Shown piece by piece: positions 1-64,000 of a stretch of 64,000 nt of DNA (positions are counted from its first letter, which is position 1; the number at the start of each line of letters is the position of its first letter). Below the pieces are notes generated by a model. That model was not told where the DNA came from. It searched no databases and saw only the letters and a list, made by a program, of their open reading frames with translations. The position numbers and the translations under genes were made by a program. Location of the stretch: positions 3,808,110 through 3,872,109 of the forward strand of contig OZ255621.1 in assembly GCA_965276705.1 (NCBI GenBank), given 5' to 3'. The DNA comes from Acidobacteriaceae bacterium (lineage in GTDB: Bacteria; Acidobacteriota; Terriglobia; Terriglobales; Acidobacteriaceae).

Positions 1-2
1 CG

Positions 3-1220
3 CAAACGTATGACTACGGGCGAGCAGCTGATGGATGCTCGAACGATATCTCGGGCGGTTGGAATGCCGCGCAGATGGGTGCCGGTCAGGCAGTATGGGG
101 CGAGTTTTACGGTGGCACAAATACTCCGCAGCCTGGATACCTCGTCCTTGATGGAAATGGAAAAGCTACCGCCACTGGATGCGGTGTATCGCCAACATCG
201 AAGGCAGCAAGTTCAGACTGCGGCTTAAAAATCACTGCCAGTATCGGACAGGACAGCGATTTCGATATTGGCCAGAACAACAATGACGGTCAACACCGCT
301 CACCTAGTTGGAAAATGCGTTACTTCGAAATTCAGGGAGGCGGCGATCAGAATAACGGAGCGTATTCTGAAGAGGAAATTCGTTGTCGTGGTGCATGCGA
401 CAACTTCGTTGTCGATCACTCATATTTTCATGACACAGGCTGCGATTTCTTCAAGGTTCCGTGGACGACGTCATTCGTTGTTCAAAACACATACATAAAA
501 CAGAACATTTCTTCTGCTACGTGCCACGGACAACTCTGGTATACCGAAGTCGCCGCATCCGGGGTGGACTTCCATGACAACGTCATTCAAGACATCCAAG
601 GTACTGGTATGTGGGTGTGCCTTACAGGCTGTCAGGCGAATAACTGGACCGTCTACAATAACGTGATTTGGCGCCCACAGGGCGATACGCGTCCCGGTGT
701 CTCGAACGGGATTTTTGCCTGTATCAATCCTGGCAACCAATGTACGAATATGAGCTTCGTCGGGAACGACGTGATTAACTACACAGCCGATTATGCGGGA
801 GCCTTAGGAACGCACTGCGACGGCAGTCCAGATACGTTCGTGTGGCAAAACAATATATTCTATGGAATTACTCCGAGCGATCGAATAGATTTTCAAACGT
901 GTGGCGGCAAGTTGACGGAAGGCAACAATTCCTACCTGAACTCCGGAACACCACAATCGGGGACAAATTCTTCCGATATCATCATCCCTACCGGCGCGGC
1001 CAATCCGTTTGTAGGATGGACGACGGTCAATTTCGCCCTGGCGGCTGCAAACTCCGAATGGGCGAATGGGTTAACATTTGGGGCTCCATATAACCTTGAT
1101 GCTTTAGGGAACCCACGGCCAGGGCCGAGCAATGTGTGGGATCGGGGAGCGTATCAGTTCGCGAGCTCTTCTACCGCCTCTCCGGCCCCCCCCACCAACT
1201 TGTCCGGAGTCGTGCATTAG
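3..1220 (+). CDS. Right-handed parallel beta-helix repeat protein (polysaccharide lyase/hydrolase-like); 5' end lies outside the window
   Basis: The frame is open from nt 3 to TAG at 1218-1220, with no stop upstream of the listed M at 75, so the N-terminus is cut by the window edge. It shows repeated beta-helix-rung-like segments (HDNVIQDIQG, VYNNVIWRP, FVGNDVINY, VWQNNIFYG) and the C-terminal NVWDRGAYQF motif typical of pectate-lyase-fold proteins. Confidence 0.6.
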   Translation, partial: QTYDYGRAADGCSNDISGGWNAAQMGAGQAVWGEFYGGTNTPQPGYLVLDGNGKATATGCGVSPTSKAASSDCGLKITASIGQDSDFDIGQNNNDGQHRSPSWKMRYFEIQGGGDQNNGAYSEEEIRCRGACDNFVVDHSYFHDTGCDFFKVPWTTSFVVQNTYIKQNISSATCHGQLWYTEVAASGVDFHDNVIQDIQGTGMWVCLTGCQANNWTVYNNVIWRPQGDTRPGVSNGIFACINPGNQCTNMSFVGNDVINYTADYAGALGTHCDGSPDTFVWQNNIFYGITPSDRIDFQTCGGKLTEGNNSYLNSGTPQSGTNSSDIIIPTGAANPFVGWTTVNFALAAANSEWANGLTFGAPYNLDALGNPRPGPSNVWDRGAYQFASSSTASPAPPTNLSGVVH

Positions 1221-1531
1221 CTTGGGCTAGGGTGAGTGCAAGGGAGCTTGATTCGGTCTGTTTTGAGATTGCACTCGCCCTAACCTCGTTTCGAAATCCA
1301 GCTCCGGGCTAGCTGGTTTCCGTCGCAGTCGAGCAAAAACCCTGATGCTGTGTCGTGGAAAAATTCAACCGATGTAGCCTTTTCTTCAAGAAGGCCGCAA
1401 GAACCGTCGCTCGGCCTTATCCACCTAAAAGAATTTATTCTAAAGAGGCACTTGCGAGATACGCGCTCCGGAACGCTACCGGCTATGGACGGATACCGGA
1501 TCCGTAGGTGTAGCCGCGAGTATTTCTGCTT

Positions 1532-2674
1532 TTGCCCGGGCCCAGGACGAGAATGAAACGTGCAATGATCGATGCGAGTACGACAGAGGATATTGCTACG
1601 CCCCAGTTGGCGACCGCAAATGGGATAGAAGGCCCAACGGTCGATGTAGTGATCCCATGCTACAACTATGCGCGCTACTTACGTGGCTGTGTCGAAAGTG
1701 TTTTGAGCCAGTGCGATGTCAACGTGCGTATTCTTGTGATCGATGACACGTCTCCGGATAACACGATGGAGGTTGGGCATGCGCTTTCGGAGCAGTATTC
1801 GCAGGTGGAGTTTCGCCGCCATCCAGTGAATAAAGGTCACATCGCAACCTACAATGAGGGCCTGATCGACTGGTCTCGGTCTAAATATACGATGCTGCTT
1901 TCTGCAGACGACATGCTGGCCCCTGGTTCGCTCAGCCGAGCAGTCCGTATTATGGAGGCTGACTCAAGTGTTGGGATGGTCTACGGCCGGACGATCCACT
2001 TTTGTACAGAAGATGAACTGCCGCCGCACATCATAAGAAGCCGCGGGAAGATACTCTATGAGGGCAGGGAGTGGCTGAGGAAGCGATGTGGAGCGGGGTA
2101 CAACGTGATTACCTCGCCGGAAGCGGTGGTGCGGGGCAGCGTGCAACGAGCAGTTGGAGGATACCGACCGGAGCTGCCGCATAGCGGTGATCTTGAGATG
2201 TGGCTGCGCATCGCCGCTGTATCGAATATCGCGTATGTCCGAGGGGCCCCACAAGCGTTCTACCGCGTTCATGCTGCCAGCATGCAGCGTACCCAGTTTC
2301 AAGGCAGCCTCGTGGATCTTGTTGAGCGAAAGGCCGCGTTTGAATCGTTTTTCGACAGACATCCGGGTGAGATCGCAGATCGGGAGTCGCTCCGTGAAAT
2401 GGCAAGGCGCGCACTCGCACGAGAGGCGCTATGGGATGCATGTCGACTCTACGATCACAACCGCGTGAAACAAGATCACATCGAGGCTTTGGTAGATTTT
2501 GCGAAAAGCGTCTATGACAATGCCTCCTCGCTCCCGGAGTTTGCAGCATTAAAGCGGCGCAAACGCCTTGGAGGTGCATTTTGCCACAGGACTCAAGTGT
2601 TCATCGCGCCAGCCGCAATCCGATGGGTTGGACGCTGGTGGCGTAAACGCAGATGGCACTCGTGTGGTGTGTAG
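1532..2674 (+). CDS. Glycosyltransferase family 2 (GT-A fold)
   Basis: N-terminal GT2 signature VDVVIPCYNYARYLRGCVESVLSQ...ILVIDDTSPDNT, followed by LLSADD (DxD-like). The start is ambiguous (1532, 1553 or 1562). Confidence 0.85.
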   Translation: MPGPRTRMKRAMIDASTTEDIATPQLATANGIEGPTVDVVIPCYNYARYLRGCVESVLSQCDVNVRILVIDDTSPDNTMEVGHALSEQYSQVEFRRHPVNKGHIATYNEGLIDWSRSKYTMLLSADDMLAPGSLSRAVRIMEADSSVGMVYGRTIHFCTEDELPPHIIRSRGKILYEGREWLRKRCGAGYNVITSPEAVVRGSVQRAVGGYRPELPHSGDLEMWLRIAAVSNIAYVRGAPQAFYRVHAASMQRTQFQGSLVDLVERKAAFESFFDRHPGEIADRESLREMARRALAREALWDACRLYDHNRVKQDHIEALVDFAKSVYDNASSLPEFAALKRRKRLGGAFCHRTQVFIAPAAIRWVGRWWRKRRWHSCGV

Positions 2675-2750
2675 TTAGGACTTAGGACATCGTGTTTTGC
2701 TTTGTCTAGAGTCGCATCAACAATTTTGAACACCGAAGCGCAGGGCTGAC

Positions 2751-3989
2751 TTGATCTCCAAGTTTAGACAGATATATTTTCAGCTTGGTCGTCGATATCG
2801 CCAATCCAGGCGGCTTATGCTGGAGGAGGGTGCAGACGGCCTCCTTAGTCGTGTAAGAGCGACGGTTGCAGAGCGGCTGACTCCGAAGATGACACCAAGT
2901 CCAGTCCGCCGCCTGGATGTCCTTGCGGCCGATCTATCTCATCCTCCTCACATATATATGCCAGAGGTGCAGGGGGGGGAACCGCTGGTCGTCAATTGGG
3001 TGACGATTCCTGCAGGCCCTAAATCCGGTGGGCATACCACCATCTTCCGTATGATTCGTTATCTGGAAGCTCACGGCTATCGCAACCGCCTCTACTTCTA
3101 TAACGTCTATGGCGGGGATCTTCAATATTACGAGTCGATTGCCCGGAGCTTCTACGGCTTTCAAGGTCCCATCAAGACGCTGGATGCATCCGGCATGGAG
3201 AATGCCCATGCGGTGTTCGCAACTGCATGGGCTACTGCCTATCCAGTCTTCAACGACCGCTGTCAGGGAAAGCGCTTCTATTTTATCCAGGACTACGAGC
3301 CGTATTTCTATCCGGTGGGAGCCCTCAGTCTGTTGGCGGAAAACACCTACCGGATGGGATTCCATGCCATTACGGCAGGGAAGTGGCTTGCGCAGAAGCT
3401 GCGCAGGGAGTTCGGGATGGAAGCCGATTCGTTTGATTTCGGCTGCGATACGTCTGCCTACCGGCAGCTGCCCGGTGTGCAGCGCAACGGCATTGTCTTC
3501 TATGCGCGTCCAGAGGCGGCGCGTCGTGGATTTGAACTTGGGCTGATGACGTTAGAGCTGTTTGCGTCGCGGCATCCAGAGATCGACATCCACCTCTACG
3601 GCGAACGCATAGGAAGCGTCCCGTTCCGTTGTATCGATCACGGGCGCGTCTCTCCGGATCAGCTCAACCACATTTACAACCGCTGCTATGCCGGGCTGAG
3701 CCTGTCGCTCACCAATGTGTCGCTGGTGCCGCACGAGATGCTGGCCGCCGGGTGCATCCCGGTGGTCAACGATGCCGAGCAGAACCGTATCGTGCTCGAC
3801 AACCCCTTCGTGCGATACGCAGAGCCTTATCCGCAGGCCTTGGTAACGGAGTTGGAGTCGCTGGTGGCAGATCCTCATTTCGAGTCTCTCTCCCAGGCTG
3901 CGATGACGAGCGTGCAGGAAACAAGCTGGGATGATGCCGGCATCGCCGTTGACGCTGCGATTCGCAGGTCACTCGTCGCCGCGAGTTAA
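2751..3989 (+). CDS. GT-B fold glycosyltransferase (WsaF/GT4-like)
   Basis: 412-aa ORF with a TTG start in the track. GGHTTIFRMIRYLEAHGY near the N-terminus and the C-terminal half GIVFYARPEAARRGFELG...PHEMLAAGCIPVV resemble GT-B sugar transferases. The family assignment comes from motif memory only. Confidence 0.65.
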   Translation: MISKFRQIYFQLGRRYRQSRRLMLEEGADGLLSRVRATVAERLTPKMTPSPVRRLDVLAADLSHPPHIYMPEVQGGEPLVVNWVTIPAGPKSGGHTTIFRMIRYLEAHGYRNRLYFYNVYGGDLQYYESIARSFYGFQGPIKTLDASGMENAHAVFATAWATAYPVFNDRCQGKRFYFIQDYEPYFYPVGALSLLAENTYRMGFHAITAGKWLAQKLRREFGMEADSFDFGCDTSAYRQLPGVQRNGIVFYARPEAARRGFELGLMTLELFASRHPEIDIHLYGERIGSVPFRCIDHGRVSPDQLNHIYNRCYAGLSLSLTNVSLVPHEMLAAGCIPVVNDAEQNRIVLDNPFVRYAEPYPQALVTELESLVADPHFESLSQAAMTSVQETSWDDAGIAVDAAIRRSLVAAS

Positions 3990-4124
3990 GTGTCTGCCTC
4001 GCCGATGAGTGTGCAACTGCTTGCATACCTTTTCTTGGTTTTGAACCTACTTGCCTTTCCTATCCTTTAGTTACAGTACGGCACGTCGCAAAAAGATTGG
4101 TCATTTGCATGCAAGGGAAGTGAC

Positions 4125-5492
4125 ATGACACCCGTCGAAACGTCCACTCTTCCGCTCATTGCGCAGCAACGCCAGGACCGGCTGCAGACCCGCACTGCAA
4201 AGATCGGAGTCATTGGGCTGGGGTATGTTGGTTTGCCGCTATCATTGCTTCTGTCCGAGGCAGGTTTCACCGTGACGGGCCTCGATATCGATACGGCGAA
4301 GGTGGCGGATCTGGAACGGGGTTGCTCCTATATCTATCGGATTCCGGATACCAGCATCCAGGTGGCCCGCGAGCAGGGCTTCCGCTCGACAAGTGACTTC
4401 TCCCAACTCGTGGATCAGGACGCAATCATCATTTGCGTACCCACTCCGCTCAATGAGCATCGCGAACCGAACTTGAGCTTTATTGAGAGCACCGGTAGGG
4501 CGATTGCTCCCTGGGTCCAAGAAGGGCAGCTGGTCGTCTTGGAAAGCACGACCTACCCGGGCACAACAGATGACATGCTGATACCGATCCTCGAGGCCGG
4601 CAATCGGCTTGGCCTGAAGGTGCAGGCAGGCGATACACCGGCTGAGCATGGGGTCTTCTATGTCGCCTTCTCTCCGGAGCGAGAAGACCCTGGGAACGAC
4701 ACAATTGCACGCCGCGATATACCGAAGGTAGTTGGAGGTCATGATGCGATCGCAACACGCCTCGCCTCCACTCTCTATCAAGGCATCTTCACCCGTGCCG
4801 TCTCGGTCTCGTCGACGCGCACCGCGGAGATGACCAAGTTGCTTGAGAATATCTACCGTTGCGTCAACATCGCCTTGGTCAATGAATTGAAGCTGTTATG
4901 CCTCCGCATGGGAATCGACATATGGGAGGTTATTGGCGCGGCTGCAACGAAGCCCTTTGGTTTTCAGCCATTTTACCCGGGGCCGGGCCTTGGTGGGCAC
5001 TGCATCCCTATCGACCCGTTCTACCTGAGCTGGAAGGCGAAGGAGTATGACTTCAGCACGCGCTTCATCGAGCTAGCCGGAGAGGTGAACGAGGCGATGC
5101 CCGAGCATGTCGTACAATCCACGGGCCGTGCATTGAATCGTCATCGTAAGGCGCTGAATGGATCACGCATCCTGATTCTAGGTATGGCTTACAAGAAAGA
5201 TGTCGACGATCTGCGCGAGTCACCATCTCTCACGATCATCGAGCTGCTTCGACAAGAGGGTGCGGAGGTCTCTTATAACGATCCATACTTCCCTAAGGTC
5301 GGTCGCGGGCGCCGCTACAATCTGAACATGACCTGCACGCCGCTTGAAAATTTGGCGGAGTTTGACTGCGTACTAATCGTCACCGATCACTCCGACTACG
5401 ACTACAAGGGGATCGTTCGTGATTCCAACCTAGTTGTGGATACACGCAACGCGACAAAAGGAATTGCTTCACCGAAGATCGTGCACTGCTGA
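4125..5492 (+). CDS. Nucleotide-sugar dehydrogenase (UDP-glucose/GDP-mannose dehydrogenase family, UDP-N-acetylhexosamine dehydrogenase-like)
   Basis: Rossmann motif KIGVIGLGYVGLPLSLLL, catalytic-Cys region GPGLGGHCIPIDP, 455 aa, with an AAGGGA RBS just upstream of the ATG. Confidence 0.9.
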   Translation: MTPVETSTLPLIAQQRQDRLQTRTAKIGVIGLGYVGLPLSLLLSEAGFTVTGLDIDTAKVADLERGCSYIYRIPDTSIQVAREQGFRSTSDFSQLVDQDAIIICVPTPLNEHREPNLSFIESTGRAIAPWVQEGQLVVLESTTYPGTTDDMLIPILEAGNRLGLKVQAGDTPAEHGVFYVAFSPEREDPGNDTIARRDIPKVVGGHDAIATRLASTLYQGIFTRAVSVSSTRTAEMTKLLENIYRCVNIALVNELKLLCLRMGIDIWEVIGAAATKPFGFQPFYPGPGLGGHCIPIDPFYLSWKAKEYDFSTRFIELAGEVNEAMPEHVVQSTGRALNRHRKALNGSRILILGMAYKKDVDDLRESPSLTIIELLRQEGAEVSYNDPYFPKVGRGRRYNLNMTCTPLENLAEFDCVLIVTDHSDYDYKGIVRDSNLVVDTRNATKGIASPKIVHC

Positions 5493-5533
5493 TTGGAGGA
5501 ATTGTGGTTGCAAGCAAGCCGTGGTGCAACAGG

Positions 5534-5566
5534 GGCCGGAGCCGTGCGCTCCGGCCTTTCTTCGTT
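5534..5566 (+). terminator. Rho-independent terminator candidate downstream of the dehydrogenase gene
   Basis: GGCCGGAGC-cgtgc-GCTCCGGCC (9-bp GC-rich stem, 5-nt loop) followed by TTTCTTCGTT. It sits between convergent genes. Confidence 0.6.
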
Positions 5567-5641
5567 CTCACGCGTGTTTGTCGATGCACGCCGAACCAGC
5601 GAATGCCCTAGCTTTCGCAGCGAACCCACCGCCGCACGCCT

Positions 5642-6061
5642 TTAGTGAGGAGGCTCTATAGGGGCTGCCCCGTGCGTCCCACCTTCCGTCCCCGGCACGG
5701 GATGCCCATGGAGACCGCGATGACCTGGAGGAACAAGTTCACACGTTTGTGTGCAGGCATCCCCAACCACTCCTGGATCTGTGATCTTCAACGTGGAAGG
5801 AGTCGTGCTGGTAGCTTCGGACAGCAAGCCGTGGAAGGTGACTCGATGGTTGACGAACTTTGCCGCATCGAATTTACCGGAGAGCTGCATGCATCTGTCT
5901 TGAGCGCTGATGACATAGAAACCGGGTGCGTCCTTCTGCTGCGTAACACAGCCCACGACCTTTTCGGGTACGGCCTTCTCTGCAGGGGTAGTTTGCGCCA
6001 CAGCAATGAGACCGGTGGATGCTATTCCCGATAGAGCTACCCATCGAATGATCGCTTTCAT
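5642..6061 (-). CDS. Small secreted protein, unknown function (last gene of the caspase/CHASE2 operon)
   Basis: 139 aa. Signal-peptide-like N-terminus MKAIIRWVALSGIASTGLIAVAQT. Four Cys and a Gly/His/Pro-rich tail. Its ATG overlaps the stop of the CHASE2 gene (ATGA at 6058-6061). Confidence 0.6.
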   Translation of the reverse strand: MKAIIRWVALSGIASTGLIAVAQTTPAEKAVPEKVVGCVTQQKDAPGFYVISAQDRCMQLSGKFDAAKFVNHRVTFHGLLSEATSTTPSTLKITDPGVVGDACTQTCELVPPGHRGLHGHPVPGTEGGTHGAAPIEPPH

Positions 6062-7350
6062 TTCGTTCCCTTTCCGGTGGCCAATTTGAATATCTTGGGA
6101 GTGTGTTTTAAGGCATCCTCTCCTAATACACAGGAGGTCAAAATAAACGGGTTCAGGACAACTGCAAGAACAGTGCGCAACGGAGGAAAATAGTTGAAGA
6201 CCAGCATGAGTAGTGTACTTCCGAGAAAAAGCAAAAAGAGGGTTAACAAAGAATATCCAAGCCGTCTTACCCAGCTCTCTTCCGTTGCAGCATTGATGAT
6301 ATGAAGAAGCATCAGGGAACCCATGAGGAGGCCGAGGTCGAGTAGGGGATTGAGCGGCTTTAGAAAGCGAGCGTCCAGCAGTGACTCGATATAGTTCGCT
6401 TGGAGTTGTACACCGTACTTCGTTCCCCCCGGGAACGGCTTCTCATCGACTTGCGAAAATTCACCTAGAACGACGACCTTCCCGCTAATCTGGTCCTGGC
6501 TCGAGCCGGGCTCCTGTAGCAAGCTGTTTGCGGATATCTCTGGTGGATCCGTGTAGCTGGTGTAGGGAAAGTCCCCATTCTTAAAATCTTTCAGCTCTCG
6601 TGAATCCAGCTTGCTATCGATTTGCAGTGCAGCGGCCAGAGCTAAGCTGGGGACTTCAATGAGTCCTTGCGTGCCGTCGTGCCACGCTGCTGCAGCCTGA
6701 TCCGACCGGAACACACTCCACCGTAGCGGAATCTGCATAGGATCCTCGGTGATTCGAGTGAGGGCGGACTTGACTTTGTTTGCCGTGGAATCAGGCATCG
6801 ACGCATCCGGAAGGAATGGTAGTGTCGGGACCAAATAGAGACAACTGGACGCTTGGGAGGCGTGCGTATTCTCTGCGGTTGGCTGTCCCAGCACGACAGG
6901 AATGTGAAGGCTGTGCAGCGCTTCATTGAAGCGCTTGTCGATATCATCCCCGTTGCACCTATACGCCGCGTCATAGTACTTGTCGATGACGATGACGCGC
7001 GCGCCGTCATCCTGAATAGTCTTGACCAGGGTCGCTAGAGTGGAACGGCTAGAGCAGCGATCTTCGTCAGGAGGCAAAGTGACTACTATCACTCGTGACG
7101 TTGGAACAGCATCAAATCGCCAGCGCACCACGGCCGGTAGCAGCTTTTCAAAGTGTAGATCGAAATTCTTCTGTCTGAGTGCGCACGGGTTTCCGATGGG
7201 CAGTCGGTCCATCTGCCACAACTCAAAAATCACGAGCAATAAAACTGCGCCTAGACGGAGAAGGCCGCGGATACTGAATATGCCATGGCGTAGGTTGCGG
7301 ATTGTGACGTTGCGCCAGCGCCTCCGAAGTGGCCCGGACTTCTGTGTCAT
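6058..7350 (-). CDS. CHASE2 domain membrane protein without a cytoplasmic output domain
   Basis: N-terminal TM segment (LRLGAVLLLVIFELW). Extracytoplasmic region with CHASE2-like blocks (RVIVVTLPPDEDRCS..LATLVKTIQDDGARVIVIDKYYD; GVQLQANYIESLLDARFLKPLNPLLDL). Three C-terminal TM helices, then only about 25 aa. ATGA overlap with the caspase gene at 7347-7350. Confidence 0.75.
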   Translation of the reverse strand: MTQKSGPLRRRWRNVTIRNLRHGIFSIRGLLRLGAVLLLVIFELWQMDRLPIGNPCALRQKNFDLHFEKLLPAVVRWRFDAVPTSRVIVVTLPPDEDRCSSRSTLATLVKTIQDDGARVIVIDKYYDAAYRCNGDDIDKRFNEALHSLHIPVVLGQPTAENTHASQASSCLYLVPTLPFLPDASMPDSTANKVKSALTRITEDPMQIPLRWSVFRSDQAAAAWHDGTQGLIEVPSLALAAALQIDSKLDSRELKDFKNGDFPYTSYTDPPEISANSLLQEPGSSQDQISGKVVVLGEFSQVDEKPFPGGTKYGVQLQANYIESLLDARFLKPLNPLLDLGLLMGSLMLLHIINAATEESWVRRLGYSLLTLFLLFLGSTLLMLVFNYFPPLRTVLAVVLNPFILTSCVLGEDALKHTPKIFKLATGKGTK

Positions 7351-8582
7351 GGCAGGCCCGCAGCGGGTGCCTTCGGCGTTTCACCGGCTAGTAGTGCGAA
7401 GTCTGTATTGTCCGAGCTGCGGCTCATGACTGGTGTCTGATGCTCATGGTAGGCCTTGAAGTCTGCCGCTACCCGATCAGAGACGTGTTGGCGGACGTAG
7501 CTATAAACCGCGCTGAGCGGCGCGTTCCCTCCGAGCTGGTGTACCGCGTCCACCAGATAGTAGGTGAAGTAGCCGTGCCGTAACTGATCGCTTTCCATGG
7601 AGGTTTCATCGCCAGTGCTAGCAGCGAAGATGATGCGGCCGCTGCCCTGAGAGATATGTTCCAAGGACGCCTTTGAGACGCCTGCGGTTGGAATGCCGGG
7701 CGCCAGCATCTTCGGTCCTCCCGCGGCCTCGCCGCTATAGCATGTGTCGATGAAGATAGCAGCGCGGCGCGCACGGAAGCGGGTGGCCACGGCGTTCGAT
7801 AGTTCAACCATCGGCAACGCTGTCGCGTACAGGGTGTCCGGATCGTCTTTCGGCCCGATCTCCGTATCGTGGGTGATGATGTAGCTGACTCCGCCCGTGT
7901 CCATGTCGCGTGCGGAGCCGTGGGTGGCCACGTAGACCAGAGCAAGATCATCGGGCGCGGCACTACGCGCAAGCCAATTCAACTCGACCCGGATATTGCG
8001 CATGGTCGCTTGCTCATCCGTGAGCATGTGGATGTGGTCGGATTGAAATCCGCCGTATTTTGGGTTTGCGATCATGTCGCGAAAACTGCGGGCATCGTCT
8101 GTTGTGTAATTCAGCCCTGGGATATTTTTATCGGCGAACTTTGAGATACCGACAATTAAAGCCCACTTGCCTTGTACTTTGCCGAGCGGTGCGGTCTGTG
8201 GTGGAGGCGTCGACAGAACAAACGGGTTAAGATTCTCCGCCATGGCTTCGGAAGGGAACATCTTTGCCTTTTCCAAAGCAAAATTTGCCGATGTCGCATG
8301 GCCCAGTTTTTGTTCCACCAGGGAACGGTAGTACCAGGCTTCGCCGAGTTCGGAGCAGGTTTCGGTTGCAGTCTTCAAGAGTCGACTGGCGTCGGAGAGC
8401 TGATCCTGTCCACTGTCGGCTTGTAGGTGCTCCAGCGCCTGGACAACGAGATCCTTCCCTGCGCCGCAGCTTTCTGCTCCTACACCCCTGGATTCTAGAG
8501 CAGAGGGATGTGCTGCCCCTCCGCTTACACAGAGCACGACTAACAAGGAAGCGAGATAGAGAATGGTTCGCCGCATGTTCAT
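7347..8582 (-). CDS. Exported TPR-like + peptidase C14 (caspase/orthocaspase) protein
   Basis: Signal peptide MRRTILYLASLLVVLCVSGGAA. Helical TPR-like N-terminal region. Caspase p20 core KWALIVGISKFADKNIPGLNYTTDDA, catalytic His in LVYVATHGSA and Cys in AIFIDTCYSGE. The start is ambiguous (GTG 8600, ATG 8582, ATG 8576; a GAGG lies 7 nt before 8576). Confidence 0.85.
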   Translation of the reverse strand: MNMRRTILYLASLLVVLCVSGGAAHPSALESRGVGAESCGAGKDLVVQALEHLQADSGQDQLSDASRLLKTATETCSELGEAWYYRSLVEQKLGHATSANFALEKAKMFPSEAMAENLNPFVLSTPPPQTAPLGKVQGKWALIVGISKFADKNIPGLNYTTDDARSFRDMIANPKYGGFQSDHIHMLTDEQATMRNIRVELNWLARSAAPDDLALVYVATHGSARDMDTGGVSYIITHDTEIGPKDDPDTLYATALPMVELSNAVATRFRARRAAIFIDTCYSGEAAGGPKMLAPGIPTAGVSKASLEHISQGSGRIIFAASTGDETSMESDQLRHGYFTYYLVDAVHQLGGNAPLSAVYSYVRQHVSDRVAADFKAYHEHQTPVMSRSSDNTDFALLAGETPKAPAAGLP

Positions 8583-8600
8583 ACCTCGGGGTCCAGCCAC

Positions 8601-9863
8601 TCAATGCCCGTTCGCAGTCTGCTTCGGTTTTTGCCCGGCGGCCGCCCTGGCCCGCTGTTTCATCGCAGCCAGTATCTTTCCATTCACGCCGCTGCGGGTC
8701 ATCTGTACCTGGGCAGGATATGTCAGGTCGAACGCGACTTCCGATGCGTTCTGAATGTTGTCGAGAATGTTCGCTTCGTCCATCTTTGCCTGGACCATTT
8801 GGACGATGTCGCTGTTCGTCATCGCGGTTTCGTGAGGCGTCGCACTGCTCTCTCCGGTCACACCTCTTTCTCCAGCGGTCTCCCGTTGTGCCGTATCATG
8901 CGATGCGCTTTTTTCAGAAGTCCCTTCATAGCGCTTGATGCCCGAGACGATACGCGTCTGCGCCTCCAGAAAATATTTCTCCGTAGGCCGTGCTTCGAGT
9001 GCTTTGTCGTACTCAATATCGGCCTTTTGCAGAAACTTCTTCGCGGCCTTCCCATCCTGCGCCTGATAGGCCATAGCTTCATTGGCTACACCGATGTTGT
9101 AGTGACGGTACGCGTCGTCGTCTGGAGCTGGAAACGGACTCATCGTCTCGAGTTGCTCGTCATATTGGCTCCATAGACTCTTCGCTGCTACTTTGTCCGC
9201 TGCATCCAACCCACCCCCATGCGCGAGGTAGATGGTCACCGGTTCGGCGGTGTTCACGATGTAGGACGCCAACTGGTTGGCGACATCGTTGACCAGGTCC
9301 TTCTCTACCTCGACTGGGGATACGGGCGAAACTGTATTTGCACCGGATGTGCCCGGGATTGAATGCATGATGCTGCTAAGAGTGGCCTGATCGTCCCTGC
9401 TGATCAGAGATCGCACATCTCCCGAAGTGACGACATGTCCGTCTCGCTCATTTGTCACGTGGAAGACGACGGTCATACTGCCGGTACCACGATGAATGGT
9501 CGCTCTACCTTCGGTGACGTTTTCGACCTTTGGCGCTCCGTATGCAGTCACCGACGCTCTAAATAGGTACTGGGCTTGCGCATCCCCAACGGTCACGTGC
9601 GTGTCGCTGCTTGTCAGAATACTCTCCAGCTTTGCCTGGATTTCGGCATCCAGTGGAGTCTGCTGTCCCTGCGGCGAAGCCACCAACACTTTTACCGAGG
9701 TATCCGCAAGCGAGACTACCGGCGGCAGGCGGCGCTGAAGCACAATCTTCTTACGAGTCAGGATTGTGCCGAAATTGCAGCAGTCGGCCCACAAGTTAGC
9801 GGCTTGCATTGTCAGCACTGCAACGCAGACAGTGAGAATGAGGCGGTTCGATCGTACTTGCAT
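8601..9863 (-). CDS. Secreted protein of unknown function (first gene of the caspase/CHASE2 operon)
   Basis: Long ORF 8601-9908. The ATG at 9863 gives a signal peptide MQVRSNRLILTVCVAVLTMQAANLWA. Helical TPR-like middle (YRHYNIGVANEAMAYQAQDGKAAKKFLQKADIEYDKALE) and a C-terminal roughly 50-aa module SDIVQMVQAKMDEANILDNIQ..FDL..QVQMTRSGVNGKILAAMKQ. Its stop abuts the caspase ORF. Confidence 0.65.
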   Translation of the reverse strand: MQVRSNRLILTVCVAVLTMQAANLWADCCNFGTILTRKKIVLQRRLPPVVSLADTSVKVLVASPQGQQTPLDAEIQAKLESILTSSDTHVTVGDAQAQYLFRASVTAYGAPKVENVTEGRATIHRGTGSMTVVFHVTNERDGHVVTSGDVRSLISRDDQATLSSIMHSIPGTSGANTVSPVSPVEVEKDLVNDVANQLASYIVNTAEPVTIYLAHGGGLDAADKVAAKSLWSQYDEQLETMSPFPAPDDDAYRHYNIGVANEAMAYQAQDGKAAKKFLQKADIEYDKALEARPTEKYFLEAQTRIVSGIKRYEGTSEKSASHDTAQRETAGERGVTGESSATPHETAMTNSDIVQMVQAKMDEANILDNIQNASEVAFDLTYPAQVQMTRSGVNGKILAAMKQRARAAAGQKPKQTANGH

Positions 9864-10141
9864 CGTGACCCCAACTTCGATTGTGATGAATGGTGTATTC
9901 GCTCTCATCCAGGGGAGCGATGCATCTTCCAGTGGGCCCGGGAACTACTTGGTCTTGGGGGAAGACCGTGATCGCGACATTATCTCGGTGACAGCGGCGA
10001 GCTACTGAAAAGGCTCCAGGTTATTGGAGCGATTCCGGAATGCGACACAGCATACCGCAGCACTGGCTACAGTGCTATAAAAATCTTGGCGCTGATTAGA
10101 GAGTGGAATGAGTCTTGCCGCTGTGAGCGTTGCCGGCCGTA

Positions 10142-10218
10142 TGGTGACCCTGGGAAGATTCGAACTTCCGACCTGCGGTTTAGGAAACCGTCGCTCTATC
10201 CACCTGAGCTACAGGGCC
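10142..10218 (-). tRNA. tRNA-Arg (anticodon CCT)
   Basis: The reverse complement GGCCCTGTAGCTCAGGTGGATAGAGCGACGGTTTCCTAAACCGCAGGTCGGAAGTTCGAATCTTCCCAGGGTCACCA folds as a 77-nt cloverleaf. Acceptor GGCCCTG/CAGGGTC, D arm GCTC/GAGC, anticodon loop TT-CCT-AA, T arm GGAAG-TTCGAAT-CTTCC, discriminator A, encoded CCA. There is one A:C mismatch at the top of the anticodon stem. Confidence 0.93.
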
Positions 10219-10275
10219 ACACGGCTAGTTTACTTCGAGAGTCTACGCCTCGCACGCCGAAGGCCGGTCCGTCGG

Positions 10276-11370
10276 TCATACATTGAACTTGAAGAATAGG
10301 ATGTCGCCGTCCTTTACGACATACTCCTTGCCTTCTGAGCGAAGCAGGCCCTTTTCCTTCACTGCTTGCTCGCTGCCGAGTGCGAACAGGTCGTCGCTTG
10401 CATAGCAGTCGGCCTTGATAAAGCCCTTCTCGAAGTCGGAGTGGATAACACCCGCAGCCCCGGGTGCCTTAGTGCCGCGGCGAATCGTCCAAGCACGCAC
10501 CTCCTGAACCCCGGCGGTGAAATACGTGATGAGATCGAGCAGACGGTATGCCGCGTGAATCAAGCGGTTGAGACCGGGTTCGGCGAGCCCCATACTTGCA
10601 AGAAACTCGTCGCGCTCTGCCGGTTCCAGTTGCGCGATCTCGCTTTCGAGCGCGCCGCAGATGCTTACCATCTGGCTGCCTTCCTCTTTCGCGCGTTGTT
10701 TGACCGCGGCAATATACGCATTGTCTGCGGAGAGGCCTGCCTCGTCCACATTGGCTACATAAAGCTGCGGCTTGGCAGTAATCAAGAACAGATCGCGGGC
10801 AATCGGCTTCTCATCGGCCGTGAGTTCAACGGTGCGTGCGGGCTTGCCGGCGTTGAGCGCGGCGATCAGTTTCTGGAGCACCGCAAGTTCAGCCTTGGCC
10901 TTTACGTCATTCGATTTCGCGGCGCGTTCGGTCCGCGTCACGCGCTTTTCGACCGTGTCGAGATCGGCCAGCAACAATTCCGTATTGATGATCTCTATGT
11001 CATGCAGTGGATTGACGCCGCCGGCAACGTGGATCACCTCTGGATCGTCGAAGCAACGAACCACATGGGCGATGGCATCGGTCGCGCGGATGTGGCCGAG
11101 AAATTGATTGCCGAGTCCCTCGCCCTTGGACGCACCGGCGACCAGGCCTGCGATGTCGATGAACTCCATGGTGGTCGGCACCAGGCTCTTGGGATGGATC
11201 AGGTCTGCAATCTTGTTCAGCCGCTCATCTGGAACCGTAACGACGCCGGTATTTGGATCGATCGTGCAGAAGGGGTAGTTGGCAGCCTGCGCCTTGGCCG
11301 ATGTCAAGGCGTTGAAGATGGTGCTCTTGCCCACGTTGGGCAAGCCGACGATTCCGCAGTTCAGTGGCAC
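10276..11370 (-). CDS. ychF: Redox-regulated ribosome-binding ATPase YchF (Obg-like GTPase family)
   Basis: [24 protein letters not shown]-loop, 364 aa, TGS-like C-terminus ([25 protein letters not shown]). Confidence 0.95.
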
Positions 11371-11505
11371 TGTGTCTTTCCTTTTCTTTCATTGAAACAT
11401 GGAGACCGGGCGTGGCGACTCGACACACCATGCCGACTGTGTCAGTCTGAAGATATTGCTCGATGACGCCAGCCTCCCAGTTGGCAGATGATATGAGGGC
11501 ACATT

Positions 11506-11910
11506 TTGAGATCCATCTGCAGTCTGTGGTGTTCTGGATCAATAACAGACAGCGATCAGTGGCATCGGCCTGTGGGATGTCTGCTGGTGTTTCTGACTGG
11601 ATTGCTCGTGCTGGTAATGCCGCTGACGGAGCATTTGTGGGATCTGGGTCATTTTCTGCGTGGCGGGAGCGACGTAGAGTTCTCCCTGCTCGCCGGCTTG
11701 CTGTTCATGGCCCTTACCGTTTTGGCGATGCATCGCAGCATGGCGCAGCCGCTCTTCGCCGGGTATCTTCCCTGGTATAGGCGCATACTCACTACCGCCG
11801 CGATGGCACGATCCGATTCGCCGAAACGATTGCGGGTGCTGACACATACGTTTCTCGACAAAGAGTCCAACATTTCTTCGCATGCGTGCGCGCCACCGCT
11901 GCGGATTTGA
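11506..11910 (+). CDS. Hypothetical small membrane protein (weak call)
   Basis: 134-aa ORF in an otherwise unassigned 670-bp gap. It has two hydrophobic stretches (CLLVFLTGLLVLVMPL, FSLLAGLLFMALTVLAM). No recognisable motif. Confidence 0.3.
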   Translation: MRSICSLWCSGSITDSDQWHRPVGCLLVFLTGLLVLVMPLTEHLWDLGHFLRGGSDVEFSLLAGLLFMALTVLAMHRSMAQPLFAGYLPWYRRILTTAAMARSDSPKRLRVLTHTFLDKESNISSHACAPPLRI

Positions 11911-12044
11911 TCTCATCTCCCGCTCCTCACACTGATCGGGAGACGTTTTACGTTCGTGCCGACGGTTCGAACCCGATTGAAGATGCGAGCTGATTCGCCA
12001 TCCGGCATAGGCAGCCCCAGAGCCGGCACAGAGGGCCATCGTTC

Positions 12045-13061
12045 ATGAAGACATCGGAAGTATTGCAGGCGTGGAAAGGGATTCTGGCCGGTCGTCGGCC
12101 GTCTCTCTCCATCGAAATCACAAAGGAATGTCCGCTTCGCTGCCCGGGCTGCTACGCGTTCGACCAGGCGCACCTTGGCGGCGAGCAAGAACTTCGCCAA
12201 CTCTCCGATTTTCGCGGTGCCGAGCTGGTCAAGCGAGTGCTGGCGCTGGTGGATACGTATCAACCGTTGCACGTATCCCTGGTGGGCGGCGACCCGCTGG
12301 TGCGCTATCGCGAGCTGGAAGAGATACTCCCGGAGCTGGAGGCGCGGGGAATCCACACCCAGGTCGTGACGAGCGCTTTCCGGCGTATCCCCCCGGAATG
12401 GGTTCGGCTTGAACGCCTCAACGTAGTGGTTTCGATCGACGGATTGCAGCCGGAGCACGACGAACGGCGCAAACCGGCCACCTATGAGCGCATTCTCAAG
12501 ACCATTGCGGGGAGCCGTGTCACCATCCATTGCACGATCACCGGCAATATCGCGTCCCGCGAGGGGTATCTGGACGAGTTTCTGCGCTTTTGGACGCCGA
12601 AGCCGGAGATTCGAAAGGTCTGGTTCAGCCTGTTTACGCCCCAGCGTGGCGCCGAAGGACCGGAAATTCTTACCTCCGCGCAACGCGAGCATGTAATGGA
12701 GGAGCTATTACGGCTGCGAGTGCTATATCCTTCGCTGGATATGCCAGAGCAGGTGATTCGCGAGATCGCCACGCCGCCCAAGAGCCCGGCGGACTGCGTC
12801 TTCGCCCAGACTACGCATACCGTCTCCGCAGATTTGAAGACCAAGGTCACGCCCTGTCAGTTCGGTGGCGACCCGGATTGTGCGCAGTGCGGCTGTATCG
12901 CGACGCTCGGCTTGGCCGCCGTTGGGCACTATCGCGTAGCCGGTGCGTTGACCGCCGGGCACCTCTTCAAGGCGTCGGACCGTATCGGCAGGCGATGGAG
13001 ATCGCTGACGCATCGTTCTCTGCCACCGCAACCCGAAGCACAACCATTTACCATCCTATGA
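12045..13061 (+). CDS. Radical SAM protein
   Basis: CxxxCxxC cluster in EITKECPLRCPGCYAF near the N-terminus, a GGDPL motif, and a C-terminal Cys cluster (CQFGGDPDCAQCGC). Confidence 0.85.
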   Translation: MKTSEVLQAWKGILAGRRPSLSIEITKECPLRCPGCYAFDQAHLGGEQELRQLSDFRGAELVKRVLALVDTYQPLHVSLVGGDPLVRYRELEEILPELEARGIHTQVVTSAFRRIPPEWVRLERLNVVVSIDGLQPEHDERRKPATYERILKTIAGSRVTIHCTITGNIASREGYLDEFLRFWTPKPEIRKVWFSLFTPQRGAEGPEILTSAQREHVMEELLRLRVLYPSLDMPEQVIREIATPPKSPADCVFAQTTHTVSADLKTKVTPCQFGGDPDCAQCGCIATLGLAAVGHYRVAGALTAGHLFKASDRIGRRWRSLTHRSLPPQPEAQPFTIL

Positions 13062-13837
13062 GGCCGGAGGGCCGCATGACCGAGATGCCAATGCGCGAAA
13101 TGCCAGATGTAGATTCAGCAATCGCTTGCGAGGCCAGGCCGAACCGGTCTCGCAGCGATGCGCGATTGCGCGAAGAGCTTGCCGGTTTCAGCAGCGATCT
13201 GCATGCTCTCGGTTTTGCGCCCGGGACCTCGGGTAACCTGTCCGTTCGCCTGGATTCCATGCTGGTGCTGGCCACTCCCACGGGATGCTCGAAGCGTGCG
13301 ATTGGACCCGAGGATCTGGTGGTGGTGGATCTGGACGGACACGAGCTCATGGGAACTCGCCGCGTCACCAGCGAGATCGATATGCATTTGGCGATTTACA
13401 AGGCGCGGCCGGATATCGAAGCAGTGGTGCATGCGCATCCGGTCTTCGCGACTGCATTCGCCTCGAGCGGCCTGGCATTGGACCAACCATTGTGCTCAGA
13501 GGTCGTGATGACGCTGGGCTCGATTCCACTGGCTGCGTATGCAACCACGGGAACTCGCGAGGTAAGTCAGGCTCTGGCGCCCTACCTGCAGCACCATGAC
13601 GCTGTGCTGCTAGCAAATCATGGCGTCGTCACCTACGGTACCTCGCTGGCCGATGCTCTGATGAAGATGGAAACGGTGGAGCACTTCGCCCAGATTTGCC
13701 TGGTCGTGCGCCAACTGGGTGGGGGGGCCGCGCTCCATGGAAAGCATCTCACCGATCTGTTACAGGCCCGCGCTGCTTATATGCAACGCTCGGCAAGGCC
13801 CCTCTACCGAGACGGAGCGATCCGGACGGATTCGTAG
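13058..13837 (+). CDS. Class II aldolase/adducin-family protein
   Basis: TSGNLSVR, TPTGCSKRAIGPEDLVVVDLDG, EIDMHLAIY and VVHAHPVFATAF (metal-binding His pair). The long ORF from 12530 overlaps the radical SAM gene out of frame. The ATG at 13058 overlaps the radical SAM stop (ATGA); the ATG at 13076 is an alternative. Confidence 0.8.
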   Translation: MRPEGRMTEMPMREMPDVDSAIACEARPNRSRSDARLREELAGFSSDLHALGFAPGTSGNLSVRLDSMLVLATPTGCSKRAIGPEDLVVVDLDGHELMGTRRVTSEIDMHLAIYKARPDIEAVVHAHPVFATAFASSGLALDQPLCSEVVMTLGSIPLAAYATTGTREVSQALAPYLQHHDAVLLANHGVVTYGTSLADALMKMETVEHFAQICLVVRQLGGGAALHGKHLTDLLQARAAYMQRSARPLYRDGAIRTDS

Positions 13838-13867
13838 GGAATGATGCCCTGCGCTCTGTCGGGAATA

Positions 13868-15070
13868 TCAGATCTTGATGAAGATCTTTTTGCGGTAGAG
13901 CGGTAGCACCAGCAGCCAGCACACCAGTACATAGAGCAGAGAATACGCCAGCGAAGCAAAGGCCGGTGACGGGATGACTGCCGCCAGGTGCCGGTAGACC
14001 CAGAGCAACACATTCACATGTGGGGCCACCATCACATAGCTGAGAGCGGGTCCCAGTATCTCCGACAGGACATAGGCCGTAATCGCGTTGGTTCCGAATA
14101 CCAGGAGCGCACCCGTGCCGCGGCGGTACCCGCGTGCCTGCACGAGATACCAGAAGGCGGCCAGCAGCAGCAGCGACCAGCCGCCGGCGAAGAGTACATA
14201 GCTGGAAGTCCAGAGCTTCTTATTGATCGGGAACAATGGGTTCCAGAGCAGCCCAAGCACAAGACTGCTGAGTCCTGCCAGAGCAAGTACGAGAGCCTTA
14301 CCCTTGTCCGTCCGTGATGAGGAGCGCAGAAAGAGTCCGACCAGCACACCGATGAGTGTAGTGCCGAGTGCCGGAATGGTGGAGAGCAGGCCCTCCGGAT
14401 CGCGCGTTCCTTCATACAGGTGCCGGGCCGAGAAGATGTGTCGATCAAGCCACGCGACCAGGTTTGCATCGTGATCCAGCAACGGAATGTCGCGCCCCGG
14501 CACGCCGAAACCAGGGACCGGCACAAAGCGCATGATGAGGTAGTAGCCGAGAAGGCAGACAACAAGCAGACCGACCTTGTCGGCCACCATGGGCTGCCCC
14601 GCCGCAGATCCTTCCGGTCGCCGCATCACGAGGTAGAGTGAGCCGACGATGAGATAACAGAGCGCAATGCGGGGCAGCACGCCGTAGTAGCGCATCGTGG
14701 CCAGGTGGAAGAACGGAAAGCCGTTCACCAATAGTCCCAGCAGAAAGATGATGACGGCGCGCCGTACCGTATGCGCAAAGAGCGAAGCGCGTGTGACGCC
14801 GCGGCCAAGGCGCGACTCCGTTGAGAAGACGATCGATGCGCCAACTAGGAAGAGAAATGTCGGAAAGACGAGATCGGTGGGCGTAAAACCGTTCCATGCC
14901 GCGTGTTTCAAGGCCCAGAAGGCGACACGCTCATCGCCGTTGTTGTTCACCAGGATCATGAACGCGATGGTGAGGCCGCGCAACACATCGACGGCCAGGT
15001 AGCGTTTGACGGGCGCAACCGTCGTGACCAGCGGATCGGGCGCGGAGGCAGGATGCGTGACGGAGCTCAT
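13868..15070 (-). CDS. Heparan-alpha-glucosaminide N-acetyltransferase-like membrane acyltransferase (DUF1624/DUF5009 type)
   Basis: RYLAVDVLRGLTIAFMILVNNNGD and WNGFTPTDLVFPTFLFLVGASI. About 10 hydrophobic segments over 400 aa. Confidence 0.75.
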   Translation of the reverse strand: MSSVTHPASAPDPLVTTVAPVKRYLAVDVLRGLTIAFMILVNNNGDERVAFWALKHAAWNGFTPTDLVFPTFLFLVGASIVFSTESRLGRGVTRASLFAHTVRRAVIIFLLGLLVNGFPFFHLATMRYYGVLPRIALCYLIVGSLYLVMRRPEGSAAGQPMVADKVGLLVVCLLGYYLIMRFVPVPGFGVPGRDIPLLDHDANLVAWLDRHIFSARHLYEGTRDPEGLLSTIPALGTTLIGVLVGLFLRSSSRTDKGKALVLALAGLSSLVLGLLWNPLFPINKKLWTSSYVLFAGGWSLLLLAAFWYLVQARGYRRGTGALLVFGTNAITAYVLSEILGPALSYVMVAPHVNVLLWVYRHLAAVIPSPAFASLAYSLLYVLVCWLLVLPLYRKKIFIKI

Positions 15071-15359
15071 GGCCTGATGATCGCTAGCTTACGAGGTTTG
15101 CCGGGAGTTGGAAAGCACTTACTGAAAGGTTTGAATACTGGCATCGAAAGGTGCGTGCTGCGCGTGATCCTGTATATGACAGACATCTGCGAATGACTGT
15201 GAGCAGGAACAGGACGTCGAGCGTCTTCAGCATGATGCAGTCGGCCTCTTCGAACTATCATCACTATACCGTGAGGGGTTTCGTGTCGAGGCGATGGACG
15301 CAGTCTCTTCCCGACGGTGCGAGGCTCCGAGGCAATGAATGCCAAGAAATAGGTGACAA

Positions 15360-15722
15360 ATGCAGGCGAAGAACCTCCAGCGCGCGCTTGACAGCGTGAC
15401 GGAATACTGGTCGCCACGCGTTGTGGGACAGGTCAACGATCAGTACATCAAGGTGGCCAAGGTCAAGGGCGAATTCACCTGGCACAAGCATGACCACGAA
15501 GACGAGATGTTCCTGGTCTTGTACGGCACGCTGCTTCTGCAGTTCGAGGACGGCGAATTGACATTGGGACCGGGGGACTTCCATGTCGTACCCAAAGGAA
15601 AACTGCACAATCCTGTCGCGCGAGAGGAGTGCGGTCTCGCACTGATCGAGACCGTGACAACGCGTCACACCGGCGATGTCGAAACGCCGCTTACGAAGTC
15701 GATTGCCGACCAGCTTCAGTGA
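15360..15722 (+). CDS. Cupin domain protein
   Basis: 120 aa. Cupin motifs FTWHKHDHEDEMFLVLYG and GDFHVVPKGKLHNP. Confidence 0.8.
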   Translation: MQAKNLQRALDSVTEYWSPRVVGQVNDQYIKVAKVKGEFTWHKHDHEDEMFLVLYGTLLLQFEDGELTLGPGDFHVVPKGKLHNPVAREECGLALIETVTTRHTGDVETPLTKSIADQLQ

Positions 15723-15745
15723 AATGGGGACGGAGGAGAGCCCTG

Positions 15746-18220
15746 ATGTCTGTCTCTATCCGGCGGAACCTGCGCCGAACTCTTGCTGCATCTTTGTTCA
15801 TCGCTTTTGCTGCTTCGGTTGTCTTTGCGGCCGAGGTGCATGGACGCGTCACCGATCCGCTGGGTGCGCCGGTGGCGGGAGCGGAGCTGGCGCTGATTGA
15901 AGGCGGCAAGATTGTCGCCAACGGCCGCAGTGCAGGCGATGGCAGCTACTCGTTGCGGACCGGCGATACCGGTCATTTCTACGTCATTGTGGAAAGCCAG
16001 ACCTTTCGCCAGATTGCGTCACCCGGCTTTTATGCGGGGGTGCTCGATTCGCATCGCCAGGATGTGGTGCTGGAGGCGTCGCGGGTCAACCAACAGGTGG
16101 TGGTGACGGCGACCGGCACGGCCATCCCGCAGGCCCAGGTCAGCGGCGCCATCACAGCGGTACTGCAGCCGGATTTTCGGAATCGCGACATCCTCACCGA
16201 TGCGCTCCGCCAATCGCCGGGAGTCTTCGTTGTGCAGCAAGGCATGTACGGCGGCTTGAGTTCGCTCTTCGTGCGGGGGGGCAGCTCGTCGGCAAACCGT
16301 GTCGTGCTGGATGGTGTGCCGATTGAGAATATCGGTGGTGTCTTCGACTACAGCACGCTGGCGACGACAGGCATCAAGAACTTCGAGATCTATCGCGGCG
16401 CGAACAGCACGCTGTATGGCTCGGATGCCGCGGCCGGCGTGGTGAGCCTAGAGACGCCGCGCGGCTCTACCGCATTTCCGTCGCTGTTGTATGAGGGCGA
16501 TGCCGGCAACTTTCACACCTATCGCAACGAGGTGCAGGCGGGCGGAACGCTGCGCAAGCTGGATTACTACGGCGGTTTCTCCGCGTTGCGCTCGTCCAAT
16601 GCTCTGCCGCAGGATGAGTACCATCTCAACACTGAGACCGTGAACCTGGGGTATTCCCTCAGCAGTGCGACATCTCTGCGCGTCACGGCGCGCAACACGA
16701 ATGCGGCGGTCGGTCTCCCCGGTGCTTATAACTTCACCGCGTTCACCAATGACGGCAAGCAGAGCGACCAGAATATCTATCTTTCCGGCACGGCTGAAAA
16801 CCAGACGACAGAGTCCTGGCACAACTTGGTGCGCTATGGGCTCACACGCAAACGCGAGCAGACCGCGCAGTGGTACGCGGCCGGTATACCTATCACAACC
16901 GGCACCGGCGCGAATGCCTTCACCAACTATTACGGGTTGCCGGTGACGATCCGCGGCGCTAATGGATATGACGCGACGGGGCAGGCGGTACTGAACTTTG
17001 CCGGCATCTTTCCCAATCGCAGCGACTCTGCCAACGACCGCGATCAGCTCTACTTCCAAAGCGACTTCCGCTTCACACCACATCTGTCGGCATTGCTTGG
17101 CTTCCGCTACATGGACGAGCGGGGCAGCGAGAATGTCCCGACATTCTCTATCGCCGAACAGCTCGAGCGATCCAACTACGACTACATCGGCCAGTTCGCG
17201 GGCGATTTCAGAAACCGGCTCTTTTACACGCTCAGTGGAGATATCGAGAAGAACCAGCTCTACGGCACCGTTGGACAGCCACGCATCGGTCTCGCCTACT
17301 TTCCGGTCCGTCCAGGCTATGGCATCGCCCACGGTACCAAGCTCACCTTTAACTTCTCCAAGGGCATTCAGGAGCCGGATCTCAGCTCGCAGCTCAATTC
17401 GCTGCAGGGCGTACTGACGCAGTACGGCTACAGCGACCTTATCCCGCAGCACAACGTGCCGCCACTCGGGGGAGAAACCAGCCGCAGCTACGATGGCGGC
17501 TTCGAACAGACGTTCTTCAACGAGCGCCTGCTACTCAAGGCTATCTACTTTCACAATCAGTTTGGCAACCAGATCGAGTCTGTCGACGGTGCTGTATTGC
17601 ATCTCCTGGGAGTGGACCAGGCGGTCGCAACCCGGATCTCGAACACGATCGGGAGTGCGGAAGTAAACTCGCTTGCCTTCATCGCGCAGGGTGCAGAGCT
17701 GGAGATGCAGTCGCAGATCACCTCGCACATCTTCGCTCGCGGCGGTTACACATATACGGACGGCCAGGTAGAGCGCTCCTTCTCCTCAGACGCCATCAAG
17801 CCGCAGCAGAACCCCTTCATCCCCGGAGTCCCCATCGGTATTGATTCACCCTTGATCGGTGCGCGTCCCTTTCGCCGTGCGCCGCATGTGGGCTTTGCCG
17901 GGGTGACCTATACCAAGTCGCAATGGTTCCTGCAGGTGCAGGGCAGCTTTGCCGGCCGCAGCGACGACTCCACCTTCCTGTCATCCTTCGACACGCTGGC
18001 CGAGGACAACTCGCTGCTGCTGCCCAATCGCAATCTCGATTCCGCCTATGCCAAGCTCGACATCGGTGGCAGCTACCAGGTGCGGCCTGCGATAGCCGTG
18101 TATGCGCAAATCAACAACCTGGTGAGCGATCAGCACATCGGGCCTATCGGCTATCCAGCGTTGCCATTCAATTTCCGCGCCGGAATGCGCTTCGCCATCG
18201 GGCATGGCAGTACCAAGTAG
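15746..18220 (+). CDS. TonB-dependent receptor with N-terminal carboxypeptidase-regulatory-like domain
   Basis: The ATG at 15746 gives signal peptide MSVSIRRNLRRTLAASLFIAFAASVVFA. A CarboxypepD_reg-like stretch follows (EVHGRVTDPLGAPVAGAELALIE), then plug motifs (VVVTATGTAIPQAQVSG, FVRGGSSSANRVVLDGVPI) and a long beta-barrel region. The ORF-track start at 15629 overlaps the cupin gene. Confidence 0.85.
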   Translation: MSVSIRRNLRRTLAASLFIAFAASVVFAAEVHGRVTDPLGAPVAGAELALIEGGKIVANGRSAGDGSYSLRTGDTGHFYVIVESQTFRQIASPGFYAGVLDSHRQDVVLEASRVNQQVVVTATGTAIPQAQVSGAITAVLQPDFRNRDILTDALRQSPGVFVVQQGMYGGLSSLFVRGGSSSANRVVLDGVPIENIGGVFDYSTLATTGIKNFEIYRGANSTLYGSDAAAGVVSLETPRGSTAFPSLLYEGDAGNFHTYRNEVQAGGTLRKLDYYGGFSALRSSNALPQDEYHLNTETVNLGYSLSSATSLRVTARNTNAAVGLPGAYNFTAFTNDGKQSDQNIYLSGTAENQTTESWHNLVRYGLTRKREQTAQWYAAGIPITTGTGANAFTNYYGLPVTIRGANGYDATGQAVLNFAGIFPNRSDSANDRDQLYFQSDFRFTPHLSALLGFRYMDERGSENVPTFSIAEQLERSNYDYIGQFAGDFRNRLFYTLSGDIEKNQLYGTVGQPRIGLAYFPVRPGYGIAHGTKLTFNFSKGIQEPDLSSQLNSLQGVLTQYGYSDLIPQHNVPPLGGETSRSYDGGFEQTFFNERLLLKAIYFHNQFGNQIESVDGAVLHLLGVDQAVATRISNTIGSAEVNSLAFIAQGAELEMQSQITSHIFARGGYTYTDGQVERSFSSDAIKPQQNPFIPGVPIGIDSPLIGARPFRRAPHVGFAGVTYTKSQWFLQVQGSFAGRSDDSTFLSSFDTLAEDNSLLLPNRNLDSAYAKLDIGGSYQVRPAIAVYAQINNLVSDQHIGPIGYPALPFNFRAGMRFAIGHGSTK

Positions 18221-18253
18221 CCGACACGGTGAGCTGAAGCTAAGCTGTTCACT

Positions 18254-18835
18254 ATGCGAAGCTCGACCCAGATTCGCTCACTCCTTCAGCACGGAGATCG
18301 CCGTACGGTAGGGCACGTCTTCGAGGTGGTTGACAGAGTGCTTCAATGCCCTAAACTCGTGTCCGACCTAGTGCAGTGCGCCTTCGACGCGGATGAAGGC
18401 ATTCGCATGAGAGCGGCAGATGCGCTGGAGAAGGTATCTCGCAAGCGAATTGAGGAACTACAGCCCTACACAGCAGCCCTGCTCGGGTTGTTCGAGGAGA
18501 ACGAGCAGCAGGAAGTGCGCTGGCATTTGGCTGTGATCTTGCCGCGCCTGCGCCTCGATGCGGATGAGCGCTACCGGACCGGTCAAGTTCTCCAACGATG
18601 CATGACTGCGAAGAGTTCCATTGTCAAAACGTTCGCTCTTCAGGGTCTCACTGACCTGACGGCGCAAGAACCATCCCTCATGCCGCTCGTCCTTGATCTG
18701 TTGATGTTTGCAGAGAGGAATGGCACGCCAGCGATGAAAGCGAGAAGCCGCAAACTACTAAGCGTGTTGGAAAGACGCGCAAAGAAAGCTGCAACCACCC
18801 CTGCCTATAACGGGAAGAAGGCTTATGGAAATTAA
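18254..18835 (+). CDS. Hypothetical HEAT/ARM-like helical repeat protein
   Basis: 193 aa, all-helical character (DEGIRMRAADALEKVSRK.., QEVRWHLAVILPRL..), reminiscent of DNA-alkylation-repair-like HEAT proteins. Weak functional assignment. Confidence 0.5.
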   Translation: MRSSTQIRSLLQHGDRRTVGHVFEVVDRVLQCPKLVSDLVQCAFDADEGIRMRAADALEKVSRKRIEELQPYTAALLGLFEENEQQEVRWHLAVILPRLRLDADERYRTGQVLQRCMTAKSSIVKTFALQGLTDLTAQEPSLMPLVLDLLMFAERNGTPAMKARSRKLLSVLERRAKKAATTPAYNGKKAYGN

Positions 18836-18865
18836 CAAAGGTAGCTGCAGCGCGGCAAAGTCGAA

Positions 18866-19741
18866 TTACTCGCTCTGGAGCATGCGGATCGCGTCCTGAT
18901 AGGTGAGGGTCTTGCTGACCGGCTTGTAGGCGGAGCCATCTTCTGTGCTTTGAACGATGAGCTTTTTGACCATGAGGATCTTTCCCCTGAGGTTCAACTT
19001 CAGGTGAGTTGTCTCCCAGTGGTGATTGCCGACATCCTGCTGCACTACCAGGATCGTGCCGCCCTTGAAGAGGCGGCCGACGAAGCCCCAGCCGAAGTCA
19101 ACATCGGCGATCAGGTGAGCATCCAGCTTGGCCATCCGCTTGTCCGTGCAGTCGATCCATAACTCGCCTGCCATGCCCGCATAGACCTGCGCCTCGCGAT
19201 CGGGCGGGATGAACTTGGGATTCGGCTCGAAGGTCAGCCGCCATGCCGGACCGCTGGGCGTGGTGACGATGCCGCGGTAAGTATAGAGAAAAGCGTCAGG
19301 CAGCAGGCGGACCATCTCGTTCTCTCGACCGCTGTCCGCCTGCTCCCGCTTGTGCCGCCGCGTCTGCAACTCCGGGTGCGCCAGCAGGTTGTCGAGCCGC
19401 TCCCGCTCCGCCTGTGCGCGCTCCGGAGTCAAGGGCTTGTCGTCCACGGCAATGAGCCGGGCGATGTCGCCGTCCTTGGTCTCGACGATATCTTTGGTAG
19501 TGACGCCGTTCTCATCCTGCTTGCGCAGCTGGAAGCGAAACGGACCCGTGCTGGCGTTCGACGCATGCAACTCATTCCAGGAGGCGTCGCGGACCAGCGC
19601 GACGGGATCCGCCGGAGGCTCCTGCGCGTGCAACCAGGCAGCAGAAGAGGCGAGGGTCAACAGAGGCAGTATCTGGACGAATAGTCTCCGGACGATGCGG
19701 CGGAGCGCTGTGATCCTCGGCAAATCTCTCTCCTTATGCAT
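18866..19741 (-). CDS. Secreted hypothetical protein
   Basis: 291 aa with signal peptide (RRLFVQILPLLTLASSAAWLHAQ). No catalytic motif recognised. Confidence 0.55.
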   Translation of the reverse strand: MHKERDLPRITALRRIVRRLFVQILPLLTLASSAAWLHAQEPPADPVALVRDASWNELHASNASTGPFRFQLRKQDENGVTTKDIVETKDGDIARLIAVDDKPLTPERAQAERERLDNLLAHPELQTRRHKREQADSGRENEMVRLLPDAFLYTYRGIVTTPSGPAWRLTFEPNPKFIPPDREAQVYAGMAGELWIDCTDKRMAKLDAHLIADVDFGWGFVGRLFKGGTILVVQQDVGNHHWETTHLKLNLRGKILMVKKLIVQSTEDGSAYKPVSKTLTYQDAIRMLQSE

Positions 19742-19975
19742 GAACGGCAGAGGCGTACACGCAGCTCCGTTGAGTCTCTTGATCGCGTCTGTCGATCGTG
19801 CTCGAGCCCTGCAGGCAGGGTAGCAGGCCGCAACGCAGCACTCTGTCGCAGCCTCTCTGTTAGACCGCTCGAGTGCGCATAGGGTTGCGGCGCGGTTGGC
19901 GGGTTGCGTATAGTTCGCTCAGAACGGGAAACCCGCAGAGATCGCGGTATGAAACCTTTCGGGAGTGACTGAGAT

Positions 19976-20344
19976 ATGGCGAATGAGTCCGGCGCAGCGG
20001 TAATTGGCAAGTCAGTCCAGATCCGCGGCGAAGTGAATGGCAGCGAAGATTTGGTAGTGGACGGTGTGGTTGAGGGTACGATCACGCTGAACGACAGCAA
20101 GCTGACCATTGGGCAAAACGCCAAGGTGGCTGCGAATGTCACGGCGAGGGATGTGATCGTCGTGGGCACCCTCCAGGGAGATGTGCGCGCCTCGGGCAAG
20201 GTCGAGCTGCGGCAGGGTTCCTCACTGACAGGAGACCTGACGGCCGGTCGTCTGTCGATCGAAGAGAATGCAAACTTCAAGGGCAAGGTGGACCTGGTGC
20301 AGGGCACCGGGCCGAAGAACCCGCAGGCAACGCCAAATAGTTAG
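19976..20344 (+). CDS. Bactofilin (polymer-forming cytoskeletal protein, DUF583)
   Basis: Beta-helical repeat pattern VIGKSVQIRGEVNGSEDLVVDGVVEGTITL..KVAANVTARDVIVVGTLQGDVRASGKVELRQGSSLTGDLTAGRLSIEENANFKGKV. 122 aa. Confidence 0.85.
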   Translation: MANESGAAVIGKSVQIRGEVNGSEDLVVDGVVEGTITLNDSKLTIGQNAKVAANVTARDVIVVGTLQGDVRASGKVELRQGSSLTGDLTAGRLSIEENANFKGKVDLVQGTGPKNPQATPNS

Positions 20345-20400
20345 ATGTAGCCGGCATTGCGGATACCTGAAGAAGCCGGCGCGGGAGACGCCAACCACAC

Positions 20401-21054
20401 GTGTTCAAAAATCCATTCCAGCGGTCCCGGGACGATACCCAGTCAGCCACGCCGACAGTGCTGACCGGGCCGCGTATTGCGCGCCACTCCAGCGGCTGGG
20501 CTGCCTTGCGGAAACAACTGCTGACCGAGAATGGCCTGCGCATCCTGGACATCGGTCCCACCTCCCCGACCAACATCAATCTGCTCACCAATGCCGGGCA
20601 CAGCGTCTACATGGCGGATCTGGTGCCGGACGCGCAACGCCCGGAATGGATGAAGAAGCCGGATGAGGGGGGAGATCCGGTCTTCGACGTCGAAGGCTTC
20701 CTCGAACATAATCTCGATTTCTCCGGCCGCGAGTTCGACGCGGTACTGCTGTGGACCACGCTCGACTACATGCCGGACGCGCTGGTGCAGCCCACCGTCG
20801 ACCGCTTGCGCTCTTCGATGAAGCCCGGCGGCAAGGTGCTGGCGCTCTTTCACAATAAGCAGACCGGCGAGAACACAGCGTACTGCCGGTATCACATCAG
20901 CGAGACGGACACCATCGACGTGCAGGAGAGCGTGCCGATTCCACTTCGACGCGCGTTCACCAACCGCAATATCGAAAAGACCTTCGAACGCTATAACGGC
21001 TGCAAGTTCTTTCTCGCCAAAGACAATCTCTACGAAGTCATCATCACTCGCTAG
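20401..21054 (+). CDS. Class I SAM-dependent methyltransferase-like protein
   Basis: Motif-I-like LRILDIGPTSPTN and post-I acidic YMADL. GREFDAVLLWTTLDYM and GGKVLALF match the methyltransferase fold. GTG start. Confidence 0.6.
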   Translation: MFKNPFQRSRDDTQSATPTVLTGPRIARHSSGWAALRKQLLTENGLRILDIGPTSPTNINLLTNAGHSVYMADLVPDAQRPEWMKKPDEGGDPVFDVEGFLEHNLDFSGREFDAVLLWTTLDYMPDALVQPTVDRLRSSMKPGGKVLALFHNKQTGENTAYCRYHISETDTIDVQESVPIPLRRAFTNRNIEKTFERYNGCKFFLAKDNLYEVIITR

Positions 21055-21072
21055 TTTCGCGGGATAGTCCGC

Positions 21073-22158
21073 TCAGCGAATCCAGACCGGTTGGGGCGGC
21101 TTGCGCGGCACTCCCAACGCGGCTGCCGGGAAGAGTTGCGCCTTGTCCTCGCGCATCGACGGAGGAATGCCGATATCCCGCGTGAGCAGTGCATCGGAGC
21201 TGCGTTGGCCCAGGCCATGCTTCCTGCAGGCCGCACGCAGGAGCTCGCGGCAGCGCTCGGCATACGCCTTGGGCACGAAGGCCTCGCTCTCGTAGCGTTT
21301 GCGATACATTGCCTCAAGCGCGGGGAAGTGCTCCCGAATGAATGCCAGATAGGTCTCCTTCGAACAGGGCTTCAGGAAGAGCGGGTTTGCGTGCAGGAAG
21401 CAGGCCCGAGCCTGATGCGCCAGCTCGGCCATGCGGTTGAGGGCCGGACCGGTGTCGGTGAGGCCCGGCAGCAGCGGCGAACACAGAATGCCAACGCGCA
21501 GCCCCGCCTCACGCAGGCGACGCACCGTGGTGAAGCGGATATCCGGACGCGGTGCACGCGGCTCAAGCAGTCGGGCTAAGGCTGCGTCCGGCGTAGTGAT
21601 GGTGAGGTGGATGACCAGTTCGTTGGTGGCGGCGATCTGGCACAGCAAACGCAAATCGCGTGCAACCAATGCCGATTTAGTCACGATGCCGATCTGGAGT
21701 CCGCGTTGCTCGGCCAGCACGGCGAGCAGGCTCTGCGTAATGCGCAAGCGCCGTTCGATCGGCTGATAGGGGTCGGTCGCCGTGCCGATCGCGATCTCTT
21801 CGCCCCGTTGGACCTGGCGCAGCTCCTGCCGCAGCAGCCACGCAGCATTGTCCTTCACGAAGATCTGCCGCTCGAAGTCCTCAGGCTGGCGCAGCTCCAT
21901 GAATTCGTGGGTGTACCGCGCGTAGCAGTAGCGGCAGGCGAACTCACAGCCGCGGTACGGGTTGATGCTCCAGGCGAAGCGCAGTCCGCGGCGGGATGTG
22001 GTGCGGTTGAGGATGGATCGCACCGCCAGCGACCGGAATTCGGTAAGGTGCCCCTGATCGACGGCGGGCGCAGCGGCTGCCATGCGGGCAATGCCCGCCG
22101 GCTGGACTGGCGGCAGTTCGGGAAAGAGGGGGAGCGACACGCCCTGCATATTCGCCAT
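21073..22158 (-). CDS. Radical SAM protein, SplB/PA0069-like (COG1533 type)
   Basis: INPYRGCEFACRYCYARY CxxxCxxC motif about 75 aa from the N-terminus. 361 aa. Confidence 0.8.
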   Translation of the reverse strand: MANMQGVSLPLFPELPPVQPAGIARMAAAAPAVDQGHLTEFRSLAVRSILNRTTSRRGLRFAWSINPYRGCEFACRYCYARYTHEFMELRQPEDFERQIFVKDNAAWLLRQELRQVQRGEEIAIGTATDPYQPIERRLRITQSLLAVLAEQRGLQIGIVTKSALVARDLRLLCQIAATNELVIHLTITTPDAALARLLEPRAPRPDIRFTTVRRLREAGLRVGILCSPLLPGLTDTGPALNRMAELAHQARACFLHANPLFLKPCSKETYLAFIREHFPALEAMYRKRYESEAFVPKAYAERCRELLRAACRKHGLGQRSSDALLTRDIGIPPSMREDKAQLFPAAALGVPRKPPQPVWIR

Positions 22159-22264
22159 TTGTTCGCCTCAAGAATGAGCATACTCGCGCTGCTAGGCGAG
22201 GTCAATCTCCGGCTTTGGGTAGGCGCAGCTCAAGGAGCAAAGCTGGCTGATAGAGTGGGCTGGC

Positions 22265-23494
22265 ATGCGATTCTCCGCACTCTCCTTACTCCTTCTTGCA
22301 TGTCTGGCGATCACAGCAGTCCCCAATCGGCTACCAGCCAAACCTGCCCCGTCTCCATCCCCTTACAGTGCGTGGATGATCGGCCCGTTCACGCGCCCGG
22401 CCGATGCGCAGCCCATTCTCACCGCGCGGCCCGCTTCCGTCTTCACGGATCCCGTGCTCGGTCAGCCGGTGCATTGGGAGGCGCTGCATACCTTCAATCC
22501 CGCTGCGATCGTTCGCGATGGCAAGGTTTACGTGCTCTACCGTGCGGAGGACGATAGCGGCACCATGCAGATCGGGATGCATACCTCGCGGCTTGGGCTC
22601 GCGGTGAGTGACGACGGGCTGCACTTCGAACGTGAGGGTGCGCCGGTCTTCTACCCGGCGAAGGACAGTGAGCGGGCGCGGGAGTGGCCCGGCGGCACCG
22701 AAGATCCGCGCTTGGTCGAGTCACCGGACGGAAGCTACGTCCTCACCTACACGCAGTGGAACCGCCGCACCTATCGCGTCGGCATCGCTACCTCGCGCGA
22801 TCTGCATACTTGGGTCAAACATGGACCTGCCTTCGGGATGGGCGCCTATGCGGGGCTCAAGTACAAGTCGGCTGGAATTGTCACCGAATGTCTGACAAAA
22901 GGACGATGCATCGCCACCCGCATCGATGGTCACTACTGGATGTACTGGGGTGAAGGCGAGATTCATCTGGCGACATCGGACAACCTGATTGACTGGACGC
23001 CGGTCGTTGGCACTCATGGCCAGCCGAAGGTGTTGCTGCGCGCGCGTCCGGGACGCTTCGACAGCGGATTGCCGGAGGTGGGGCCGCCGCCGGTGCTGAC
23101 GAAGCGCGGCATCGTTCTTGTCTATAACGGGAAAAACGCCAACGGGAAAAACGCCGCAGGCGCTACTGACAAGAATGCCGCGGGCGCGCATAGGAAGAAC
23201 GCTGCAGGTGACGATCGCGATCCGGAGATTGCGCCGGGTGCGTATTCCGTAGGCCAGGCGCTCTTTGCGGAGCACAATCCGGCAAAGCTGCTGGCGAGGA
23301 CGAACAAACCTTTCTTCAAGCCGGAGCTGCCTTGGGAGCAGAGCGGTCAGTATGCGGCGGGCACCACATTCGCCGAAGGGCTCGTTTGGTTCCGGGAGCG
23401 TTGGTTCCTGTACTACGGCTGTGCGGATTCGCGCGTCGGCGTGGCGATGACGCCGCAGGCGACGGCAGCCGCCTCGACAAGCCACAGTCGATAG
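22265..23494 (+). CDS. Glycoside hydrolase family 130-like protein (secreted), with a low-complexity insertion
   Basis: Signal peptide MRFSALSLLLLACLAITAVP. GH130-type blocks HTFNPAAIVRDGKVYVLYRAED, SRLGLAVSDDGLHFER, GGTEDPRLVESPDGSYVLTYTQW, YSVGQALF, FLYYGCADSRVGVA. Confidence 0.8.
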   Translation: MRFSALSLLLLACLAITAVPNRLPAKPAPSPSPYSAWMIGPFTRPADAQPILTARPASVFTDPVLGQPVHWEALHTFNPAAIVRDGKVYVLYRAEDDSGTMQIGMHTSRLGLAVSDDGLHFEREGAPVFYPAKDSERAREWPGGTEDPRLVESPDGSYVLTYTQWNRRTYRVGIATSRDLHTWVKHGPAFGMGAYAGLKYKSAGIVTECLTKGRCIATRIDGHYWMYWGEGEIHLATSDNLIDWTPVVGTHGQPKVLLRARPGRFDSGLPEVGPPPVLTKRGIVLVYNGKNANGKNAAGATDKNAAGAHRKNAAGDDRDPEIAPGAYSVGQALFAEHNPAKLLARTNKPFFKPELPWEQSGQYAAGTTFAEGLVWFRERWFLYYGCADSRVGVAMTPQATAAASTSHSR

Positions 23495-23504
23495 AATCCT
23501 TAGT

Positions 23505-24230
23505 ATGCAATCACTGGAAGGGAAGACCGCACTGGTGACCGGTGCGGCGAAGCGAATCGGACGCAGCCTGGCGCTTGCGCTGGCTCGTCAGGGTGCCGAT
23601 GTCGCCATCACATACCGCAACTCGGAGACGGAGGCACAGGCCACCGTCGATGCAATCGGTGAATTCGGTGTGCGCGCCGCGGCAGTGCACTGCGATGTCG
23701 CCGATCCGAATAGCTCCCGAAAGGCCGTCGACGCAGCATTGGGAGAGCTTGGCAGGCTCGATCTACTGGTGAACAATGCCGGCGTCTTCGAGACGCAGCC
23801 GCTCGAGTCGATTACAGTCGAACACTGGGACACGATGCTGAACACGAATACACGTGGTCCCTTCCTGATGGCGCAGGCCGCGCATGCCGAACTGAAGCAC
23901 AGGCACGGGCGGATCGTGAATATCGGCTCACTGGGTGGCCTGCACCCCTGGGCAACGCATGGACACTACTGCGTGTCGAAGGCAGCGCTCCACATGCTGA
24001 CGCAGACGATGGCCAAGGCCTGGGCGCCGGAGATCAGCGTGAACTGCATCGCGCCGGGCATGATCGTGAACGGGGAAGTCGACGCGGCGTACGAACACTT
24101 TGTGGAGAAGACGCCGATGCGTCGCAACGGCACTCCGGAGGATGTGGCCGCGGCGCTGCTGTTCTTTGCTGCCGGACCGCGATTCATCACCGGTCAGATA
24201 TTGAGCGTGGACGGAGGGTTGGGACTCTGA
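23505..24230 (+). CDS. SDR-family oxidoreductase (pteridine-reductase-like)
   Basis: TGAAKRIGRSLALALARQG (TGxxxxxG), NNAG, catalytic YCVSKAAL (YxxxK). 241 aa. Confidence 0.9.
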   Translation: MQSLEGKTALVTGAAKRIGRSLALALARQGADVAITYRNSETEAQATVDAIGEFGVRAAAVHCDVADPNSSRKAVDAALGELGRLDLLVNNAGVFETQPLESITVEHWDTMLNTNTRGPFLMAQAAHAELKHRHGRIVNIGSLGGLHPWATHGHYCVSKAALHMLTQTMAKAWAPEISVNCIAPGMIVNGEVDAAYEHFVEKTPMRRNGTPEDVAAALLFFAAGPRFITGQILSVDGGLGL

Positions 24231-24281
24231 ACTGAACCACCGCGGTGCAATCTCCGCGATCCTTCCTTTGACCCTGTCCAA

Positions 24282-25556
24282 TTAGAGTGAATTTGCTCGA
24301 ATCGTCTCCAAGACCTCCTGCCGCTGCCGCCGGGCCCGCCAATATTGTCCCGTGAGTCTGTGGCGCCATCCCGGCTGCTGATTCACAAAGGAGCGGACCA
24401 GCGCCGGCGATTCCCAGGGGACATCGTGATATGCGTTCTGCATCATCGGACTAGCCGGGTCACGCTGCCACTCTTGCGGAAAGAGTGCGATGACTTCTGC
24501 TGTCGTCATCGTTGGACGAGCTCGCAACGGAGTGTCCGTGACGGCGGCGAAGGCTGCCGCGGCTAGGTCATGACCCGCACCGAGGGCGAAGTGCGCGATC
24601 TGTGTGGCGCGGCTGTTCATCTCGATCAGCCACGGCGCACCGCTCGGCTCGTCAAGTATGAAGTCCAGGCCGTAGAAGCCGGTGAGCTGGAGCCGTGAGG
24701 CGAGACTCTGCGCGGCACGGTCCATAGCGGTGTTTTGAATGAGCTGCACCACTGTAGATGGGCCGTGATCGTAGCGTGTGGCCAGCACCTGCACGCAGAC
24801 ACTCGCGAGCACGTCTCCCTGCCAGCAGAAGATGGCGCTGTTCGCATCCGTACCGGAGATGGCCTGCTGGATGCTGATAGATGGGCGCTGTCGACGCACC
24901 ACGGGTCCAAGCAATGTTGGATCACGATCAATCGCCAGCCGCTTGAGCGCACGCAGCGCGCGTGGAGGCGCGTTGAGGGCACGGAATGCCGACTTCGCTT
25001 CCTCATAGCTGTGGACGGGGCGCACGCCGATGCCGCCGGATGTGCCGTCGGCCTTCAGGTAAGCCGGAAAACCATGCGCCTTCAGCCAGCCATCCAGATC
25101 GTTGGAGGATGCAAGCGGCGCGTTCGCAGGTACGGCCACCCCGGCCTCGGCGGCAACGTTGAGAACGTGAGAGCGGGCGGTAAGGCTGTTCAATCCGTCT
25201 GCCGGGCCCATCGATCGCTCGATGAGGGCGAGCACGCGATGCAGCCGCGTCGTCCTCCGCGCACGCTCCGCAAGCTGTTGGAGACGGAACGTAGCAATGT
25301 CGTCGCAGGGGACGATCATCTGAGCATTGGCGGCGGTGACTGCGGCTTCGAGCGAGGCCAATGGCTCAAAGGCGCCGTAGACATGATGCTGGTAGAAGCG
25401 TTGTGTCAGGAGCAGCGGATGACCGCTCGGGCACCAGATGCTGACGCGGAATCCGGCGGCCTGCAATGCAAGCCCAAGTCGTGCGCCGGTAGGCCAGCGC
25501 TGGGTGGCAAGGAGAAGAATGTGCGGCTTCGAGTGCGACTCCGGCGGTTCACGCAT
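24282..25556 (-). CDS. ATP-grasp domain protein
   Basis: FPAYLKADGTSGGIGVRPV and YGLDFILDEPSGAPWLIEMNSR, the Mg-ATP binding region typical of ATP-grasp ligases. 424 aa. Confidence 0.7.
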   Translation of the reverse strand: MREPPESHSKPHILLLATQRWPTGARLGLALQAAGFRVSIWCPSGHPLLLTQRFYQHHVYGAFEPLASLEAAVTAANAQMIVPCDDIATFRLQQLAERARRTTRLHRVLALIERSMGPADGLNSLTARSHVLNVAAEAGVAVPANAPLASSNDLDGWLKAHGFPAYLKADGTSGGIGVRPVHSYEEAKSAFRALNAPPRALRALKRLAIDRDPTLLGPVVRRQRPSISIQQAISGTDANSAIFCWQGDVLASVCVQVLATRYDHGPSTVVQLIQNTAMDRAAQSLASRLQLTGFYGLDFILDEPSGAPWLIEMNSRATQIAHFALGAGHDLAAAAFAAVTDTPLRARPTMTTAEVIALFPQEWQRDPASPMMQNAYHDVPWESPALVRSFVNQQPGWRHRLTGQYWRARRQRQEVLETIRANSL

Positions 25557-25781
25557 AAGGGCAAATTTGAGGAAACGACAACGAATGAAAAAAGCAAAAT
25601 TCGATGTGGATCTATTTAGCGTAACGTAATGAGAGGATGCTCTGCAGGATGTGATGTGTCCAAGAGATTTCTGTGAATACCGGGTCTTCCGTAACCATGG
25701 AAGTGAACACCCGAGTCACCAGGACGCTGCCGATTTTGGAAGACATTTTCCTACCGCAAGCGGCACACTTGTCTTGCTGTA

Positions 25782-27047
25782 ATGATAGCGAAACGAGGAT
25801 TCCAGTCAGATATGCATCGCACTGAAGTTGCCATTATTGGCGCGGGGCCATATGGGCTTTCCCTGGCCGCGCATTTGCGTCAAGCCGGAGTGCCCTTTCG
25901 CATTGTCGGTCGCGTAATGGAGACCTGGCGAGAGCAGATGCCCGAAGGCATGCTGCTGAAGAGCGATGGCTTTGCCAGCGATCTCTCCGACCCCGCGGGA
26001 ACGTTTCGTTTGCATCACTACTGCTCCCAGAATCAGCTCCCGTATCACGCGACGTCGATTCCCGTGAAGCTTTCCACCTTTGCCGGCTATGGCGCGGAGT
26101 TTCAGCGCCGCATGGTCCCGGGACTTGAAGACGCGAAGCTGGTGGAATTGCAGCGGGGCGACGGCGACTTTGTTCTCAAGCTGGACAACGGCGATTCCTT
26201 CACCGCACATAAGGTCGTGCTCGCGGTCGGGATCTCCAACTACGCCTATGTGCCGCCTGTCCTGAGCGGACTGGCGTCGCCCGCGCTCCTGCACTCATCG
26301 CAGGTAGTGCAACCCTCACAGTTCTCCGGCAAGCGTGTTGTTGTCGTCGGCAGCGGTGCCTCCGCCATCGACCTGGCTGCGCTGCTTCATGAGGCCGGGG
26401 CGGAAACCACGATCGCTGCTCGTCGTAACCAGTTGAGCTTCCACTCCGGACCACGCGAGCATGGCCGCACACTTCTGGAAAAGCTGCGCAAACCCGGCTC
26501 CGGCATCGGACCTGGTTGGAAGCTGCGGCTGCTGACGGCATTCCCGCATCTGTTCCGCTTCCTGCCGAGCAAGCTCCGGCTACGGGCGCTGCGCAGAATG
26601 TTGGGTCCATCGGCGGGCTGGCCCATGCGCGAGCGTGTCGAAGGCAAGCTGAGGGTACTTTGCGGTGTCACGCCGCGCGCCGCCCAGATGCGTGGGGATC
26701 GCGTGCTGCTGTCTCTGGCCGCAGCCGACGGCTCGCTGGAGCAAATGGAGGTGGATCACGTCATCGCGTCCACCGGGTATCACATCGATCTGCGTCGCCT
26801 GCCCTTCCTGGACCCACAACTCCGCCGGCAGATCCGTTCCATCGAGAATATGCCGGTGCTCTCCGGTCACTTTGAGAGCACCGTGCCGGGGTTGTACTTC
26901 GTGGGTCTTTCGTCCGCGCTGACCTTCGGTCCGGTGATGCGTTTCGCCTTCGGCTCGGCCTACACGGCGCGCCGTCTGGAAAAGCATCTGCTGCGGCAGA
27001 CTGCGCGCCGGGCGTACTACGAAGAGCGGGCGACAGCGACGGCATAG
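25782..27047 (+). CDS. FAD/NAD(P)-binding flavoprotein monooxygenase-like oxidoreductase
   Basis: Two dinucleotide motifs, VAIIGAGPYGLSLA and VVVVGSGASAIDLA, arranged as in class B/N-hydroxylating flavin monooxygenases. An alternative start at ATG 25812 (MHRTEV) is possible. Confidence 0.75.
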   Translation: MIAKRGFQSDMHRTEVAIIGAGPYGLSLAAHLRQAGVPFRIVGRVMETWREQMPEGMLLKSDGFASDLSDPAGTFRLHHYCSQNQLPYHATSIPVKLSTFAGYGAEFQRRMVPGLEDAKLVELQRGDGDFVLKLDNGDSFTAHKVVLAVGISNYAYVPPVLSGLASPALLHSSQVVQPSQFSGKRVVVVGSGASAIDLAALLHEAGAETTIAARRNQLSFHSGPREHGRTLLEKLRKPGSGIGPGWKLRLLTAFPHLFRFLPSKLRLRALRRMLGPSAGWPMRERVEGKLRVLCGVTPRAAQMRGDRVLLSLAAADGSLEQMEVDHVIASTGYHIDLRRLPFLDPQLRRQIRSIENMPVLSGHFESTVPGLYFVGLSSALTFGPVMRFAFGSAYTARRLEKHLLRQTARRAYYEERATATA

Positions 27048-27071
27048 AACAAGTTTCGAACGCGTGAACAC

Positions 27072-27098
27072 TGGGGAACCTTCGGGTTCCCCTTTTTT
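27072..27098 (+). terminator. Rho-independent terminator
   Basis: GGGGAACC-ttcg-GGTTCCCC followed by TTTTTTT, 25 nt after the stop at 27047. Confidence 0.85.
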
Positions 27099-27160
27099 TG
27101 CTTCGCTTCGCGCAATGGAGAAGGGCCGACATTTTGTCGGCCCTCTCGGCTATTTTTATG

Positions 27161-28066
27161 CTAACTATGTTTCGGTTTCACAATCCGCTTGGTGCGATGT
27201 GCTGCCTCGATCACCATGCGCTTGGTAAAGTCGAGCGCTGCCGACCGGCCGGGCGGCGTCGGATTGAGCCCCATCTTCCGCAGAAAGTAGTTGGCTTGGT
27301 AGACATTCTTGCGTGTCCAGTCCTTGTACTGGTAGCTGATGCTGAACGAGACGGAGACATTGTCGGAGTTCTGCAGCCAGTGCGGAAAATTCACCGGGAT
27401 ATGCACCCCGGTGCCAGGCCGCATGATGGTCTGGAAGGCGCGGTCCTGGTAGTGCGGCTTGTAGACGCCGGCGTTATTGTCCTTGGACCAATAGGTCTCC
27501 AGCTCCTGATCGGGCACGACATCCTTATCGTTGCGGTCGAAGACGCTGATGGTCTTGTTGCCCGTGACCTGCATGAGGAAGTTGCATTCACGATCAATGT
27601 GGTACGGCGTCACGCGATTGGGAGAGGTGATGAACAAGATGGCCTCGCGGCTCTTCTCGTCGGCATTCACGGCGCGCCCGCTCAACTTCCGGACCTCTGC
27701 GAGACATTCGTCGAGGATTTCCCGGTACGCGGGTACGCGATGCACGAAGCGCATCATGATCCAACCGCCGGAGCTGCCGATATTGTCCAGAACCTCTTCG
27801 ATGGGCGGCTTGATCTTCGAGATCGTCTCCCACCGCTGATCGACACGGATGTTGCCGGCATCATAAACAATTGAGTTCTTCACATCAGGCACATCGAGCA
27901 GGCGCCGTATAGCGGCCAGATTAAAGAGCGGATGGCTGTCGGTCAGACCGTGATGGAACTCAAATGGCTTGGAATCGAAGCTGGCTTTGAAACTCTCGCT
28001 GGACCCGGTATGCGTCGGTTGGAAGATGGAGCCAGCGCCCAAGGGGACTGCGGTTGTGGTCGCCAT
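27161..28066 (-). CDS. JmjC/cupin-like 2-oxoglutarate/Fe(II) oxygenase-like protein
   Basis: GGWIMMRFVHRVPAYREILD and ILFITSPNRVTPYHIDRECNFLMQVTGNKTISVF (HxD facial-triad-like motif). The ATG at 28066 has a GGAGG 7 nt upstream. The track start (GTG 28096) lies inside a tandem repeat. Confidence 0.6.
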   Translation of the reverse strand: MATTTAVPLGAGSIFQPTHTGSSESFKASFDSKPFEFHHGLTDSHPLFNLAAIRRLLDVPDVKNSIVYDAGNIRVDQRWETISKIKPPIEEVLDNIGSSGGWIMMRFVHRVPAYREILDECLAEVRKLSGRAVNADEKSREAILFITSPNRVTPYHIDRECNFLMQVTGNKTISVFDRNDKDVVPDQELETYWSKDNNAGVYKPHYQDRAFQTIMRPGTGVHIPVNFPHWLQNSDNVSVSFSISYQYKDWTRKNVYQANYFLRKMGLNPTPPGRSAALDFTKRMVIEAAHRTKRIVKPKHS

Positions 28067-28082
28067 AGAAAGGCCTCCTATG

Positions 28083-28114
28083 TAGCCATGATGCACTTAT
28101 AGCCATGATGCACT
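28083..28114. repeat. Perfect 15-nt direct repeat (17-bp period) in the leader of the JmjC-like gene
   Basis: TAGCCATGATGCACT at 28083-28097 and again at 28100-28114, immediately upstream (minus-strand sense) of the GGAGG RBS. Confidence 0.8.
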
Positions 28115-28251
28115 GTTTTTCGAAGTATGTGGGGCCTCGGATGAATTACGGCATCGTCTATCCGTACCGTATTGACTGACCGTTGGTAACATCTAGTCAC
28201 AGCAAGGACCGGGATCAGACCGACACGAGCGGCCTAGACTGAGGATGCGGA

Positions 28252-29289
28252 ATGATGACCGATCCAATCACGCATGCCACGACGCCGGAGTTGCCGCGTA
28301 TTGCTGTTGTCGTGATCGGTCGTAACGAGGCGGCGCATCTCTCTGCCTGCCTGGCCAGCGTGACATCGATGGACTACCCCGCCGAGTTGGTAGAGATCCT
28401 CTACGTCGATTCCGCCTCGACGGATGGCTCTCCGGAGCTTGCGGAGAAGGCCGGGGCGCAGGCGATCCGGCTGACCGGCACGCCGATGAATGCAGCGCGC
28501 GGGCGCAACGCCGGCTGGCAGGCGGCGCGTGCCCCGTACATCATGTTTCTGGACGGCGACGTCACGCTGGAGGCGCACTTTGTCCGCCGCAGCCTGGAAC
28601 AGTTTCGTGACGACCCGCACGTCGTTTGCGTATGGGGCGTGTTGCGCGAGGTGCATCCGGACGCCTCGATCTACAATCGCGTCTTCGACCTCGACTGGAT
28701 CCAGGCCCCTGGCGACACCGAGACCTTCGGTGGCATCGCTCTGGTGCGGCGCGATGCCCTGGCCATGGTCGGCGGCTATAACGAGACACTGGGCGCGGGC
28801 GAGGAGCCGGAATTGAGCAGGCGACTGCGCAGCCATGGAGGGCGCATCGTGCATACCAATGAGCCGATGGCTCTGCACGATCTTGCTATGACCCGTTGGC
28901 AGCAGTACTGGCGTCGTATGGTACGCACCGGCCACGCTTACGCGCAGGTCTCCCGCATGTACGAGAAGACGGCCGACCCGCTCTGGCTGCGCCAGTCGCG
29001 CGGCAACCGGACCCGCGGTCTCATCTTTCTGGCATTCCCCGTGGTTGTGCTGCTGGCGTGTGCCGTTCTGGGCTCGCTTTGGCCGCTTCTACCTGCTGTC
29101 GTCGCGGTAGCCGCATTGGTGCTGCGCACGGCGTGGCGCGCACGGCATCGCGCGTCTTCCCGGACGACGCTATTACTTTTCGGCATTCATTCGCATTTCC
29201 AGCAGATCCCTATTCTGCTGGGGCAGTGGCGCTACTGGCGGAGCGCGTCGAAGCGTCAGACAGGATCGCAGTTTTCATCCGAAGCATAG
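28252..29289 (+). CDS. Glycosyltransferase family 2 with C-terminal membrane segments
   Basis: [50 protein letters not shown] (DxD), GAGEEPEL. Hydrophobic C-terminus ([35 protein letters not shown]). Confidence 0.85.
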
Positions 29290-29909
29290 TTGTGGAGTGG
29301 TTTTGGCACGAAGTGTCGAAGTCGCGAGGGGATAGGCCGCGCCGGAACTCCGGCGACGGTAGCTCCGGCCGGCACATCGTGGGTGACCACGGCGTTGGCT
29401 CCAATTGTCGCTCCGTCTCCGATGATGACGCCTGCAAGTAAGACGGCGCCGCGGCCGATCCATACGTCGTGACCGATGACGATTGGGCTTGCTGCATGTC
29501 CGGAATACCGCAGCGAACCGTTTGGCGTGCGGATGTGGTTCGCATCCCGCAGACTCACGAATTCGCCAATGAGCGTGCCCTCTCCGATGGTGATTCCCGC
29601 CATCGCGACGATGTGTACGGCGGTAGATAATACGCAACCGGATCCGATACGAATCAGCCCCTGGCCCTGGGTCTCGAGGTAAACGTGCGGGTAGAGCATG
29701 ACGTGGTGGCCGATGGTAACAGTACCGCTACGCCGAGCCGTGCCATGCACCTGTGTCGGGCCGAGCACCTGAGTGGACGCCGGTATGCGGGTGCCGAGCT
29801 CAGCCGCCAGCCGCGCATGCGCAGTGAGGTTATGCCATCGGCGACGCATCTCCGCAGTGATGCCGTAGTAGACCATAAAGGGGGGCAGCAGCACGTCTTT
29901 CAAACGCAT
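29256..29909 (-). CDS. Hexapeptide-repeat (LbH) acyl/acetyltransferase
   Basis: Left-handed beta-helix repeats [49 protein letters not shown]. Confidence 0.85.
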
Positions 29910-29930
29910 CGGGCCACGCTCCTCGGGATG

Positions 29931-30932
29931 CTACCAGGGCTGCGGTGGTGACCGTCTACCCCCGTGTGTCTCGCGCCAGGCCTGCTCCATAAGATCGGCC
30001 TGCGCCGCGTAGTAGGCTGCCTCACTGCGACGTGCAGAATCGCTGCTCCGGCTCCTGCGCAAGGCGCGGAAGCGATTCCATGCAACTTCAAGGAAGCGAG
30101 CCCCCAGGCTACCCAGCCCGTGATGCTTGCGGTAATAGAGCAGCGTGCTGCGCATGCGCCAGAGCGTAAGCTGTGCGCCGGTGCGAGACATCTCGAGTGT
30201 CTTGAGCTGCCGGGAAGATTCTCCACCGATATGGATGACGACAACATCGGGCCAGTACCAGATGGTATAGCCAGCAGCCTTGATCCGGCGACAGAGATCG
30301 ACCTCCTCGTAATACAGAAAGAAACGGGGATCGAAGGGTTGCGCGGCCGCCAAGGCCTCGGCGCGGATGATGGAATAGGCACCCGGCACCCAGTCCACCC
30401 TAGCCGGCTGCATCGGATCCGCCCAGGTGCGGTCATAGCTGCCGAAGATCCGCGAGCGAGCGTAGCGATCGGCCAAGCCGCTGTAGACAAACGTATCGGT
30501 GATCAGAGTAGGGAAGCGGCGTGCCGAGGGCTGCCGGCTGCCGTCGCGGCCCACCAGCCGTCCGCCGCCGAGACCGATCCGCGGATCTGCATCCATGTGT
30601 TCGACCGAGAGCCGCAGCGAGCCGGGTGTTAGGAAGGCGTCCGAGTTCAATAGCACAAGATAGCGCCCGCGGGCCTGCTCGAAGGCGAGGTTGTTGGCTC
30701 GGCCGAATCCAAGATTCTCCGAGCTGGTCAGGACCTCGACAGCGGGAAATTCGGAGCGCAGCATCTCGACCGAGCCGTCTTTCGAGCCGTTATCGACGAC
30801 CAGCGTCTGCACCCTCAGCCCTGCGGACTCTTTGGCCAGCGCCTCCAGACTCTCGCGCAGCACCTCCCGGGTATTCAGCGAGACGATGACGACAGAGACA
30901 TCGCAGTTATGGAGATCGTTGGCTTCGGTCAT
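29931..30932 (-). CDS. Glycosyltransferase family 2
   Basis: DVSVVIVSLNTREVLRESLEALAKE...LVVDNGSKDGS, and LLNSDAF (DxD-like). 4-nt overlap with the upstream GT4 gene (30929-30932). Confidence 0.85.
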   Translation of the reverse strand: MTEANDLHNCDVSVVIVSLNTREVLRESLEALAKESAGLRVQTLVVDNGSKDGSVEMLRSEFPAVEVLTSSENLGFGRANNLAFEQARGRYLVLLNSDAFLTPGSLRLSVEHMDADPRIGLGGGRLVGRDGSRQPSARRFPTLITDTFVYSGLADRYARSRIFGSYDRTWADPMQPARVDWVPGAYSIIRAEALAAAQPFDPRFFLYYEEVDLCRRIKAAGYTIWYWPDVVVIHIGGESSRQLKTLEMSRTGAQLTLWRMRSTLLYYRKHHGLGSLGARFLEVAWNRFRALRRSRSSDSARRSEAAYYAAQADLMEQAWRETHGGRRSPPQPW

Positions 30933-32254
30933 GACGGTTTGGACGATACCATCCGGTGTCGGAAGGTGGCCGCTAGCTGCTTCAGGTTCTCGGGCAGGTG
31001 GTAGTCGCGCAGGACGTGCAGACGAGCAGCCTCTGCAAAACGACAGCGCAACGCGGGATCCGCGGCGAGCCGCAGGATGGCATACGTCAGATCCTCCGCC
31101 GAGCCGGCCGGGACCAGGATGCCATCCTGCTCATGGTCGATGAGCTCCGGGATGCCGGCAATATAGGTGCTGATGCAGGGCACGCCCAGCGCCATGGCCT
31201 CCATCAATGCCACGGGAATGCCCTCCGCGAAGCTTGCCAGCACAAAGATGTCTGCGTGCGCGACCTTATCGAGGGTCTGCTCATGGTTGAGCGCGCCAGT
31301 CATCGTCACGATTTCAGTCATGTCGTGTTGCTGGATGAAGCCTTCGAGTTCGCGGCGCTCCGGCCCATCCCCGACGAAGGTAAGGGAGACAGCAACACCG
31401 CGGTTCCTGACCTGCTCGACAGCCTGAAGCAGCAGAAGAGCTCCCTTCGCGGGGACAAGCCGTCCCACCATGATGAGGCGAACTGTCGCAGCAGTCTCCG
31501 ATGGGGACGATGGGGGGAGCAGCTCCGGCCGGATGCCGAGCCGCACCACATCGAAGCGGTCCCAGACCGCCGGCGACGCAATGCGCATGAGCTGGCTGCG
31601 GCAGTAGTGGCTGATCGCGATGACGAATGCGGCCCCTTCGATCTTCCGCTGGAGATGGAACTGCTCCTCGTCGAAGAACTCATCCGGACCGTGGATGGTT
31701 AGAGAGTAGGGAATGCGCGCAGCCTCTGCCGCGATGAGGCCGACGGTCGCGACCGCACCGCCGAAGTGGATATGCATATGCGCGATCTGCCGCCGGCGAA
31801 TGCGATGGCACAGCAGAAGGGCCTCAGCGACATAGAAGAGTGAGTAGAAGCGATGTTGCAGGGAGGACTGCTTCAGACGAAGAGCCGATTGCAGGGCGCG
31901 CCAGACCATGGCAGGTGCCGTAAATGCCACGGCCAATAGTTGTGTGAGCACCTGCATGCGCGGCATAGTCTTCAGATAGAGCGTGGTTGCCGCTTCTTCG
32001 GCCTCGACCGCCGAAAGCCGTTCCTTAGCTCGATCGGGCGCATTGATCGATGCGGTTTCGATATCGAATCCAAGTTCGCGCAGCCCGCGGACTTCCTGGA
32101 GGAAGAAGGTGTGGGAGATAGCAGGATAGCGGCTAAGAAGGTAGAGAAGGCGGCCACCATTGTGCGCCGGCGCACCGTCTTGAGTGCTCACGTTTTGTCT
32201 GACCCTCTTGCCATTGGATGCCCCTAGCTTACGGCTTTTGCCGCGGAATCGCAC
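30929..32254 (-). CDS. Glycosyltransferase family 4 (GT-B, WcaL-like)
   Basis: LYLLSRYPAISHTFFLQEVRGLRELGF N-terminal block. C-terminal GDGPERRELE...FVLASFAEGIPVALMEAMALGVPCIST (E-x7-E). The start may lie downstream of 32254. Confidence 0.8.
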   Translation of the reverse strand: MRFRGKSRKLGASNGKRVRQNVSTQDGAPAHNGGRLLYLLSRYPAISHTFFLQEVRGLRELGFDIETASINAPDRAKERLSAVEAEEAATTLYLKTMPRMQVLTQLLAVAFTAPAMVWRALQSALRLKQSSLQHRFYSLFYVAEALLLCHRIRRRQIAHMHIHFGGAVATVGLIAAEAARIPYSLTIHGPDEFFDEEQFHLQRKIEGAAFVIAISHYCRSQLMRIASPAVWDRFDVVRLGIRPELLPPSSPSETAATVRLIMVGRLVPAKGALLLLQAVEQVRNRGVAVSLTFVGDGPERRELEGFIQQHDMTEIVTMTGALNHEQTLDKVAHADIFVLASFAEGIPVALMEAMALGVPCISTYIAGIPELIDHEQDGILVPAGSAEDLTYAILRLAADPALRCRFAEAARLHVLRDYHLPENLKQLAATFRHRMVSSKPS

Positions 32255-32563
32255 TTACCGCCCCTCCCACGTTGGTGGAACGCGATGGCCCGTTCGTGCG
32301 AGTGCGTCAATTACTGGAATTTCTTAAAGTCACTTCAGCAACCCAAAGAGATTGCCTGCAGCCTGACTCGAACCTCCGGTTCGTGCACTGCATTGCCTGT
32401 CATCCGCATGGATGAGGGCGCACAGAACACTTTTCATCGATACTTGGGACTAGACTCCCGCTTTCTGCCAATTGACTTCGTTGTGTGAGTCGGATCTGCG
32501 CGTGTTTTGCGCTGCAGTGTTTGCCTTACTTACGACTTTATTTACAGAATCCGGGAGTTTCCA

Positions 32564-37639
<5,076 letters not shown>

Positions 37640-37891
37640 GAAAATGGAGTCCGACACAAACCCCCGAGGGGCGCACTTGAGCATGTTCACTGTAGGTATA
37701 TAGAGAAGATCGCGAGGCTCCGCGTGGCTTTTCCGTCAAGAAAAGCCACACTTCGCCGAACTGGGCTCTACACAGCAACAGTGACAATGCTTTGAGTCGC
37801 GCCCCTGAAAACAAAAGCAGGGTTGCTGTGAGATACCCGATATCAGCTGTGTAGGCTTTTCTTAAAGAAAAAGCCTCTCAAGAAGAGTGCT

Positions 37892-38719
37892 TTACGTTAC
37901 GTTTATTCTGCTTTCGGTCGAGGCTTGTGGGGACGCCAGGGACGGCGCCCAATCGAAGAGCGCGAGCGTGGGCTGCGGCTTGTGATGCCTCCACGCTACC
38001 GCGCCGGGCGCATCCGGCAAAACCTGCAGCGGGGCGATCTCCCATCCCTCCGGTACGCCTTGCAGGCGTTGTGCCGGTTCCCCAGCATCGAGCGGAACGG
38101 CAAAGCTGTCCAGCGCGCGAAACAGACCAGTACCTTCGGCCTTCAGCAGTGCTTCCTTGCGGGTCCAGCATCGATAAAAAGCAGTCGCGCGTTCTGCCGG
38201 TGAGAGCTTCGACAGAGCTGCGCGTTCTGCCGCCGCGAAGTTCTGCTCCGCTACATCGTCGAGGTCGTTTGTTATATGGGCGCGCTCCACGTCCACGCCG
38301 ATGTCAAACTCCAGAGCGAAGGCAAAGATAGCAAGATCGCGGGTGTGCGAAAGGTTGAAGCAGATCCGGCTGTCGGCCAGGAAGGGCTTACCGTGCGGGC
38401 CTATCGAAACCTCAATCTCTCCTGCATTTGCTACGGAGGCATAGTGCGCCAGCAACAGGCGCAGGGTGGCGCGCGTGGCAATCGATTGCCGCTGATCCTC
38501 AGGAAATAAGAATCGGCGGGAGCGTTCGATCTCCTCCGGACGCAGGTAGGGCAGATAAGCCTCGCTTGCAAGGCGAGCCTTGGGCCGAAGCCGCCATACA
38601 TGGATCGTATTGTCAGGAAGCAGTGGAAGCGCCGGAGTCGATTGCCAAAGAGTGGGTCCGGCTTGCGCCGCAGTCGTCACGTCAGAGCGTGCCTGCATGC
38701 AACAGCCGTCCATCGACAC
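37892..38719 (-). CDS. 4'-phosphopantetheinyl transferase, Sfp/EntD type
   Basis: FNLSHTRDLAIFAF, FDIGVDVERAH and WTRKEALLKAEG (PPTase motifs). Candidate starts at 38719, 38713 and 38698 all overlap the end of the upstream NRPS gene. Confidence 0.85.
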   Translation of the reverse strand: MSMDGCCMQARSDVTTAAQAGPTLWQSTPALPLLPDNTIHVWRLRPKARLASEAYLPYLRPEEIERSRRFLFPEDQRQSIATRATLRLLLAHYASVANAGEIEVSIGPHGKPFLADSRICFNLSHTRDLAIFAFALEFDIGVDVERAHITNDLDDVAEQNFAAAERAALSKLSPAERATAFYRCWTRKEALLKAEGTGLFRALDSFAVPLDAGEPAQRLQGVPEGWEIAPLQVLPDAPGAVAWRHHKPQPTLALFDWAPSLASPQASTESRINVT

Positions 38720-41700
38720 GATGGGCCAAGGGAGGCGTTGACTCCGCAGGCGCGCCGTTCAACTCCCCACTCAGCAAGCAGCGCCGCACCAGTTCGGTGG
38801 TCGCCTCCAGCTTCTCACCGAGGAACATCGTCTCGTGATCGCCGGGCGCCCACAACACATCAACACCATGCATCGCGACCTGTTCCCAGCCGCAGGCAGC
38901 GCTGGCGCCCGGCACTTCGCGCGTATCGTGAGCGCGGATCAGCGTGAGCCGGATCGGCACCGGTCGCGCGCGATACGCGTGCAGGGCGGCGAAGGTATTC
39001 AGCGTGGTGTTGTACATGAACTGCGGCAGTGGCATGTGGAAGCGGTTGGCTAGTACGTTGATCGCACTCCAGTGCCGGATGAAAAAGCGGTTCCGCTTGC
39101 TCAACAGGAAGCGCCCGGCCGCGCCGCGCATGTACTGCATGCGTTGCCCGACGGAGAGGGAACTCATCTTTTCATTGTGCCGGCGCAGCTTGCTGCGGAT
39201 GCCATTGAACTTCGGCGCGAATGAGCCGTTGGCCTTCACGCTCTCGACACCGGTCAGGTATCCGGGCAGCCAGGAGTCGAAGAGAATGACCGACGCCATG
39301 GTCTCGCCAGCCTCGATCAGGTGGCGCGCCACCTCCACGGTGAGCGGGCCGGCTGCGCACCAGCCCATAACCGAGTAGGGTCCATGCGGCTGTACAGCGC
39401 GTATCTCGCGCACATAGTTGGCCACACGCTCGGGCATGCCGAGTTCGTTGTCCGCTTCCAGCTCGCGCAGCCCATAGAAGGGTTGGGTGCGGCCAAGGGC
39501 CTGTGACAGCCCCTGGTAGAGAAGGTAGGAGTGGATCATGAAGACCGGCGGCAGATGCCCGTGGGTCTGCACCGGCACCATAGCGCGAATCTCGTCCTGC
39601 AGCCGCAGTCTCGCGGAGAGCTTCGCGACGGTGTCCGCGTCGAAGATGGTTGTAATGGGGAGCCGTGTCCCGAAGGCCTTATTCACACGTGCGAACAGGC
39701 GTACCAGCAGCAGTGAGTTGCCGCCGGCACTGAAGAACGATGCATGCGGATCGATGGTCGAGAGATTCAGTGTCTCCCTCCAGATATCGCTCAACTCCCG
39801 CGATACATCATCTGTGGCAAGAGCACTGTCCTCAGCTATCGCCAGCGCGCTTTCTGCTGCGGGTTCGGGCGCAGGGCGCAGCGCCGTTATGTCGATGGAG
39901 CCATCCAGTCGATAGGGCAGCGCATGTGCTATCTGGAGAGTCGATGGCACAAGATGCTGCGGCAACGTCGCGGCCAGGCTCTGCCGTAGCTCAAGTGCGT
40001 CCAGCTCTCCATGACCCATCACCCAGGCGGCAATCTGCGATATCCCATCTTCGCGCTGCTGCAGAATGGAGACTGCGTCGATTACGCCCGGCATGCGCAG
40101 GAGCGCTGCATCGAGATCGCTCAGCTGTATGCGATGTCCGCGCAGATGCACGACAGAGCTGATGGTGCCGAGGACGCGGAATCCGTGAGCGGTATTCCCT
40201 TGCGTCTGCACCAGGTAGCCGGTCCGTTCCCGGCTGGTTGCGTGGCGATGGACCAGGGTCAATTCACCGGTCGCGCCGGCGGGGACGTGCTGGCCTTCTG
40301 CATCCAGCACGGATGGCGCGACGTCGGGCAACACGACGAAGTCCGCACTGCGCGTGACGGCGGTGGCCAGTGCGTTGCCGTGGACAGAGAGGAGGCTCAC
40401 GGCGGAGCGAACCGCGGTCGTGTCGTTCAACCAGCCGGTGTGCTCGACGTGCCGCCCGCGCGCGATAGCTGTCAGGCGGCGATCGCCCTTCCAGCCATCG
40501 GCAACCCATCCACGCCACTGGGCCGGTTCCGCGATGACGACCGACGATTGGTGAGCATCGAGGATCGGCTGGAGTGCCACGCCGGACTGGTAGGTGGTGA
40601 GGTCGAGGGTGACTCCGCTGTGCAGCGCGAGCAGATGGTCGAAGAGGGCATCCGCAGGTGATGCAGGCGCGACGGAGAGCAGGCCGTCCTCCGGAGCAAG
40701 ATGGAGCCGCTCCGCGAGTGCGGAGACCGAGTGCATCGTGTCCGCGAAGGAGATGTCCTCTGTAGAAAAGGTAGACGTCCCGAATGAAGCCGTGCTCGGC
40801 ATTGCCCAATGTCGCGGCATGGTGCGCGAGCCGTCTGCAGCGGTAGCAGCATCGACGCCGGGCAGCGTGGCAATGCCCTCGAAGGCCAGAGACCGTGTCC
40901 GCGACGACGCAGTGTCGTGAAGGAACCGTGCCGGGGCCAGCAGAAGTGTGGAGTCAGAAGCAGCGAGCTGGAGGTCGGCCCCGCTGGTGTGCGCAGGCAG
41001 CGGAACGATGTGCGGCCCGTTCTCGCCAAGCTGAAGCAGTGCAAGCAGCGCGACTGCCGATGCGACTTCTGGTGTCAGCACGACGAGTGCGGTCGTGGCA
41101 CCGGCCAGATGGGCCTCGTGTTCCAGATAAGCAGACAGGGCTTGCGCCCGTTCGGCAAGCTGCTGCCAGGTCAACGCCTGCGAGCCTGCACGCACGGCTA
41201 TACCCGCCGGCTGTGCGAGGACATGCGCTGTAACGGTGTCGAGAAGGTTGTCCGTCGCGGTCTGCCGGGTGTCGTCGACCGACGCGATCGTCTCAACCAA
41301 TGAGGAAGGAGCAGAACCGACTTCGATCTGGGAGATGGGCTGCTCGGGATGCGCGAGCGCGCCGGTGAGCATCTGTTGGAAGGCAGCAAGCAGGCCTTCG
41401 ATACGTGCACCGGTAAACAGGTCGGTGTTGTATTCGATCTGCAGGCGCGGGCCCTCGGCGCGCTCGACGACACTCACCAACAGATCGAAGTCGACCCCAC
41501 CCGAGACCGAGCGCAGTGGTGTCAGTGTTAGGCCGGGTATTTCTTGTGGCTGCATGAACGCGCGCTGGTAGACAAACCAAACCTGCAAGAACTGCGAGCC
41601 TGCCCCCTCCTGATGCGTCTGAAAGGCCTCCATGACGCGGGAGAAGGGCATGTCCTGATGCGTGTACGCGGAGGTCTCCCACTCCCGCACGCGCAGCTCC

Positions 41701-42815
41701 AAATCGCGGAAGCTGGGATCGCCGGTGACATCGGCGACGACGATCTGCGGGTTGGCAAAGCGTCCCACAACGTCTTCCATGCCGGGCTGCGTCCGATTCG
41801 CGATGGTCGACCCGAGCAGGAACTGTCGCTGCCCGCTGAATCGCGCACACAGAGCCTCGAAGATCGTCAGCAGGACGATATGCTTTGTCGATCCGCTGGT
41901 GCGGCAATAGGCAGCGAGCTTTTGATTCACACTGGGCGGCAGTAGAGCCGAAGCGATGGTGCCGGGAAAGCTGCGTCCGGCCTGTCGCGGATAATCTGCC
42001 GGCATATCCAACGCGGGCAGCTCCCGGGGAATGTGGCTGGTCCAGAAATCGAGTGCAGTGGCAGCCCGCTCGCTGGCCAAGTACTCATTCTGCCAAACGG
42101 TAAAGTCGGCGAACTGGAAGGGCAGCTCGGGCAGGTTGCCAGCCGGCCCAGCGGCAACCTCTTTCAGAGAGCCAGCCCCGGTACGCAGCGCGTGGTAGAT
42201 ACGCGCTAAATCGCGCATCATCAGTCCGTTTGACCAGCCGTCGCAGACGATGTGGTTCATGGTCAGCGCTAGGACATATCGCTCCGGGGCCAACGCGAAG
42301 AGGCGCGCCCGCAGGACTGGACCGTGCTCCAGGTCGATGGCCAGGTGGCTGTGCTTGGACAGAGCAGCTGCGAGGGCAGTCGGTTGACTGGCGGGGCTCA
42401 CGGAGCTCAGGTCCTGCTGGGTGAACTCATAGAGCGGCCGGGTCAGGATGACCTGCGAGAGCTGCCCGTCCACCACGCGGAAGAGCGTACGCAGCGCCTC
42501 GTGCCGGATAGTCAGAGCAGCAAGCGCCTGCTCGACGATCAGCGGATCCAGTGCACCGGCAATCTCACAGGAGATCGCCATGTTCGAGGCGGTCGAGCCG
42601 GGGTCGATCTGCGCCAGGGTCCAGTAGCGGGTCTGCTCCAGGCTTGCCGGGACGACGAAGGTCTCTTCCGCCCCTTCGGCATCGGGAGTGCCGTCGGAGG
42701 GCGTTGACACTGGATGTCCTGTCTCCGGGTAGCCGTCACCCACACGTATCTCGTCGGGCGCGACAGCGTCTGCGTTCGTGTGTTCTAAAGACTCGAGATG
42801 GGGGGCGCGTGTCAT
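38682..42815 (-). CDS. NRPS termination module: C - degenerate A - T - TE (Cys nucleophile)
   Basis: 1377 aa. C motif MNHIVCDGWS, carrier motif FFSAGGNSLLLV, TE motifs VFMIHS, VMGWCAAG, ILFDSW, WAPGDHETMF. The A-domain core motifs are eroded (see findings). Confidence 0.9.
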   Translation of the reverse strand: MTRAPHLESLEHTNADAVAPDEIRVGDGYPETGHPVSTPSDGTPDAEGAEETFVVPASLEQTRYWTLAQIDPGSTASNMAISCEIAGALDPLIVEQALAALTIRHEALRTLFRVVDGQLSQVILTRPLYEFTQQDLSSVSPASQPTALAAALSKHSHLAIDLEHGPVLRARLFALAPERYVLALTMNHIVCDGWSNGLMMRDLARIYHALRTGAGSLKEVAAGPAGNLPELPFQFADFTVWQNEYLASERAATALDFWTSHIPRELPALDMPADYPRQAGRSFPGTIASALLPPSVNQKLAAYCRTSGSTKHIVLLTIFEALCARFSGQRQFLLGSTIANRTQPGMEDVVGRFANPQIVVADVTGDPSFRDLELRVREWETSAYTHQDMPFSRVMEAFQTHQEGAGSQFLQVWFVYQRAFMQPQEIPGLTLTPLRSVSGGVDFDLLVSVVERAEGPRLQIEYNTDLFTGARIEGLLAAFQQMLTGALAHPEQPISQIEVGSAPSSLVETIASVDDTRQTATDNLLDTVTAHVLAQPAGIAVRAGSQALTWQQLAERAQALSAYLEHEAHLAGATTALVVLTPEVASAVALLALLQLGENGPHIVPLPAHTSGADLQLAASDSTLLLAPARFLHDTASSRTRSLAFEGIATLPGVDAATAADGSRTMPRHWAMPSTASFGTSTFSTEDISFADTMHSVSALAERLHLAPEDGLLSVAPASPADALFDHLLALHSGVTLDLTTYQSGVALQPILDAHQSSVVIAEPAQWRGWVADGWKGDRRLTAIARGRHVEHTGWLNDTTAVRSAVSLLSVHGNALATAVTRSADFVVLPDVAPSVLDAEGQHVPAGATGELTLVHRHATSRERTGYLVQTQGNTAHGFRVLGTISSVVHLRGHRIQLSDLDAALLRMPGVIDAVSILQQREDGISQIAAWVMGHGELDALELRQSLAATLPQHLVPSTLQIAHALPYRLDGSIDITALRPAPEPAAESALAIAEDSALATDDVSRELSDIWRETLNLSTIDPHASFFSAGGNSLLLVRLFARVNKAFGTRLPITTIFDADTVAKLSARLRLQDEIRAMVPVQTHGHLPPVFMIHSYLLYQGLSQALGRTQPFYGLRELEADNELGMPERVANYVREIRAVQPHGPYSVMGWCAAGPLTVEVARHLIEAGETMASVILFDSWLPGYLTGVESVKANGSFAPKFNGIRSKLRRHNEKMSSLSVGQRMQYMRGAAGRFLLSKRNRFFIRHWSAINVLANRFHMPLPQFMYNTTLNTFAALHAYRARPVPIRLTLIRAHDTREVPGASAACGWEQVAMHGVDVLWAPGDHETMFLGEKLEATTELVRRCLLSGELNGAPAESTPPLAHRVDGRLLHAGTL
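38796..39563 (-). other. Type I thioesterase domain with Cys in the nucleophile elbow (approximate borders)
   Basis: GWCAAG, with the Cys codon at 39357-39359 (aa 1153). Asp in ILFDSW and His in GDHETM. Confidence 0.8.
39600..39818 (-). other. Peptidyl carrier (T) domain (approximate borders)
   Basis: GGNSL with the Ser codon at 39714-39716 (aa 1034). Confidence 0.85.
39861..41288 (-). other. Degenerate adenylation-like domain (approximate borders)
   Basis: ANL-fold-length region between C and T. A3 reads PSTASFGTSTFS instead of TSGSTGxPKG. A8 reads GTISSVVHLRGHRIQLSDLD. A10 reads LDGSID instead of NGKxD. Confidence 0.7.
41346..42653 (-). other. Condensation (C) domain of the termination module (approximate borders)
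   Basis: NHIVCDGWS, with the catalytic His codon at 42252-42254 (aa 188). The first His of HHxxxDG is Asn. Confidence 0.75.
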
Positions 42816-42855
42816 CCTCGGGCATTTACTTTCAGTCGTCTGCAGCGCCCTAGCC

Positions 42856-45800
42856 CTAGATCGTTTGCACCTTGCGAAACCGGTCCCGGGCTATTGCCTT
42901 AATAGTATGCGTCGGTGGTGCCCCCTTGTCAGGGCTTTCTTTCTCCAGATTTTCGATTTCGGTAACCAGTACGGAGATACTTTTGCTCTGGAAGAGCTGC
43001 TTTGCCGTCACCGGGATGCCGGCCTGCGTGGCCTGCGTGGTGATGCGGAAGATGGAAAGAGAGTCGCCGCCCAGTTCGAAGATACTGTCGTCGATCGAGA
43101 TCGCAGGTACATTGAGCACGCGGGTGAAGATGCCGACCAGCTGCTCCTCGAGCGGTGTGCGGGGCTGGGTGATGGCGCGTTCCCCAGAGCTGCGTTCAGT
43201 CTGCGGGGCGGGCAATGCGCGGTAGTCCACCTTGCCGTTCGCGGTGCGCGGGAAGGAAGGCAGCAGCAGGATGGCCTGGGGCTGCATATGCTCGGGAAGC
43301 TGCGTGCGCAGGTAGGCGCGTAGTTCGCGGGTGAGTTGAGTGGGCTCCATTCCGTTGCGCGGGATTGCGTAAAGCGCCAGCCGCTTGTCGCCGGGAACAT
43401 CCTCGGTGCTGTTCCAGTCGGCGCGGGCGTAAGCCACGGCGGCGCGGACCTCAGGGAACTGCTCGGCGGCATATTCGATCTCACCGAGTTCCACGCGATA
43501 GCCGCGGATCTTGATCTGCGCGTCACGCCGGCCTAGAAACTCAATGGTGCCGTCTGCGGTGTAGCGGGCCAGGTCTCCAGTGAGATACACGCGCTCGGTG
43601 ATGGGTTGGGACCCATGGGTCAGGGTCACATCGATGAACTTGGCAGCGGTGGTCTCGGGTGCATGCAGATACCCGATTGCAAGCCCGTCACCGGCGGCGC
43701 AGAGCTCCCCGGCGACGCCGATGGGAACCGGCCGCTGTGAGGCGTCAAGCAGGTAGACTCGCGTGTTCGCGATCGGACGGCCGATTGGGACGCTGCCGCG
43801 CTCGAGATCGTTCTGTTGAATCGTGTGGCAGCAGGTGAAGGTGGTGTTCTCCGTAGGCCCATAGCCGTTGACCAGGCGAAGACCCGGTGCTGCTTCGAGC
43901 AGAGTGCGGACATGTGCTACAGAGAGCACATCGCCACCGGCGAGGAGCTGCCGCAGCGGTTTGAGCGCGTCTAGGTGGTCCATCACCATCAAATGGAAGA
44001 GCGCCGCGGTGAGCCATACGGTGGTGATGCCGTGCTGCCGGATGGTTGCGCCGATCTCCTCCGGGGCCGGCTTCGCGCCGGGCATTAGCACCAGGCGGCC
44101 GCCATTCAGCAGTGCGCCCCAGATCTCGAAGGTGGAAGCGTCGAACGAGATTGGCGCAAGCTGCAGGATGACCTCATCGGGACCGAAGCGTGCGTAGTCT
44201 GTGTTGAGGACCAACCGGGTCACAGCACGCTGCGGCACTACCACACCCTTTGGTTTTCCCGTCGAACCGGAGGTGTAGATCATGTAGGCGGGAGCCGTTG
44301 CGGGGATTCTTGCCTGAGCGGAGGAGCTGGCCGAATCCAGCGACAGGTCCTCAAAGGCGACCGTCTTCACCGAGAAAGACGCAAACCGTTGCGCCAGCCG
44401 CCGTTGCGTAAGAAGGAGTTGCGGCCGGGCGTCATCCAGCAGCAAGGCAAGCCGTGCCTGCGGGTATTCCGGGTCGATCGGCACATACATGCCGCCAGCC
44501 TTCAATGTGCCCAGGATTGCAACGATCAGTTCCGGCGCACGCTCCATGCTGATGGCGACGCGCAGGCCATTTTCGGTGGCGACATGGCTGCTGTACTCCG
44601 TGGTGAGCCATGCAGCGAAGGCGTCCGAGCGGGTGTCGAGTTCGCGGTAGGTGAGCGAAGTTCCTTCAGCCACCAGCGCGGCAGCGTCGGGTGTGCGTAC
44701 AACCTGATCGCGAAATACCTGGGCGATGGAACTGTCGCGCGGGTAATCCCGCTCGGTCCGGTTCCAGGTGACGAGCATCTGCTCTAGATCGGCATCGGAG
44801 AGCAAACGCAATGCGCCGATCGGCCTGTCAGGGTTCGCGGCGGCATCGGTTGCCAATAGCTCCAGCGCGCCCACCCAGCGAGCAATGGTCTCGCGGTCGA
44901 AGAGGCTGGTGCTGTAGTCGCAGTCGAGCAGCAGGTCGTTGCCGCGATCGACGAAATTGAAGAACAGATCGGCGGAGGCGGCGGTTTTTGCGTTTGGGTC
45001 GAGCTGCGTCCTCAATCCGTCGAAGGACAATCGCGAGCCAACTTGCTCAAGGTTGAACTGAACCTCGGCCAGCGGCAGTCGAGAGGGGTCGCGGGCCATC
45101 TTCAACTGTTGGATGAGAGAAAACAGCGTATATTGCTGATGGTCAAGAGCATCGTATACGGAGCTTTGCACGTCGCCGGTCAGAGCAAGGAAGGGCTTGG
45201 TTGCATCGGCATGAATGCGCAGAGGCAGGAAGTTAACTGCATGACCGATAAAGCTCTTACCGGCAACTTCACGCTGGCCTGCCATGGGGACGCCGACGAC
45301 CAGGTCGTCCTGCCCGGTGAGGCGGCTGAGTAGTGTCGCATAGGTGCTCAGCAAGGTGACGAAAAGCGTTGTGCCGTTTGCCTGCGCACTGCTGCGCAAC
45401 CGGGCAAGCAGGTCGCCGGAAAAGAGGTGACGATAGGTGGCGCCGTCATGGGAGCGCAGTGCAGGGCGCGGCCGATCTGTCGGCAACTGCAGCGGCTCAG
45501 GCAGGGTGGTGTACTGCGATTGCCAGAACTCCGCGACGGCAGCGCCGTCGGCGGTGGAGCGGGCGTCGTGCTCCCCGCGTGCCTGCGTGAGCAGGGAGTG
45601 CGCGGGAAGCAGCTTGGCTGTGGTGCCGTTGCGGGCGGAAGAATAAAGCGCGCCCAGCTCCTCGAAGAGCACATTGATCGACCAGCCGTCGAGCACGATA
45701 TGGTGCGCGGTCAGAATCAGGTCGTGCCGTTCCGGCGACAGCTTGAGCAGGATGACGCGGACGAGCGGTCCTTGACCCTTAGGGCCGCCAAATAGATCGA

Positions 45801-48800
45801 ACGGTGTCGAGGCCTCGTCTTCGAGCAGCGCGATGCGGCGGACATGCTGCTCCTCGACGGAGAGCGCACTCCAGTCCTCTTCGCGAACGGGCAGGGTTGC
45901 GTCGGGCGAGATGTGGATGCGTTCGCCGTCGCGCGTGATCGTGAGCCGCAACGCCTCATGACGCGCCACCAGCGTATCGAGCGAGCGGAGCAGCGCATCG
46001 CGCTCGAGCGCGCCGTCCAAGTGCAGAGTGACCGATTCATTGAAGGCGCAGCTAGCCGCGGCATCGAGCTGCGAGGCCAGCAGAACCTCACGCTGCGGCT
46101 CGGTGATGGGTGCTTCTGCATCCGTGACGGGAGCGACAGCGCTCTCCGCGTGCGCGGCAACGGGCTGCTGCGTTCCGGTTGCAGGAAGGGCCTGACCGGT
46201 GCGCATGGCTTCAAGCGCGGTGCGGAAGCTGGCACGCACCGTCGCCAGATCGGCATCGGTGTGCGCCGTGGTGAGGAAGCAGGGAAAGCCCTCCTGCAGA
46301 TGGACCCCTTGCTCGCGCAGGTGGTAATAGATGAGCCGCGCCAGGCGCGATTCCATCGGCGAGGGGAAGAAGAACCACGACGCGAAGTTCTCGACGGGTG
46401 AAGGGAAGCCGTATTCCGCAAAGAGGCCGCGCAGATCGTCGGCGAGCGCGCTTGCTTTGTCGTTCAGTGCTGATTGGAGCGCCGGGCCTGCATCCTTCAG
46501 GTGCGTCAGCGCAGCTCGTACCGCGGCCATGGTCAGCGGATGACGCACGAAGGTGCCGGCAAAGAAGGTGACGCCGACCTGCGGGATGGAGTCGTCCCCG
46601 AAGCGCCAGCTGCCGCCGTCGAGCGCGTCCATATATGTGCGGCTGCCCGCCACAACGCCCACCGGCATTCCGCCGGCGACGACTTTGCCGTAGGTAGCCA
46701 TGTCGGCGCGGATGCCGAAGAGCGCCTGTGCGCCCCCGGGATGGGTGCGGAATCCCGTGACAACCTCATCGAAGACCAGCGCAGCGCCGGCATCTTCGGT
46801 GATAGTGCGCAGCTCGCGCAGGAATTCAACCGGGCGTAGCGCCGGATGGCGGCTCTGTACCGGTTCGACCAGTACGGCGGCGATCTCATCCTTGCGACGG
46901 CGGATGACCTCGAGTGCGGCGGGTGAGCCGTATTCAAGCACCAGCATGTTGTGCACGCTTTCGCGCGGGATGCCGGGCGCGGCCGGGATGGAGCGCTCGG
47001 CGCGCGTCGACTTCACCAGCACCTCGTCGATCATGCCGTGGTACGCGCCGGAGAAGAGCACGACCAGATCGCGGCCGGTCACGGTGCGAGCCAGCCGCAT
47101 CGCCGCCATTACCGCCTCGGAGCCGGTATTGCAGAACGACACGCGCTCCATGCCGGTCATGCCTGCGAGCAGTGCCGCACACTCCCCGGCTAGGTCGGTC
47201 TGCGGGCCGATGGGAAAGCCGAGTTCCAGTTGCGCCCGAACTGCGTCGGTTACGAATTTAGGGGAGTGGCCGAAGAGGATCGATCCGTAGCCGTTCAGAA
47301 TGTCGATGTAACGGTTGCCGTCCTTATCCCACAGGTAAGCGCCCTGGGCGCGCTCGACCACCAGCGGATAGACCATCTCCTTCCACTCGGGATGAAAGCC
47401 GGAGGCGACGCGCGGATCGGCGAGCACGTCACGATAGTCTTCGACGTGCTGCTTTGAGCCGGCGGTGCGCCGGTTATAACGCGCGATCAGTCCCGCGAGA
47501 TGTTCCTTCTGTACTCGATTGAGCGGGGCTTCCTGCCGCAGTTCGAGCGGCTTCAGCGGCACCATGGTGCCGAGTGTCGGCTCCGGAGCGGCACTTGCGG
47601 AGCCTGCCGGTGCGGTGTGGTGGGCCACGCTGGGAAGCGACTTGGCCAGGCTGACCGCGCCGGCGCGAGACGAGGGCGCTGTGGTGGGGACGGCTGCAAC
47701 GGACGTTGCAATGTGCACGGCAGGTTGTGCCGCACCACCTGCAGCCAGCACGGCAAGCTGCTGCTGCATAAGGTCGGCCATGGCCTGCATCTGCTGTGCG
47801 AAGAGGGCGGCGTAGTTGCCGGTTGCAACACTGCCCGCTGTAGCCGGCGCAGAGGTCGGGAGTGCCGGCATGTTCGGCGCCGCCGCGACCACTGGGGCAC
47901 CCGCCGGCGTAGGCGCGGGATGGGCGTGCGGACGCAGATGATCGGCCAGCGCGGCGAAGTTGCCGAACTCGCCCATGATCTGGCGGAAGGTGAGCTTGAC
48001 TCCGTAGCGGGCACGAATGGACTGCGTGAGCTGGGTCAGAAACAGCGAATCCAGACCAAGCTCGACAAAGGAGGTGGCGGCCGGGACACCGGAAAGATCC
48101 AGATCCGAGAGGTCGGCCACCATCGCCTTCAACTCGTCCAGAACAGAGTCGACAGCAGGAATGGCGTCATTGGCATGAGTTCCAGGGGAGATCAATGGCA
48201 TGTCGTTTCCTTGGCGTCCGGTCATAGCCGGGAGTGCCGCGTCCGAGTGTGTCGCCTGCTCTGTCGCGGTCTGCGGTCGATTGGCCGGTGCGCCGACGGG
48301 CGCGGGGGCATCGACCCAAAAACGCTTGCGTTGAAAGGGATAGGTAGGCAGCAGGATACGCCGGGGCTGCCTGCCTTCCCAAAAGTTGGTCCAAAGCGGC
48401 TCCAACCCCAGTGTGCTGAGCTTTGCCAGGGTAGGCAAGATGCCTGCCGTACTGAATGGGGTGACCGAAAGGGGAGCCGAAGACGACTCGACTGCATCGG
48501 GCGCACGCGCCGGATCGAGGCTTGTCAACACGCGCCCTGCATCGAGCGTGCCGGCCAATGTCTGGCGGATCGCTCCCTGTAGGTTGGGGACAGGGCTGAT
48601 TTCGAGAAAGATCGCATCGCCCGCCAGCGTAGCGTGGGCGACGCGGATTGTCTCGGCAAAGCGGACCGGCTCACGCGCCTGGCGTGGCCAGTCCCAATCG
48701 GCAAGCGTCTCTTCGGTAACAGAAGCGCCGGTGAAGCTGGAGACCCAGGGCAGCTGCGGCGCGACCGGTAGGAGCGTGGGCAATGCGGCGCGCAGCCCAT

Positions 48801-51075
48801 CGGCCACCGGATCCATGGCGCGACTATGGAAGCCGTGGGAGGTAACGAGACGCTTGGCGGCGATGCCTTGTGCGGTCAATGCTGCGGCGAAAACGTCAAT
48901 CTCATCGGACGGCCCGGAGACGGTGACCGCCTGCGGCGCGTTGATCGCAGCCAGATCGAGCGTCGCAGGTAGCAAGGCGCGGACGCGATCCTCGGTCGCG
49001 CGCACGGCAAGCATGGCGCCGGTGGGTTGTCCCTGCATGAGCCGGCCCCGCGCCGCGATCAAGGCCAGCGCATCTTCAAGTGAGAGCGAGCCCGCGATGG
49101 TGGCGGCGACGAACTCGCCGATGCTGTGGCCAAGTACCATGGAAGGCCGGATGCCCCAGGACTCCCAGAGCCGGGCAAGCGCATAGCAGACAGCAAAGAT
49201 GGCGGGCTGGGCGAGGCGGGTCTGATCGAGCCGGGTCTGGTGCGCCGCAGGGTCGCCGCCGGATGGATAGAGTGCAGCGGTGAGGGACTCGCCGAGCAGC
49301 GGCATCAGAATGCGGTTGCAGGCATCGAGTTCGCGACGGAAGACCGGCTCGCTCCGGTAGAGATCCCCGCCCATGTCGACGCGCTGGATTCCCTGGCCCG
49401 GGAAGACGAAGATCAAGCGCGGCGTCGAGAGCGCGGGTGTCGGGGTTGGCCGTTTCGACCGCAGCGCCGCGGCGGCGGCCAGAGGGTCGCCGGCGACGAC
49501 CGCATCGCGGAACGGCAGCCGAGCACGGCCCTCCGCCAACGTGAAAGCAATATCCGCCAAGTCTATTTCGGGATGCGTTTCGAGAAATGTCGCCAGACTC
49601 TGATGGATTTGGTCAAGCGCGTCTGGAGTGCGTGCCGATATAAGCAAAACTTGTCCAAAATTGTGAGGCTCGGACGCTTTATTCTTGTTTAGTTTACTCG
49701 TGTATTCCTCAACGATGATATGAGCGTTTGTGCCGCCGACGCCAAAGGCGCTGACTCCGGCACGCAAGGGCACGCCGGCGCTCGTTTCCCAGGCCATGGG
49801 CTCGGCTGAGAATCGATAGTCCACAGGACTGTCCGTGAGTTGACGAACGATCTCCGGATTGAGCGCCTCGAAGTGGGCGAGGCCGGGGATCTGCCGATGT
49901 CCGATCTGCAGCACCGTCTTGATGAGGCCAATAACCCCGCTCGCCACATCGAGATGCCCCAGATGCCCTTTGGCCGTGCCGACTGTGACGGCAGGGCGGG
50001 TGGACCGCGCTTCCTGCGCGAGGCGGGTTCGATAGGCGAGGTCAAGCCCGGCCATCTCAATGGGATCGCCGAGCGGCGTGCCAGTACCGTGTGCCTCGAT
50101 GTAGGTGACGGTCTCCGCCGCGACGCCGGCCATCTCCTGTGCCGCGACGATGACGTCGGCTTGGCCTGCAACGCTGGGCGCGGTGTAGGCGCCCTTGGCT
50201 GAGCCATCGTTATTGGTCGCGAAGCCGCGAATGACGGCGAGAACGGGGTCGCCGTCCGCCTCGGCATCTTCCAACCGTCGCAGAACGACCACACCCGCGC
50301 CTGCGCCGAAGACCGTTCCCTGGGCGCGATGGTCAAAGGGTCGGACGACGCCATCGACCGAGACGATACCGCCCTCCTCCGGCAGATAGCCGCGGTGCTG
50401 CGGGAAGGTGATCGAGATACCGCCGGCCAAGGCCATATCGCAGCCGTAGGTGAGCAGGCTTTGGCAGGCCTGCGCCACCGCAACCAGAGACGTGGAGCAG
50501 GCACTCTGCACGGTTACGCTCGGACCGCGCAGGTCCAGCTTCCAACTCACACGCGTGGGCAGAAAGTCCTTATCGTTGCCCATCATGGTGACGTAGGAGC
50601 CGGACTGATAGTCGGCGGTGAAGCGCTCCAGAAAGGCGCGATCGTGCGCGAGGTTATGCAACAGGTAGGTATTGAGAGCCGAACCGGCAAAGACACCGAT
50701 GGACTGCGTGCTGCGCCGAGGGTCGTGGCCCGCGCGTTCGAGCGCCTCCCAGCAAATTTCGAGGAAGAGACGGTGCTGCGGGTCCATCTGCTCGGCTTCC
50801 TTAGGGTAGATCCCAAAGAAGGCTGCATCGAACTGGTCCACGTCCTCTAACACCGAGCGGGCCGGCACATATCCGGGTTGGGCTGCGGTGGCGGCCGAAA
50901 CTTCCAGATCTTCCGGCGCGATCCGACGAACCGCCTGTTTACCGGCGATGAGATTGGCCCATAAGGCTTCTGGGGTTATGGCGCCAGGGAAGCGTCCAGC
51001 CATGGCAGTGATGGCGATGGCCGGTCCAGTGGCGGCGTGGGTATCTACCGCGGAGAGGGTAGGGTGCTCGTTCAC
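42856..51075 (-). CDS. Hybrid PKS-NRPS: KS-AT-ACP-aminotransferase-C-A-T
   Basis: 2739-aa single ORF. The GTG start overlaps the carrier-gene stop (GTGA at 51072-51075). Motifs are listed under the individual domains below. No KR, DH, ER or MT regions recognised. Confidence 0.95.
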   Translation of the reverse strand: MNEHPTLSAVDTHAATGPAIAITAMAGRFPGAITPEALWANLIAGKQAVRRIAPEDLEVSAATAAQPGYVPARSVLEDVDQFDAAFFGIYPKEAEQMDPQHRLFLEICWEALERAGHDPRRSTQSIGVFAGSALNTYLLHNLAHDRAFLERFTADYQSGSYVTMMGNDKDFLPTRVSWKLDLRGPSVTVQSACSTSLVAVAQACQSLLTYGCDMALAGGISITFPQHRGYLPEEGGIVSVDGVVRPFDHRAQGTVFGAGAGVVVLRRLEDAEADGDPVLAVIRGFATNNDGSAKGAYTAPSVAGQADVIVAAQEMAGVAAETVTYIEAHGTGTPLGDPIEMAGLDLAYRTRLAQEARSTRPAVTVGTAKGHLGHLDVASGVIGLIKTVLQIGHRQIPGLAHFEALNPEIVRQLTDSPVDYRFSAEPMAWETSAGVPLRAGVSAFGVGGTNAHIIVEEYTSKLNKNKASEPHNFGQVLLISARTPDALDQIHQSLATFLETHPEIDLADIAFTLAEGRARLPFRDAVVAGDPLAAAAALRSKRPTPTPALSTPRLIFVFPGQGIQRVDMGGDLYRSEPVFRRELDACNRILMPLLGESLTAALYPSGGDPAAHQTRLDQTRLAQPAIFAVCYALARLWESWGIRPSMVLGHSIGEFVAATIAGSLSLEDALALIAARGRLMQGQPTGAMLAVRATEDRVRALLPATLDLAAINAPQAVTVSGPSDEIDVFAAALTAQGIAAKRLVTSHGFHSRAMDPVADGLRAALPTLLPVAPQLPWVSSFTGASVTEETLADWDWPRQAREPVRFAETIRVAHATLAGDAIFLEISPVPNLQGAIRQTLAGTLDAGRVLTSLDPARAPDAVESSSAPLSVTPFSTAGILPTLAKLSTLGLEPLWTNFWEGRQPRRILLPTYPFQRKRFWVDAPAPVGAPANRPQTATEQATHSDAALPAMTGRQGNDMPLISPGTHANDAIPAVDSVLDELKAMVADLSDLDLSGVPAATSFVELGLDSLFLTQLTQSIRARYGVKLTFRQIMGEFGNFAALADHLRPHAHPAPTPAGAPVVAAAPNMPALPTSAPATAGSVATGNYAALFAQQMQAMADLMQQQLAVLAAGGAAQPAVHIATSVAAVPTTAPSSRAGAVSLAKSLPSVAHHTAPAGSASAAPEPTLGTMVPLKPLELRQEAPLNRVQKEHLAGLIARYNRRTAGSKQHVEDYRDVLADPRVASGFHPEWKEMVYPLVVERAQGAYLWDKDGNRYIDILNGYGSILFGHSPKFVTDAVRAQLELGFPIGPQTDLAGECAALLAGMTGMERVSFCNTGSEAVMAAMRLARTVTGRDLVVLFSGAYHGMIDEVLVKSTRAERSIPAAPGIPRESVHNMLVLEYGSPAALEVIRRRKDEIAAVLVEPVQSRHPALRPVEFLRELRTITEDAGAALVFDEVVTGFRTHPGGAQALFGIRADMATYGKVVAGGMPVGVVAGSRTYMDALDGGSWRFGDDSIPQVGVTFFAGTFVRHPLTMAAVRAALTHLKDAGPALQSALNDKASALADDLRGLFAEYGFPSPVENFASWFFFPSPMESRLARLIYYHLREQGVHLQEGFPCFLTTAHTDADLATVRASFRTALEAMRTGQALPATGTQQPVAAHAESAVAPVTDAEAPITEPQREVLLASQLDAAASCAFNESVTLHLDGALERDALLRSLDTLVARHEALRLTITRDGERIHISPDATLPVREEDWSALSVEEQHVRRIALLEDEASTPFDLFGGPKGQGPLVRVILLKLSPERHDLILTAHHIVLDGWSINVLFEELGALYSSARNGTTAKLLPAHSLLTQARGEHDARSTADGAAVAEFWQSQYTTLPEPLQLPTDRPRPALRSHDGATYRHLFSGDLLARLRSSAQANGTTLFVTLLSTYATLLSRLTGQDDLVVGVPMAGQREVAGKSFIGHAVNFLPLRIHADATKPFLALTGDVQSSVYDALDHQQYTLFSLIQQLKMARDPSRLPLAEVQFNLEQVGSRLSFDGLRTQLDPNAKTAASADLFFNFVDRGNDLLLDCDYSTSLFDRETIARWVGALELLATDAAANPDRPIGALRLLSDADLEQMLVTWNRTERDYPRDSSIAQVFRDQVVRTPDAAALVAEGTSLTYRELDTRSDAFAAWLTTEYSSHVATENGLRVAISMERAPELIVAILGTLKAGGMYVPIDPEYPQARLALLLDDARPQLLLTQRRLAQRFASFSVKTVAFEDLSLDSASSSAQARIPATAPAYMIYTSGSTGKPKGVVVPQRAVTRLVLNTDYARFGPDEVILQLAPISFDASTFEIWGALLNGGRLVLMPGAKPAPEEIGATIRQHGITTVWLTAALFHLMVMDHLDALKPLRQLLAGGDVLSVAHVRTLLEAAPGLRLVNGYGPTENTTFTCCHTIQQNDLERGSVPIGRPIANTRVYLLDASQRPVPIGVAGELCAAGDGLAIGYLHAPETTAAKFIDVTLTHGSQPITERVYLTGDLARYTADGTIEFLGRRDAQIKIRGYRVELGEIEYAAEQFPEVRAAVAYARADWNSTEDVPGDKRLALYAIPRNGMEPTQLTRELRAYLRTQLPEHMQPQAILLLPSFPRTANGKVDYRALPAPQTERSSGERAITQPRTPLEEQLVGIFTRVLNVPAISIDDSIFELGGDSLSIFRITTQATQAGIPVTAKQLFQSKSISVLVTEIENLEKESPDKGAPPTHTIKAIARDRFRKVQTI
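42940..43158 (-). other. Peptidyl carrier (T) domain (approximate borders)
   Basis: FELGGDSLSIFRI (Ser2672, codon 43060-43062). Confidence 0.85.
43261..44778 (-). other. Adenylation domain with all core motifs intact (approximate borders)
   Basis: LKAGGMYVPIDP, AYMIYTSGSTGKPKGV (about 44246-44278), FDAS (Asp codon 44140-44142), NGYGPTENT, GELCAAGDGLAIGY, YLTGDL, GRRDAQIKIRGYRVELGEIE, PRTANGKVDYRAL. Confidence 0.9.
44821..46113 (-). other. Condensation domain (approximate borders)
   Basis: LTAHHIVLDGWS (HHxxxDG at aa 1791-1797, nt 45685-45705). Confidence 0.85.
46201..47523 (-). other. Class III PLP-dependent aminotransferase domain, GSA-aminomutase-like (approximate borders)
   Basis: YLWDKDGNRYIDILNGYGSILFGHSP, FCNTGSEAVMAAMRLAR, LVFDEVVTGFR, MATYGKVVAGGMPVG (PLP Lys1464, codon 46684-46686). 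Confidence 0.85.
47932..48153 (-). other. ACP domain (approximate borders)
   Basis: FVELGLDSLFLTQL (Ser1010, codon 48046-48048). Confidence 0.85.
48526..49419 (-). other. Acyltransferase domain, malonyl-type motifs (approximate borders)
   Basis: FVFPGQGIQ, GHSIGEFVAA (Ser651, codon 49123-49125), and TSHGFHSRAM (HAFH-like rather than YASH). Confidence 0.85.
49711..51024 (-). other. Ketosynthase domain (approximate borders)
   Basis: DPQHRLFLEICWEALE. Active site VQSACSTSLVAV (Cys193, codon 50497-50499). EAHGTGTPLGD, KGHLGHLDVASG, GGTNAHIIVEE. Confidence 0.9.
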
Positions 51076-51461
51076 TGGTCCTCCTCCATGTTGGCGGGAG
51101 ACGCAGGACGCAGCCGTGCAAAGGCGGCGCGTTGGCGAGCGCCGCGGTCGATAGCGCTGCGGTTGGGAGCAGAAAGCGCCGGCTGATCGCGATATGTTTC
51201 GAATGGGGCAACCGCTGCACGCGGAACCGTCGGCGCCTGCGCGTAGCGGGTCAACAGGCGTGCGGTAGGAGCGGCAAAGATGGCGGAGGCGGGTATGTCG
51301 AGCACGCCGGCCGTTCGCAGTCGCGTGGCAAGCCGCGCCGCCAGCAGGGAACTACCGCCCGCCTCAAAGAAGTTCTGCTCCGGGCCGAGTTCCGGTGCCC
51401 CCAGAATCTGGCGGAAGACGGCCAGTACTTGGACCTCGCGCTCGATCTGCTGCACTGCCAT
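51072..51461 (-). CDS. Free-standing carrier protein (PCP/ACP-like) with a roughly 55-aa C-terminal extension
   Basis: 129 aa. NFFEAGGSSLLAARLATRL phosphopantetheine-site motif. AGGAG RBS 8 nt upstream of the ATG at 51461. Its stop overlaps the PKS start. Confidence 0.8.
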   Translation of the reverse strand: MAVQQIEREVQVLAVFRQILGAPELGPEQNFFEAGGSSLLAARLATRLRTAGVLDIPASAIFAAPTARLLTRYAQAPTVPRAAVAPFETYRDQPALSAPNRSAIDRGARQRAAFARLRPASPANMEEDQ

Positions 51462-51574
51462 CGGGGGACTCCTGTATTGCGGACGTCACCTACTCTACAA
51501 ACGAGGGCCGGGTCGGATATTGCTTCAACAACGTCCGCCGGCCATAAGCGCGGACGCTGGGAGAGAAGGGCGCG

Positions 51575-53803
51575 TCAGACGCGCGCCGTCTCCGTCCGGG
51601 CGCCGTTGACCGTCTCGGCAGCGCGTTTGTCTCGAGCTGCCGCTTGCTCCGCGGCACGCTGCGATGCGGTGGTCACGATGGTGGTGCCGCGCTGCTTGCG
51701 CAACTGCCGCTGGAACTCTTCGACATCGCGCACCAGCGCCGGATCCACGCGATCTCGATTGACCCGGTTGAGGGTGACGGCGACGCCCGGTACATCCAGC
51801 CGCTCCAGCAGATTGGCGGCGCGGGTGAGCTGGGCACGGGTCGTGCGGCCCGACTGCACTATCAGCACAGTGCCGTCGGCGACCCGGGCCAGATACTCCG
51901 TATCGGCCGAGATAAGAATGGGGCTGGCGTCGATCAGCACCACGTCGTAGTCATCCTTCACTTCGTTGAGGATCTGGGAGACGAAGGTGCCGCTGTAGAT
52001 GGGATTGCCGGCCGTCGACTGTCCGTCGACGTGCACGGACAGGTCGCCGCCGGCAGTGCGGCGCAGCTTGTCAGAGTAGCGGGCAGGACCCGGTTCTGCC
52101 GAAGCCGTGGTCTCATTGCGCACGTAGGCGATCTTGCCGTCGATGTTGGTGGCGGCCACCGTAAGCGTGTTCAGTCCCAGGTTACGCAGCTGCCGTCCCA
52201 ACTTTTCGACCACGGTGGTTGTCCCGCTCTCGGACGCAGTCGCTGTGAACAGGAAGGTCCGCGCTCCCGCGGTGTTGCGAGCATGCTGGATGCCGCCTGC
52301 CAAGCGCAGCAGATACTGCCCGCTGGCCTCGCTCGAAAAGTCATCATGATCGAGCAGAACACCGATCGGCGGGAAGCCGATGACGTGCTCGACATCCTGC
52401 GACGAATAGACGTAGGGGTCAATCGCATCGGCTGCCAGTGCTGCAGCAACGCCGGCACCGAGCGAGAGCAACAGCGCGGCAAGAGCGTAGAGCAGCGAAT
52501 GGTCCTTCGCCGGCGTCAAGGGCACCATGGCCGGGGAGGAGAGGTGGATCGTACCCGGTGAGCTGCTTTCGAGCTCGAGATCGCGGATACGGGAATCGAC
52601 GGCAGTGTAGCTGGCCTGGAGACGATCGATGTCCTTGCCGATACCCTTCGCCTGCTGATACTTCGGCGCAGCAGAGGTGGCCATGCGCGTCTGCGCAAGC
52701 AACTGGCCTTCGATCTGCGCTTCCACGGAACGGGTACGATTCAACTCGGCCTGATATCGGGTCTCGATGCGATTCGCAATACTCTTTTCGACCGTCGATG
52801 AGCTGCTGCTGAGCTGCTTGTCGATCTCGGCGATCTTTTCCTGGTCCTGGATGTAGAGCGGGTTGGACGACGTCAGGCCGTTCATCTCGGTCATCAACTG
52901 CGAGCGCCGGATGTTGAGGTTCTGGCGGATCGTGGAGAGACCCACATCGGTGCTGCTCTGGTCGACTGCTGCGCCGCTCAGCGCCTTGCCGCGGTAGGCG
53001 GTCAACTGGGCCTCGGCCGTCATCCGCTGCTGCTTGGCCTGCTCGAGGGCGGTCTGCAGCTGGCGAACGTTGGTGTCATACATATTCGCCGGGTCGTCGA
53101 TCACACTCACCTGCGCCACACCGAGCTGCTGCATCAGCTTGGCCTGTTCTGCCAATCGTTGATCGAGCTGCGTCTGCAGCTTGTTCCGCTCGTCTCGCAG
53201 CGTGGACAGCCGCTCGTCACGGCCATAGAACTCTTCGTTGTGGGCCTTGGCAATGAAGGCTTCGGTGACGGCATTTACCGTGGCCGCGGCCTTTTGTGCA
53301 TCGGGCGCAGTCAAGGCGATGCTCATCTGGAAGGTGCTGCCCACGCGGTCGACATCGAGGGCGTGCTGCAGGCGCGTGACGGCCGAGCTGATACTCTCTC
53401 CCGGCCGCTGCCAGCTACCGGGCGCCAGCTTCTGCAGCGCGGCCACGAGGATGTCGTAGCGGGTAACAGTCTGCACCTCGTCGGCGATGTAGCCGTCGTA
53501 GGGACGATCCTGCTCCTTGTTTTCATCCGAGGAGAGGGTCGTCGGGAAGGTTGGCGAGACGTAGACGTAGCTCGTCGCCTGGTACATGGTGCCGCTGCGC
53601 AGAAAGACGAAGGTGCCCGACAGCAGCAGGACGGCGAGCGTTGTCCATATCGCCAGCTTGCGGTGGCGCCGCAGGCTGGCCATGGGGTCGAGCGCCCGCT
53701 TCCGCGGTTCCTGATCCGGCGGCGGCAACGACGGTCGCTGAGGAAACACTACCGGTGTAAGAGCAGTCTCCGAAATCGTTCGATCAGTTCTCATGGCAGT
53801 CAC
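51575..53803 (-). CDS. Polysaccharide co-polymerase / Wzc(GumC)-like chain-length determinant with degenerate kinase-like domain
   Basis: N-terminal TM + Wzz-like region (YDILVAALQKL..), a long coiled-coil periplasmic part, a second TM (LLYALAALLLSLGAGVAAALA), and a C-terminal P-loop-fold domain (DYDVVLIDASPIL, GTVLIVQSGRT). Confidence 0.8.
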   Translation of the reverse strand: MTAMRTDRTISETALTPVVFPQRPSLPPPDQEPRKRALDPMASLRRHRKLAIWTTLAVLLLSGTFVFLRSGTMYQATSYVYVSPTFPTTLSSDENKEQDRPYDGYIADEVQTVTRYDILVAALQKLAPGSWQRPGESISSAVTRLQHALDVDRVGSTFQMSIALTAPDAQKAAATVNAVTEAFIAKAHNEEFYGRDERLSTLRDERNKLQTQLDQRLAEQAKLMQQLGVAQVSVIDDPANMYDTNVRQLQTALEQAKQQRMTAEAQLTAYRGKALSGAAVDQSSTDVGLSTIRQNLNIRRSQLMTEMNGLTSSNPLYIQDQEKIAEIDKQLSSSSSTVEKSIANRIETRYQAELNRTRSVEAQIEGQLLAQTRMATSAAPKYQQAKGIGKDIDRLQASYTAVDSRIRDLELESSSPGTIHLSSPAMVPLTPAKDHSLLYALAALLLSLGAGVAAALAADAIDPYVYSSQDVEHVIGFPPIGVLLDHDDFSSEASGQYLLRLAGGIQHARNTAGARTFLFTATASESGTTTVVEKLGRQLRNLGLNTLTVAATNIDGKIAYVRNETTASAEPGPARYSDKLRRTAGGDLSVHVDGQSTAGNPIYSGTFVSQILNEVKDDYDVVLIDASPILISADTEYLARVADGTVLIVQSGRTTRAQLTRAANLLERLDVPGVAVTLNRVNRDRVDPALVRDVEEFQRQLRKQRGTTIVTTASQRAAEQAAARDKRAAETVNGARTETARV

Positions 53804-53833
53804 TCTGTTCTCTCCTGGGTCCTGATTCGCGCT

Positions 53834-54874
53834 TTAGTGGATGGCCGCGCCAAAGGTAAGGGCCGTAGTGAGCGGACTCAATTGCTGCAGGACATAGCCG
53901 GTCTTGGCCAATCCGCCGCGGGGTACGTAGACGACCTCGCCCGGCTTCAATGAGACCTCAAGCGCTCCGGTGGGAGTGAGGAGGTCTTTGTAGCGCATGG
54001 GCCGCTGGGTGCCGGTGGCCGGGTCGATGATCATGATCTGCGGATTATTGCCCGCCTTCTCTGTGATGCCGCCCGCTTCGGCGATCATCGAGGGCAGCGT
54101 GGAGTTGTGCTTCAACTGGATCGCACCGGGATGGTTGACCTCGCCCAGTATCGAGACGAAGCGGTCCTGATCGTTCGGGACAAAGATTGTGTCGTTACGG
54201 CGCAGCCGCATGTCCGCCATGGAGCTTCCCTGGTTGAGCAGACCCTTGACGTCGACCCAAATGGCCTCGTCGTTGCCGCGATAGATGGCCACGCGGTCGG
54301 GGATAGGGTCGTCGATGGTGTGGCCCTGGCCGGTGGGCTGCATCAAGCCGGCTCGCGTGATTGCTTCGAGCAGGGTTGGGGTCTGGTCGAAGTACATGAT
54401 GCCGGGATGCTCGACGTAACCGGTGACCAGGACGCGGTTGGAGCCGTATTTATCGACGCCGACGATGCAGGTCACATTGGTGTAGTACTTCGACATCGCC
54501 TGTTCGATCGCCTTGGCCGCCTGGTCGCGGGTGAGCCCGGCCACATTGACATCGCCGGCCGAGGGCAGCGTGATCCGCCCGTCCGGTCCGACGGTGTGTT
54601 TGCCGGAGATATCCGGGCGTCCCGGGAACTCGAGCGAGATGTCGTCCCCGCCGCCCAGCTCGTACTCCTCATTCGCCGCCGGCTCCATCGACTTTAGCTG
54701 CGACATGGGACCGGGCTTGAGGGTGGGTGTGGCGGCAGGCTGTGGGCTTGTCATCGGCATCTGGGCCGGAGTCTGGGGAGCCGCCAACGCCGAGAGCGGC
54801 AAAAGCGAAGCCAGCAATACGAGAGAACCGAGCCGTGCAAACGAGGAACGTTCGGAAGAAGGGGTCAGGCACAT
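53834..54874 (-). CDS. Polysaccharide export protein (Wza-like: Poly_export + SLBB)
   Basis: YELGGGDDISLEFPGRPDISGKHTVGPDGRITLPSAGDVNVAGLTRDQAAKAIE and a later SLBB-like VSILGEVNHPGAIQL. The ATG at 54874 gives a signal peptide (FARLGSLVLLASLLPLSALAAPQ). The longer ORF to 55075 would overlap the upstream GT2. Confidence 0.85.
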   Translation of the reverse strand: MCLTPSSERSSFARLGSLVLLASLLPLSALAAPQTPAQMPMTSPQPAATPTLKPGPMSQLKSMEPAANEEYELGGGDDISLEFPGRPDISGKHTVGPDGRITLPSAGDVNVAGLTRDQAAKAIEQAMSKYYTNVTCIVGVDKYGSNRVLVTGYVEHPGIMYFDQTPTLLEAITRAGLMQPTGQGHTIDDPIPDRVAIYRGNDEAIWVDVKGLLNQGSSMADMRLRRNDTIFVPNDQDRFVSILGEVNHPGAIQLKHNSTLPSMIAEAGGITEKAGNNPQIMIIDPATGTQRPMRYKDLLTPTGALEVSLKPGEVVYVPRGGLAKTGYVLQQLSPLTTALTFGAAIH

Positions 54875-54972
54875 ACGAAAGGAAACTCCTGTGGACAACG
54901 GGGTGGGTGCGCGATCGGGAACGCACATCGAATCGCCGGCCCATCCGGCACGAAACGTGGAGAGATATGGCG

Positions 54973-56271
54973 TCATTGGCCCACCTCCGCAGACTGCGCC
55001 GTCAGCTCTGGCATCGAGAGCGAAGCCGCGTCGGCACTCGAGTGGGGCGCACGTTCGCGCTCCGTCCGGACCCACGCCGCGTTCTGCCGCGCCGACGCCA
55101 GGATGCGGGGCAGCATTCCCAACTTCCAGAACATGTAGCGAGGTACGGAAAGAAGGGTCTGCAGGGCGACGCGCCAGTTGTTGCCTTCTGCGGCTGCACA
55201 GCCGACATGGCCGAGCAGGACGGCAAAGCCCGCGAGGGCATAAAGACGAAGCCAGGTGACCGGCAACAGAAGCGAGAGCGAGAGCAGCGCGACCTCACTC
55301 GCCAGGGTCAAGCTGGTCAGCTCAAGCGCCGGCTCAAGCAGGCGTAGACGGCCACGCAGGACGCGACCCAGCAGGCGAGGCAGCCAGACCCGGCGCATGC
55401 GCATGCGTCCACCCTCCCAGCGCGCCCGCTGCGAGGAGGCCGCGGCCGCGGCGGTGGGCATCTCGCTCGAGACGGTTGCGTCCTCTAAGAAGATGACCCG
55501 GATGCCGGCATCGACCAGCCGCAGGTGATACTCCAGGTCTTCGACGAGGGAGCTTGCCTCGTAAGGGACGCGCTCCAGTACCGAGCTACGAAGACCGAAG
55601 CCGTTGCCGAAGATACCGGCTGATAGACCCAGCCGGGAACGGCCACGCGGCCGGACGACATTGAATCCAAGAAAGCCGAGTGCCATCAGCCGCGTGCGCG
55701 CTTCGTCTTCGCCGCCCCGGACAATATAGCGAGACTGGAAGGCATCCGCGCCGTGAGCGAGTGCGTCGAGAATTGCGGCCGAGAATCCCGGAGCAACGAC
55801 AGAATCCGCGTCGACGACCGCCTGCACGGAGGCGCCTCGCTCGGTGGCGAGGCGGAAGCCGGCGCGGAGTGCGGCGCCTTTGCCCTCGCTGCCATCGTCA
55901 TTTAGTACAAGCACGCTGGCGCCGGCCTCGGTAGCGACCGCAGCGGTCGAGTCCGTGCAATTGTGCGCGACCACGAGCACCGAACCGGCGGCCGGAAGGT
56001 CGGCCAGCAGGCTGCGCACGCAGCGCCCAACCAAAGCCGCCTCATTGTGCGCCGGCACAACCACGGTCAAGCTGTGGAGGAAAGAGGAGTGCGCATCGCG
56101 TTTTGTGCCGGACTGAACCGCTTGCCGAGGCAACAGCGAGCCTGCCGTCAGGGTGAGCAGCTCCAAGAGCAGCGGCGCTGTCGCCACCGCGAGAATCGAG
56201 GACGCAATCCGCAGCAGCGACGAGGCCCCGCTCGAGGTGGAAGGAAAAGCAGAGAGGGAGAAGAGTGTCAT
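54973..56271 (-). CDS. Membrane-associated glycosyltransferase family 2
   Basis: LTVVVPAHNEAALVGRCVRSLL..VLVVAHNCTDSTA..LNDDGSEGKGAALRAGF, flanked by hydrophobic segments. The ATG at 56271 sits 1 nt after the upstream gene's stop (TAGCATG). Confidence 0.8.
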   Translation of the reverse strand: MTLFSLSAFPSTSSGASSLLRIASSILAVATAPLLLELLTLTAGSLLPRQAVQSGTKRDAHSSFLHSLTVVVPAHNEAALVGRCVRSLLADLPAAGSVLVVAHNCTDSTAAVATEAGASVLVLNDDGSEGKGAALRAGFRLATERGASVQAVVDADSVVAPGFSAAILDALAHGADAFQSRYIVRGGEDEARTRLMALGFLGFNVVRPRGRSRLGLSAGIFGNGFGLRSSVLERVPYEASSLVEDLEYHLRLVDAGIRVIFLEDATVSSEMPTAAAAASSQRARWEGGRMRMRRVWLPRLLGRVLRGRLRLLEPALELTSLTLASEVALLSLSLLLPVTWLRLYALAGFAVLLGHVGCAAAEGNNWRVALQTLLSVPRYMFWKLGMLPRILASARQNAAWVRTERERAPHSSADAASLSMPELTAQSAEVGQ

Positions 56272-56272
56272 G

Positions 56273-57634
56273 CTAGCTCCACACTCGGCGGAACGCGAAT
56301 CGGACGGGCGATGCGTAGACAGCAGCCCGCTCGGGCACAGCGGCCAGGGCCTTCGTCGGACGCAGCTCCTGGGACCAGCCGATGATGAGAAAGAAGAGCG
56401 TGTAGGTCTGAAAGCCCAGGTAGACCGTCGTGATGCTGAGGGTGATGGTGACGAACGCGGCCAGCAGACAAAGCGCAAACGAGGTCTCGGAGCGATCTCG
56501 GGAGCGCATCGCAGTGCGGACCAGACGATATCCCGTGGCCAGGATCAGCAGCGTGAAGAGAGCGAGGCCGAGATATCCGTCGCGCAGTGCGACGTTCAGA
56601 TATTCATTGTCGATCGAGCCCTGACCGTCGACGTGGGGAAAGTTCAGCCCGTAACCAAAGACTCCACCGCGTTCGACGACCGGGGTGTAATTGACGATCA
56701 AGTAGCGTCGATACTGTGCGTTCTCCTGATCCTGGTCCGATGCGGCGTGATTGATGCTGGTGTAGTTGTTGAGCACCGAATAAGAGACAGCCATCAACAG
56801 CGCGCTCGCGATCACTACGTTGCGGAAGGCGCGCTTCTGGTTCTTGGCCCGCGCTGCCAGCACCAGCAGAATGCCGAAGGCGCCCCCCAGCCAGGGACCA
56901 CGGGACTGCGTCATCCAGACACCGAGCGCAAGTCCGAGGATGATGTAGACAGACTTACGGCCGGGAAGGAAGTTGAGTCGGCTGAACTTGCTGCCCCACA
57001 TCTGTTCGTTGCCCAGCCAGATGGCGAACAAGAGCGCGCAGAACAACACGCAATCGGCCAGAATGGCGTTGCCGTAAGGACCGGCGATACGGGCATAGCC
57101 CCAACGGAGCTGCATGCCGAGATGGCTCTGGTTATGGAAGATCCGGTCCGACCAGATGCGGAAATAATTTTGCGCCATCCGGTACTCGTATAAGGAGAGA
57201 AGAGAGATCACGAAGGCCAGGAAGGCGAAGCGCTTCACTATAGCAACGCGCAGGCCAGGCCGCTCCACGGCAACCCGGCCAATGATGTAAGCAGGAAAGA
57301 CGCCGATGGCGGTGGCTGTGCCCAGGGCTAGTCCCGCCGACTGGCCGTCGGCATTCCAGTTCGAGAGAAGGACGCTAAAGCAGAAAAAGGCGACCAGCAG
57401 ATCCACCAGCGTGTATCGCCAGTGCCGCGCGTACTTGAGGACAAGACTGCCCGCGATGACGGTGGCGACCATATCCATGATGTCAAGCTCGACGCCCTTG
57501 AACCTCCAGCCGGTGCCGTAGGGCCAGAGCATCATCAGCGGGATATAGACATTCAGGACCGCACGCTCCGGACCGCCCTTCCAGATGGCAACCAGAGCGA
57601 CAGCGATACCCGAGATGAGCAGAAGTGCAAGCAT
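56273..57634 (-). CDS. O-antigen ligase/polymerase-like (Wzy_C) integral membrane protein
   Basis: More than 10 hydrophobic segments. Characteristic loop GVWMTQSRGPWLGGAFGILLVLAA. The ATG at 57634 (MLALLLISGIAVALV) is preferred over the track start at 57814. Confidence 0.75.
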   Translation of the reverse strand: MLALLLISGIAVALVAIWKGGPERAVLNVYIPLMMLWPYGTGWRFKGVELDIMDMVATVIAGSLVLKYARHWRYTLVDLLVAFFCFSVLLSNWNADGQSAGLALGTATAIGVFPAYIIGRVAVERPGLRVAIVKRFAFLAFVISLLSLYEYRMAQNYFRIWSDRIFHNQSHLGMQLRWGYARIAGPYGNAILADCVLFCALLFAIWLGNEQMWGSKFSRLNFLPGRKSVYIILGLALGVWMTQSRGPWLGGAFGILLVLAARAKNQKRAFRNVVIASALLMAVSYSVLNNYTSINHAASDQDQENAQYRRYLIVNYTPVVERGGVFGYGLNFPHVDGQGSIDNEYLNVALRDGYLGLALFTLLILATGYRLVRTAMRSRDRSETSFALCLLAAFVTITLSITTVYLGFQTYTLFFLIIGWSQELRPTKALAAVPERAAVYASPVRFAFRRVWS

Positions 57635-57681
57635 GTTCTTTGATTTCAACCTACTCGTACCTTGCCAGTCTAGGGCGAAGA

Positions 57682-58938
57682 CTAGCGACCGGAGGCTTCT
57701 TTTACGGCGGGGAGGATAGCGGAAGTACCCTGCACCATGTGTCGAAAGGAATCCTGAACCGGCTGTGTACGGAAGGCCAAAAGGCGCGAACCTGCAACCG
57801 GAGCCGGTATCCATGCCGCCGTCGGCTCAATGCGGCGCATCGCCTCAGGAATCCCCGTAGCGATGTGCAGCGAGGAGCCAAAGCGTCCGGCACGGATGAC
57901 GCGCTCGACCAGGGGACGCAGACCGGTCAGCCACAACTCGCGCCGCATCGCGCGGGCGCGGCCCATGACACGGATCAGCATACCCAGCGCGTCGGGCCCG
58001 ACATAGGACGACTGGCTGAGGTCGAGGACCACATGGTTGCCACCGGCAAAGGCACGCAACGTCTCCTCGGCAAAGCATTCCATGATAGGTCCGGTAAAGT
58101 CGCCCGTCACATGCAGGATGCTTACCTCGTCGGCTGCATCGACGGCCAGTTGCGGCAACCGAGTCTGCCGGGATTGAAAGGCATAGGCGGCCACCTGTTG
58201 GGGCAGATGACGGATCAGCCCGTAGGCATTGCCGGTGTAACGACCGACCAAACGTTTCGGCTCCTGCAGGGTTCGATAGAGCCACTCCAGGCCGCTGCGC
58301 TGCATCCACCGCGGAGCGCGCGCCACCGTGCCGGCGAGAAAGTCGAACGTGCCGCCGACCCCGATCGCTACCGGCACCTGCAAGCGATGGCGATGCATGG
58401 AAATCCACTTCTCCTGCTTTGGATTGCCAAAGGCGACCAGCAGGATGTCCGGACGGGCCTCGGCAATAGCCTCGAGCATAAAGGCATGGTCCATATTCTC
58501 CAGCGATGCGCGGGGCGGGGAGAGTTTGCCTACGATATTGACGCCGGGCGCCTCGGCCTCCAGCGCGGCGGCAGCGCCTGCCAGACTCTCCGAGGAGCCG
58601 CCGAGTAGAAAGATGCGGTAACCGCGGGCGGCCGCCAGGCCGGCAATGCGGGGAACCAGATCGACGCCCGTCACCCGGCCGTTCAGCGGGGCGCCGAGCA
58701 TCCGCGAAGTCCATACCAGCGGCATACCGTCCGCCACAACCATGTCGCAGCGGCGGAGAATCTCGCCCAGTTCGTGATCGTGGACCGCGTTGATCAGAAA
58801 ATCCGTATTGGCCGTGGCCAATTGATGGAAGCCGCCCTCGGCAATCCAGGCGTCCACACGCGACAGAACTTCGTCGACAGTGACGTTGTCGATCGGGATC
58901 CCAAGAACCGCGACCGGATTGCTACCTCTCATCGGCAT
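57682..58938 (-). CDS. WecB/TagA/CpsF (GT26) glycosyltransferase fused to a C-terminal STAS domain
   Basis: GT26 blocks VVADGMPLVWTSRMLG, RIFLLGGSSE, PDILLVAFGNPKQEKWI, IGVGGTFDFLAGTVARAPRWMQRSGLEWLYRTLQEPKRL. A STAS-like stretch follows: VSILHVTGDFTGPIMECFAEETL..GNHVVLDLSQSSYVGPDALGMLIRV..RRELWLTGLRPLVERVIRAGRF. Confidence 0.85.
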   Translation of the reverse strand: MPMRGSNPVAVLGIPIDNVTVDEVLSRVDAWIAEGGFHQLATANTDFLINAVHDHELGEILRRCDMVVADGMPLVWTSRMLGAPLNGRVTGVDLVPRIAGLAAARGYRIFLLGGSSESLAGAAAALEAEAPGVNIVGKLSPPRASLENMDHAFMLEAIAEARPDILLVAFGNPKQEKWISMHRHRLQVPVAIGVGGTFDFLAGTVARAPRWMQRSGLEWLYRTLQEPKRLVGRYTGNAYGLIRHLPQQVAAYAFQSRQTRLPQLAVDAADEVSILHVTGDFTGPIMECFAEETLRAFAGGNHVVLDLSQSSYVGPDALGMLIRVMGRARAMRRELWLTGLRPLVERVIRAGRFGSSLHIATGIPEAMRRIEPTAAWIPAPVAGSRLLAFRTQPVQDSFRHMVQGTSAILPAVKEASGR

Positions 58939-59183
58939 AAATCAACCCTCTCAAACTCAAACCAGCAGTAGGACAATCGTTCGGGGGAACAGAATGGGGT
59001 GCCACCAATAGGAATCTGGCGTCACACCCCGGAGAACCAACGCAGAGTAAACCCGTTCCTCAAGACCGCAGAGAGCTGGAGAGGAAGTGTTTTCTCTCCA
59101 GCTGCCTTCCCAGAGACCACAAGTACTGCAGAACAGCCACACAACAGAAGGCCAAGCACTAAAACGGTTCAGGTACGCCAGTG

Positions 59184-59444
59184 TTAAGAAGCCTGACGGT
59201 CCTCGCGGACCAGGGAGGGAAAGGACAGGACCTTCTCCCGTTCAAAGAGCCAGGTGACCTCCGAGTTCAGGGCGGTGGCGATGGCCTGCCGCAGCACGTC
59301 TCCCGGTTCCCGGCTTCCGTTTACGATCCGGCTGAGGTAGGCCTCATGGATGCCAACCATCTTGGCAAGCCGGTTTTGACGGATCCCCTTCTTGTAAATC
59401 GTCAGCTTCAGATTCGGGTAAATAGATCGCTCGTCGAGTTTCAC
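59184..59444 (-). CDS. XRE-family helix-turn-helix transcriptional regulator
   Basis: 86 aa. HTH region GIRQNRLAKMVGIHEAYLSRIVNG. Confidence 0.8.
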   Translation of the reverse strand: MKLDERSIYPNLKLTIYKKGIRQNRLAKMVGIHEAYLSRIVNGSREPGDVLRQAIATALNSEVTWLFEREKVLSFPSLVREDRQAS

Positions 59445-59534
59445 TTTTTACTCGCCCCTTTGCTTATCCCCAAGCTTGAGTGCTACCGGGATGCTCCCAA
59501 AAGTACAGGGAGTCCCAAAAACTTGCCACAGTGC

Positions 59535-59599
59535 TTTAGTACTCATGTAGTCACCACATATTCTCCACGGTAACCATCCGCAATAATTTGAGTACTAAA
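59535..59599. promoter_or_regulatory. Candidate operator pair upstream of the XRE gene
   Basis: TTTAGTACTC (59535-59544) and its exact reverse complement GAGTACTAAA (59590-59599). Each is centred on the palindrome AGTACT, and both lie in the AT-rich region 90-155 nt upstream of the XRE start. Confidence 0.4.
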
Positions 59600-59962
59600 A
59601 AGTTACCTAAATACACCAAGTACCCAGACTTTATTCGCTAAATGAGATGCACTTGGCCTGTTACTGGCGAAACGGGCCTGTTGAAATTATTGCAAGTTGC
59701 CGCTTCTTACTGCAAAAATTCCCGTCGGTACGAGGCAACTCTTTCCAGGACTGACAGAAAGCTGTGGAATGTAAATCCTCCCTCATTCTTGCCAGATATT
59801 TCTTGACAATGGGCATAAGCCAGTCCTGAATGCTGAAACACCGTCTGTGACTGAGAGTTTTCACGCAGAATTCGCAGACTTGGGGAAGCAGAGTCAAGAG
59901 ACGACCGTGTTTGCGACGGATCTGGGGGAGACGGGCCAGAGGCGGGTGCCCTGGCAGTCATT

Positions 59963-60787
59963 TCAGCGTGAGGCGGGGCGGCTCAGGACAAAGGTGAGGA
60001 TGGTTTCGCCTGGTGGGGCGCTCGCGTCAAGGGCTGCCTGGTCCAATGCCTTGGACAGATCGTCCGGCTCTGGGGTCATGGCTGCGGCAGCAACTTCCTC
60101 TGGACGGGCGTTCTGAAAGCAAAGCTCGCATACGCCGAAGCCTTCGGAGGTAGCTATTGGCGGCCCGAAGACCCGGCAGGTGTGCGGCCTGGCTTGGTAA
60201 AGATCACAGGTGCCGGTTCCGGGGTCGAGCGCGGGACAGATCTCTTGGTTGCCGAAATCCTCAAAGCTGTTGGCGAATTCGACGCCTCCGTCCGTATGCA
60301 GTAGTCCGGACGCGATATCTCCGGGGAACTGCCCATTCACGCGATCCCAAGAGGTGACGGCGCGGGCACGTAGCCGGGCGGAGCGTTCCGGGTCATCCCG
60401 GTCCAGTTCCGCGAGACCCTGCTGTGCACGAAGAACGTCCGCAGGTCCGATGGCGAAGACGCCGACGCAGCACTGCGAGCAGCCGGGCCGACAGAGCAGA
60501 TGCGGTCCGCTGCGACCAGCAGCGTCCTGAAAATTACCGTCGACCAGCGCGACGAAGCCCTGGTCGAGTTGGCGAAAGTGCGCCTCGGATTGGCGGGGGA
60601 AACCCACCACTGCATCGTACGTCTTGTCGAGGAGTCTTTTTCGCTCGATGGAGATGCGGAGGCGAAGCGGTCGGATGTCAGCTCGTTCGGCACCGAAAGG
60701 GCCAGAGAGGGGCCAGAGCCGAGACAACGGACGGAAAGAAGACAGGGAAGCGATCGGGGGTAACGTTCTGGAAGTTGCCCCGATCAC
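59963..60787 (-). CDS. YkgJ-family (CxxCxxCC) cysteine-cluster protein
   Basis: CRPGCSQCCVGVF plus a second cluster CPALDPGTGTCDLYQARPHTCRVFG. The N-terminal about 90 aa may be over-extended. Confidence 0.7.
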   Translation of the reverse strand: MIGATSRTLPPIASLSSFRPLSRLWPLSGPFGAERADIRPLRLRISIERKRLLDKTYDAVVGFPRQSEAHFRQLDQGFVALVDGNFQDAAGRSGPHLLCRPGCSQCCVGVFAIGPADVLRAQQGLAELDRDDPERSARLRARAVTSWDRVNGQFPGDIASGLLHTDGGVEFANSFEDFGNQEICPALDPGTGTCDLYQARPHTCRVFGPPIATSEGFGVCELCFQNARPEEVAAAAMTPEPDDLSKALDQAALDASAPPGETILTFVLSRPASR

Positions 60788-60803
60788 CTACAAACCAATG
60801 ATT

Positions 60804-61088
60804 TTAAAAGGAATCGGCGACTTTGCCAGCCGTCTTCGAAACCTTGCGGGCGATCGAATCTGCCTGGGAGGCAACATCGTCAGCAACGTCGCGGGCGCGC
60901 GAATACACCTTGTTCGCGTGCTTTCCCAGGCCATCCGCTGTGTCCTTAAGATAATCGCCGGTGTCGTCGAACTTCCGCTTCCACTGTTTGCGGGTCTTGT
61001 CTCCGGTCCGCGGTGCGTAGGCCAATGCTACGGCTGCTCCTGCGGCAACCCCAATCGAAAAAACGGTCCAATATTTAACTACGCTCAT
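60804..61088 (-). CDS. YtxH domain protein
   Basis: MSVVKYWTVFSIGVAAGAAVALAYAPRTGDKTRK, followed by a helical Lys/Asp-rich tail. Strong AGGAGGAAG RBS 6 nt upstream of the ATG at 61088. Confidence 0.8.
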   Translation of the reverse strand: MSVVKYWTVFSIGVAAGAAVALAYAPRTGDKTRKQWKRKFDDTGDYLKDTADGLGKHANKVYSRARDVADDVASQADSIARKVSKTAGKVADSF

Positions 61089-61276
61089 GCTGTACTTCCT
61101 CCTGTTCGCTGGCTTTGCGCGCTCTTGATGACGTCGCTTGGGCAAGCGCCACGTTGCAGGTAAGAAGGGCGGTGTCCCGGATAGGTTGCAGCCGATGGAA
61201 GGATTGCATGTCGGTGAGAGACGACCTTGCGTGGACGTTTGAGCTGCGGTGAACCCAAATGTCGGCCGCAGAATGC

Positions 61277-61738
61277 CTATCGCAGGCTGGACTCTGCAGA
61301 CGCAGTGTTCGGATCCAGGCCGAGGATGGACGACTCGCTCGGGATATTTGCCGGAAGCGTGTGGACCTCGGCACGCCGGCTGCGATGTAGAAATCCATGG
61401 TGGCCACGGGCGACGCCCTGCAGTTGGAACAAAAGGGCGGGTGAAACCATGGGAGCGGTGGCTGTGCGCAAGGCAGATGGGTCGAAGGCCGGCTCGTCAC
61501 TGGAGGGTGCGAGGAAGCCGCTGTGCTGGGGCGCCGTCTGGAAGAGCAGGTGCGGAGGAGGGACCGGTTCGGCGTAGACGAAACAGACGGACATAACCAG
61601 CATGAAGGCGGCCAGATAAATCAGGTAGCGGAAGCGGTGTGTCATGTCCAGCATGCGCATCTCCAGCGACAGGTATTGCCAAATCAGATTCTGTTGTGAA
61701 CTGAGATTCGTCCACGACCGTGGAATGTTGAATCGCAC
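61277..61738 (-). CDS. Hypothetical protein with one hydrophobic segment (weak call)
   Basis: 153-aa ORF, co-directional with the YtxH and YkgJ genes. It has one TM-like stretch, FRYLIYLAAFMLVMSVCFVYA. No motif recognised. Confidence 0.3.
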   Translation of the reverse strand: MRFNIPRSWTNLSSQQNLIWQYLSLEMRMLDMTHRFRYLIYLAAFMLVMSVCFVYAEPVPPPHLLFQTAPQHSGFLAPSSDEPAFDPSALRTATAPMVSPALLFQLQGVARGHHGFLHRSRRAEVHTLPANIPSESSILGLDPNTASAESSLR

Positions 61739-62074
61739 ACAGGTTGTATCGCGATAAATTTCGGTTGTAGCCCGTTTCGGTACCGCCGTGGAGGCGGGCT
61801 GGATTCCGCGTCAGGTTGCGCTTCTGGTTGCCCTGTCGCTGCGATGCGCGAGGGGACTTGAATTACTGTTCAGGTATTGCTGGACTGGCAATGAAGAGAC
61901 GTTACCCTTGCCGTCCGTGCGCCTGCTAAGTCGTTGTCCCACATTGCTTTTTGATGAAAAAACGAGTACTCTGGGTAAGGATCGAGAGCGGCGAAGCACC
62001 CCAGCGCGCCGTGACCAGAAGAACGGTTAAATCCAGATCCCGAATTACTCTTCCACGTCGAGGAAAAACAGCGA

Positions 62075-62302
62075 ATGGCAAAGCGTCGCGGGAACCCGAA
62101 TTGGGGAAAACCGGAGCCGATCGGCCCGGTAGTCCCTACGGTGACATCGTTTGAGCAGGTGGTGAAGGAGTTCAAGCTGACTCCGGATCAATACATCCGG
62201 TCTACCCGGCTCCGGGAGTGGGCTCGGCGGAACAAGAACTCGAAGTACATCCCGGAGGCGCTGCTAGAGGCCTGGGGATTCGAGATCGAGTCGACCCTGT
62301 AA
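62075..62302 (+). CDS. Small basic hypothetical protein
   Basis: 75 aa (MAKRRGNPNWGKPEP...), followed 19 nt later by a strong terminator. Confidence 0.55.
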   Translation: MAKRRGNPNWGKPEPIGPVVPTVTSFEQVVKEFKLTPDQYIRSTRLREWARRNKNSKYIPEALLEAWGFEIESTL

Positions 62303-62321
62303 GAGACAGCTTGTTTGTCAA

Positions 62322-62355
62322 GAAACGCCGCCCTTTTGGGCGGCGTTTCTGTTTT
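62322..62355 (+). terminator. Rho-independent terminator
   Basis: GAAACGCCGCCC-tttt-GGGCGGCGTTTC (12-bp stem) followed by TGTTTT. Confidence 0.85.
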
Positions 62356-62452
62356 GCGGCGTGGCGGAGCACACCCAGTTCGCCCTGCAGGGGACCTTCG
62401 CGCTCTTGGTGGAACTCTCTTCCATTGGGAATCGAGCGGGATCTTCATGTGC

Positions 62453-62857
62453 TCATCGAGCCCGCTTGTCAAAGCTGTCTCTCGCTTTCTTGATGGAATC
62501 CCAGTTGCTTCCAATCCACTGAACCAGGTGCTCCATCGGCTCTAGCAGGCTGAGCCCGAGACCTGTCAATTCATATTCCACTCTCGGGGGGATCTCAGGG
62601 AATACTTCGCGCGACAGAAAGCCGTCACGCTCCAGATTGCGCAGCGTCGTTGTGAGCATCCGCTGGGAGATCCCATCCACCATCCTCTGCAGTTCGGAAA
62701 ATCGTGCGCGGTTCCTTGGCGTCCGCGCCAGCATAACGACCAGCAGAATGCTCCACTTGTCGCCGACCTTTGTTAGGAACTGGCGAACCGCTTCGGACTC
62801 TTCGTTTTTGCACATCAGAGCCACAGGTCCCCTCGTTATTCTTTGGCCCTTTTTCAT
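62453..62857 (-). CDS. HxlR-family winged-helix transcriptional regulator
   Basis: VGDKWSILLVVMLA..RFSELQRMVDGISQRMLTTTLRNLERDGFLSREVFPEIPPRVEYELT. Divergent from the hydrolase gene. Confidence 0.9.
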   Translation of the reverse strand: MKKGQRITRGPVALMCKNEESEAVRQFLTKVGDKWSILLVVMLARTPRNRARFSELQRMVDGISQRMLTTTLRNLERDGFLSREVFPEIPPRVEYELTGLGLSLLEPMEHLVQWIGSNWDSIKKARDSFDKRAR

Positions 62858-62963
62858 GGTTCCCTCAACGTTCGTTAGTGCCTTGAACCTGCCTACTTCT
62901 CATTGAGCTGCTCTCATTTCATTATGTAGGTATTGCATCGTAACCGACAAAAAAGGAGAGCAG

Positions 62964-63974
62964 ATGACCGCAGCAGAATCGATATTTCGTTCTATGGGCG
63001 AGCCGATGACTCATGCTCAAAAGAGGGCAGTCAGTGCGCCTCTTCCTGTCGTCTCTATTAGCCCGATTGTGCTGTCAGCACCGGAGCGCGGCCAGGATCT
63101 ACAGCTCCGAGTGTCCGCGCCTGTCACCGGCAGCCAACTACCGATCATTGTCTTCGCGCACGGCTTTGGTTCTTCGCTGGACGGCTATGCTCCGCTTGCG
63201 AATGAATGGGCGGCTCGTGGCTTCGTCGTGATCCAGCCTACCTTTCTCGATTCAAGGACGCTGAGCGTCAATCCGAAGGCAACCCATGACGAAGCGCTCA
63301 CGGACTATCTGAACGATCCCCAGAAACCTTTCATGTGGCGTTTTCGCGTCGAAGACATGAAGCGCATCCTCGACCAACTCGATCTCATCGAGGATTCCGT
63401 TCCGGGACTGAAAGGACGTCTCGACCGGAGCCGCATCGCCGCCGCCGGACATTCGTTTGGAGCTCAAACGGCGGGGATGCTATTGGGCGCGAGAGTGATT
63501 GGCCCCGACGGCAGCTTAGGCGAGAACCTGTCCGATTCGCGGATCGAGGTTGGCGTGCTGCTTTGCGCAGGTGGCCGGGGAGGCGATGCTCTTAGCCCGT
63601 TCGCTGCCGAGCATTTCCCACACTTGAATCAGAGCTACGCAGGGATGGTTACGCCGACCCTGGTGGTTGCAGGCGATATGGACGACTCCCCGCTGACCGT
63701 TCTTGGGCCGGAGTGGTTCACGGATGCGTATACCTTAAGCCCAGGCGCCAAGTGGCTTGTCACGTTGTTCGGAGCAGAACATATGCTCGGCGGGATTTCC
63801 GGATATCTGGTGACGGAGACAACGGATGAGAACCCTGATCGAGTGGCCGCGGTACAGTGGCTTACCTTGGCTTACCTTCGCAGCGCGCTCTACCCTGAAA
63901 ATCCCGCCTGGTCCGAAGCGCGTACCAAGTTGATGGAGAGCCCCAATCCGCTGGGCCGGGTAGAAGGCAAATAG
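62964..63974 (+). CDS. Alpha/beta hydrolase (dienelactone hydrolase/chlorophyllase-like)
   Basis: PIIVFAHGFGSS oxyanion region, nucleophile elbow AAAGHSFGAQTAG, and a late GAEHMLGG His. AGGAG RBS 6 nt upstream of the ATG. Confidence 0.8.
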   Translation: MTAAESIFRSMGEPMTHAQKRAVSAPLPVVSISPIVLSAPERGQDLQLRVSAPVTGSQLPIIVFAHGFGSSLDGYAPLANEWAARGFVVIQPTFLDSRTLSVNPKATHDEALTDYLNDPQKPFMWRFRVEDMKRILDQLDLIEDSVPGLKGRLDRSRIAAAGHSFGAQTAGMLLGARVIGPDGSLGENLSDSRIEVGVLLCAGGRGGDALSPFAAEHFPHLNQSYAGMVTPTLVVAGDMDDSPLTVLGPEWFTDAYTLSPGAKWLVTLFGAEHMLGGISGYLVTETTDENPDRVAAVQWLTLAYLRSALYPENPAWSEARTKLMESPNPLGRVEGK

Positions 63975-64000
63975 CGCTTGAAAATCCCCGATATCAGCGT

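Follow-up and report, generated by a model that had tools for sequence, protein, structure and literature searches.

The four minus-strand genes at positions 9863-5642 of the 64,000-nt Acidobacteriaceae sequence analysed here (the window), called A, B, C and D in that order, are a real operon, and on balance we favour the view that they encode an extracytoplasmic (periplasmic or envelope) proteolytic module, in which A and B are the core and to which accessories are added in a lineage-specific manner. All four products appear to be exported to the outside of the cytoplasm, since hydropathy and charge heuristics, by which all export signals were called, detect a signal peptide or transmembrane (TM) segment in every one of them, as had been claimed before. 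The first-pass annotation of this DNA had already proposed an exported proteolytic module. The operon, the export, the catalytic dyad and the CHASE2 domain stand up, but the notions of an obligate four-gene cassette and of a helical A protein do not, and the word 'sensor' is overstated.

The layout of the locus was established from the open reading frames and by direct reading of the sequence. Gene A occupies 9863-8601 (an alternative start, at 9908, is the one annotated on record), and its stop codon (8603-8601) is followed after 18 nt by an ATG at 8582 and after 24 nt by another at 8576, which are two of the three possible starts of gene B (8600, 8582 and 8576), whose end is at 7347. The true start is likely to be 8576, because GAGG is found 7 nt upstream and the 409-aa product initiated there is present in a public protein collection. 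Gene C (7350-6058) and gene D (6061-5642) follow with ATGA overlaps between stop and start codons, at 7347-7350 for B/C (the sequence reads GCC ATG A) and at 6058-6061 for C/D (AAA TGA AA), which confirms the previously described chain of minus-strand genes. The terms 'translationally coupled' and 'stoichiometrically coupled', which had been applied to this chain, were inferred from the overlaps and are not observations. On the gene D side, a GC-rich hairpin with a 12-bp stem (5531-5559), lying where the 3' ends of gene D and of a convergent sugar-dehydrogenase gene face each other, is a candidate bidirectional terminator by its match to the terminator consensus, and would close the operon. 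The operon promoter is expected on the minus strand in the gap that separates gene A from tRNA-Arg(CCT) (9909-10141), where a sigma-70 scan found none (the sigma-70 consensus may not apply to this phylum). As first reported, a tRNA gene and polysaccharide genes flank the operon: tRNA-Arg(CCT) (10142-10218) lies on the gene A side, together with ychF, and the polysaccharide genes, which are convergent with the operon and lie beyond gene D, encode a UDP-glucose/GDP-mannose dehydrogenase, a WsaF-like glycosyltransferase and a GT2.

A survey of gene neighbourhoods in genomes and metagenomes reveals that A and B are an invariant and obligate core pair, in both directions. Gene A is followed by gene B in 77 of the 79 species-level genome loci (the remaining two are contig ends) and, when the view is anchored on B, gene A is upstream in 58/58 metagenome loci with room to check. 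These A-B loci are almost all from Acidobacteriota, and the searched literature contains no description of the pairing. A 'Rosetta-stone' fusion (P0354) was also found: besides a signal peptide, this protein has an A-like module (aa 11-382) joined to a clan-CD protease of the CHAT/C25-like kind, whose motifs are HFAGHG and FFNACETG.

Genes C and D are, by comparison, accessory. They are found together in about a quarter of the A-B loci, which disposes of the idea that the four genes form one obligate cassette and, since about three-quarters of loci lack them, the core function cannot depend on them. The pair itself is tight: C and D strictly co-occur, with D always accompanying C, and contigs anchored on D all show the order A-(A)-B-C-D. 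The full A-B-C-D order is seen in 13 of the 79 genome loci, in addition to locus L033 (where a tail-only protein is found instead of D), and in 14 metagenome loci. Identity to the window proteins across these loci is only 26-32% for C and 33-45% for D, so that the arrangement is conserved beyond close relatives, as the first-pass proposal required. Other lineages have, instead of C+D, extra exported caspase-fold (clan-CD) proteases, namely caspase-DUF4384 and TPR-CHAT proteins, and every accessory gene found in them (caspase-DUF4384, TPR-CHAT and a Tat-signal family) has an export signal. Accessory gene sets follow the phylogeny of B clade by clade.

The protease of the module is B, a Peptidase_C14 protein (PF00656, E=2.4e-18, 67.1 bits versus a cut-off of 21.4), with a caspase domain at aa 139-391 (nt 8168-7410, minus strand). 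The His/Cys dyad that had been recognised in it is intact: His221 (VATHGS, codon 7922-7920) and Cys281 (DTCYSG, codon 7742-7740) align with the SGHGG and DSCHSG motifs of yeast metacaspase, and Asp163 and Asp279 fall at the aligned S1-pocket positions, all four residues being invariant in 69/69 members of the B family. Judging from these residues, B looks like an active protease, and its acidic S1 pocket predicts cleavage after Arg or Lys, two conserved Asp having been linked to basic P1 specificity (PMC6426788). In these respects B closely resembles bacterial orthocaspases such as MaOC1 of Microcystis (clan CD, C14), with which it shares the C14 domain and His-Cys dyad, the two acidic S1 Asp associated with Arg/Lys specificity, and p20 and p10-like regions in a single chain. 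It differs from them by (i) an N-terminal helical hairpin of disulfide type, behind a signal peptide that is predicted to be cleaved, (ii) an obligate exported partner gene (A) and (iii) the lack of the usual cytoplasmic accessory domains (WD40, NACHT, GUN4, FGE-sulfatase). Export of bacterial caspase homologues is not new in itself, as 46 sequences carrying an N-terminal helix or a signal peptide were catalogued in a 2012 survey, which also considered roles outside the cell (PMC3501461), and no characterised exported orthocaspase was found in the searched literature.

The N-terminus of B consists of the predicted signal peptide followed by the helical hairpin, in which a Cys39/Cys76 pair is kept in 68/69 family members. 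The heuristics find a signal-peptide-like N-terminus in 67/69, both exceptions being frameshifted contigs. These N-termini do not clearly favour one export route, which weighs against the reading that we favour: a basic residue lies just past the predicted cleavage site (Arg38, in 60/69), which is unusual for Sec substrates, and an RRxhh motif is found in only 14/69. The Cys pair of B, together with four invariant Cys in D, fits an oxidising compartment. A cysteine protease in such a compartment needs its catalytic thiol to be protected, and we count this point against the reading that we favour.

The partner protein A (420 aa) is also predicted to be exported, with a signal-peptide-like N-terminus detected by the same heuristics in 69/69 homologues. 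It belongs to a family with 166 database proteins and, at E<=1e-30, 271 50%-identity clusters. It had been described as a helical protein, which its AF2 model (pLDDT 83) contradicts, since the first half is an alpha/beta domain of LptE/PelC/CsgG-like fold (aa 38-213, nt 9752-9225) to which helical domains are added: a TPR-like region (aa 220-322, nt 9206-8898) and a new C-terminal domain of four helices (aa 348-410, nt 8822-8634), which lies beyond a disordered linker (aa 318-344) and has no match in Pfam or PDB. All are encoded on the minus strand. Foldseek matches the alpha/beta domain to LptE, PelC, CsgG, FlgT and the LPHT ring (E 4e-6 to 1e-4, probability 1.0), with target TM-scores of about 0.55 for PelC and an A. 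baumannii lipoprotein, and of 0.23-0.57 for the whole set. The Pfam LptE model gives 18.6 bits, under its cut-off of 23, which leaves A outside that sequence family. These fold matches favour export, and would put A in the compartment of periplasmic or outer-membrane ring and plug proteins. While sharing their fold, A differs from LptE, PelC, CsgG and FlgT by its additional helical and C-terminal domains, and by the absence of cognate barrel or export genes nearby. The fold relatives of A are mostly lipoproteins, and no lipobox was found in A, the window protein reading LWADCC, and most homologues having A-Q-N-F-G and no Cys downstream of the hydrophobic core; this, too, is counted against our preferred explanation.

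Such fold relatives invite the idea that the operon is an accessory to envelope or polysaccharide biogenesis, A being an outer-membrane-associated export component akin to PelC or LptE, and B a protease that matures exported proteins of the matrix or surface, in which case the adjacency to polysaccharide genes would be functional. The GT2, WsaF-like and sugar-dehydrogenase genes adjoining the operon would fit, as would the surface-related neighbours noted in 16 metacaspase operons by a 2012 survey. We nevertheless consider this unlikely, since in the window the polysaccharide genes run towards the operon, in the other loci DUF4337, NDH-2, sulfatase/FGE, coaBC, type III PKS or GGDEF genes are found in their place, no conserved outer-membrane barrel or synthase is found nearby, and A is without a lipobox.

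Gene C encodes a CHASE2 protein (Zhulin 2003; PF05226, E=7.3e-14, 52.4 bits versus a cut-off of 26.3), with the domain at aa 74-349 (nt 7131-6304, minus strand). A hydropathy scan, which is heuristic only, places TM segments at around aa 29-47, 336-354, 367-385 and 391-409; both termini are basic, with a basic tail of 17-20 aa after TM4. There is no other Pfam domain, and in particular no output domain (kinase, cyclase, GGDEF/EAL or fused caspase), so that of the earlier label 'CHASE2 sensor' the first word is sound and the second, in its signalling sense, is overstated. No sequence relative was found in PDB. A CHASE2-only gene directly adjoins B in 20 of the 79 loci. Wherever the CHASE2-like HMM matched, the gene was directly after B, one per locus, in arrangements that are co-directional (14), convergent (5) or that of locus L007, and the 19 relatives adjoining B are all 408-510 aa long. 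The 4-nt ATGA overlap between B and C is seen both in the window and in locus L080.

This link between CHASE2 and B is not an accident. One could argue that two unrelated pairs happen to be adjacent, with A+B as one unit and C+D as an independent CHASE2 unit without functional tie to the protease, especially since some 75% of A-B loci lack C+D and C is so divergent. This is very improbable, considering that every CHASE2-like gene found in the 17-kb loci adjoins B, in three arrangements and on deep branches of the B tree, that B and C overlap, that D-anchored contigs invariably include A and B, and that there are independent precedents for fusion of the two domains. Caspase-CHASE2 fusions have indeed been documented, with a cytoplasmic caspase (PMC3501461; PMC8195603). 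In these proteins (metacaspase-CHASE2 of Trichodesmium, or the EACC2-caspase-CHASE2 of Kaur/Aravind), there is a functional link between these same domains, and the TM-CHASE2-3TM layout is that of C. Since the fused caspase is on the cytoplasmic side of TM1, CHASE2 can there be an extracellular input to an intracellular protease. The operon in the window departs from this scheme in that the two domains are on separate proteins, the caspase is predicted to be exported to the CHASE2 side, and neither EACC2 nor TRADD-N is present.

The last component, D, is a 139-aa protein predicted to be exported (60/61 members have a signal-peptide-like N-terminus by the heuristics), from a family of 131 database proteins. 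According to its AF2 model and family alignments, D combines a disulfide-bonded beta-barrel and a disordered tail. The OB-like barrel (aa 32-102, nt 5968-5756, minus strand) is modelled with pLDDT above 90; four Cys are invariant (38, 57, 103 and 107), and the tail (aa 108-139, nt 5740-5645), with a pLDDT of about 50, is conserved, with the consensus PPGxRGL...PGxEGGTPG and an invariant Arg115 (codon 5719-5717). Foldseek matches are weak and OB-like, the best (E 0.015) being to OB domains of aaRS and RPA, a weakness that also counts against our preferred explanation. Potempin A is among them (E 0.036, target TM-score 0.50), a weak match that is generic for OB-like barrels. By its small size, predicted secretion and beta-barrel form, and by the exported protease that shares its operon, D recalls the potempins of Tannerella, and its conserved C-terminal tail is reminiscent of gating in tail-gated Pepco barrels, yet D has no sequence similarity to either, and only some A-B loci have it. 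Locus L033, where D is replaced by a 111-aa signal-peptide protein with the tail motif only (HRGLKGKKPGPPAGTPGE), points to the tail as the functional element.

Likeness to Pepco brings up defence. No defined PADLOC-DB v2 system was found at this locus, where a generic 'caspase' model matches B (E=1.9e-8) and A, C and D have no match. The best NCBIfam match of B is the EACC1-associated caspase subfamily NF047832 (Kaur et al. 2020; 92.8 bits, under the cut-off of 140), while Pfam, NCBIfam and PADLOC find no EACC1 partner, NTPase or sensor component among A, C and D. With the searched literature silent as well, the earlier remark that no described system fits holds. It is conceivable that, by analogy with the cytoplasmic caspase-EACC1, Pepco and gasdermin modules, the operon encodes a periplasmic protease-activated effector, in which cleavage by B would unleash a latent pore or ring formed by A, or the tailed D, and cause envelope permeabilisation or death upon stress or phage attack, with C as the trigger sensor. 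The two caspase matches are in keeping with this, as are the ring and channel formers that share the fold of the A N-terminal domain (the PelC dodecamer, CsgG) and the tailed barrel of D. We find it doubtful all the same, because B does not reach the NF047832 threshold, the locus lacks an EACC1, Pepco, NTPase or STAND sensor, and the caspase is the only component that PADLOC recognises. In addition, the locus has no defence-island context and its GC content is ordinary, the accessory sets track the B phylogeny, the disordered segments of A have no conserved basic site and, in contrast to caspase-EACC1 modules, every component is predicted to be exported, to a place where one would not expect phage to be sensed.

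For the extracytoplasmic proteolytic module that we favour, the following mechanism can be proposed. B would be a Sec-exported orthocaspase-type C14 cysteine protease cleaving after Arg or Lys, and A its constant non-catalytic partner, which would bind B as a scaffold, localiser or regulator at the envelope (that A is instead the main substrate of B seems less likely). In the lineage of the window, this core is extended by the strictly co-occurring pair C+D. Since its only domain is a periplasmic CHASE2, C would share a compartment with B, and the conserved disordered tail of D exposes an invariant Arg that is a candidate cleavage or recognition site for B, as suggested by its conservation and the predicted S1 pocket. 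Most likely, C and D would gate or direct the activity of B, the former as a membrane tether or ligand-dependent regulator, and the latter as a pro-substrate, decoy or inhibitor. What the data show directly are the gene order and its conservation, the export signals, the catalytic and S1 residues, the folds, and the joining of an A-like module with a CHAT protease; that A touches B, which P1 residues B prefers, what C and D do and what the module achieves are inferred from these.

A bolder version, which we regard as distinctly unlikely, is that of a wholly extracytoplasmic caspase system, in which B would be held latent by, or on, A as an LptE/CsgG-like ring protein, triggered through CHASE2 and cut the Arg tail of D, or A, thereby freeing an envelope effector or a peptide signal, with a three-protease periplasmic cascade in sister lineages. 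The latter have three exported clan-CD proteases in one operon (caspase-DUF4384, B and TPR-CHAT) that, if this is true, would make up a periplasmic protease cascade, and the system as a whole would then mirror, outside the cytoplasm, the logic of the caspase-gasdermin and caspase-EACC1 modules.

The operon consists of four minus-strand genes, A (9863-8601, with a longer ORF from 9908), B (8582-7347, with other starts at GTG 8600 and ATG 8576), C (7350-6058) and D (6061-5642), all called as ORFs. Direct reading of the sequence upholds the chained layout proposed in the first-pass annotation, with ATGA stop/start overlaps joining B to C (7350-7347) and C to D (6061-6058), and a gap between A and B, said to be at most 25 nt, of 18-24 nt. 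The start at ATG 8576, which a GAGG precedes by 7 nt, gives a 409-aa product, the same as an entry in a public protein collection. Each of the four proteins in the window is a singleton in a protein cluster look-up, and it is the homologues of all four found elsewhere that mark them as real genes. A scan for sigma-70 promoters upstream of A gave no match, overall counts being at chance level. The flanks are as originally described, with tRNA-Arg(CCT) (10142-10218) and then ychF on one side, and genes for a UDP-glucose/GDP-mannose dehydrogenase, a WsaF-like glycosyltransferase and a GT2 enzyme, convergent to the operon, on the other; a GC-rich hairpin (5531-5559) lies between the convergent gene ends. 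Since the GC profile (an unremarkable 52-59% in the operon vs 51-62% in the flanks) is without island signature, there is no support for reading the adjacent tRNA gene as the mark of a mobile island. Farther along the window, a hybrid PKS-NRPS (38682-51075, minus strand) is probably an acidobacterial lipopeptide cluster. Its first protein (2,739 aa, KS-AT-ACP-aminotransferase-C-A-PCP) has the iturin/mycosubtilin-like architecture for loading a beta-amino fatty acid, and in its second (1,377 aa) Pfam finds condensation, PCP and thioesterase domains, with a stretch of about 500 aa without assigned domain between condensation and PCP. The plus strand at 32507-37639 encodes what is probably a large surface adhesin, of 1,710 aa and with five or more Big_3_5 Ig-like repeats.

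How much of this operon is conserved was addressed with A, B and D as anchors. When 185,579 species-representative genomes were scanned with the A alignment as pattern, 144 had a relative, and the 79 loci that were kept are almost all from Acidobacteriota (Acidobacteriaceae, Terracidiphilus, Granulicella, Bryobacteraceae, Solibacteraceae and Acidoferrum). In 77 of these, A is followed by B in the same orientation, the remaining two being contig ends, and in a B-anchored metagenome scan (80 loci) A is directly upstream of B in all 58 loci with room to check. The first half of the four-gene arrangement is thus near-constant, C and D being present in only 13-14 of the 79 A-anchored loci. In the B-anchored metagenome set, 16 of 54 loci have C downstream and 14 loci have D, those with C but without D being consistent with contig ends; contigs carrying D have the order A-A-B-C-D. 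At L004, L005, L006, L022, L080 and L082, A is present as two or three paralogues in tandem ahead of B. Three loci come from MAGs labelled Verrucomicrobiae (L010), Candidatus Babeliales (L011) and Candidatus Aquilonibacter (L015), which are likely mis-binned or mislabelled: all three cluster with Acidobacteriaceae in the B tree, and L010 and L015 have the same flanking gene order as the Acidobacteriaceae loci L008, L009, L013 and L014. Judged by sequence and gene order, the conserved unit is therefore an exported protease, B, with an exported non-catalytic partner, A, to which C and D are a lineage-specific add-on.

B belongs to Peptidase_C14 (Pfam E=2.4e-18), and the intact His/Cys dyad attributed to it stands, VATHGS and DTCYSG matching yeast metacaspase at its catalytic His and Cys in an alignment. 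These residues (His221 and Cys281) and the S1-pocket Asp163 and Asp279 are invariant across 69 family members. Two such S1-pocket Asp in orthocaspases and metacaspases accompany cleavage after Arg or Lys (PMC6426788), and B is predicted to cut after the same residues. B also has an N-terminal helical hairpin, whose Cys39/Cys76 pair is kept in 68 of the 69.

That all products are exported also finds support, as a charge-plus-hydropathy heuristic calls a signal-peptide-like N-terminus in 69/69 homologues of A, 67/69 of B (the two without being frameshifted contigs) and 60/61 of D. The Sec route claimed for the caspase is less settled. The signals of B homologues usually end A-x-A-Q-G/A-R right before Cys39, and a conserved Arg straight after the point of predicted cleavage is uncommon among Sec substrates, but Sec would still be the likelier route, since RRxhh occurs in just 14 of the 69; for the same reason Tat export, raised by the MRR start of B in the window, is unlikely as a family feature. 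An extracytoplasmic location also fits the conserved Cys pairs and the envelope-type fold of A, and B is apparently an active caspase-type protease outside the cytoplasm.

The constant partner, A, has no significant family, its sole Pfam match (LptE) being below cut-off. An AlphaFold2 model from 76 sequences (pLDDT 83) shows a signal helix, a long-stranded alpha/beta domain (aa 38-213), a helical region (220-322), a disordered linker and a four-helix domain (348-410), and the initial description of a helical protein thus fits the middle and the C-terminus but overlooks the alpha/beta domain. In Foldseek, the latter resembles LptE, PelC, CsgG, FlgT, the flagellar LPHT ring and HpaA (E 4e-6 to 1e-4), plug or ring proteins of the periplasm or outer membrane, and A itself is without lipobox. 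This fold, together with the polysaccharide genes flanking the operon in the window, might suggest a role in polysaccharide or envelope biogenesis, against which those flanks are not kept at other loci. The C-terminal domain has no PDB sequence match, gives only scattered chance matches in a Pfam scan, and is duplicated in some A proteins (e.g. P0120 and those of L030, L035 and others). The family is large (271 clusters at 50% identity, at E<=1e-30), and one relative, P0354 (983 aa), has a single signal peptide and an A-like module fused to a C-terminal protease of CHAT/C25-like type, whose HFAGHG and FFNACETG motifs are intact. As a Rosetta stone, this protein speaks for A-type modules working together with proteases of the caspase fold. 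From this fusion, the constant order, the short spacer and the adjacency seen from A as well as B at every locus open to checking, the most economical reading is that A and B are physical partners. With its envelope-type domain and TPR-like region, A would fit a scaffold, localiser or regulator of B; less probably, A may be the substrate of B.

As for the accessory pair, C is indeed a CHASE2 protein (E=7.3e-14), in which a basic N-terminus and one TM segment precede the CHASE2 domain, and three more TM segments and a short basic tail follow it; a PDB sequence search with it was empty. It has no output domain, and its 19 relatives adjoining B are all 408-510 aa. D, for its part, is a Cys-containing secreted protein as first proposed; in its family alignment four Cys are invariant, as is a tail motif around Arg115 (PPGxRGL...PGxEGGTPG). 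It has no family match in Pfam or NCBIfam, and its homologues were reached by a profile from locus-derived sequences, a single-sequence search having returned D alone. The D model is a beta-barrel (aa 32-102, pLDDT >90) with a disordered tail, and Foldseek matches to OB-folds are weak (best E 0.015), Potempin A being among the weak matches (target TM-score 0.50). At L033, a 111-aa signal-peptide protein (10658-10993) between B and the CHASE2 gene is without the D beta-barrel and keeps the tail motif (..HRGLKGKKPGPPAGTPGE..), behind a Lys/Asp-rich disordered stretch.

In searches of 17-kb loci with an HMM built from CHASE2 genes, the CHASE2 gene directly adjoins B wherever it is detected. It is co-directional and accompanied by D in 14 loci and convergent in five (L007 is one further case). 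The convergent loci, from Bryobacteraceae, Acidoferrum and other deep lineages, each have an exported partner gene other than D. Four of them (L021, L024, L037 and L048, at about 11.6-13.2 kb in each; L025 is without it) have a family of exported 280-400-aa proteins, c30, ahead of the CHASE2 gene, which therefore usually brings its own secreted partner. This recurrence of CHASE2 beside B, in differing arrangements, makes it unlikely that A-B and C-D are adjacent by chance.

In a neighbour-joining tree of B, accessory sets track clades, CHASE2 falling on deep branches and two C+D clades. Genes in the other half of the tree are an upstream 800-aa signal-peptide caspase-DUF4384 and a downstream 1,030-aa signal-peptide TPR-CHAT, often with a Tat-signal family, c2, between the upstream caspase and A. 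L030 (4217-13925) has the full co-directional run of caspase-DUF4384 (~800 aa), c2, A, B and TPR-CHAT (~1,030 aa), that is, three exported caspase-fold proteases, and about 24 loci in Terracidiphilus-type genomes have similar five-gene runs (e.g. L027, L031, L034-L036, L041 and L044). None of c2, TPR-CHAT and caspase-DUF4384 has a copy within the window. Directly upstream of A at L030 (6670-7869) and 27 other loci, c2 (~400 aa) has an invariant twin-arginine SRRxFL signal (18/18) and no Pfam or PDB match, and was rejected as a diverged A paralogue (hhalign probability 0.2). FGE-sulfatase and sulfatase genes often come after the module, downstream of B or D (L016, L026, L028, L003 and L080), which may be non-accidental, FGE-sulfatase domains being common fusion partners of bacterial caspases. 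Gene order could by analogy suggest a defence or programmed-death module akin to caspase-EACC1/Pepco systems, as could the nearest NCBIfam subfamily of B ('caspase, EACC1-associated type'), but that score (92.8) is below the cut-off of 140, there are no EACC1 or NTPase components, PADLOC gives A-D neither partners nor a system, the accessory sets follow B phylogeny, and all components are outside the cytoplasm.

The extracytoplasmic module favoured here puts the CHASE2 domain and the protease in one compartment, B being exported. Because C has no output domain, it would more plausibly tether B at the membrane, or regulate B in a ligand-dependent way, than be the signalling receptor implied when it was called a sensor. 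D, whose exposed invariant Arg would suit the predicted Arg/Lys specificity of B, is a candidate substrate, decoy or inhibitor of B.

Existing catalogues of bacterial proteins include caspase homologues with signal peptides as well as caspase-CHASE2 fusions (PMC3501461, PMC8195603), but in those fusions the caspase is cytoplasmic, whereas B is exported and so in the CHASE2 compartment. Literature searches found no description of the A-B pair, of the A or D families, or of an exported caspase linked to an output-less CHASE2 protein, which, with the PADLOC result, bears out the early view that no described system fits. The enzyme class of B is ordinary; its obligate partner, topology and accessory repertoire are new.

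The present understanding of bacterial caspase homologues is almost solely of proteases that serve cell death or defence within the cytoplasm. Across an entire phylum of abundant soil bacteria, the caspase-type protease described here is apparently active and extracytoplasmic, tied to one partner family and recurrently joined by CHASE2 proteins or further exported caspase-fold proteases. The module is well defined and phylum-wide, although its main hosts are difficult to manipulate, and it makes cheaply testable predictions, i.e. (i) Arg/Lys specificity, (ii) an A-B complex and (iii) cleavage of D at Arg115. If confirmed, it would provide a first handle on the role of exported C14 proteases, a functional context for output-less CHASE2 proteins and three new protein families (A, D and the Tat-signal c2).

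Follow-up and report, generated by a model that had tools for sequence, protein, structure and literature searches.

A reduced NRPS-PKS-NRPS assembly line, probably primed by valine, beside a polysaccharide export operon in an Acidobacteriaceae bacterium

A compact hybrid PKS-NRPS line that opens with a stand-alone carrier raises the question of what starts its product and what the product is for. In the 64-kb stretch of Acidobacteriaceae DNA analysed here (the window), four ORFs, all on the minus strand (51461-51072, 51075-42856, 42815-38682 and 38719-37892, coinciding exactly with those of a preliminary description), encode a carrier of 129 aa, a megasynthase of 2739 aa, a second synthetase of 1377 aa and a PPTase of 275 aa. 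The preliminary description took this line for an orphan with iturin-type logic and an acyl starter. Comparison with 86 related loci, 56 of them with a TE, together with alignments of 16 family sequences (for residue invariance) and of seven orthologues, leads us to another answer.

Architecture of the assembly line

The four genes and their domains are:

51072..51461, minus strand: T0, stand-alone PCP-type carrier with Ser38 in GGSSL and a basic C-terminal tail (Pfam PP-binding)
42856..51075, minus strand: megasynthase, 2739 aa (Pfam, with motifs read directly)
49867-51021, minus strand: megasynthase KS (Pfam)
48550-49413, minus strand: megasynthase AT (Pfam)
47935-48138, minus strand: megasynthase ACP (Pfam)
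46384-47370, minus strand: megasynthase AMT (Pfam Aminotran_3)
44773-46116, minus strand: megasynthase C1 (Pfam Condensation)
43231-44715, minus strand: megasynthase A, Val code DAFWLGGTFK (Pfam AMP-binding)
42955-43149, minus strand: megasynthase T1 (Pfam PP-binding)
38682..42815, minus strand: terminal synthetase, 1377 aa (Pfam)
41319-42653, minus strand: C2, NHIVCDG with His188 (Pfam Condensation)
39846-41255, minus strand: A* relic of the terminal synthetase
39606-39797, minus strand: T2, Ser1034 (Pfam PP-binding)
38766-39560, minus strand: TE, Cys1153, Asp1180 and His1327 (Pfam Thioesterase)
37892..38719, minus strand: Sfp/HetI-type 4'-phosphopantetheinyl transferase, last gene of the block (Pfam ACPS, AASDHPPT_N)

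The genes are intact and tightly packed, with the three junctions as previously described. The carrier stop overlaps the megasynthase start in a GTGA at 51072-51075, with AGGAGG 5 nt upstream; a gap of 40 nt separates the megasynthase end (42856) from the start of the second synthetase (42815), and the 3' end of the latter overlaps the longest PPTase ORF by 38 nt. Translation of the PPTase could begin at an internal Met instead of the start of that ORF. In NCBIfam it matches HetI (4e-39, below the cut-off of that model), a PPTase is also present in 26 related loci, and a hairpin AGGCTTTTT..AAAAGCCT lies 3' of the stop codon.

Pfam assigns to the megasynthase KS, AT, PP-binding, Aminotran_3, Condensation, AMP-binding and PP-binding domains with E-values of 1e-22 to 1e-83, bearing out the domain order KS-AT-ACP-AMT-C-A-T / C-A*-T-TE / PPTase proposed for the line, and finds no KR, DH or ER anywhere in it. 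The KS has Cys193 (SACSTS), HGTGT at 329 and His374; the AT, encoded in cis as had been claimed, has Ser651 (GHSIGE) and the HGFH of malonyl-type enzymes; the remaining residues are ACP Ser1010, PLP Lys1464, C1 HHIVLDG at 1791, A3 K2276, A10 K2615 and T Ser2672. Every catalytic residue named in the preliminary description was found, and all are invariant in the 16-sequence family alignment, where identity falls to 48%. [quoted passage not shown]

The A* region of the terminal synthetase is a dead relic. The only Pfam signal there, for AMP-binding, is weak (24 bits, below cut-off) and confined to an N-terminal fragment, and all seven orthologues lack the A3 P-loop and the A7 Asp and have S, T or H in place of the A10 Lys. 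Between orthologues A* is 27-34% identical, as against 51-64% for C2, and 5 of 470 of its columns are conserved in a cross-phylum alignment. Rhizobium, Bosea and Caballeronia have lost this region (C-T-TE), and other relatives have a C-like domain in its place; in four loci (L017, L018, L025 and L056) the second synthetase has an intact, Val-type A domain. The constant parts of the module are C, T and a Cys-Asp-His thioesterase: the motifs of C2, T2 and TE (GWCAAGP, LFDSW and GDHE in the last) are invariant across the seven orthologues. In Rhizobium-type relatives the C2 motif reads HQxxxDG, so the role of C2, judged from its motif, may not be simple condensation everywhere.

The TE nucleophile is Cys1153 (GWCAAG) rather than Ser, a point the preliminary description missed, and Cys occupies this position in 40 of the 56 family TEs. 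The terminal module had been called unusual; a dead or deleted A domain with a Cys-TE is in fact the majority state (36 of the 56 TE-bearing loci). The best PDB match of the TE (4ZXH, GGWCFGG, E 1e-13, full-length) is AB3403 (A1S_0115; PDB 4ZXH/4ZXI) of Acinetobacter baumannii, likewise a terminal C-A-T-TE with a Cys nucleophile and an Asp at the usual position; among NRPS TEs of characterised structure, that of AB3403 alone combines, as the window TE does, a Cys nucleophile with Asp at position I. Biofilm and pellicle formation and surface motility depend on its operon. AB3403, however, has a working, Gly-activating A domain where A* is dead, and is partnered by an acyl-CoA synthetase, an ACP and an acyl-CoA dehydrogenase instead of a PKS-NRPS megasynthase. 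The β-lactone and β-lactam formers ObiF and SulM also use a Cys nucleophile in an NRPS TE, but in these enzymes the triad Asp has moved to position II and the motif of SulM is Gln-Cys-Asn, whereas the window TE has Trp-Cys-Ala and an Asp that aligns with the position-I Asp of AB3403.

Starter unit and predicted product

The line is no orphan. Relatives of the megasynthase form about 100 protein clusters in Acidobacteriaceae (50-81% identity) and number at least 595 in genomes of several phyla, with cyanobacterial relatives at about 43% identity among the matches listed. The full form of this family is A-T / KS-AT-ACP-AMT-C-A-T / C-(variable)-T-TE(Cys), and the window line is a reduced member of it. 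Ahead of the KS, relatives have an A-T didomain, fused or encoded as a separate protein of 580-690 aa, with a TSGSTGxPKG P-loop, Asp235 in FDAxTFEIW, a GK(V/I)D A10 motif and PP-binding. T0 aligns to the C-terminal T of these loaders over up to ~120 residues, basic tail included; in NCBIfam it comes closest to T domains of NRPSs, that of MxcG among them, its Ser motif is invariant in seven orthologues, and it is fused to the KS in four loci (L001, L007, L013 and L031). On this sequence evidence, T0 is the T domain left over from an ancestral loading didomain of A-T type. No loader gene for it is present in the 64-kb window.

The specificity codes point to what the loader carried. The megasynthase A domain has the code DAFWLGGTFK, a 10/10 match to the one listed as a Val code for MlcM. 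The loaders of relatives have codes of the DAFWLGGTF type in most loci and DFWNIGMVH in some, and the usual internal A code in relatives is DILQLGMIWK, a Gly code. After its own clade, the nearest sequences to the megasynthase A domain are these loading A domains (41-51% identity, 330-490 bits). The surviving A domain thus has the exact specificity and ancestry of the loader, which explains how the loader could be lost. In three loci (L035, L049 and L054) the loading and the internal A domain are both Val-type, plausibly an intermediate stage, and a Val-type loader is usual in loci whose second synthetase has a dead or deleted A domain. We therefore consider it rather likely that the line is started by an amino acid.

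In the mechanism that we propose, the single Val-specific A domain would charge its own T1 and also, in trans, the orphaned T0 and probably the A-less T2. The KS would condense Val-S-T0 with malonyl-ACP loaded by the cis AT; the AMT would convert the 4-amino-3-oxo intermediate into a 3,4-diamino-5-methylhexanoyl thioester, which C1 would link to Val on T1. A conserved C2 and a second T domain imply that a further residue is added, and C2 would link the C1 product to Val on T2. The Cys-Asp-His thioesterase would then off-load a small, polar, cationic pseudo-tripeptide of ~358 Da, predicted, if strict collinearity is assumed, to be 3,4-diamino-5-methylhexanoyl-Val-Val. That one A domain serves T0, T1 and T2 is somewhat more probable than otherwise: the trans-loading of T0 and T2 is deduced from there being no alternative within 64 kb, and a stand-alone A domain or an acyl ligase encoded outside this stretch could act in its place.

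Several known systems share parts of this scheme. McyE and NdaF (microcystin, nodularin) share a KS, cis AT and ACP, an embedded class-III aminotransferase and an NRPS module adding one amino acid; they are a closer model than MycA/ItuA, the one first put forward, because McyE has the same order plus the cis AT, and neither model is primed by an amino acid. The exact McyE domain order was reportedly set out by Tillett et al. in 2000. McyE differs in receiving a long polyketide from McyG and McyD and in adding D-Glu, whereas here the KS would take its starter from a PCP-type carrier whose ancestor belonged to a Val-loading A-T, the A domain has Val specificity and one more A-less module ends the line. 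MycA, ItuA and BamA (iturin family) share the KS-AMT-C-A-T logic and a β-amino acyl-aminoacyl intermediate, but have an N-terminal fatty-acyl-AMP ligase and a trans malonyl transferase; the window line has no FAAL, a cis AT, an amino-acid A domain as homologous loader and no multimodular NRPS after it. In yersiniabactin HMWP2/HMWP1, one A domain aminoacylates several carriers, including the A-less module of another protein, as established in work attributed to Gehring, Suo, Walsh and colleagues. This system and other A-less modules would share with ours the use of one A domain for several carriers, here proposed from gene content and codes; yersiniabactin differs in its Cys and cyclisation domains and siderophore product.

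Other readings of how the line starts, or whether it works at all, have to be set against this. The lipo-initiation of the preliminary description, in which an acyl starter is extended once, transaminated and joined to one amino acid to yield a very small β-amino-acyl lipopeptide, draws on the match of the KS-(AT)-ACP-AMT-C-A-T order to MycA and McyE, and on a carrier whose cognate loader is missing from the window, which makes an acyl ligase elsewhere formally possible. There is, however, no sign of an acyl starter, because the homologous loaders examined are all NRPS A-T didomains (with a Val, sometimes a Thr code) and none is a fatty-acyl-AMP ligase; T0 itself is PCP-type and homologous to loader T domains, none of the seven clade loci has a FAAL within 10 kb, and C2 with the second T domain implies another residue. 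We regard this reading as improbable; what survives of it is one malonate extension, on-line β-keto transamination and amide formation with an amino acid, which is the standard reading of the domains. Equally little probability attaches to an acetate start, in which the cis AT would prime T0 with malonyl or acetyl (or T0 would be vestigial) and the product would be 3-aminobutyryl-Val-(Val). The AT is malonyl-type, no loader gene is at hand in the 64 kb and the KS keeps its Cys, so that other priming is possible in principle, but T0 has the GGxS motif of a PCP, descends from an aminoacyl carrier and is under constraint, up to its fusion to the KS in four orthologues, and the one remaining A domain has exactly the specificity and ancestry of the loader. 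Lastly, one A domain lost, another dead and no promoter-like site found might mark a cluster that is decaying or silent. We hold this to be very improbable: the 13.5 kb contain no frameshift or stop that would betray silent debris, none of the other catalytic residues varies, ~100 protein clusters keep to this reduced architecture, and in other phyla, too, the middle domain is as a rule dead or deleted.

The polysaccharide neighbourhood

The boundaries first drawn for the locus (37892-51461) omit a polysaccharide operon upstream and a co-conserved cupin at 27164-28096. The upstream genes are:

57682..58938, minus strand: WecG/TagA-family glycosyltransferase with C-terminal STAS, first gene of the block (Pfam Glyco_tran_WecG 1e-61, STAS 7e-12; NCBIfam EpsA/wecG_tagA)
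56273..57814, minus strand: Wzy_C (O-antigen ligase/polymerase-like) membrane protein (Pfam Wzy_C 9e-12)
54973..56478, minus strand: family-2 glycosyltransferase (Pfam Glyco_tranf_2_3 5e-24)
53834..55075, minus strand: Wza-type outer-membrane polysaccharide exporter, OPX (Pfam Poly_export, SLBB)
51575..53803, minus strand: Wzc/EpsF-EpsG-like polysaccharide co-polymerase, 742 aa (weak NCBIfam matches to eps_fam tyrosine autokinase, EpsF and pepcterm_TyrKin)

With the assembly line as its 3' half, the block comprises nine co-directional genes with gaps of at most 113 nt. The WecG-STAS gene (identically placed in L001 and L002), the GT2 (45-59% identity), the Wza-type gene and the co-polymerase (syntenic, 40-61% identical, always directly upstream of the carrier/megasynthase) are kept in 6/6 orthologous loci, and the Wzy_C gene also occurs in L002 and L013. 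The best NCBIfam match of the Wza-type protein is an XrtA/PEP-CTERM exopolysaccharide export protein (2e-30, below cut-off); the co-polymerase has no Pfam match, and its Walker A sequence reads ASESGTTT. WecG-STAS, GT2, Wza, co-polymerase, T0, megasynthase, NRPS2 and PPTase are found in 7/7 clade members at 51-61% identity. By synteny and spacing the assembly line appears to be the tail of an exopolysaccharide export operon, and we infer that the nine genes are co-transcribed; no promoter or sigma-54 signal defining the transcript was found. Neither a Wzx flippase nor an initiating phosphoglycosyl transferase was found in the 64-kb window.

A second set of genes lies downstream:

27164..28096, minus strand: JmjC/Cupin_8-type Fe(II)/2-oxoglutarate oxygenase, His166-x-Asp168...His239 and Lys181 (family in 18/86 loci)
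28252-29289, plus strand: GT2 (Pfam)
29256-29909, minus strand: hexapeptide acyltransferase (Pfam)
29931-30932, minus strand: GT2 (Pfam)
30929-32254, minus strand: GT4 (Pfam)

The oxygenase gene, 10 kb downstream of the assembly line and beyond the glycosyltransferases, is co-conserved with the line across phyla: its product is 48% identical to an Eremiobacterota member (E 2e-85), its triad is invariant in 15 sequences, and its best PDB profile matches are FIH, JMJD5 and YxbC. It may hydroxylate the pseudo-tripeptide; by analogy with the ObiF/SulM comparison, this C3-hydroxylase-like cupin could supply a β-hydroxy residue. The GT4 and GT2 of 28252..32254 are syntenic in L002, and homologues of the glycan genes in this region adjoin related assembly lines in L019, L026, L030 and L062; these glycan-modifying genes are probably part of the same functional island as the synthetase block.

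The same assembly logic might instead make a free, diffusible metabolite (a signal, chelator or inhibitor), the polysaccharide neighbours being inherited synteny without function. NRPS-PKS lines normally make free molecules, a small soluble compound comes from the AB3403 system, and synteny within one family could in part reflect vertical inheritance. Moreover, in 58 of the 86 related loci the Wza, Wzc, Bac_transf and WecG families are all missing within ~10 kb; with about two thirds of the loci in this state, the assembly line can evidently work without such neighbours. Yet the synteny persists in 7/7 loci at only 51-61% protein identity and with operon-like spacing, the association recurs in four phyla or classes (these families occur in 28/86 loci, from Acidobacteriota, Verrucomicrobiota, Alpha- and Gammaproteobacteria), the cupin sits beyond the GT genes, and the block showed no transporter dedicated to small molecules. 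A free metabolite thus seems to us a serious but rather unlikely outcome, and functional coupling of the assembly line to the polysaccharide locus reasonably probable. Covalent attachment of the peptide to the glycan is doubtful. In Dlt D-alanylation of teichoic acids, an adenylating enzyme and a carrier supply the aminoacyl group that puts positive charge on a cell-surface glycopolymer; an MBOAT or DltB-like gene is absent from the 64-kb window and present in relative L084. For Collimonas carenaemin, an AMT-containing PKS-NRPS and a separate sugar-repeat-unit locus are both needed for one product, but that line is much larger and unrelated, and is tied to the sugar locus by genetics alone.

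The overall reading towards which we lean is a Val-primed, reduced NRPS-PKS-NRPS line tied to a polysaccharide operon. No characterised cluster of this type was found in the searchable literature, as the preliminary description had expected, and the line represents a widespread, uncharacterised family. Its place in the nine-gene block suggests that synthesis of the peptide accompanies, and probably serves, an exopolysaccharide or matrix programme.

The assembly line and its relatives

Four co-directional open reading frames on the minus strand make up the assembly line, and the ORF list reproduced the coordinates of the preliminary description exactly. Direct reading also confirmed the junctions between them (a GTGA start/stop overlap, a 40-nt gap and a 38-nt overlap), with an AGGAGG ribosome-binding site at the GTGA overlap. 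The encoded proteins and their profile matches are:

129 aa, minus strand: stand-alone carrier (T0); PP-binding (Pfam)
2739 aa, minus strand: megasynthase; KS, AT, PP-binding, Aminotran_3, Condensation, AMP-binding, PP-binding (Pfam)
1377 aa, minus strand: second synthetase (NRPS2); Condensation, sub-threshold N-terminal AMP-binding fragment, PP-binding, Thioesterase (Pfam)
275 aa, minus strand: Sfp-type PPTase (Pfam); HetI-like (NCBIfam)

As had been described, Pfam found no KR, DH or ER in the assembly-line proteins, and every catalytic residue previously named is in place on direct reading: KS Cys193, AT Ser651, ACP Ser1010, PLP Lys1464, HHIVLDG at 1791, the A-domain cores and T Ser2672. 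All of these residues are invariant in a 16-member family alignment with identity down to 48%. Given this invariance and the confirmed ORFs, junctions and residues, the locus is not debris. The domain logic of the earlier interpretation stands, while its starter, its "orphan" status, its "unusual" module and its boundaries were wrong or incomplete.

The line is far from an orphan. About 100 protein clusters (2,700–2,870 aa, 50–81% identity) contain full-length homologues of the megasynthase with an identical Pfam set, the named ones being from Acidobacteriaceae (Acidicapsa ligni, Silvibacterium acidisoli, S. dinghuense, Paracidobacterium acidisoli), and the homologue picture of the second synthetase matches it. 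A genome scan with one genome per species found at least 595 stretches with confirmed relatives, in Acidobacteriota, Verrucomicrobiota, Rhizobium, Bosea, Novosphingobium, Caballeronia, Steroidobacteraceae, Nostoc and others; the 80 loci kept from it show 34–55% identity. None of the relatives in the scan carries a functional name, and the literature yielded generic surveys and catalogue-type mentions but no characterised member of the family. Acidobacteriaceae are abundant and known for copious exopolysaccharide (EPS), with almost no characterised secondary metabolites.

Like MycA and ItuA, to which the line had been likened, the megasynthase has the order KS...ACP-AMT-C-A-T with an embedded class-III aminotransferase (Pfam order; PLP Lys1464 invariant). 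However, MycA and ItuA begin with an ACP and a fatty-acyl-AMP ligase for a fatty-acyl starter, no AMP-ligase being present in the window, and are followed by multimodular NRPSs that give a cyclic lipoheptapeptide, whereas here one further A-less module follows (C-A*-T-TE, A* being an A-like region). McyE and NdaF share with the megasynthase the order KS-AT(cis)-ACP-AMT-C-A-T in one polypeptide, but they are fed by upstream PKS modules and contain a Glu-activating A domain, in place of which the window has a PCP-type carrier and the Val code DAFWLGGTFK.

Starter unit and the single A domain

Comparison with relatives speaks against the acyl starter proposed earlier. [quoted passage not shown] This unit lies directly before the KS, either as a separate 580–690-aa protein or fused to the megasynthase, and is by sequence a genuine NRPS A-T didomain (TSGSTGxPKG P-loop, Asp235 within FDAxTFEIW, GK(V/I)D, AMP-binding_C and PP-binding). 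An apparent family of stand-alone ligases, cluster 0 of an all-vs-all analysis, turned out to be such loading A-T proteins mixed with split A-T pieces of megasynthases.

GrsA served as the reference for extracting Stachelhaus positions and, as an internal check, gave back its own code (DAWTIAAIC). The loader code is DAFWLGGTF in most relatives and DFWNIGMVH, which we take to be a Thr code, in some; at the internal A domain most relatives have DILQLGMIW or DILALGMIW. For MlcM of malacidin biosynthesis, DAFWLGGTFK is listed as a Val code, and DILQLGMIWK is a Gly code. This exact match to the literature settled the Val assignment; PDB relatives were uninformative, the best of them, LgrA, having a non-canonical code.

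T0 scores best against NRPS T domains (NCBIfam) and aligns with the T domain of the loader; the alignment extends into a basic C-terminal tail, probably a docking element. The GG(S/T)S motif of T0 is invariant in seven orthologues, and in four of the seven T0 is fused directly to the KS. On these grounds T0 can be read as the functional remnant of an A-T loader, and the sequences argue for an assembly line primed by an amino acid and not by an acyl chain. It is formally possible that a loader is encoded elsewhere in the host genome, beyond the 64-kb window.

The clade of the window has only one intact A domain, in the internal position and with the loader-type Val code (DAFWLGGTFK). In BLAST searches the window domain matched its own clade (54–67% identity), then the loading A domains of relatives (41–51%, 330–490 bits), with their Gly-type internal A domains ranking behind. 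Three loci (L035, L049 and L054) have Val-type A domains at both positions, so that the loader is redundant there and can be lost. A few relatives (L017, L018, L025 and L056) retain an intact A domain in the second synthetase, which is Val-type; where that domain is dead or deleted, the loader is usually Val-type. Both observations fit charging of T2, the carrier of the second synthetase, by a shared Val-type A domain. The single A domain of the window would then probably load all its carriers (T0, T1 and T2), mirroring yersiniabactin synthetase, in which three carriers are served by one A domain. The predicted collinear product would be 3,4-diamino-5-methylhexanoyl-Val-Val (C17H34N4O4, 358.258 Da).

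The terminal module and its thioesterase

The terminal module, previously called unusual, is typical of the family, whose constant part is C-T-TE(Cys). In seven orthologues the condensation domain C2 shows good conservation and retains xHxxxDG (N187-H188 in the window), and T2 Ser1034 and the TE triad (GWC1153AAGP, LFD1180SW, GDH1327E) are invariant. A* has neither the A3 P-loop nor the A7 Asp, and its A10 Lys is replaced by S, T or H, in all seven; only its C-terminal subdomain aligns to real A domains. Its identity between orthologues is 27–34%, versus 51–64% for C2.

A* was also considered as a domain that has acquired a new function. However, only 5 of 470 columns of A* are conserved across phyla, and the region is deleted in Rhizobium, Bosea and Caballeronia (leaving C-T-TE) and replaced by a C-like domain in other lineages. 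We rejected neofunctionalisation for these reasons and favour, from the alignments, A* being a relic or spacer. The C-C-T-TE synthetases, with a condensation-like domain at the A* position, occur in loci L004, L006, L016, L026, L030 and L071, which makes the middle domain of this synthetase interchangeable within the family. In the Rhizobium-type C-T-TE synthetases (Rhizobium freirei, L067 19929-22409; similarly L009 and L034) the C motif reads HQxxxDG, with Gln for the catalytic His; C2 in these loci may be non-canonical or inactive, with the Cys-TE retained.

The TE nucleophile position is Cys in 40 of the 56 loci in which a TE was found, and 36 of these 40 Cys-TEs sit in proteins without intact A motifs. 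Among solved structures the window TE matches best, over its full length, AB3403 of A. baumannii (4ZXH), a C-A-T-TE module with GGWCFGG. The SulM structure paper names AB3403 as the one further structurally characterised NRPS TE that has a nucleophilic Cys, and states that its Asp is at the ordinary position, in contrast to ObiF and SulM, which form lactones and lactams. Biofilm, pellicle and surface motility all require the AB3403 operon; the product detected for it has been interpreted as possibly the glutathione adduct of an electrophilic precursor.

The window shares with AB3403 the C-A-T-TE order, a nucleophilic Cys and an Asp placed after beta-6 (position I); in the alignment to 4ZXH, GWCAAG lies opposite GGWCFGG and LFDSW opposite MIDT. 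The A domain of AB3403 is competent, whereas A* lacks the A3, A7 and A10 residues in seven of seven orthologues. A beta-lactone- or beta-lactam-forming TE of the ObiF/SulM type was considered, since its Cys nucleophile is common to the window TE (Cys1153, invariant). In those enzymes, however, the triad Asp is at position II, and SulM has a Gln-Cys-Asn motif; the window has W-C-A, and its Asp aligns at the sequence level with position I. Both Asp position and flanking motif match AB3403, whose pattern the window TE would thus follow; the ObiF/SulM type was set aside on this ground, except as part of the unlikely tailoring proposal given below.

A polysaccharide locus with a co-conserved cupin

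The boundaries drawn in the preliminary description were too narrow, as polysaccharide genes upstream and a cupin gene downstream probably belong with the line. Features of the surroundings in the window are:

6058-8600, minus strand: CHASE2-domain protein adjoining a caspase-like Peptidase_C14 protein
20401-27047: possible tailoring genes, just past the cupin (methyltransferase, radical SAM, GH130, SDR, ATP-grasp, flavin N-hydroxylase-like monooxygenase)
27164-28096, minus strand: Cupin_8/JmjC protein, 48% identity to an Eremiobacterota member (E 2e-85)
32507-37639, plus strand: very large Big_3_5 (Ig-like repeat) protein, convergent, between the PPTase and GT4/GT2 genes
51575-53803, minus strand: Wzc-like co-polymerase
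57682-58938, minus strand: WecG/TagA glycosyltransferase with a C-terminal STAS (anti-sigma-antagonist-like) domain
59963-60787, minus strand: CxxCxxCC protein (putative Zn/Fe-chelating), upstream of the WecG gene

Directly upstream and co-directional lie genes for a Wzc/EpsF-EpsG-like co-polymerase, a Wza exporter, a GT2, a Wzy_C protein and the WecG-STAS glycosyltransferase. No intergenic gap in the block exceeds 113 nt, the distance between co-polymerase and T0, and beyond the PPTase stop there is a hairpin (direct reading). On the downstream side the 1710-aa Big_3_5 surface protein is followed by a GT4, a GT2, a hexapeptide acyltransferase and a further GT2. All six loci with a megasynthase at least 50% identical, S. 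acidisoli and an Alloacidobacterium MAG among them, have retained the order WecG-STAS / GT2 / Wza / co-polymerase / T0 / megasynthase / NRPS2 / PPTase. No promoter signal delimits the transcript: sigma-54 matches numbered 32 against 35 ± 6 expected, with none in relevant intergenic regions, and a sigma-70 promoter and terminator scan gave nothing above shuffled expectation.

The WecG-STAS fusion is also found in L001 (3857-5170) and L002 (1993-3327), and its conservation in the clade suggests post-translational regulation of glycan synthesis. The Big_3_5 protein has the same position in at least one orthologous locus (L002 23069-26164); at its C-terminal end a basic stretch precedes a hydrophobic segment, with no PEP-CTERM motif. 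The CxxCxxCC protein is conserved in L002 (128-787) and L003. The CHASE2/Peptidase_C14 pair is reminiscent of signalling or conflict systems and appears unrelated to the assembly line.

By unbiased clustering of flanking ORFs from 85 loci and the window, Wza, Wzc-like, Bac_transf or WecG families were found in 28 of 86 loci, spanning Acidobacteriota, Verrucomicrobiota (Haloferula, Luteolibacter), Alphaproteobacteria (Bosea, Rhodobacteraceae) and Gammaproteobacteria (Nevskia, Steroidobacteraceae). Two thirds of the 86 loci have no polysaccharide genes within reach; among random loci we would expect no more than a few per cent to have such neighbours, which is a rough estimate and not a computed control. 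Steroidobacteraceae-type loci add a Wzx flippase, MBOAT or Acyl_transf_3 acyltransferases and a sigma-54 activator. The flanks of two of them, L083 and L084, encode a sigma-54 response regulator, FemAB-like Acetyltransf_6, MBOAT, Acyl_transf_3-SGNH, PMT_2, a PAF-AH-like hydrolase and a Wzx flippase, a set that looks reminiscent of PEP-CTERM/exosortase-type EPS loci.

Compared with a Wzx/Wzy-dependent (OPX/PCP) EPS locus, the window has a Wza-type OPX protein (Poly_export, SLBB), a Wzc/PCP co-polymerase, a Wzy-type polymerase (Wzy_C) and glycosyltransferases (three GT2, GT4, WecG), but lacks a Wzx flippase and an initiating phosphoglycosyl transferase, the scanned ORFs giving no match to Polysacc_synt, Bac_transf or WecA. 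Both missing functions adjoin the related lines in L083 and L084. The 742-aa co-polymerase weakly matches eps_fam, EpsF and EpsG (NCBIfam); it has no Pfam match, and since its degenerate-looking Walker A (ASESGTTT) has no Lys and a C-terminal tyrosine cluster is absent, it may be a kinase-dead PCP.

In 18 loci, drawn from several phyla, the assembly line is accompanied by the Cupin_8/JmjC family, in which the HxD...H triad is invariant and a Lys is conserved. The family profile matches FIH and JMJD5, both peptidyl C3-hydroxylases, as well as Bacillus YxbC, a circumstantial pointer to a possible C-terminal beta-hydroxy or beta-amino residue on the TE. In the window the cupin gene and the synthetases lie on opposite sides of glycosyltransferase genes, which suggests that about 27.1–58.9 kb form one functional island. 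By tblastn the window has no homologue of five other families co-conserved in relatives: the PAF-AH-like hydrolase, the "c9" family, DegT, Bac_transf and the sigma-54 activator. A PAF-AH-like ORF of the window itself, at 62964-63974, is for this reason not counted as part of the system.

The peptide might be free, co-secreted or glycan-bound, all three being possible; its covalent attachment to a glycan we regard as doubtful. A specific proposal, which we think unlikely, is that the assembly line is a polysaccharide-tailoring device, whose Cys-TE would transfer, and not hydrolyse, a valine-derived vicinal-diamino pseudo-tripeptide onto nascent EPS or a lipid-linked precursor, directly or as a beta-lactone after JmjC beta-hydroxylation. 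If true, this would give a matrix polymer decorated with peptide and positively charged, and the system would be a nonribosomal counterpart to the D-alanylation of teichoic acids, conserved in several soil phyla. If the polysaccharide link is coincidental, the line would represent a new but modest small-peptide family.

The family combines three uncommon features: an amino-acid-primed KS-AMT module, predicting a vicinal 3,4-diamino acid; A-less modules, in which the A domain was lost or deleted and up to three carriers are apparently fed by one A domain; and a Cys-TE of the as yet uncharacterised AB3403 type. Because related loci show stepwise reduction, from an A-T loader through Val-type A domains at both positions to loss of the loader, the family is a natural experiment in assembly-line streamlining. 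What gives the system its value is KS-AMT chemistry primed by an amino acid, evolutionary reduction to a single A domain, and a placement in EPS loci that is recurrent and locally invariant. A nonribosomal line fixed in an Acidobacteriaceae EPS export operon, and recurring near polysaccharide genes in Verrucomicrobiota and Proteobacteria, offers a concrete and testable candidate for a matrix polymer that is modified or accompanied by a peptide.
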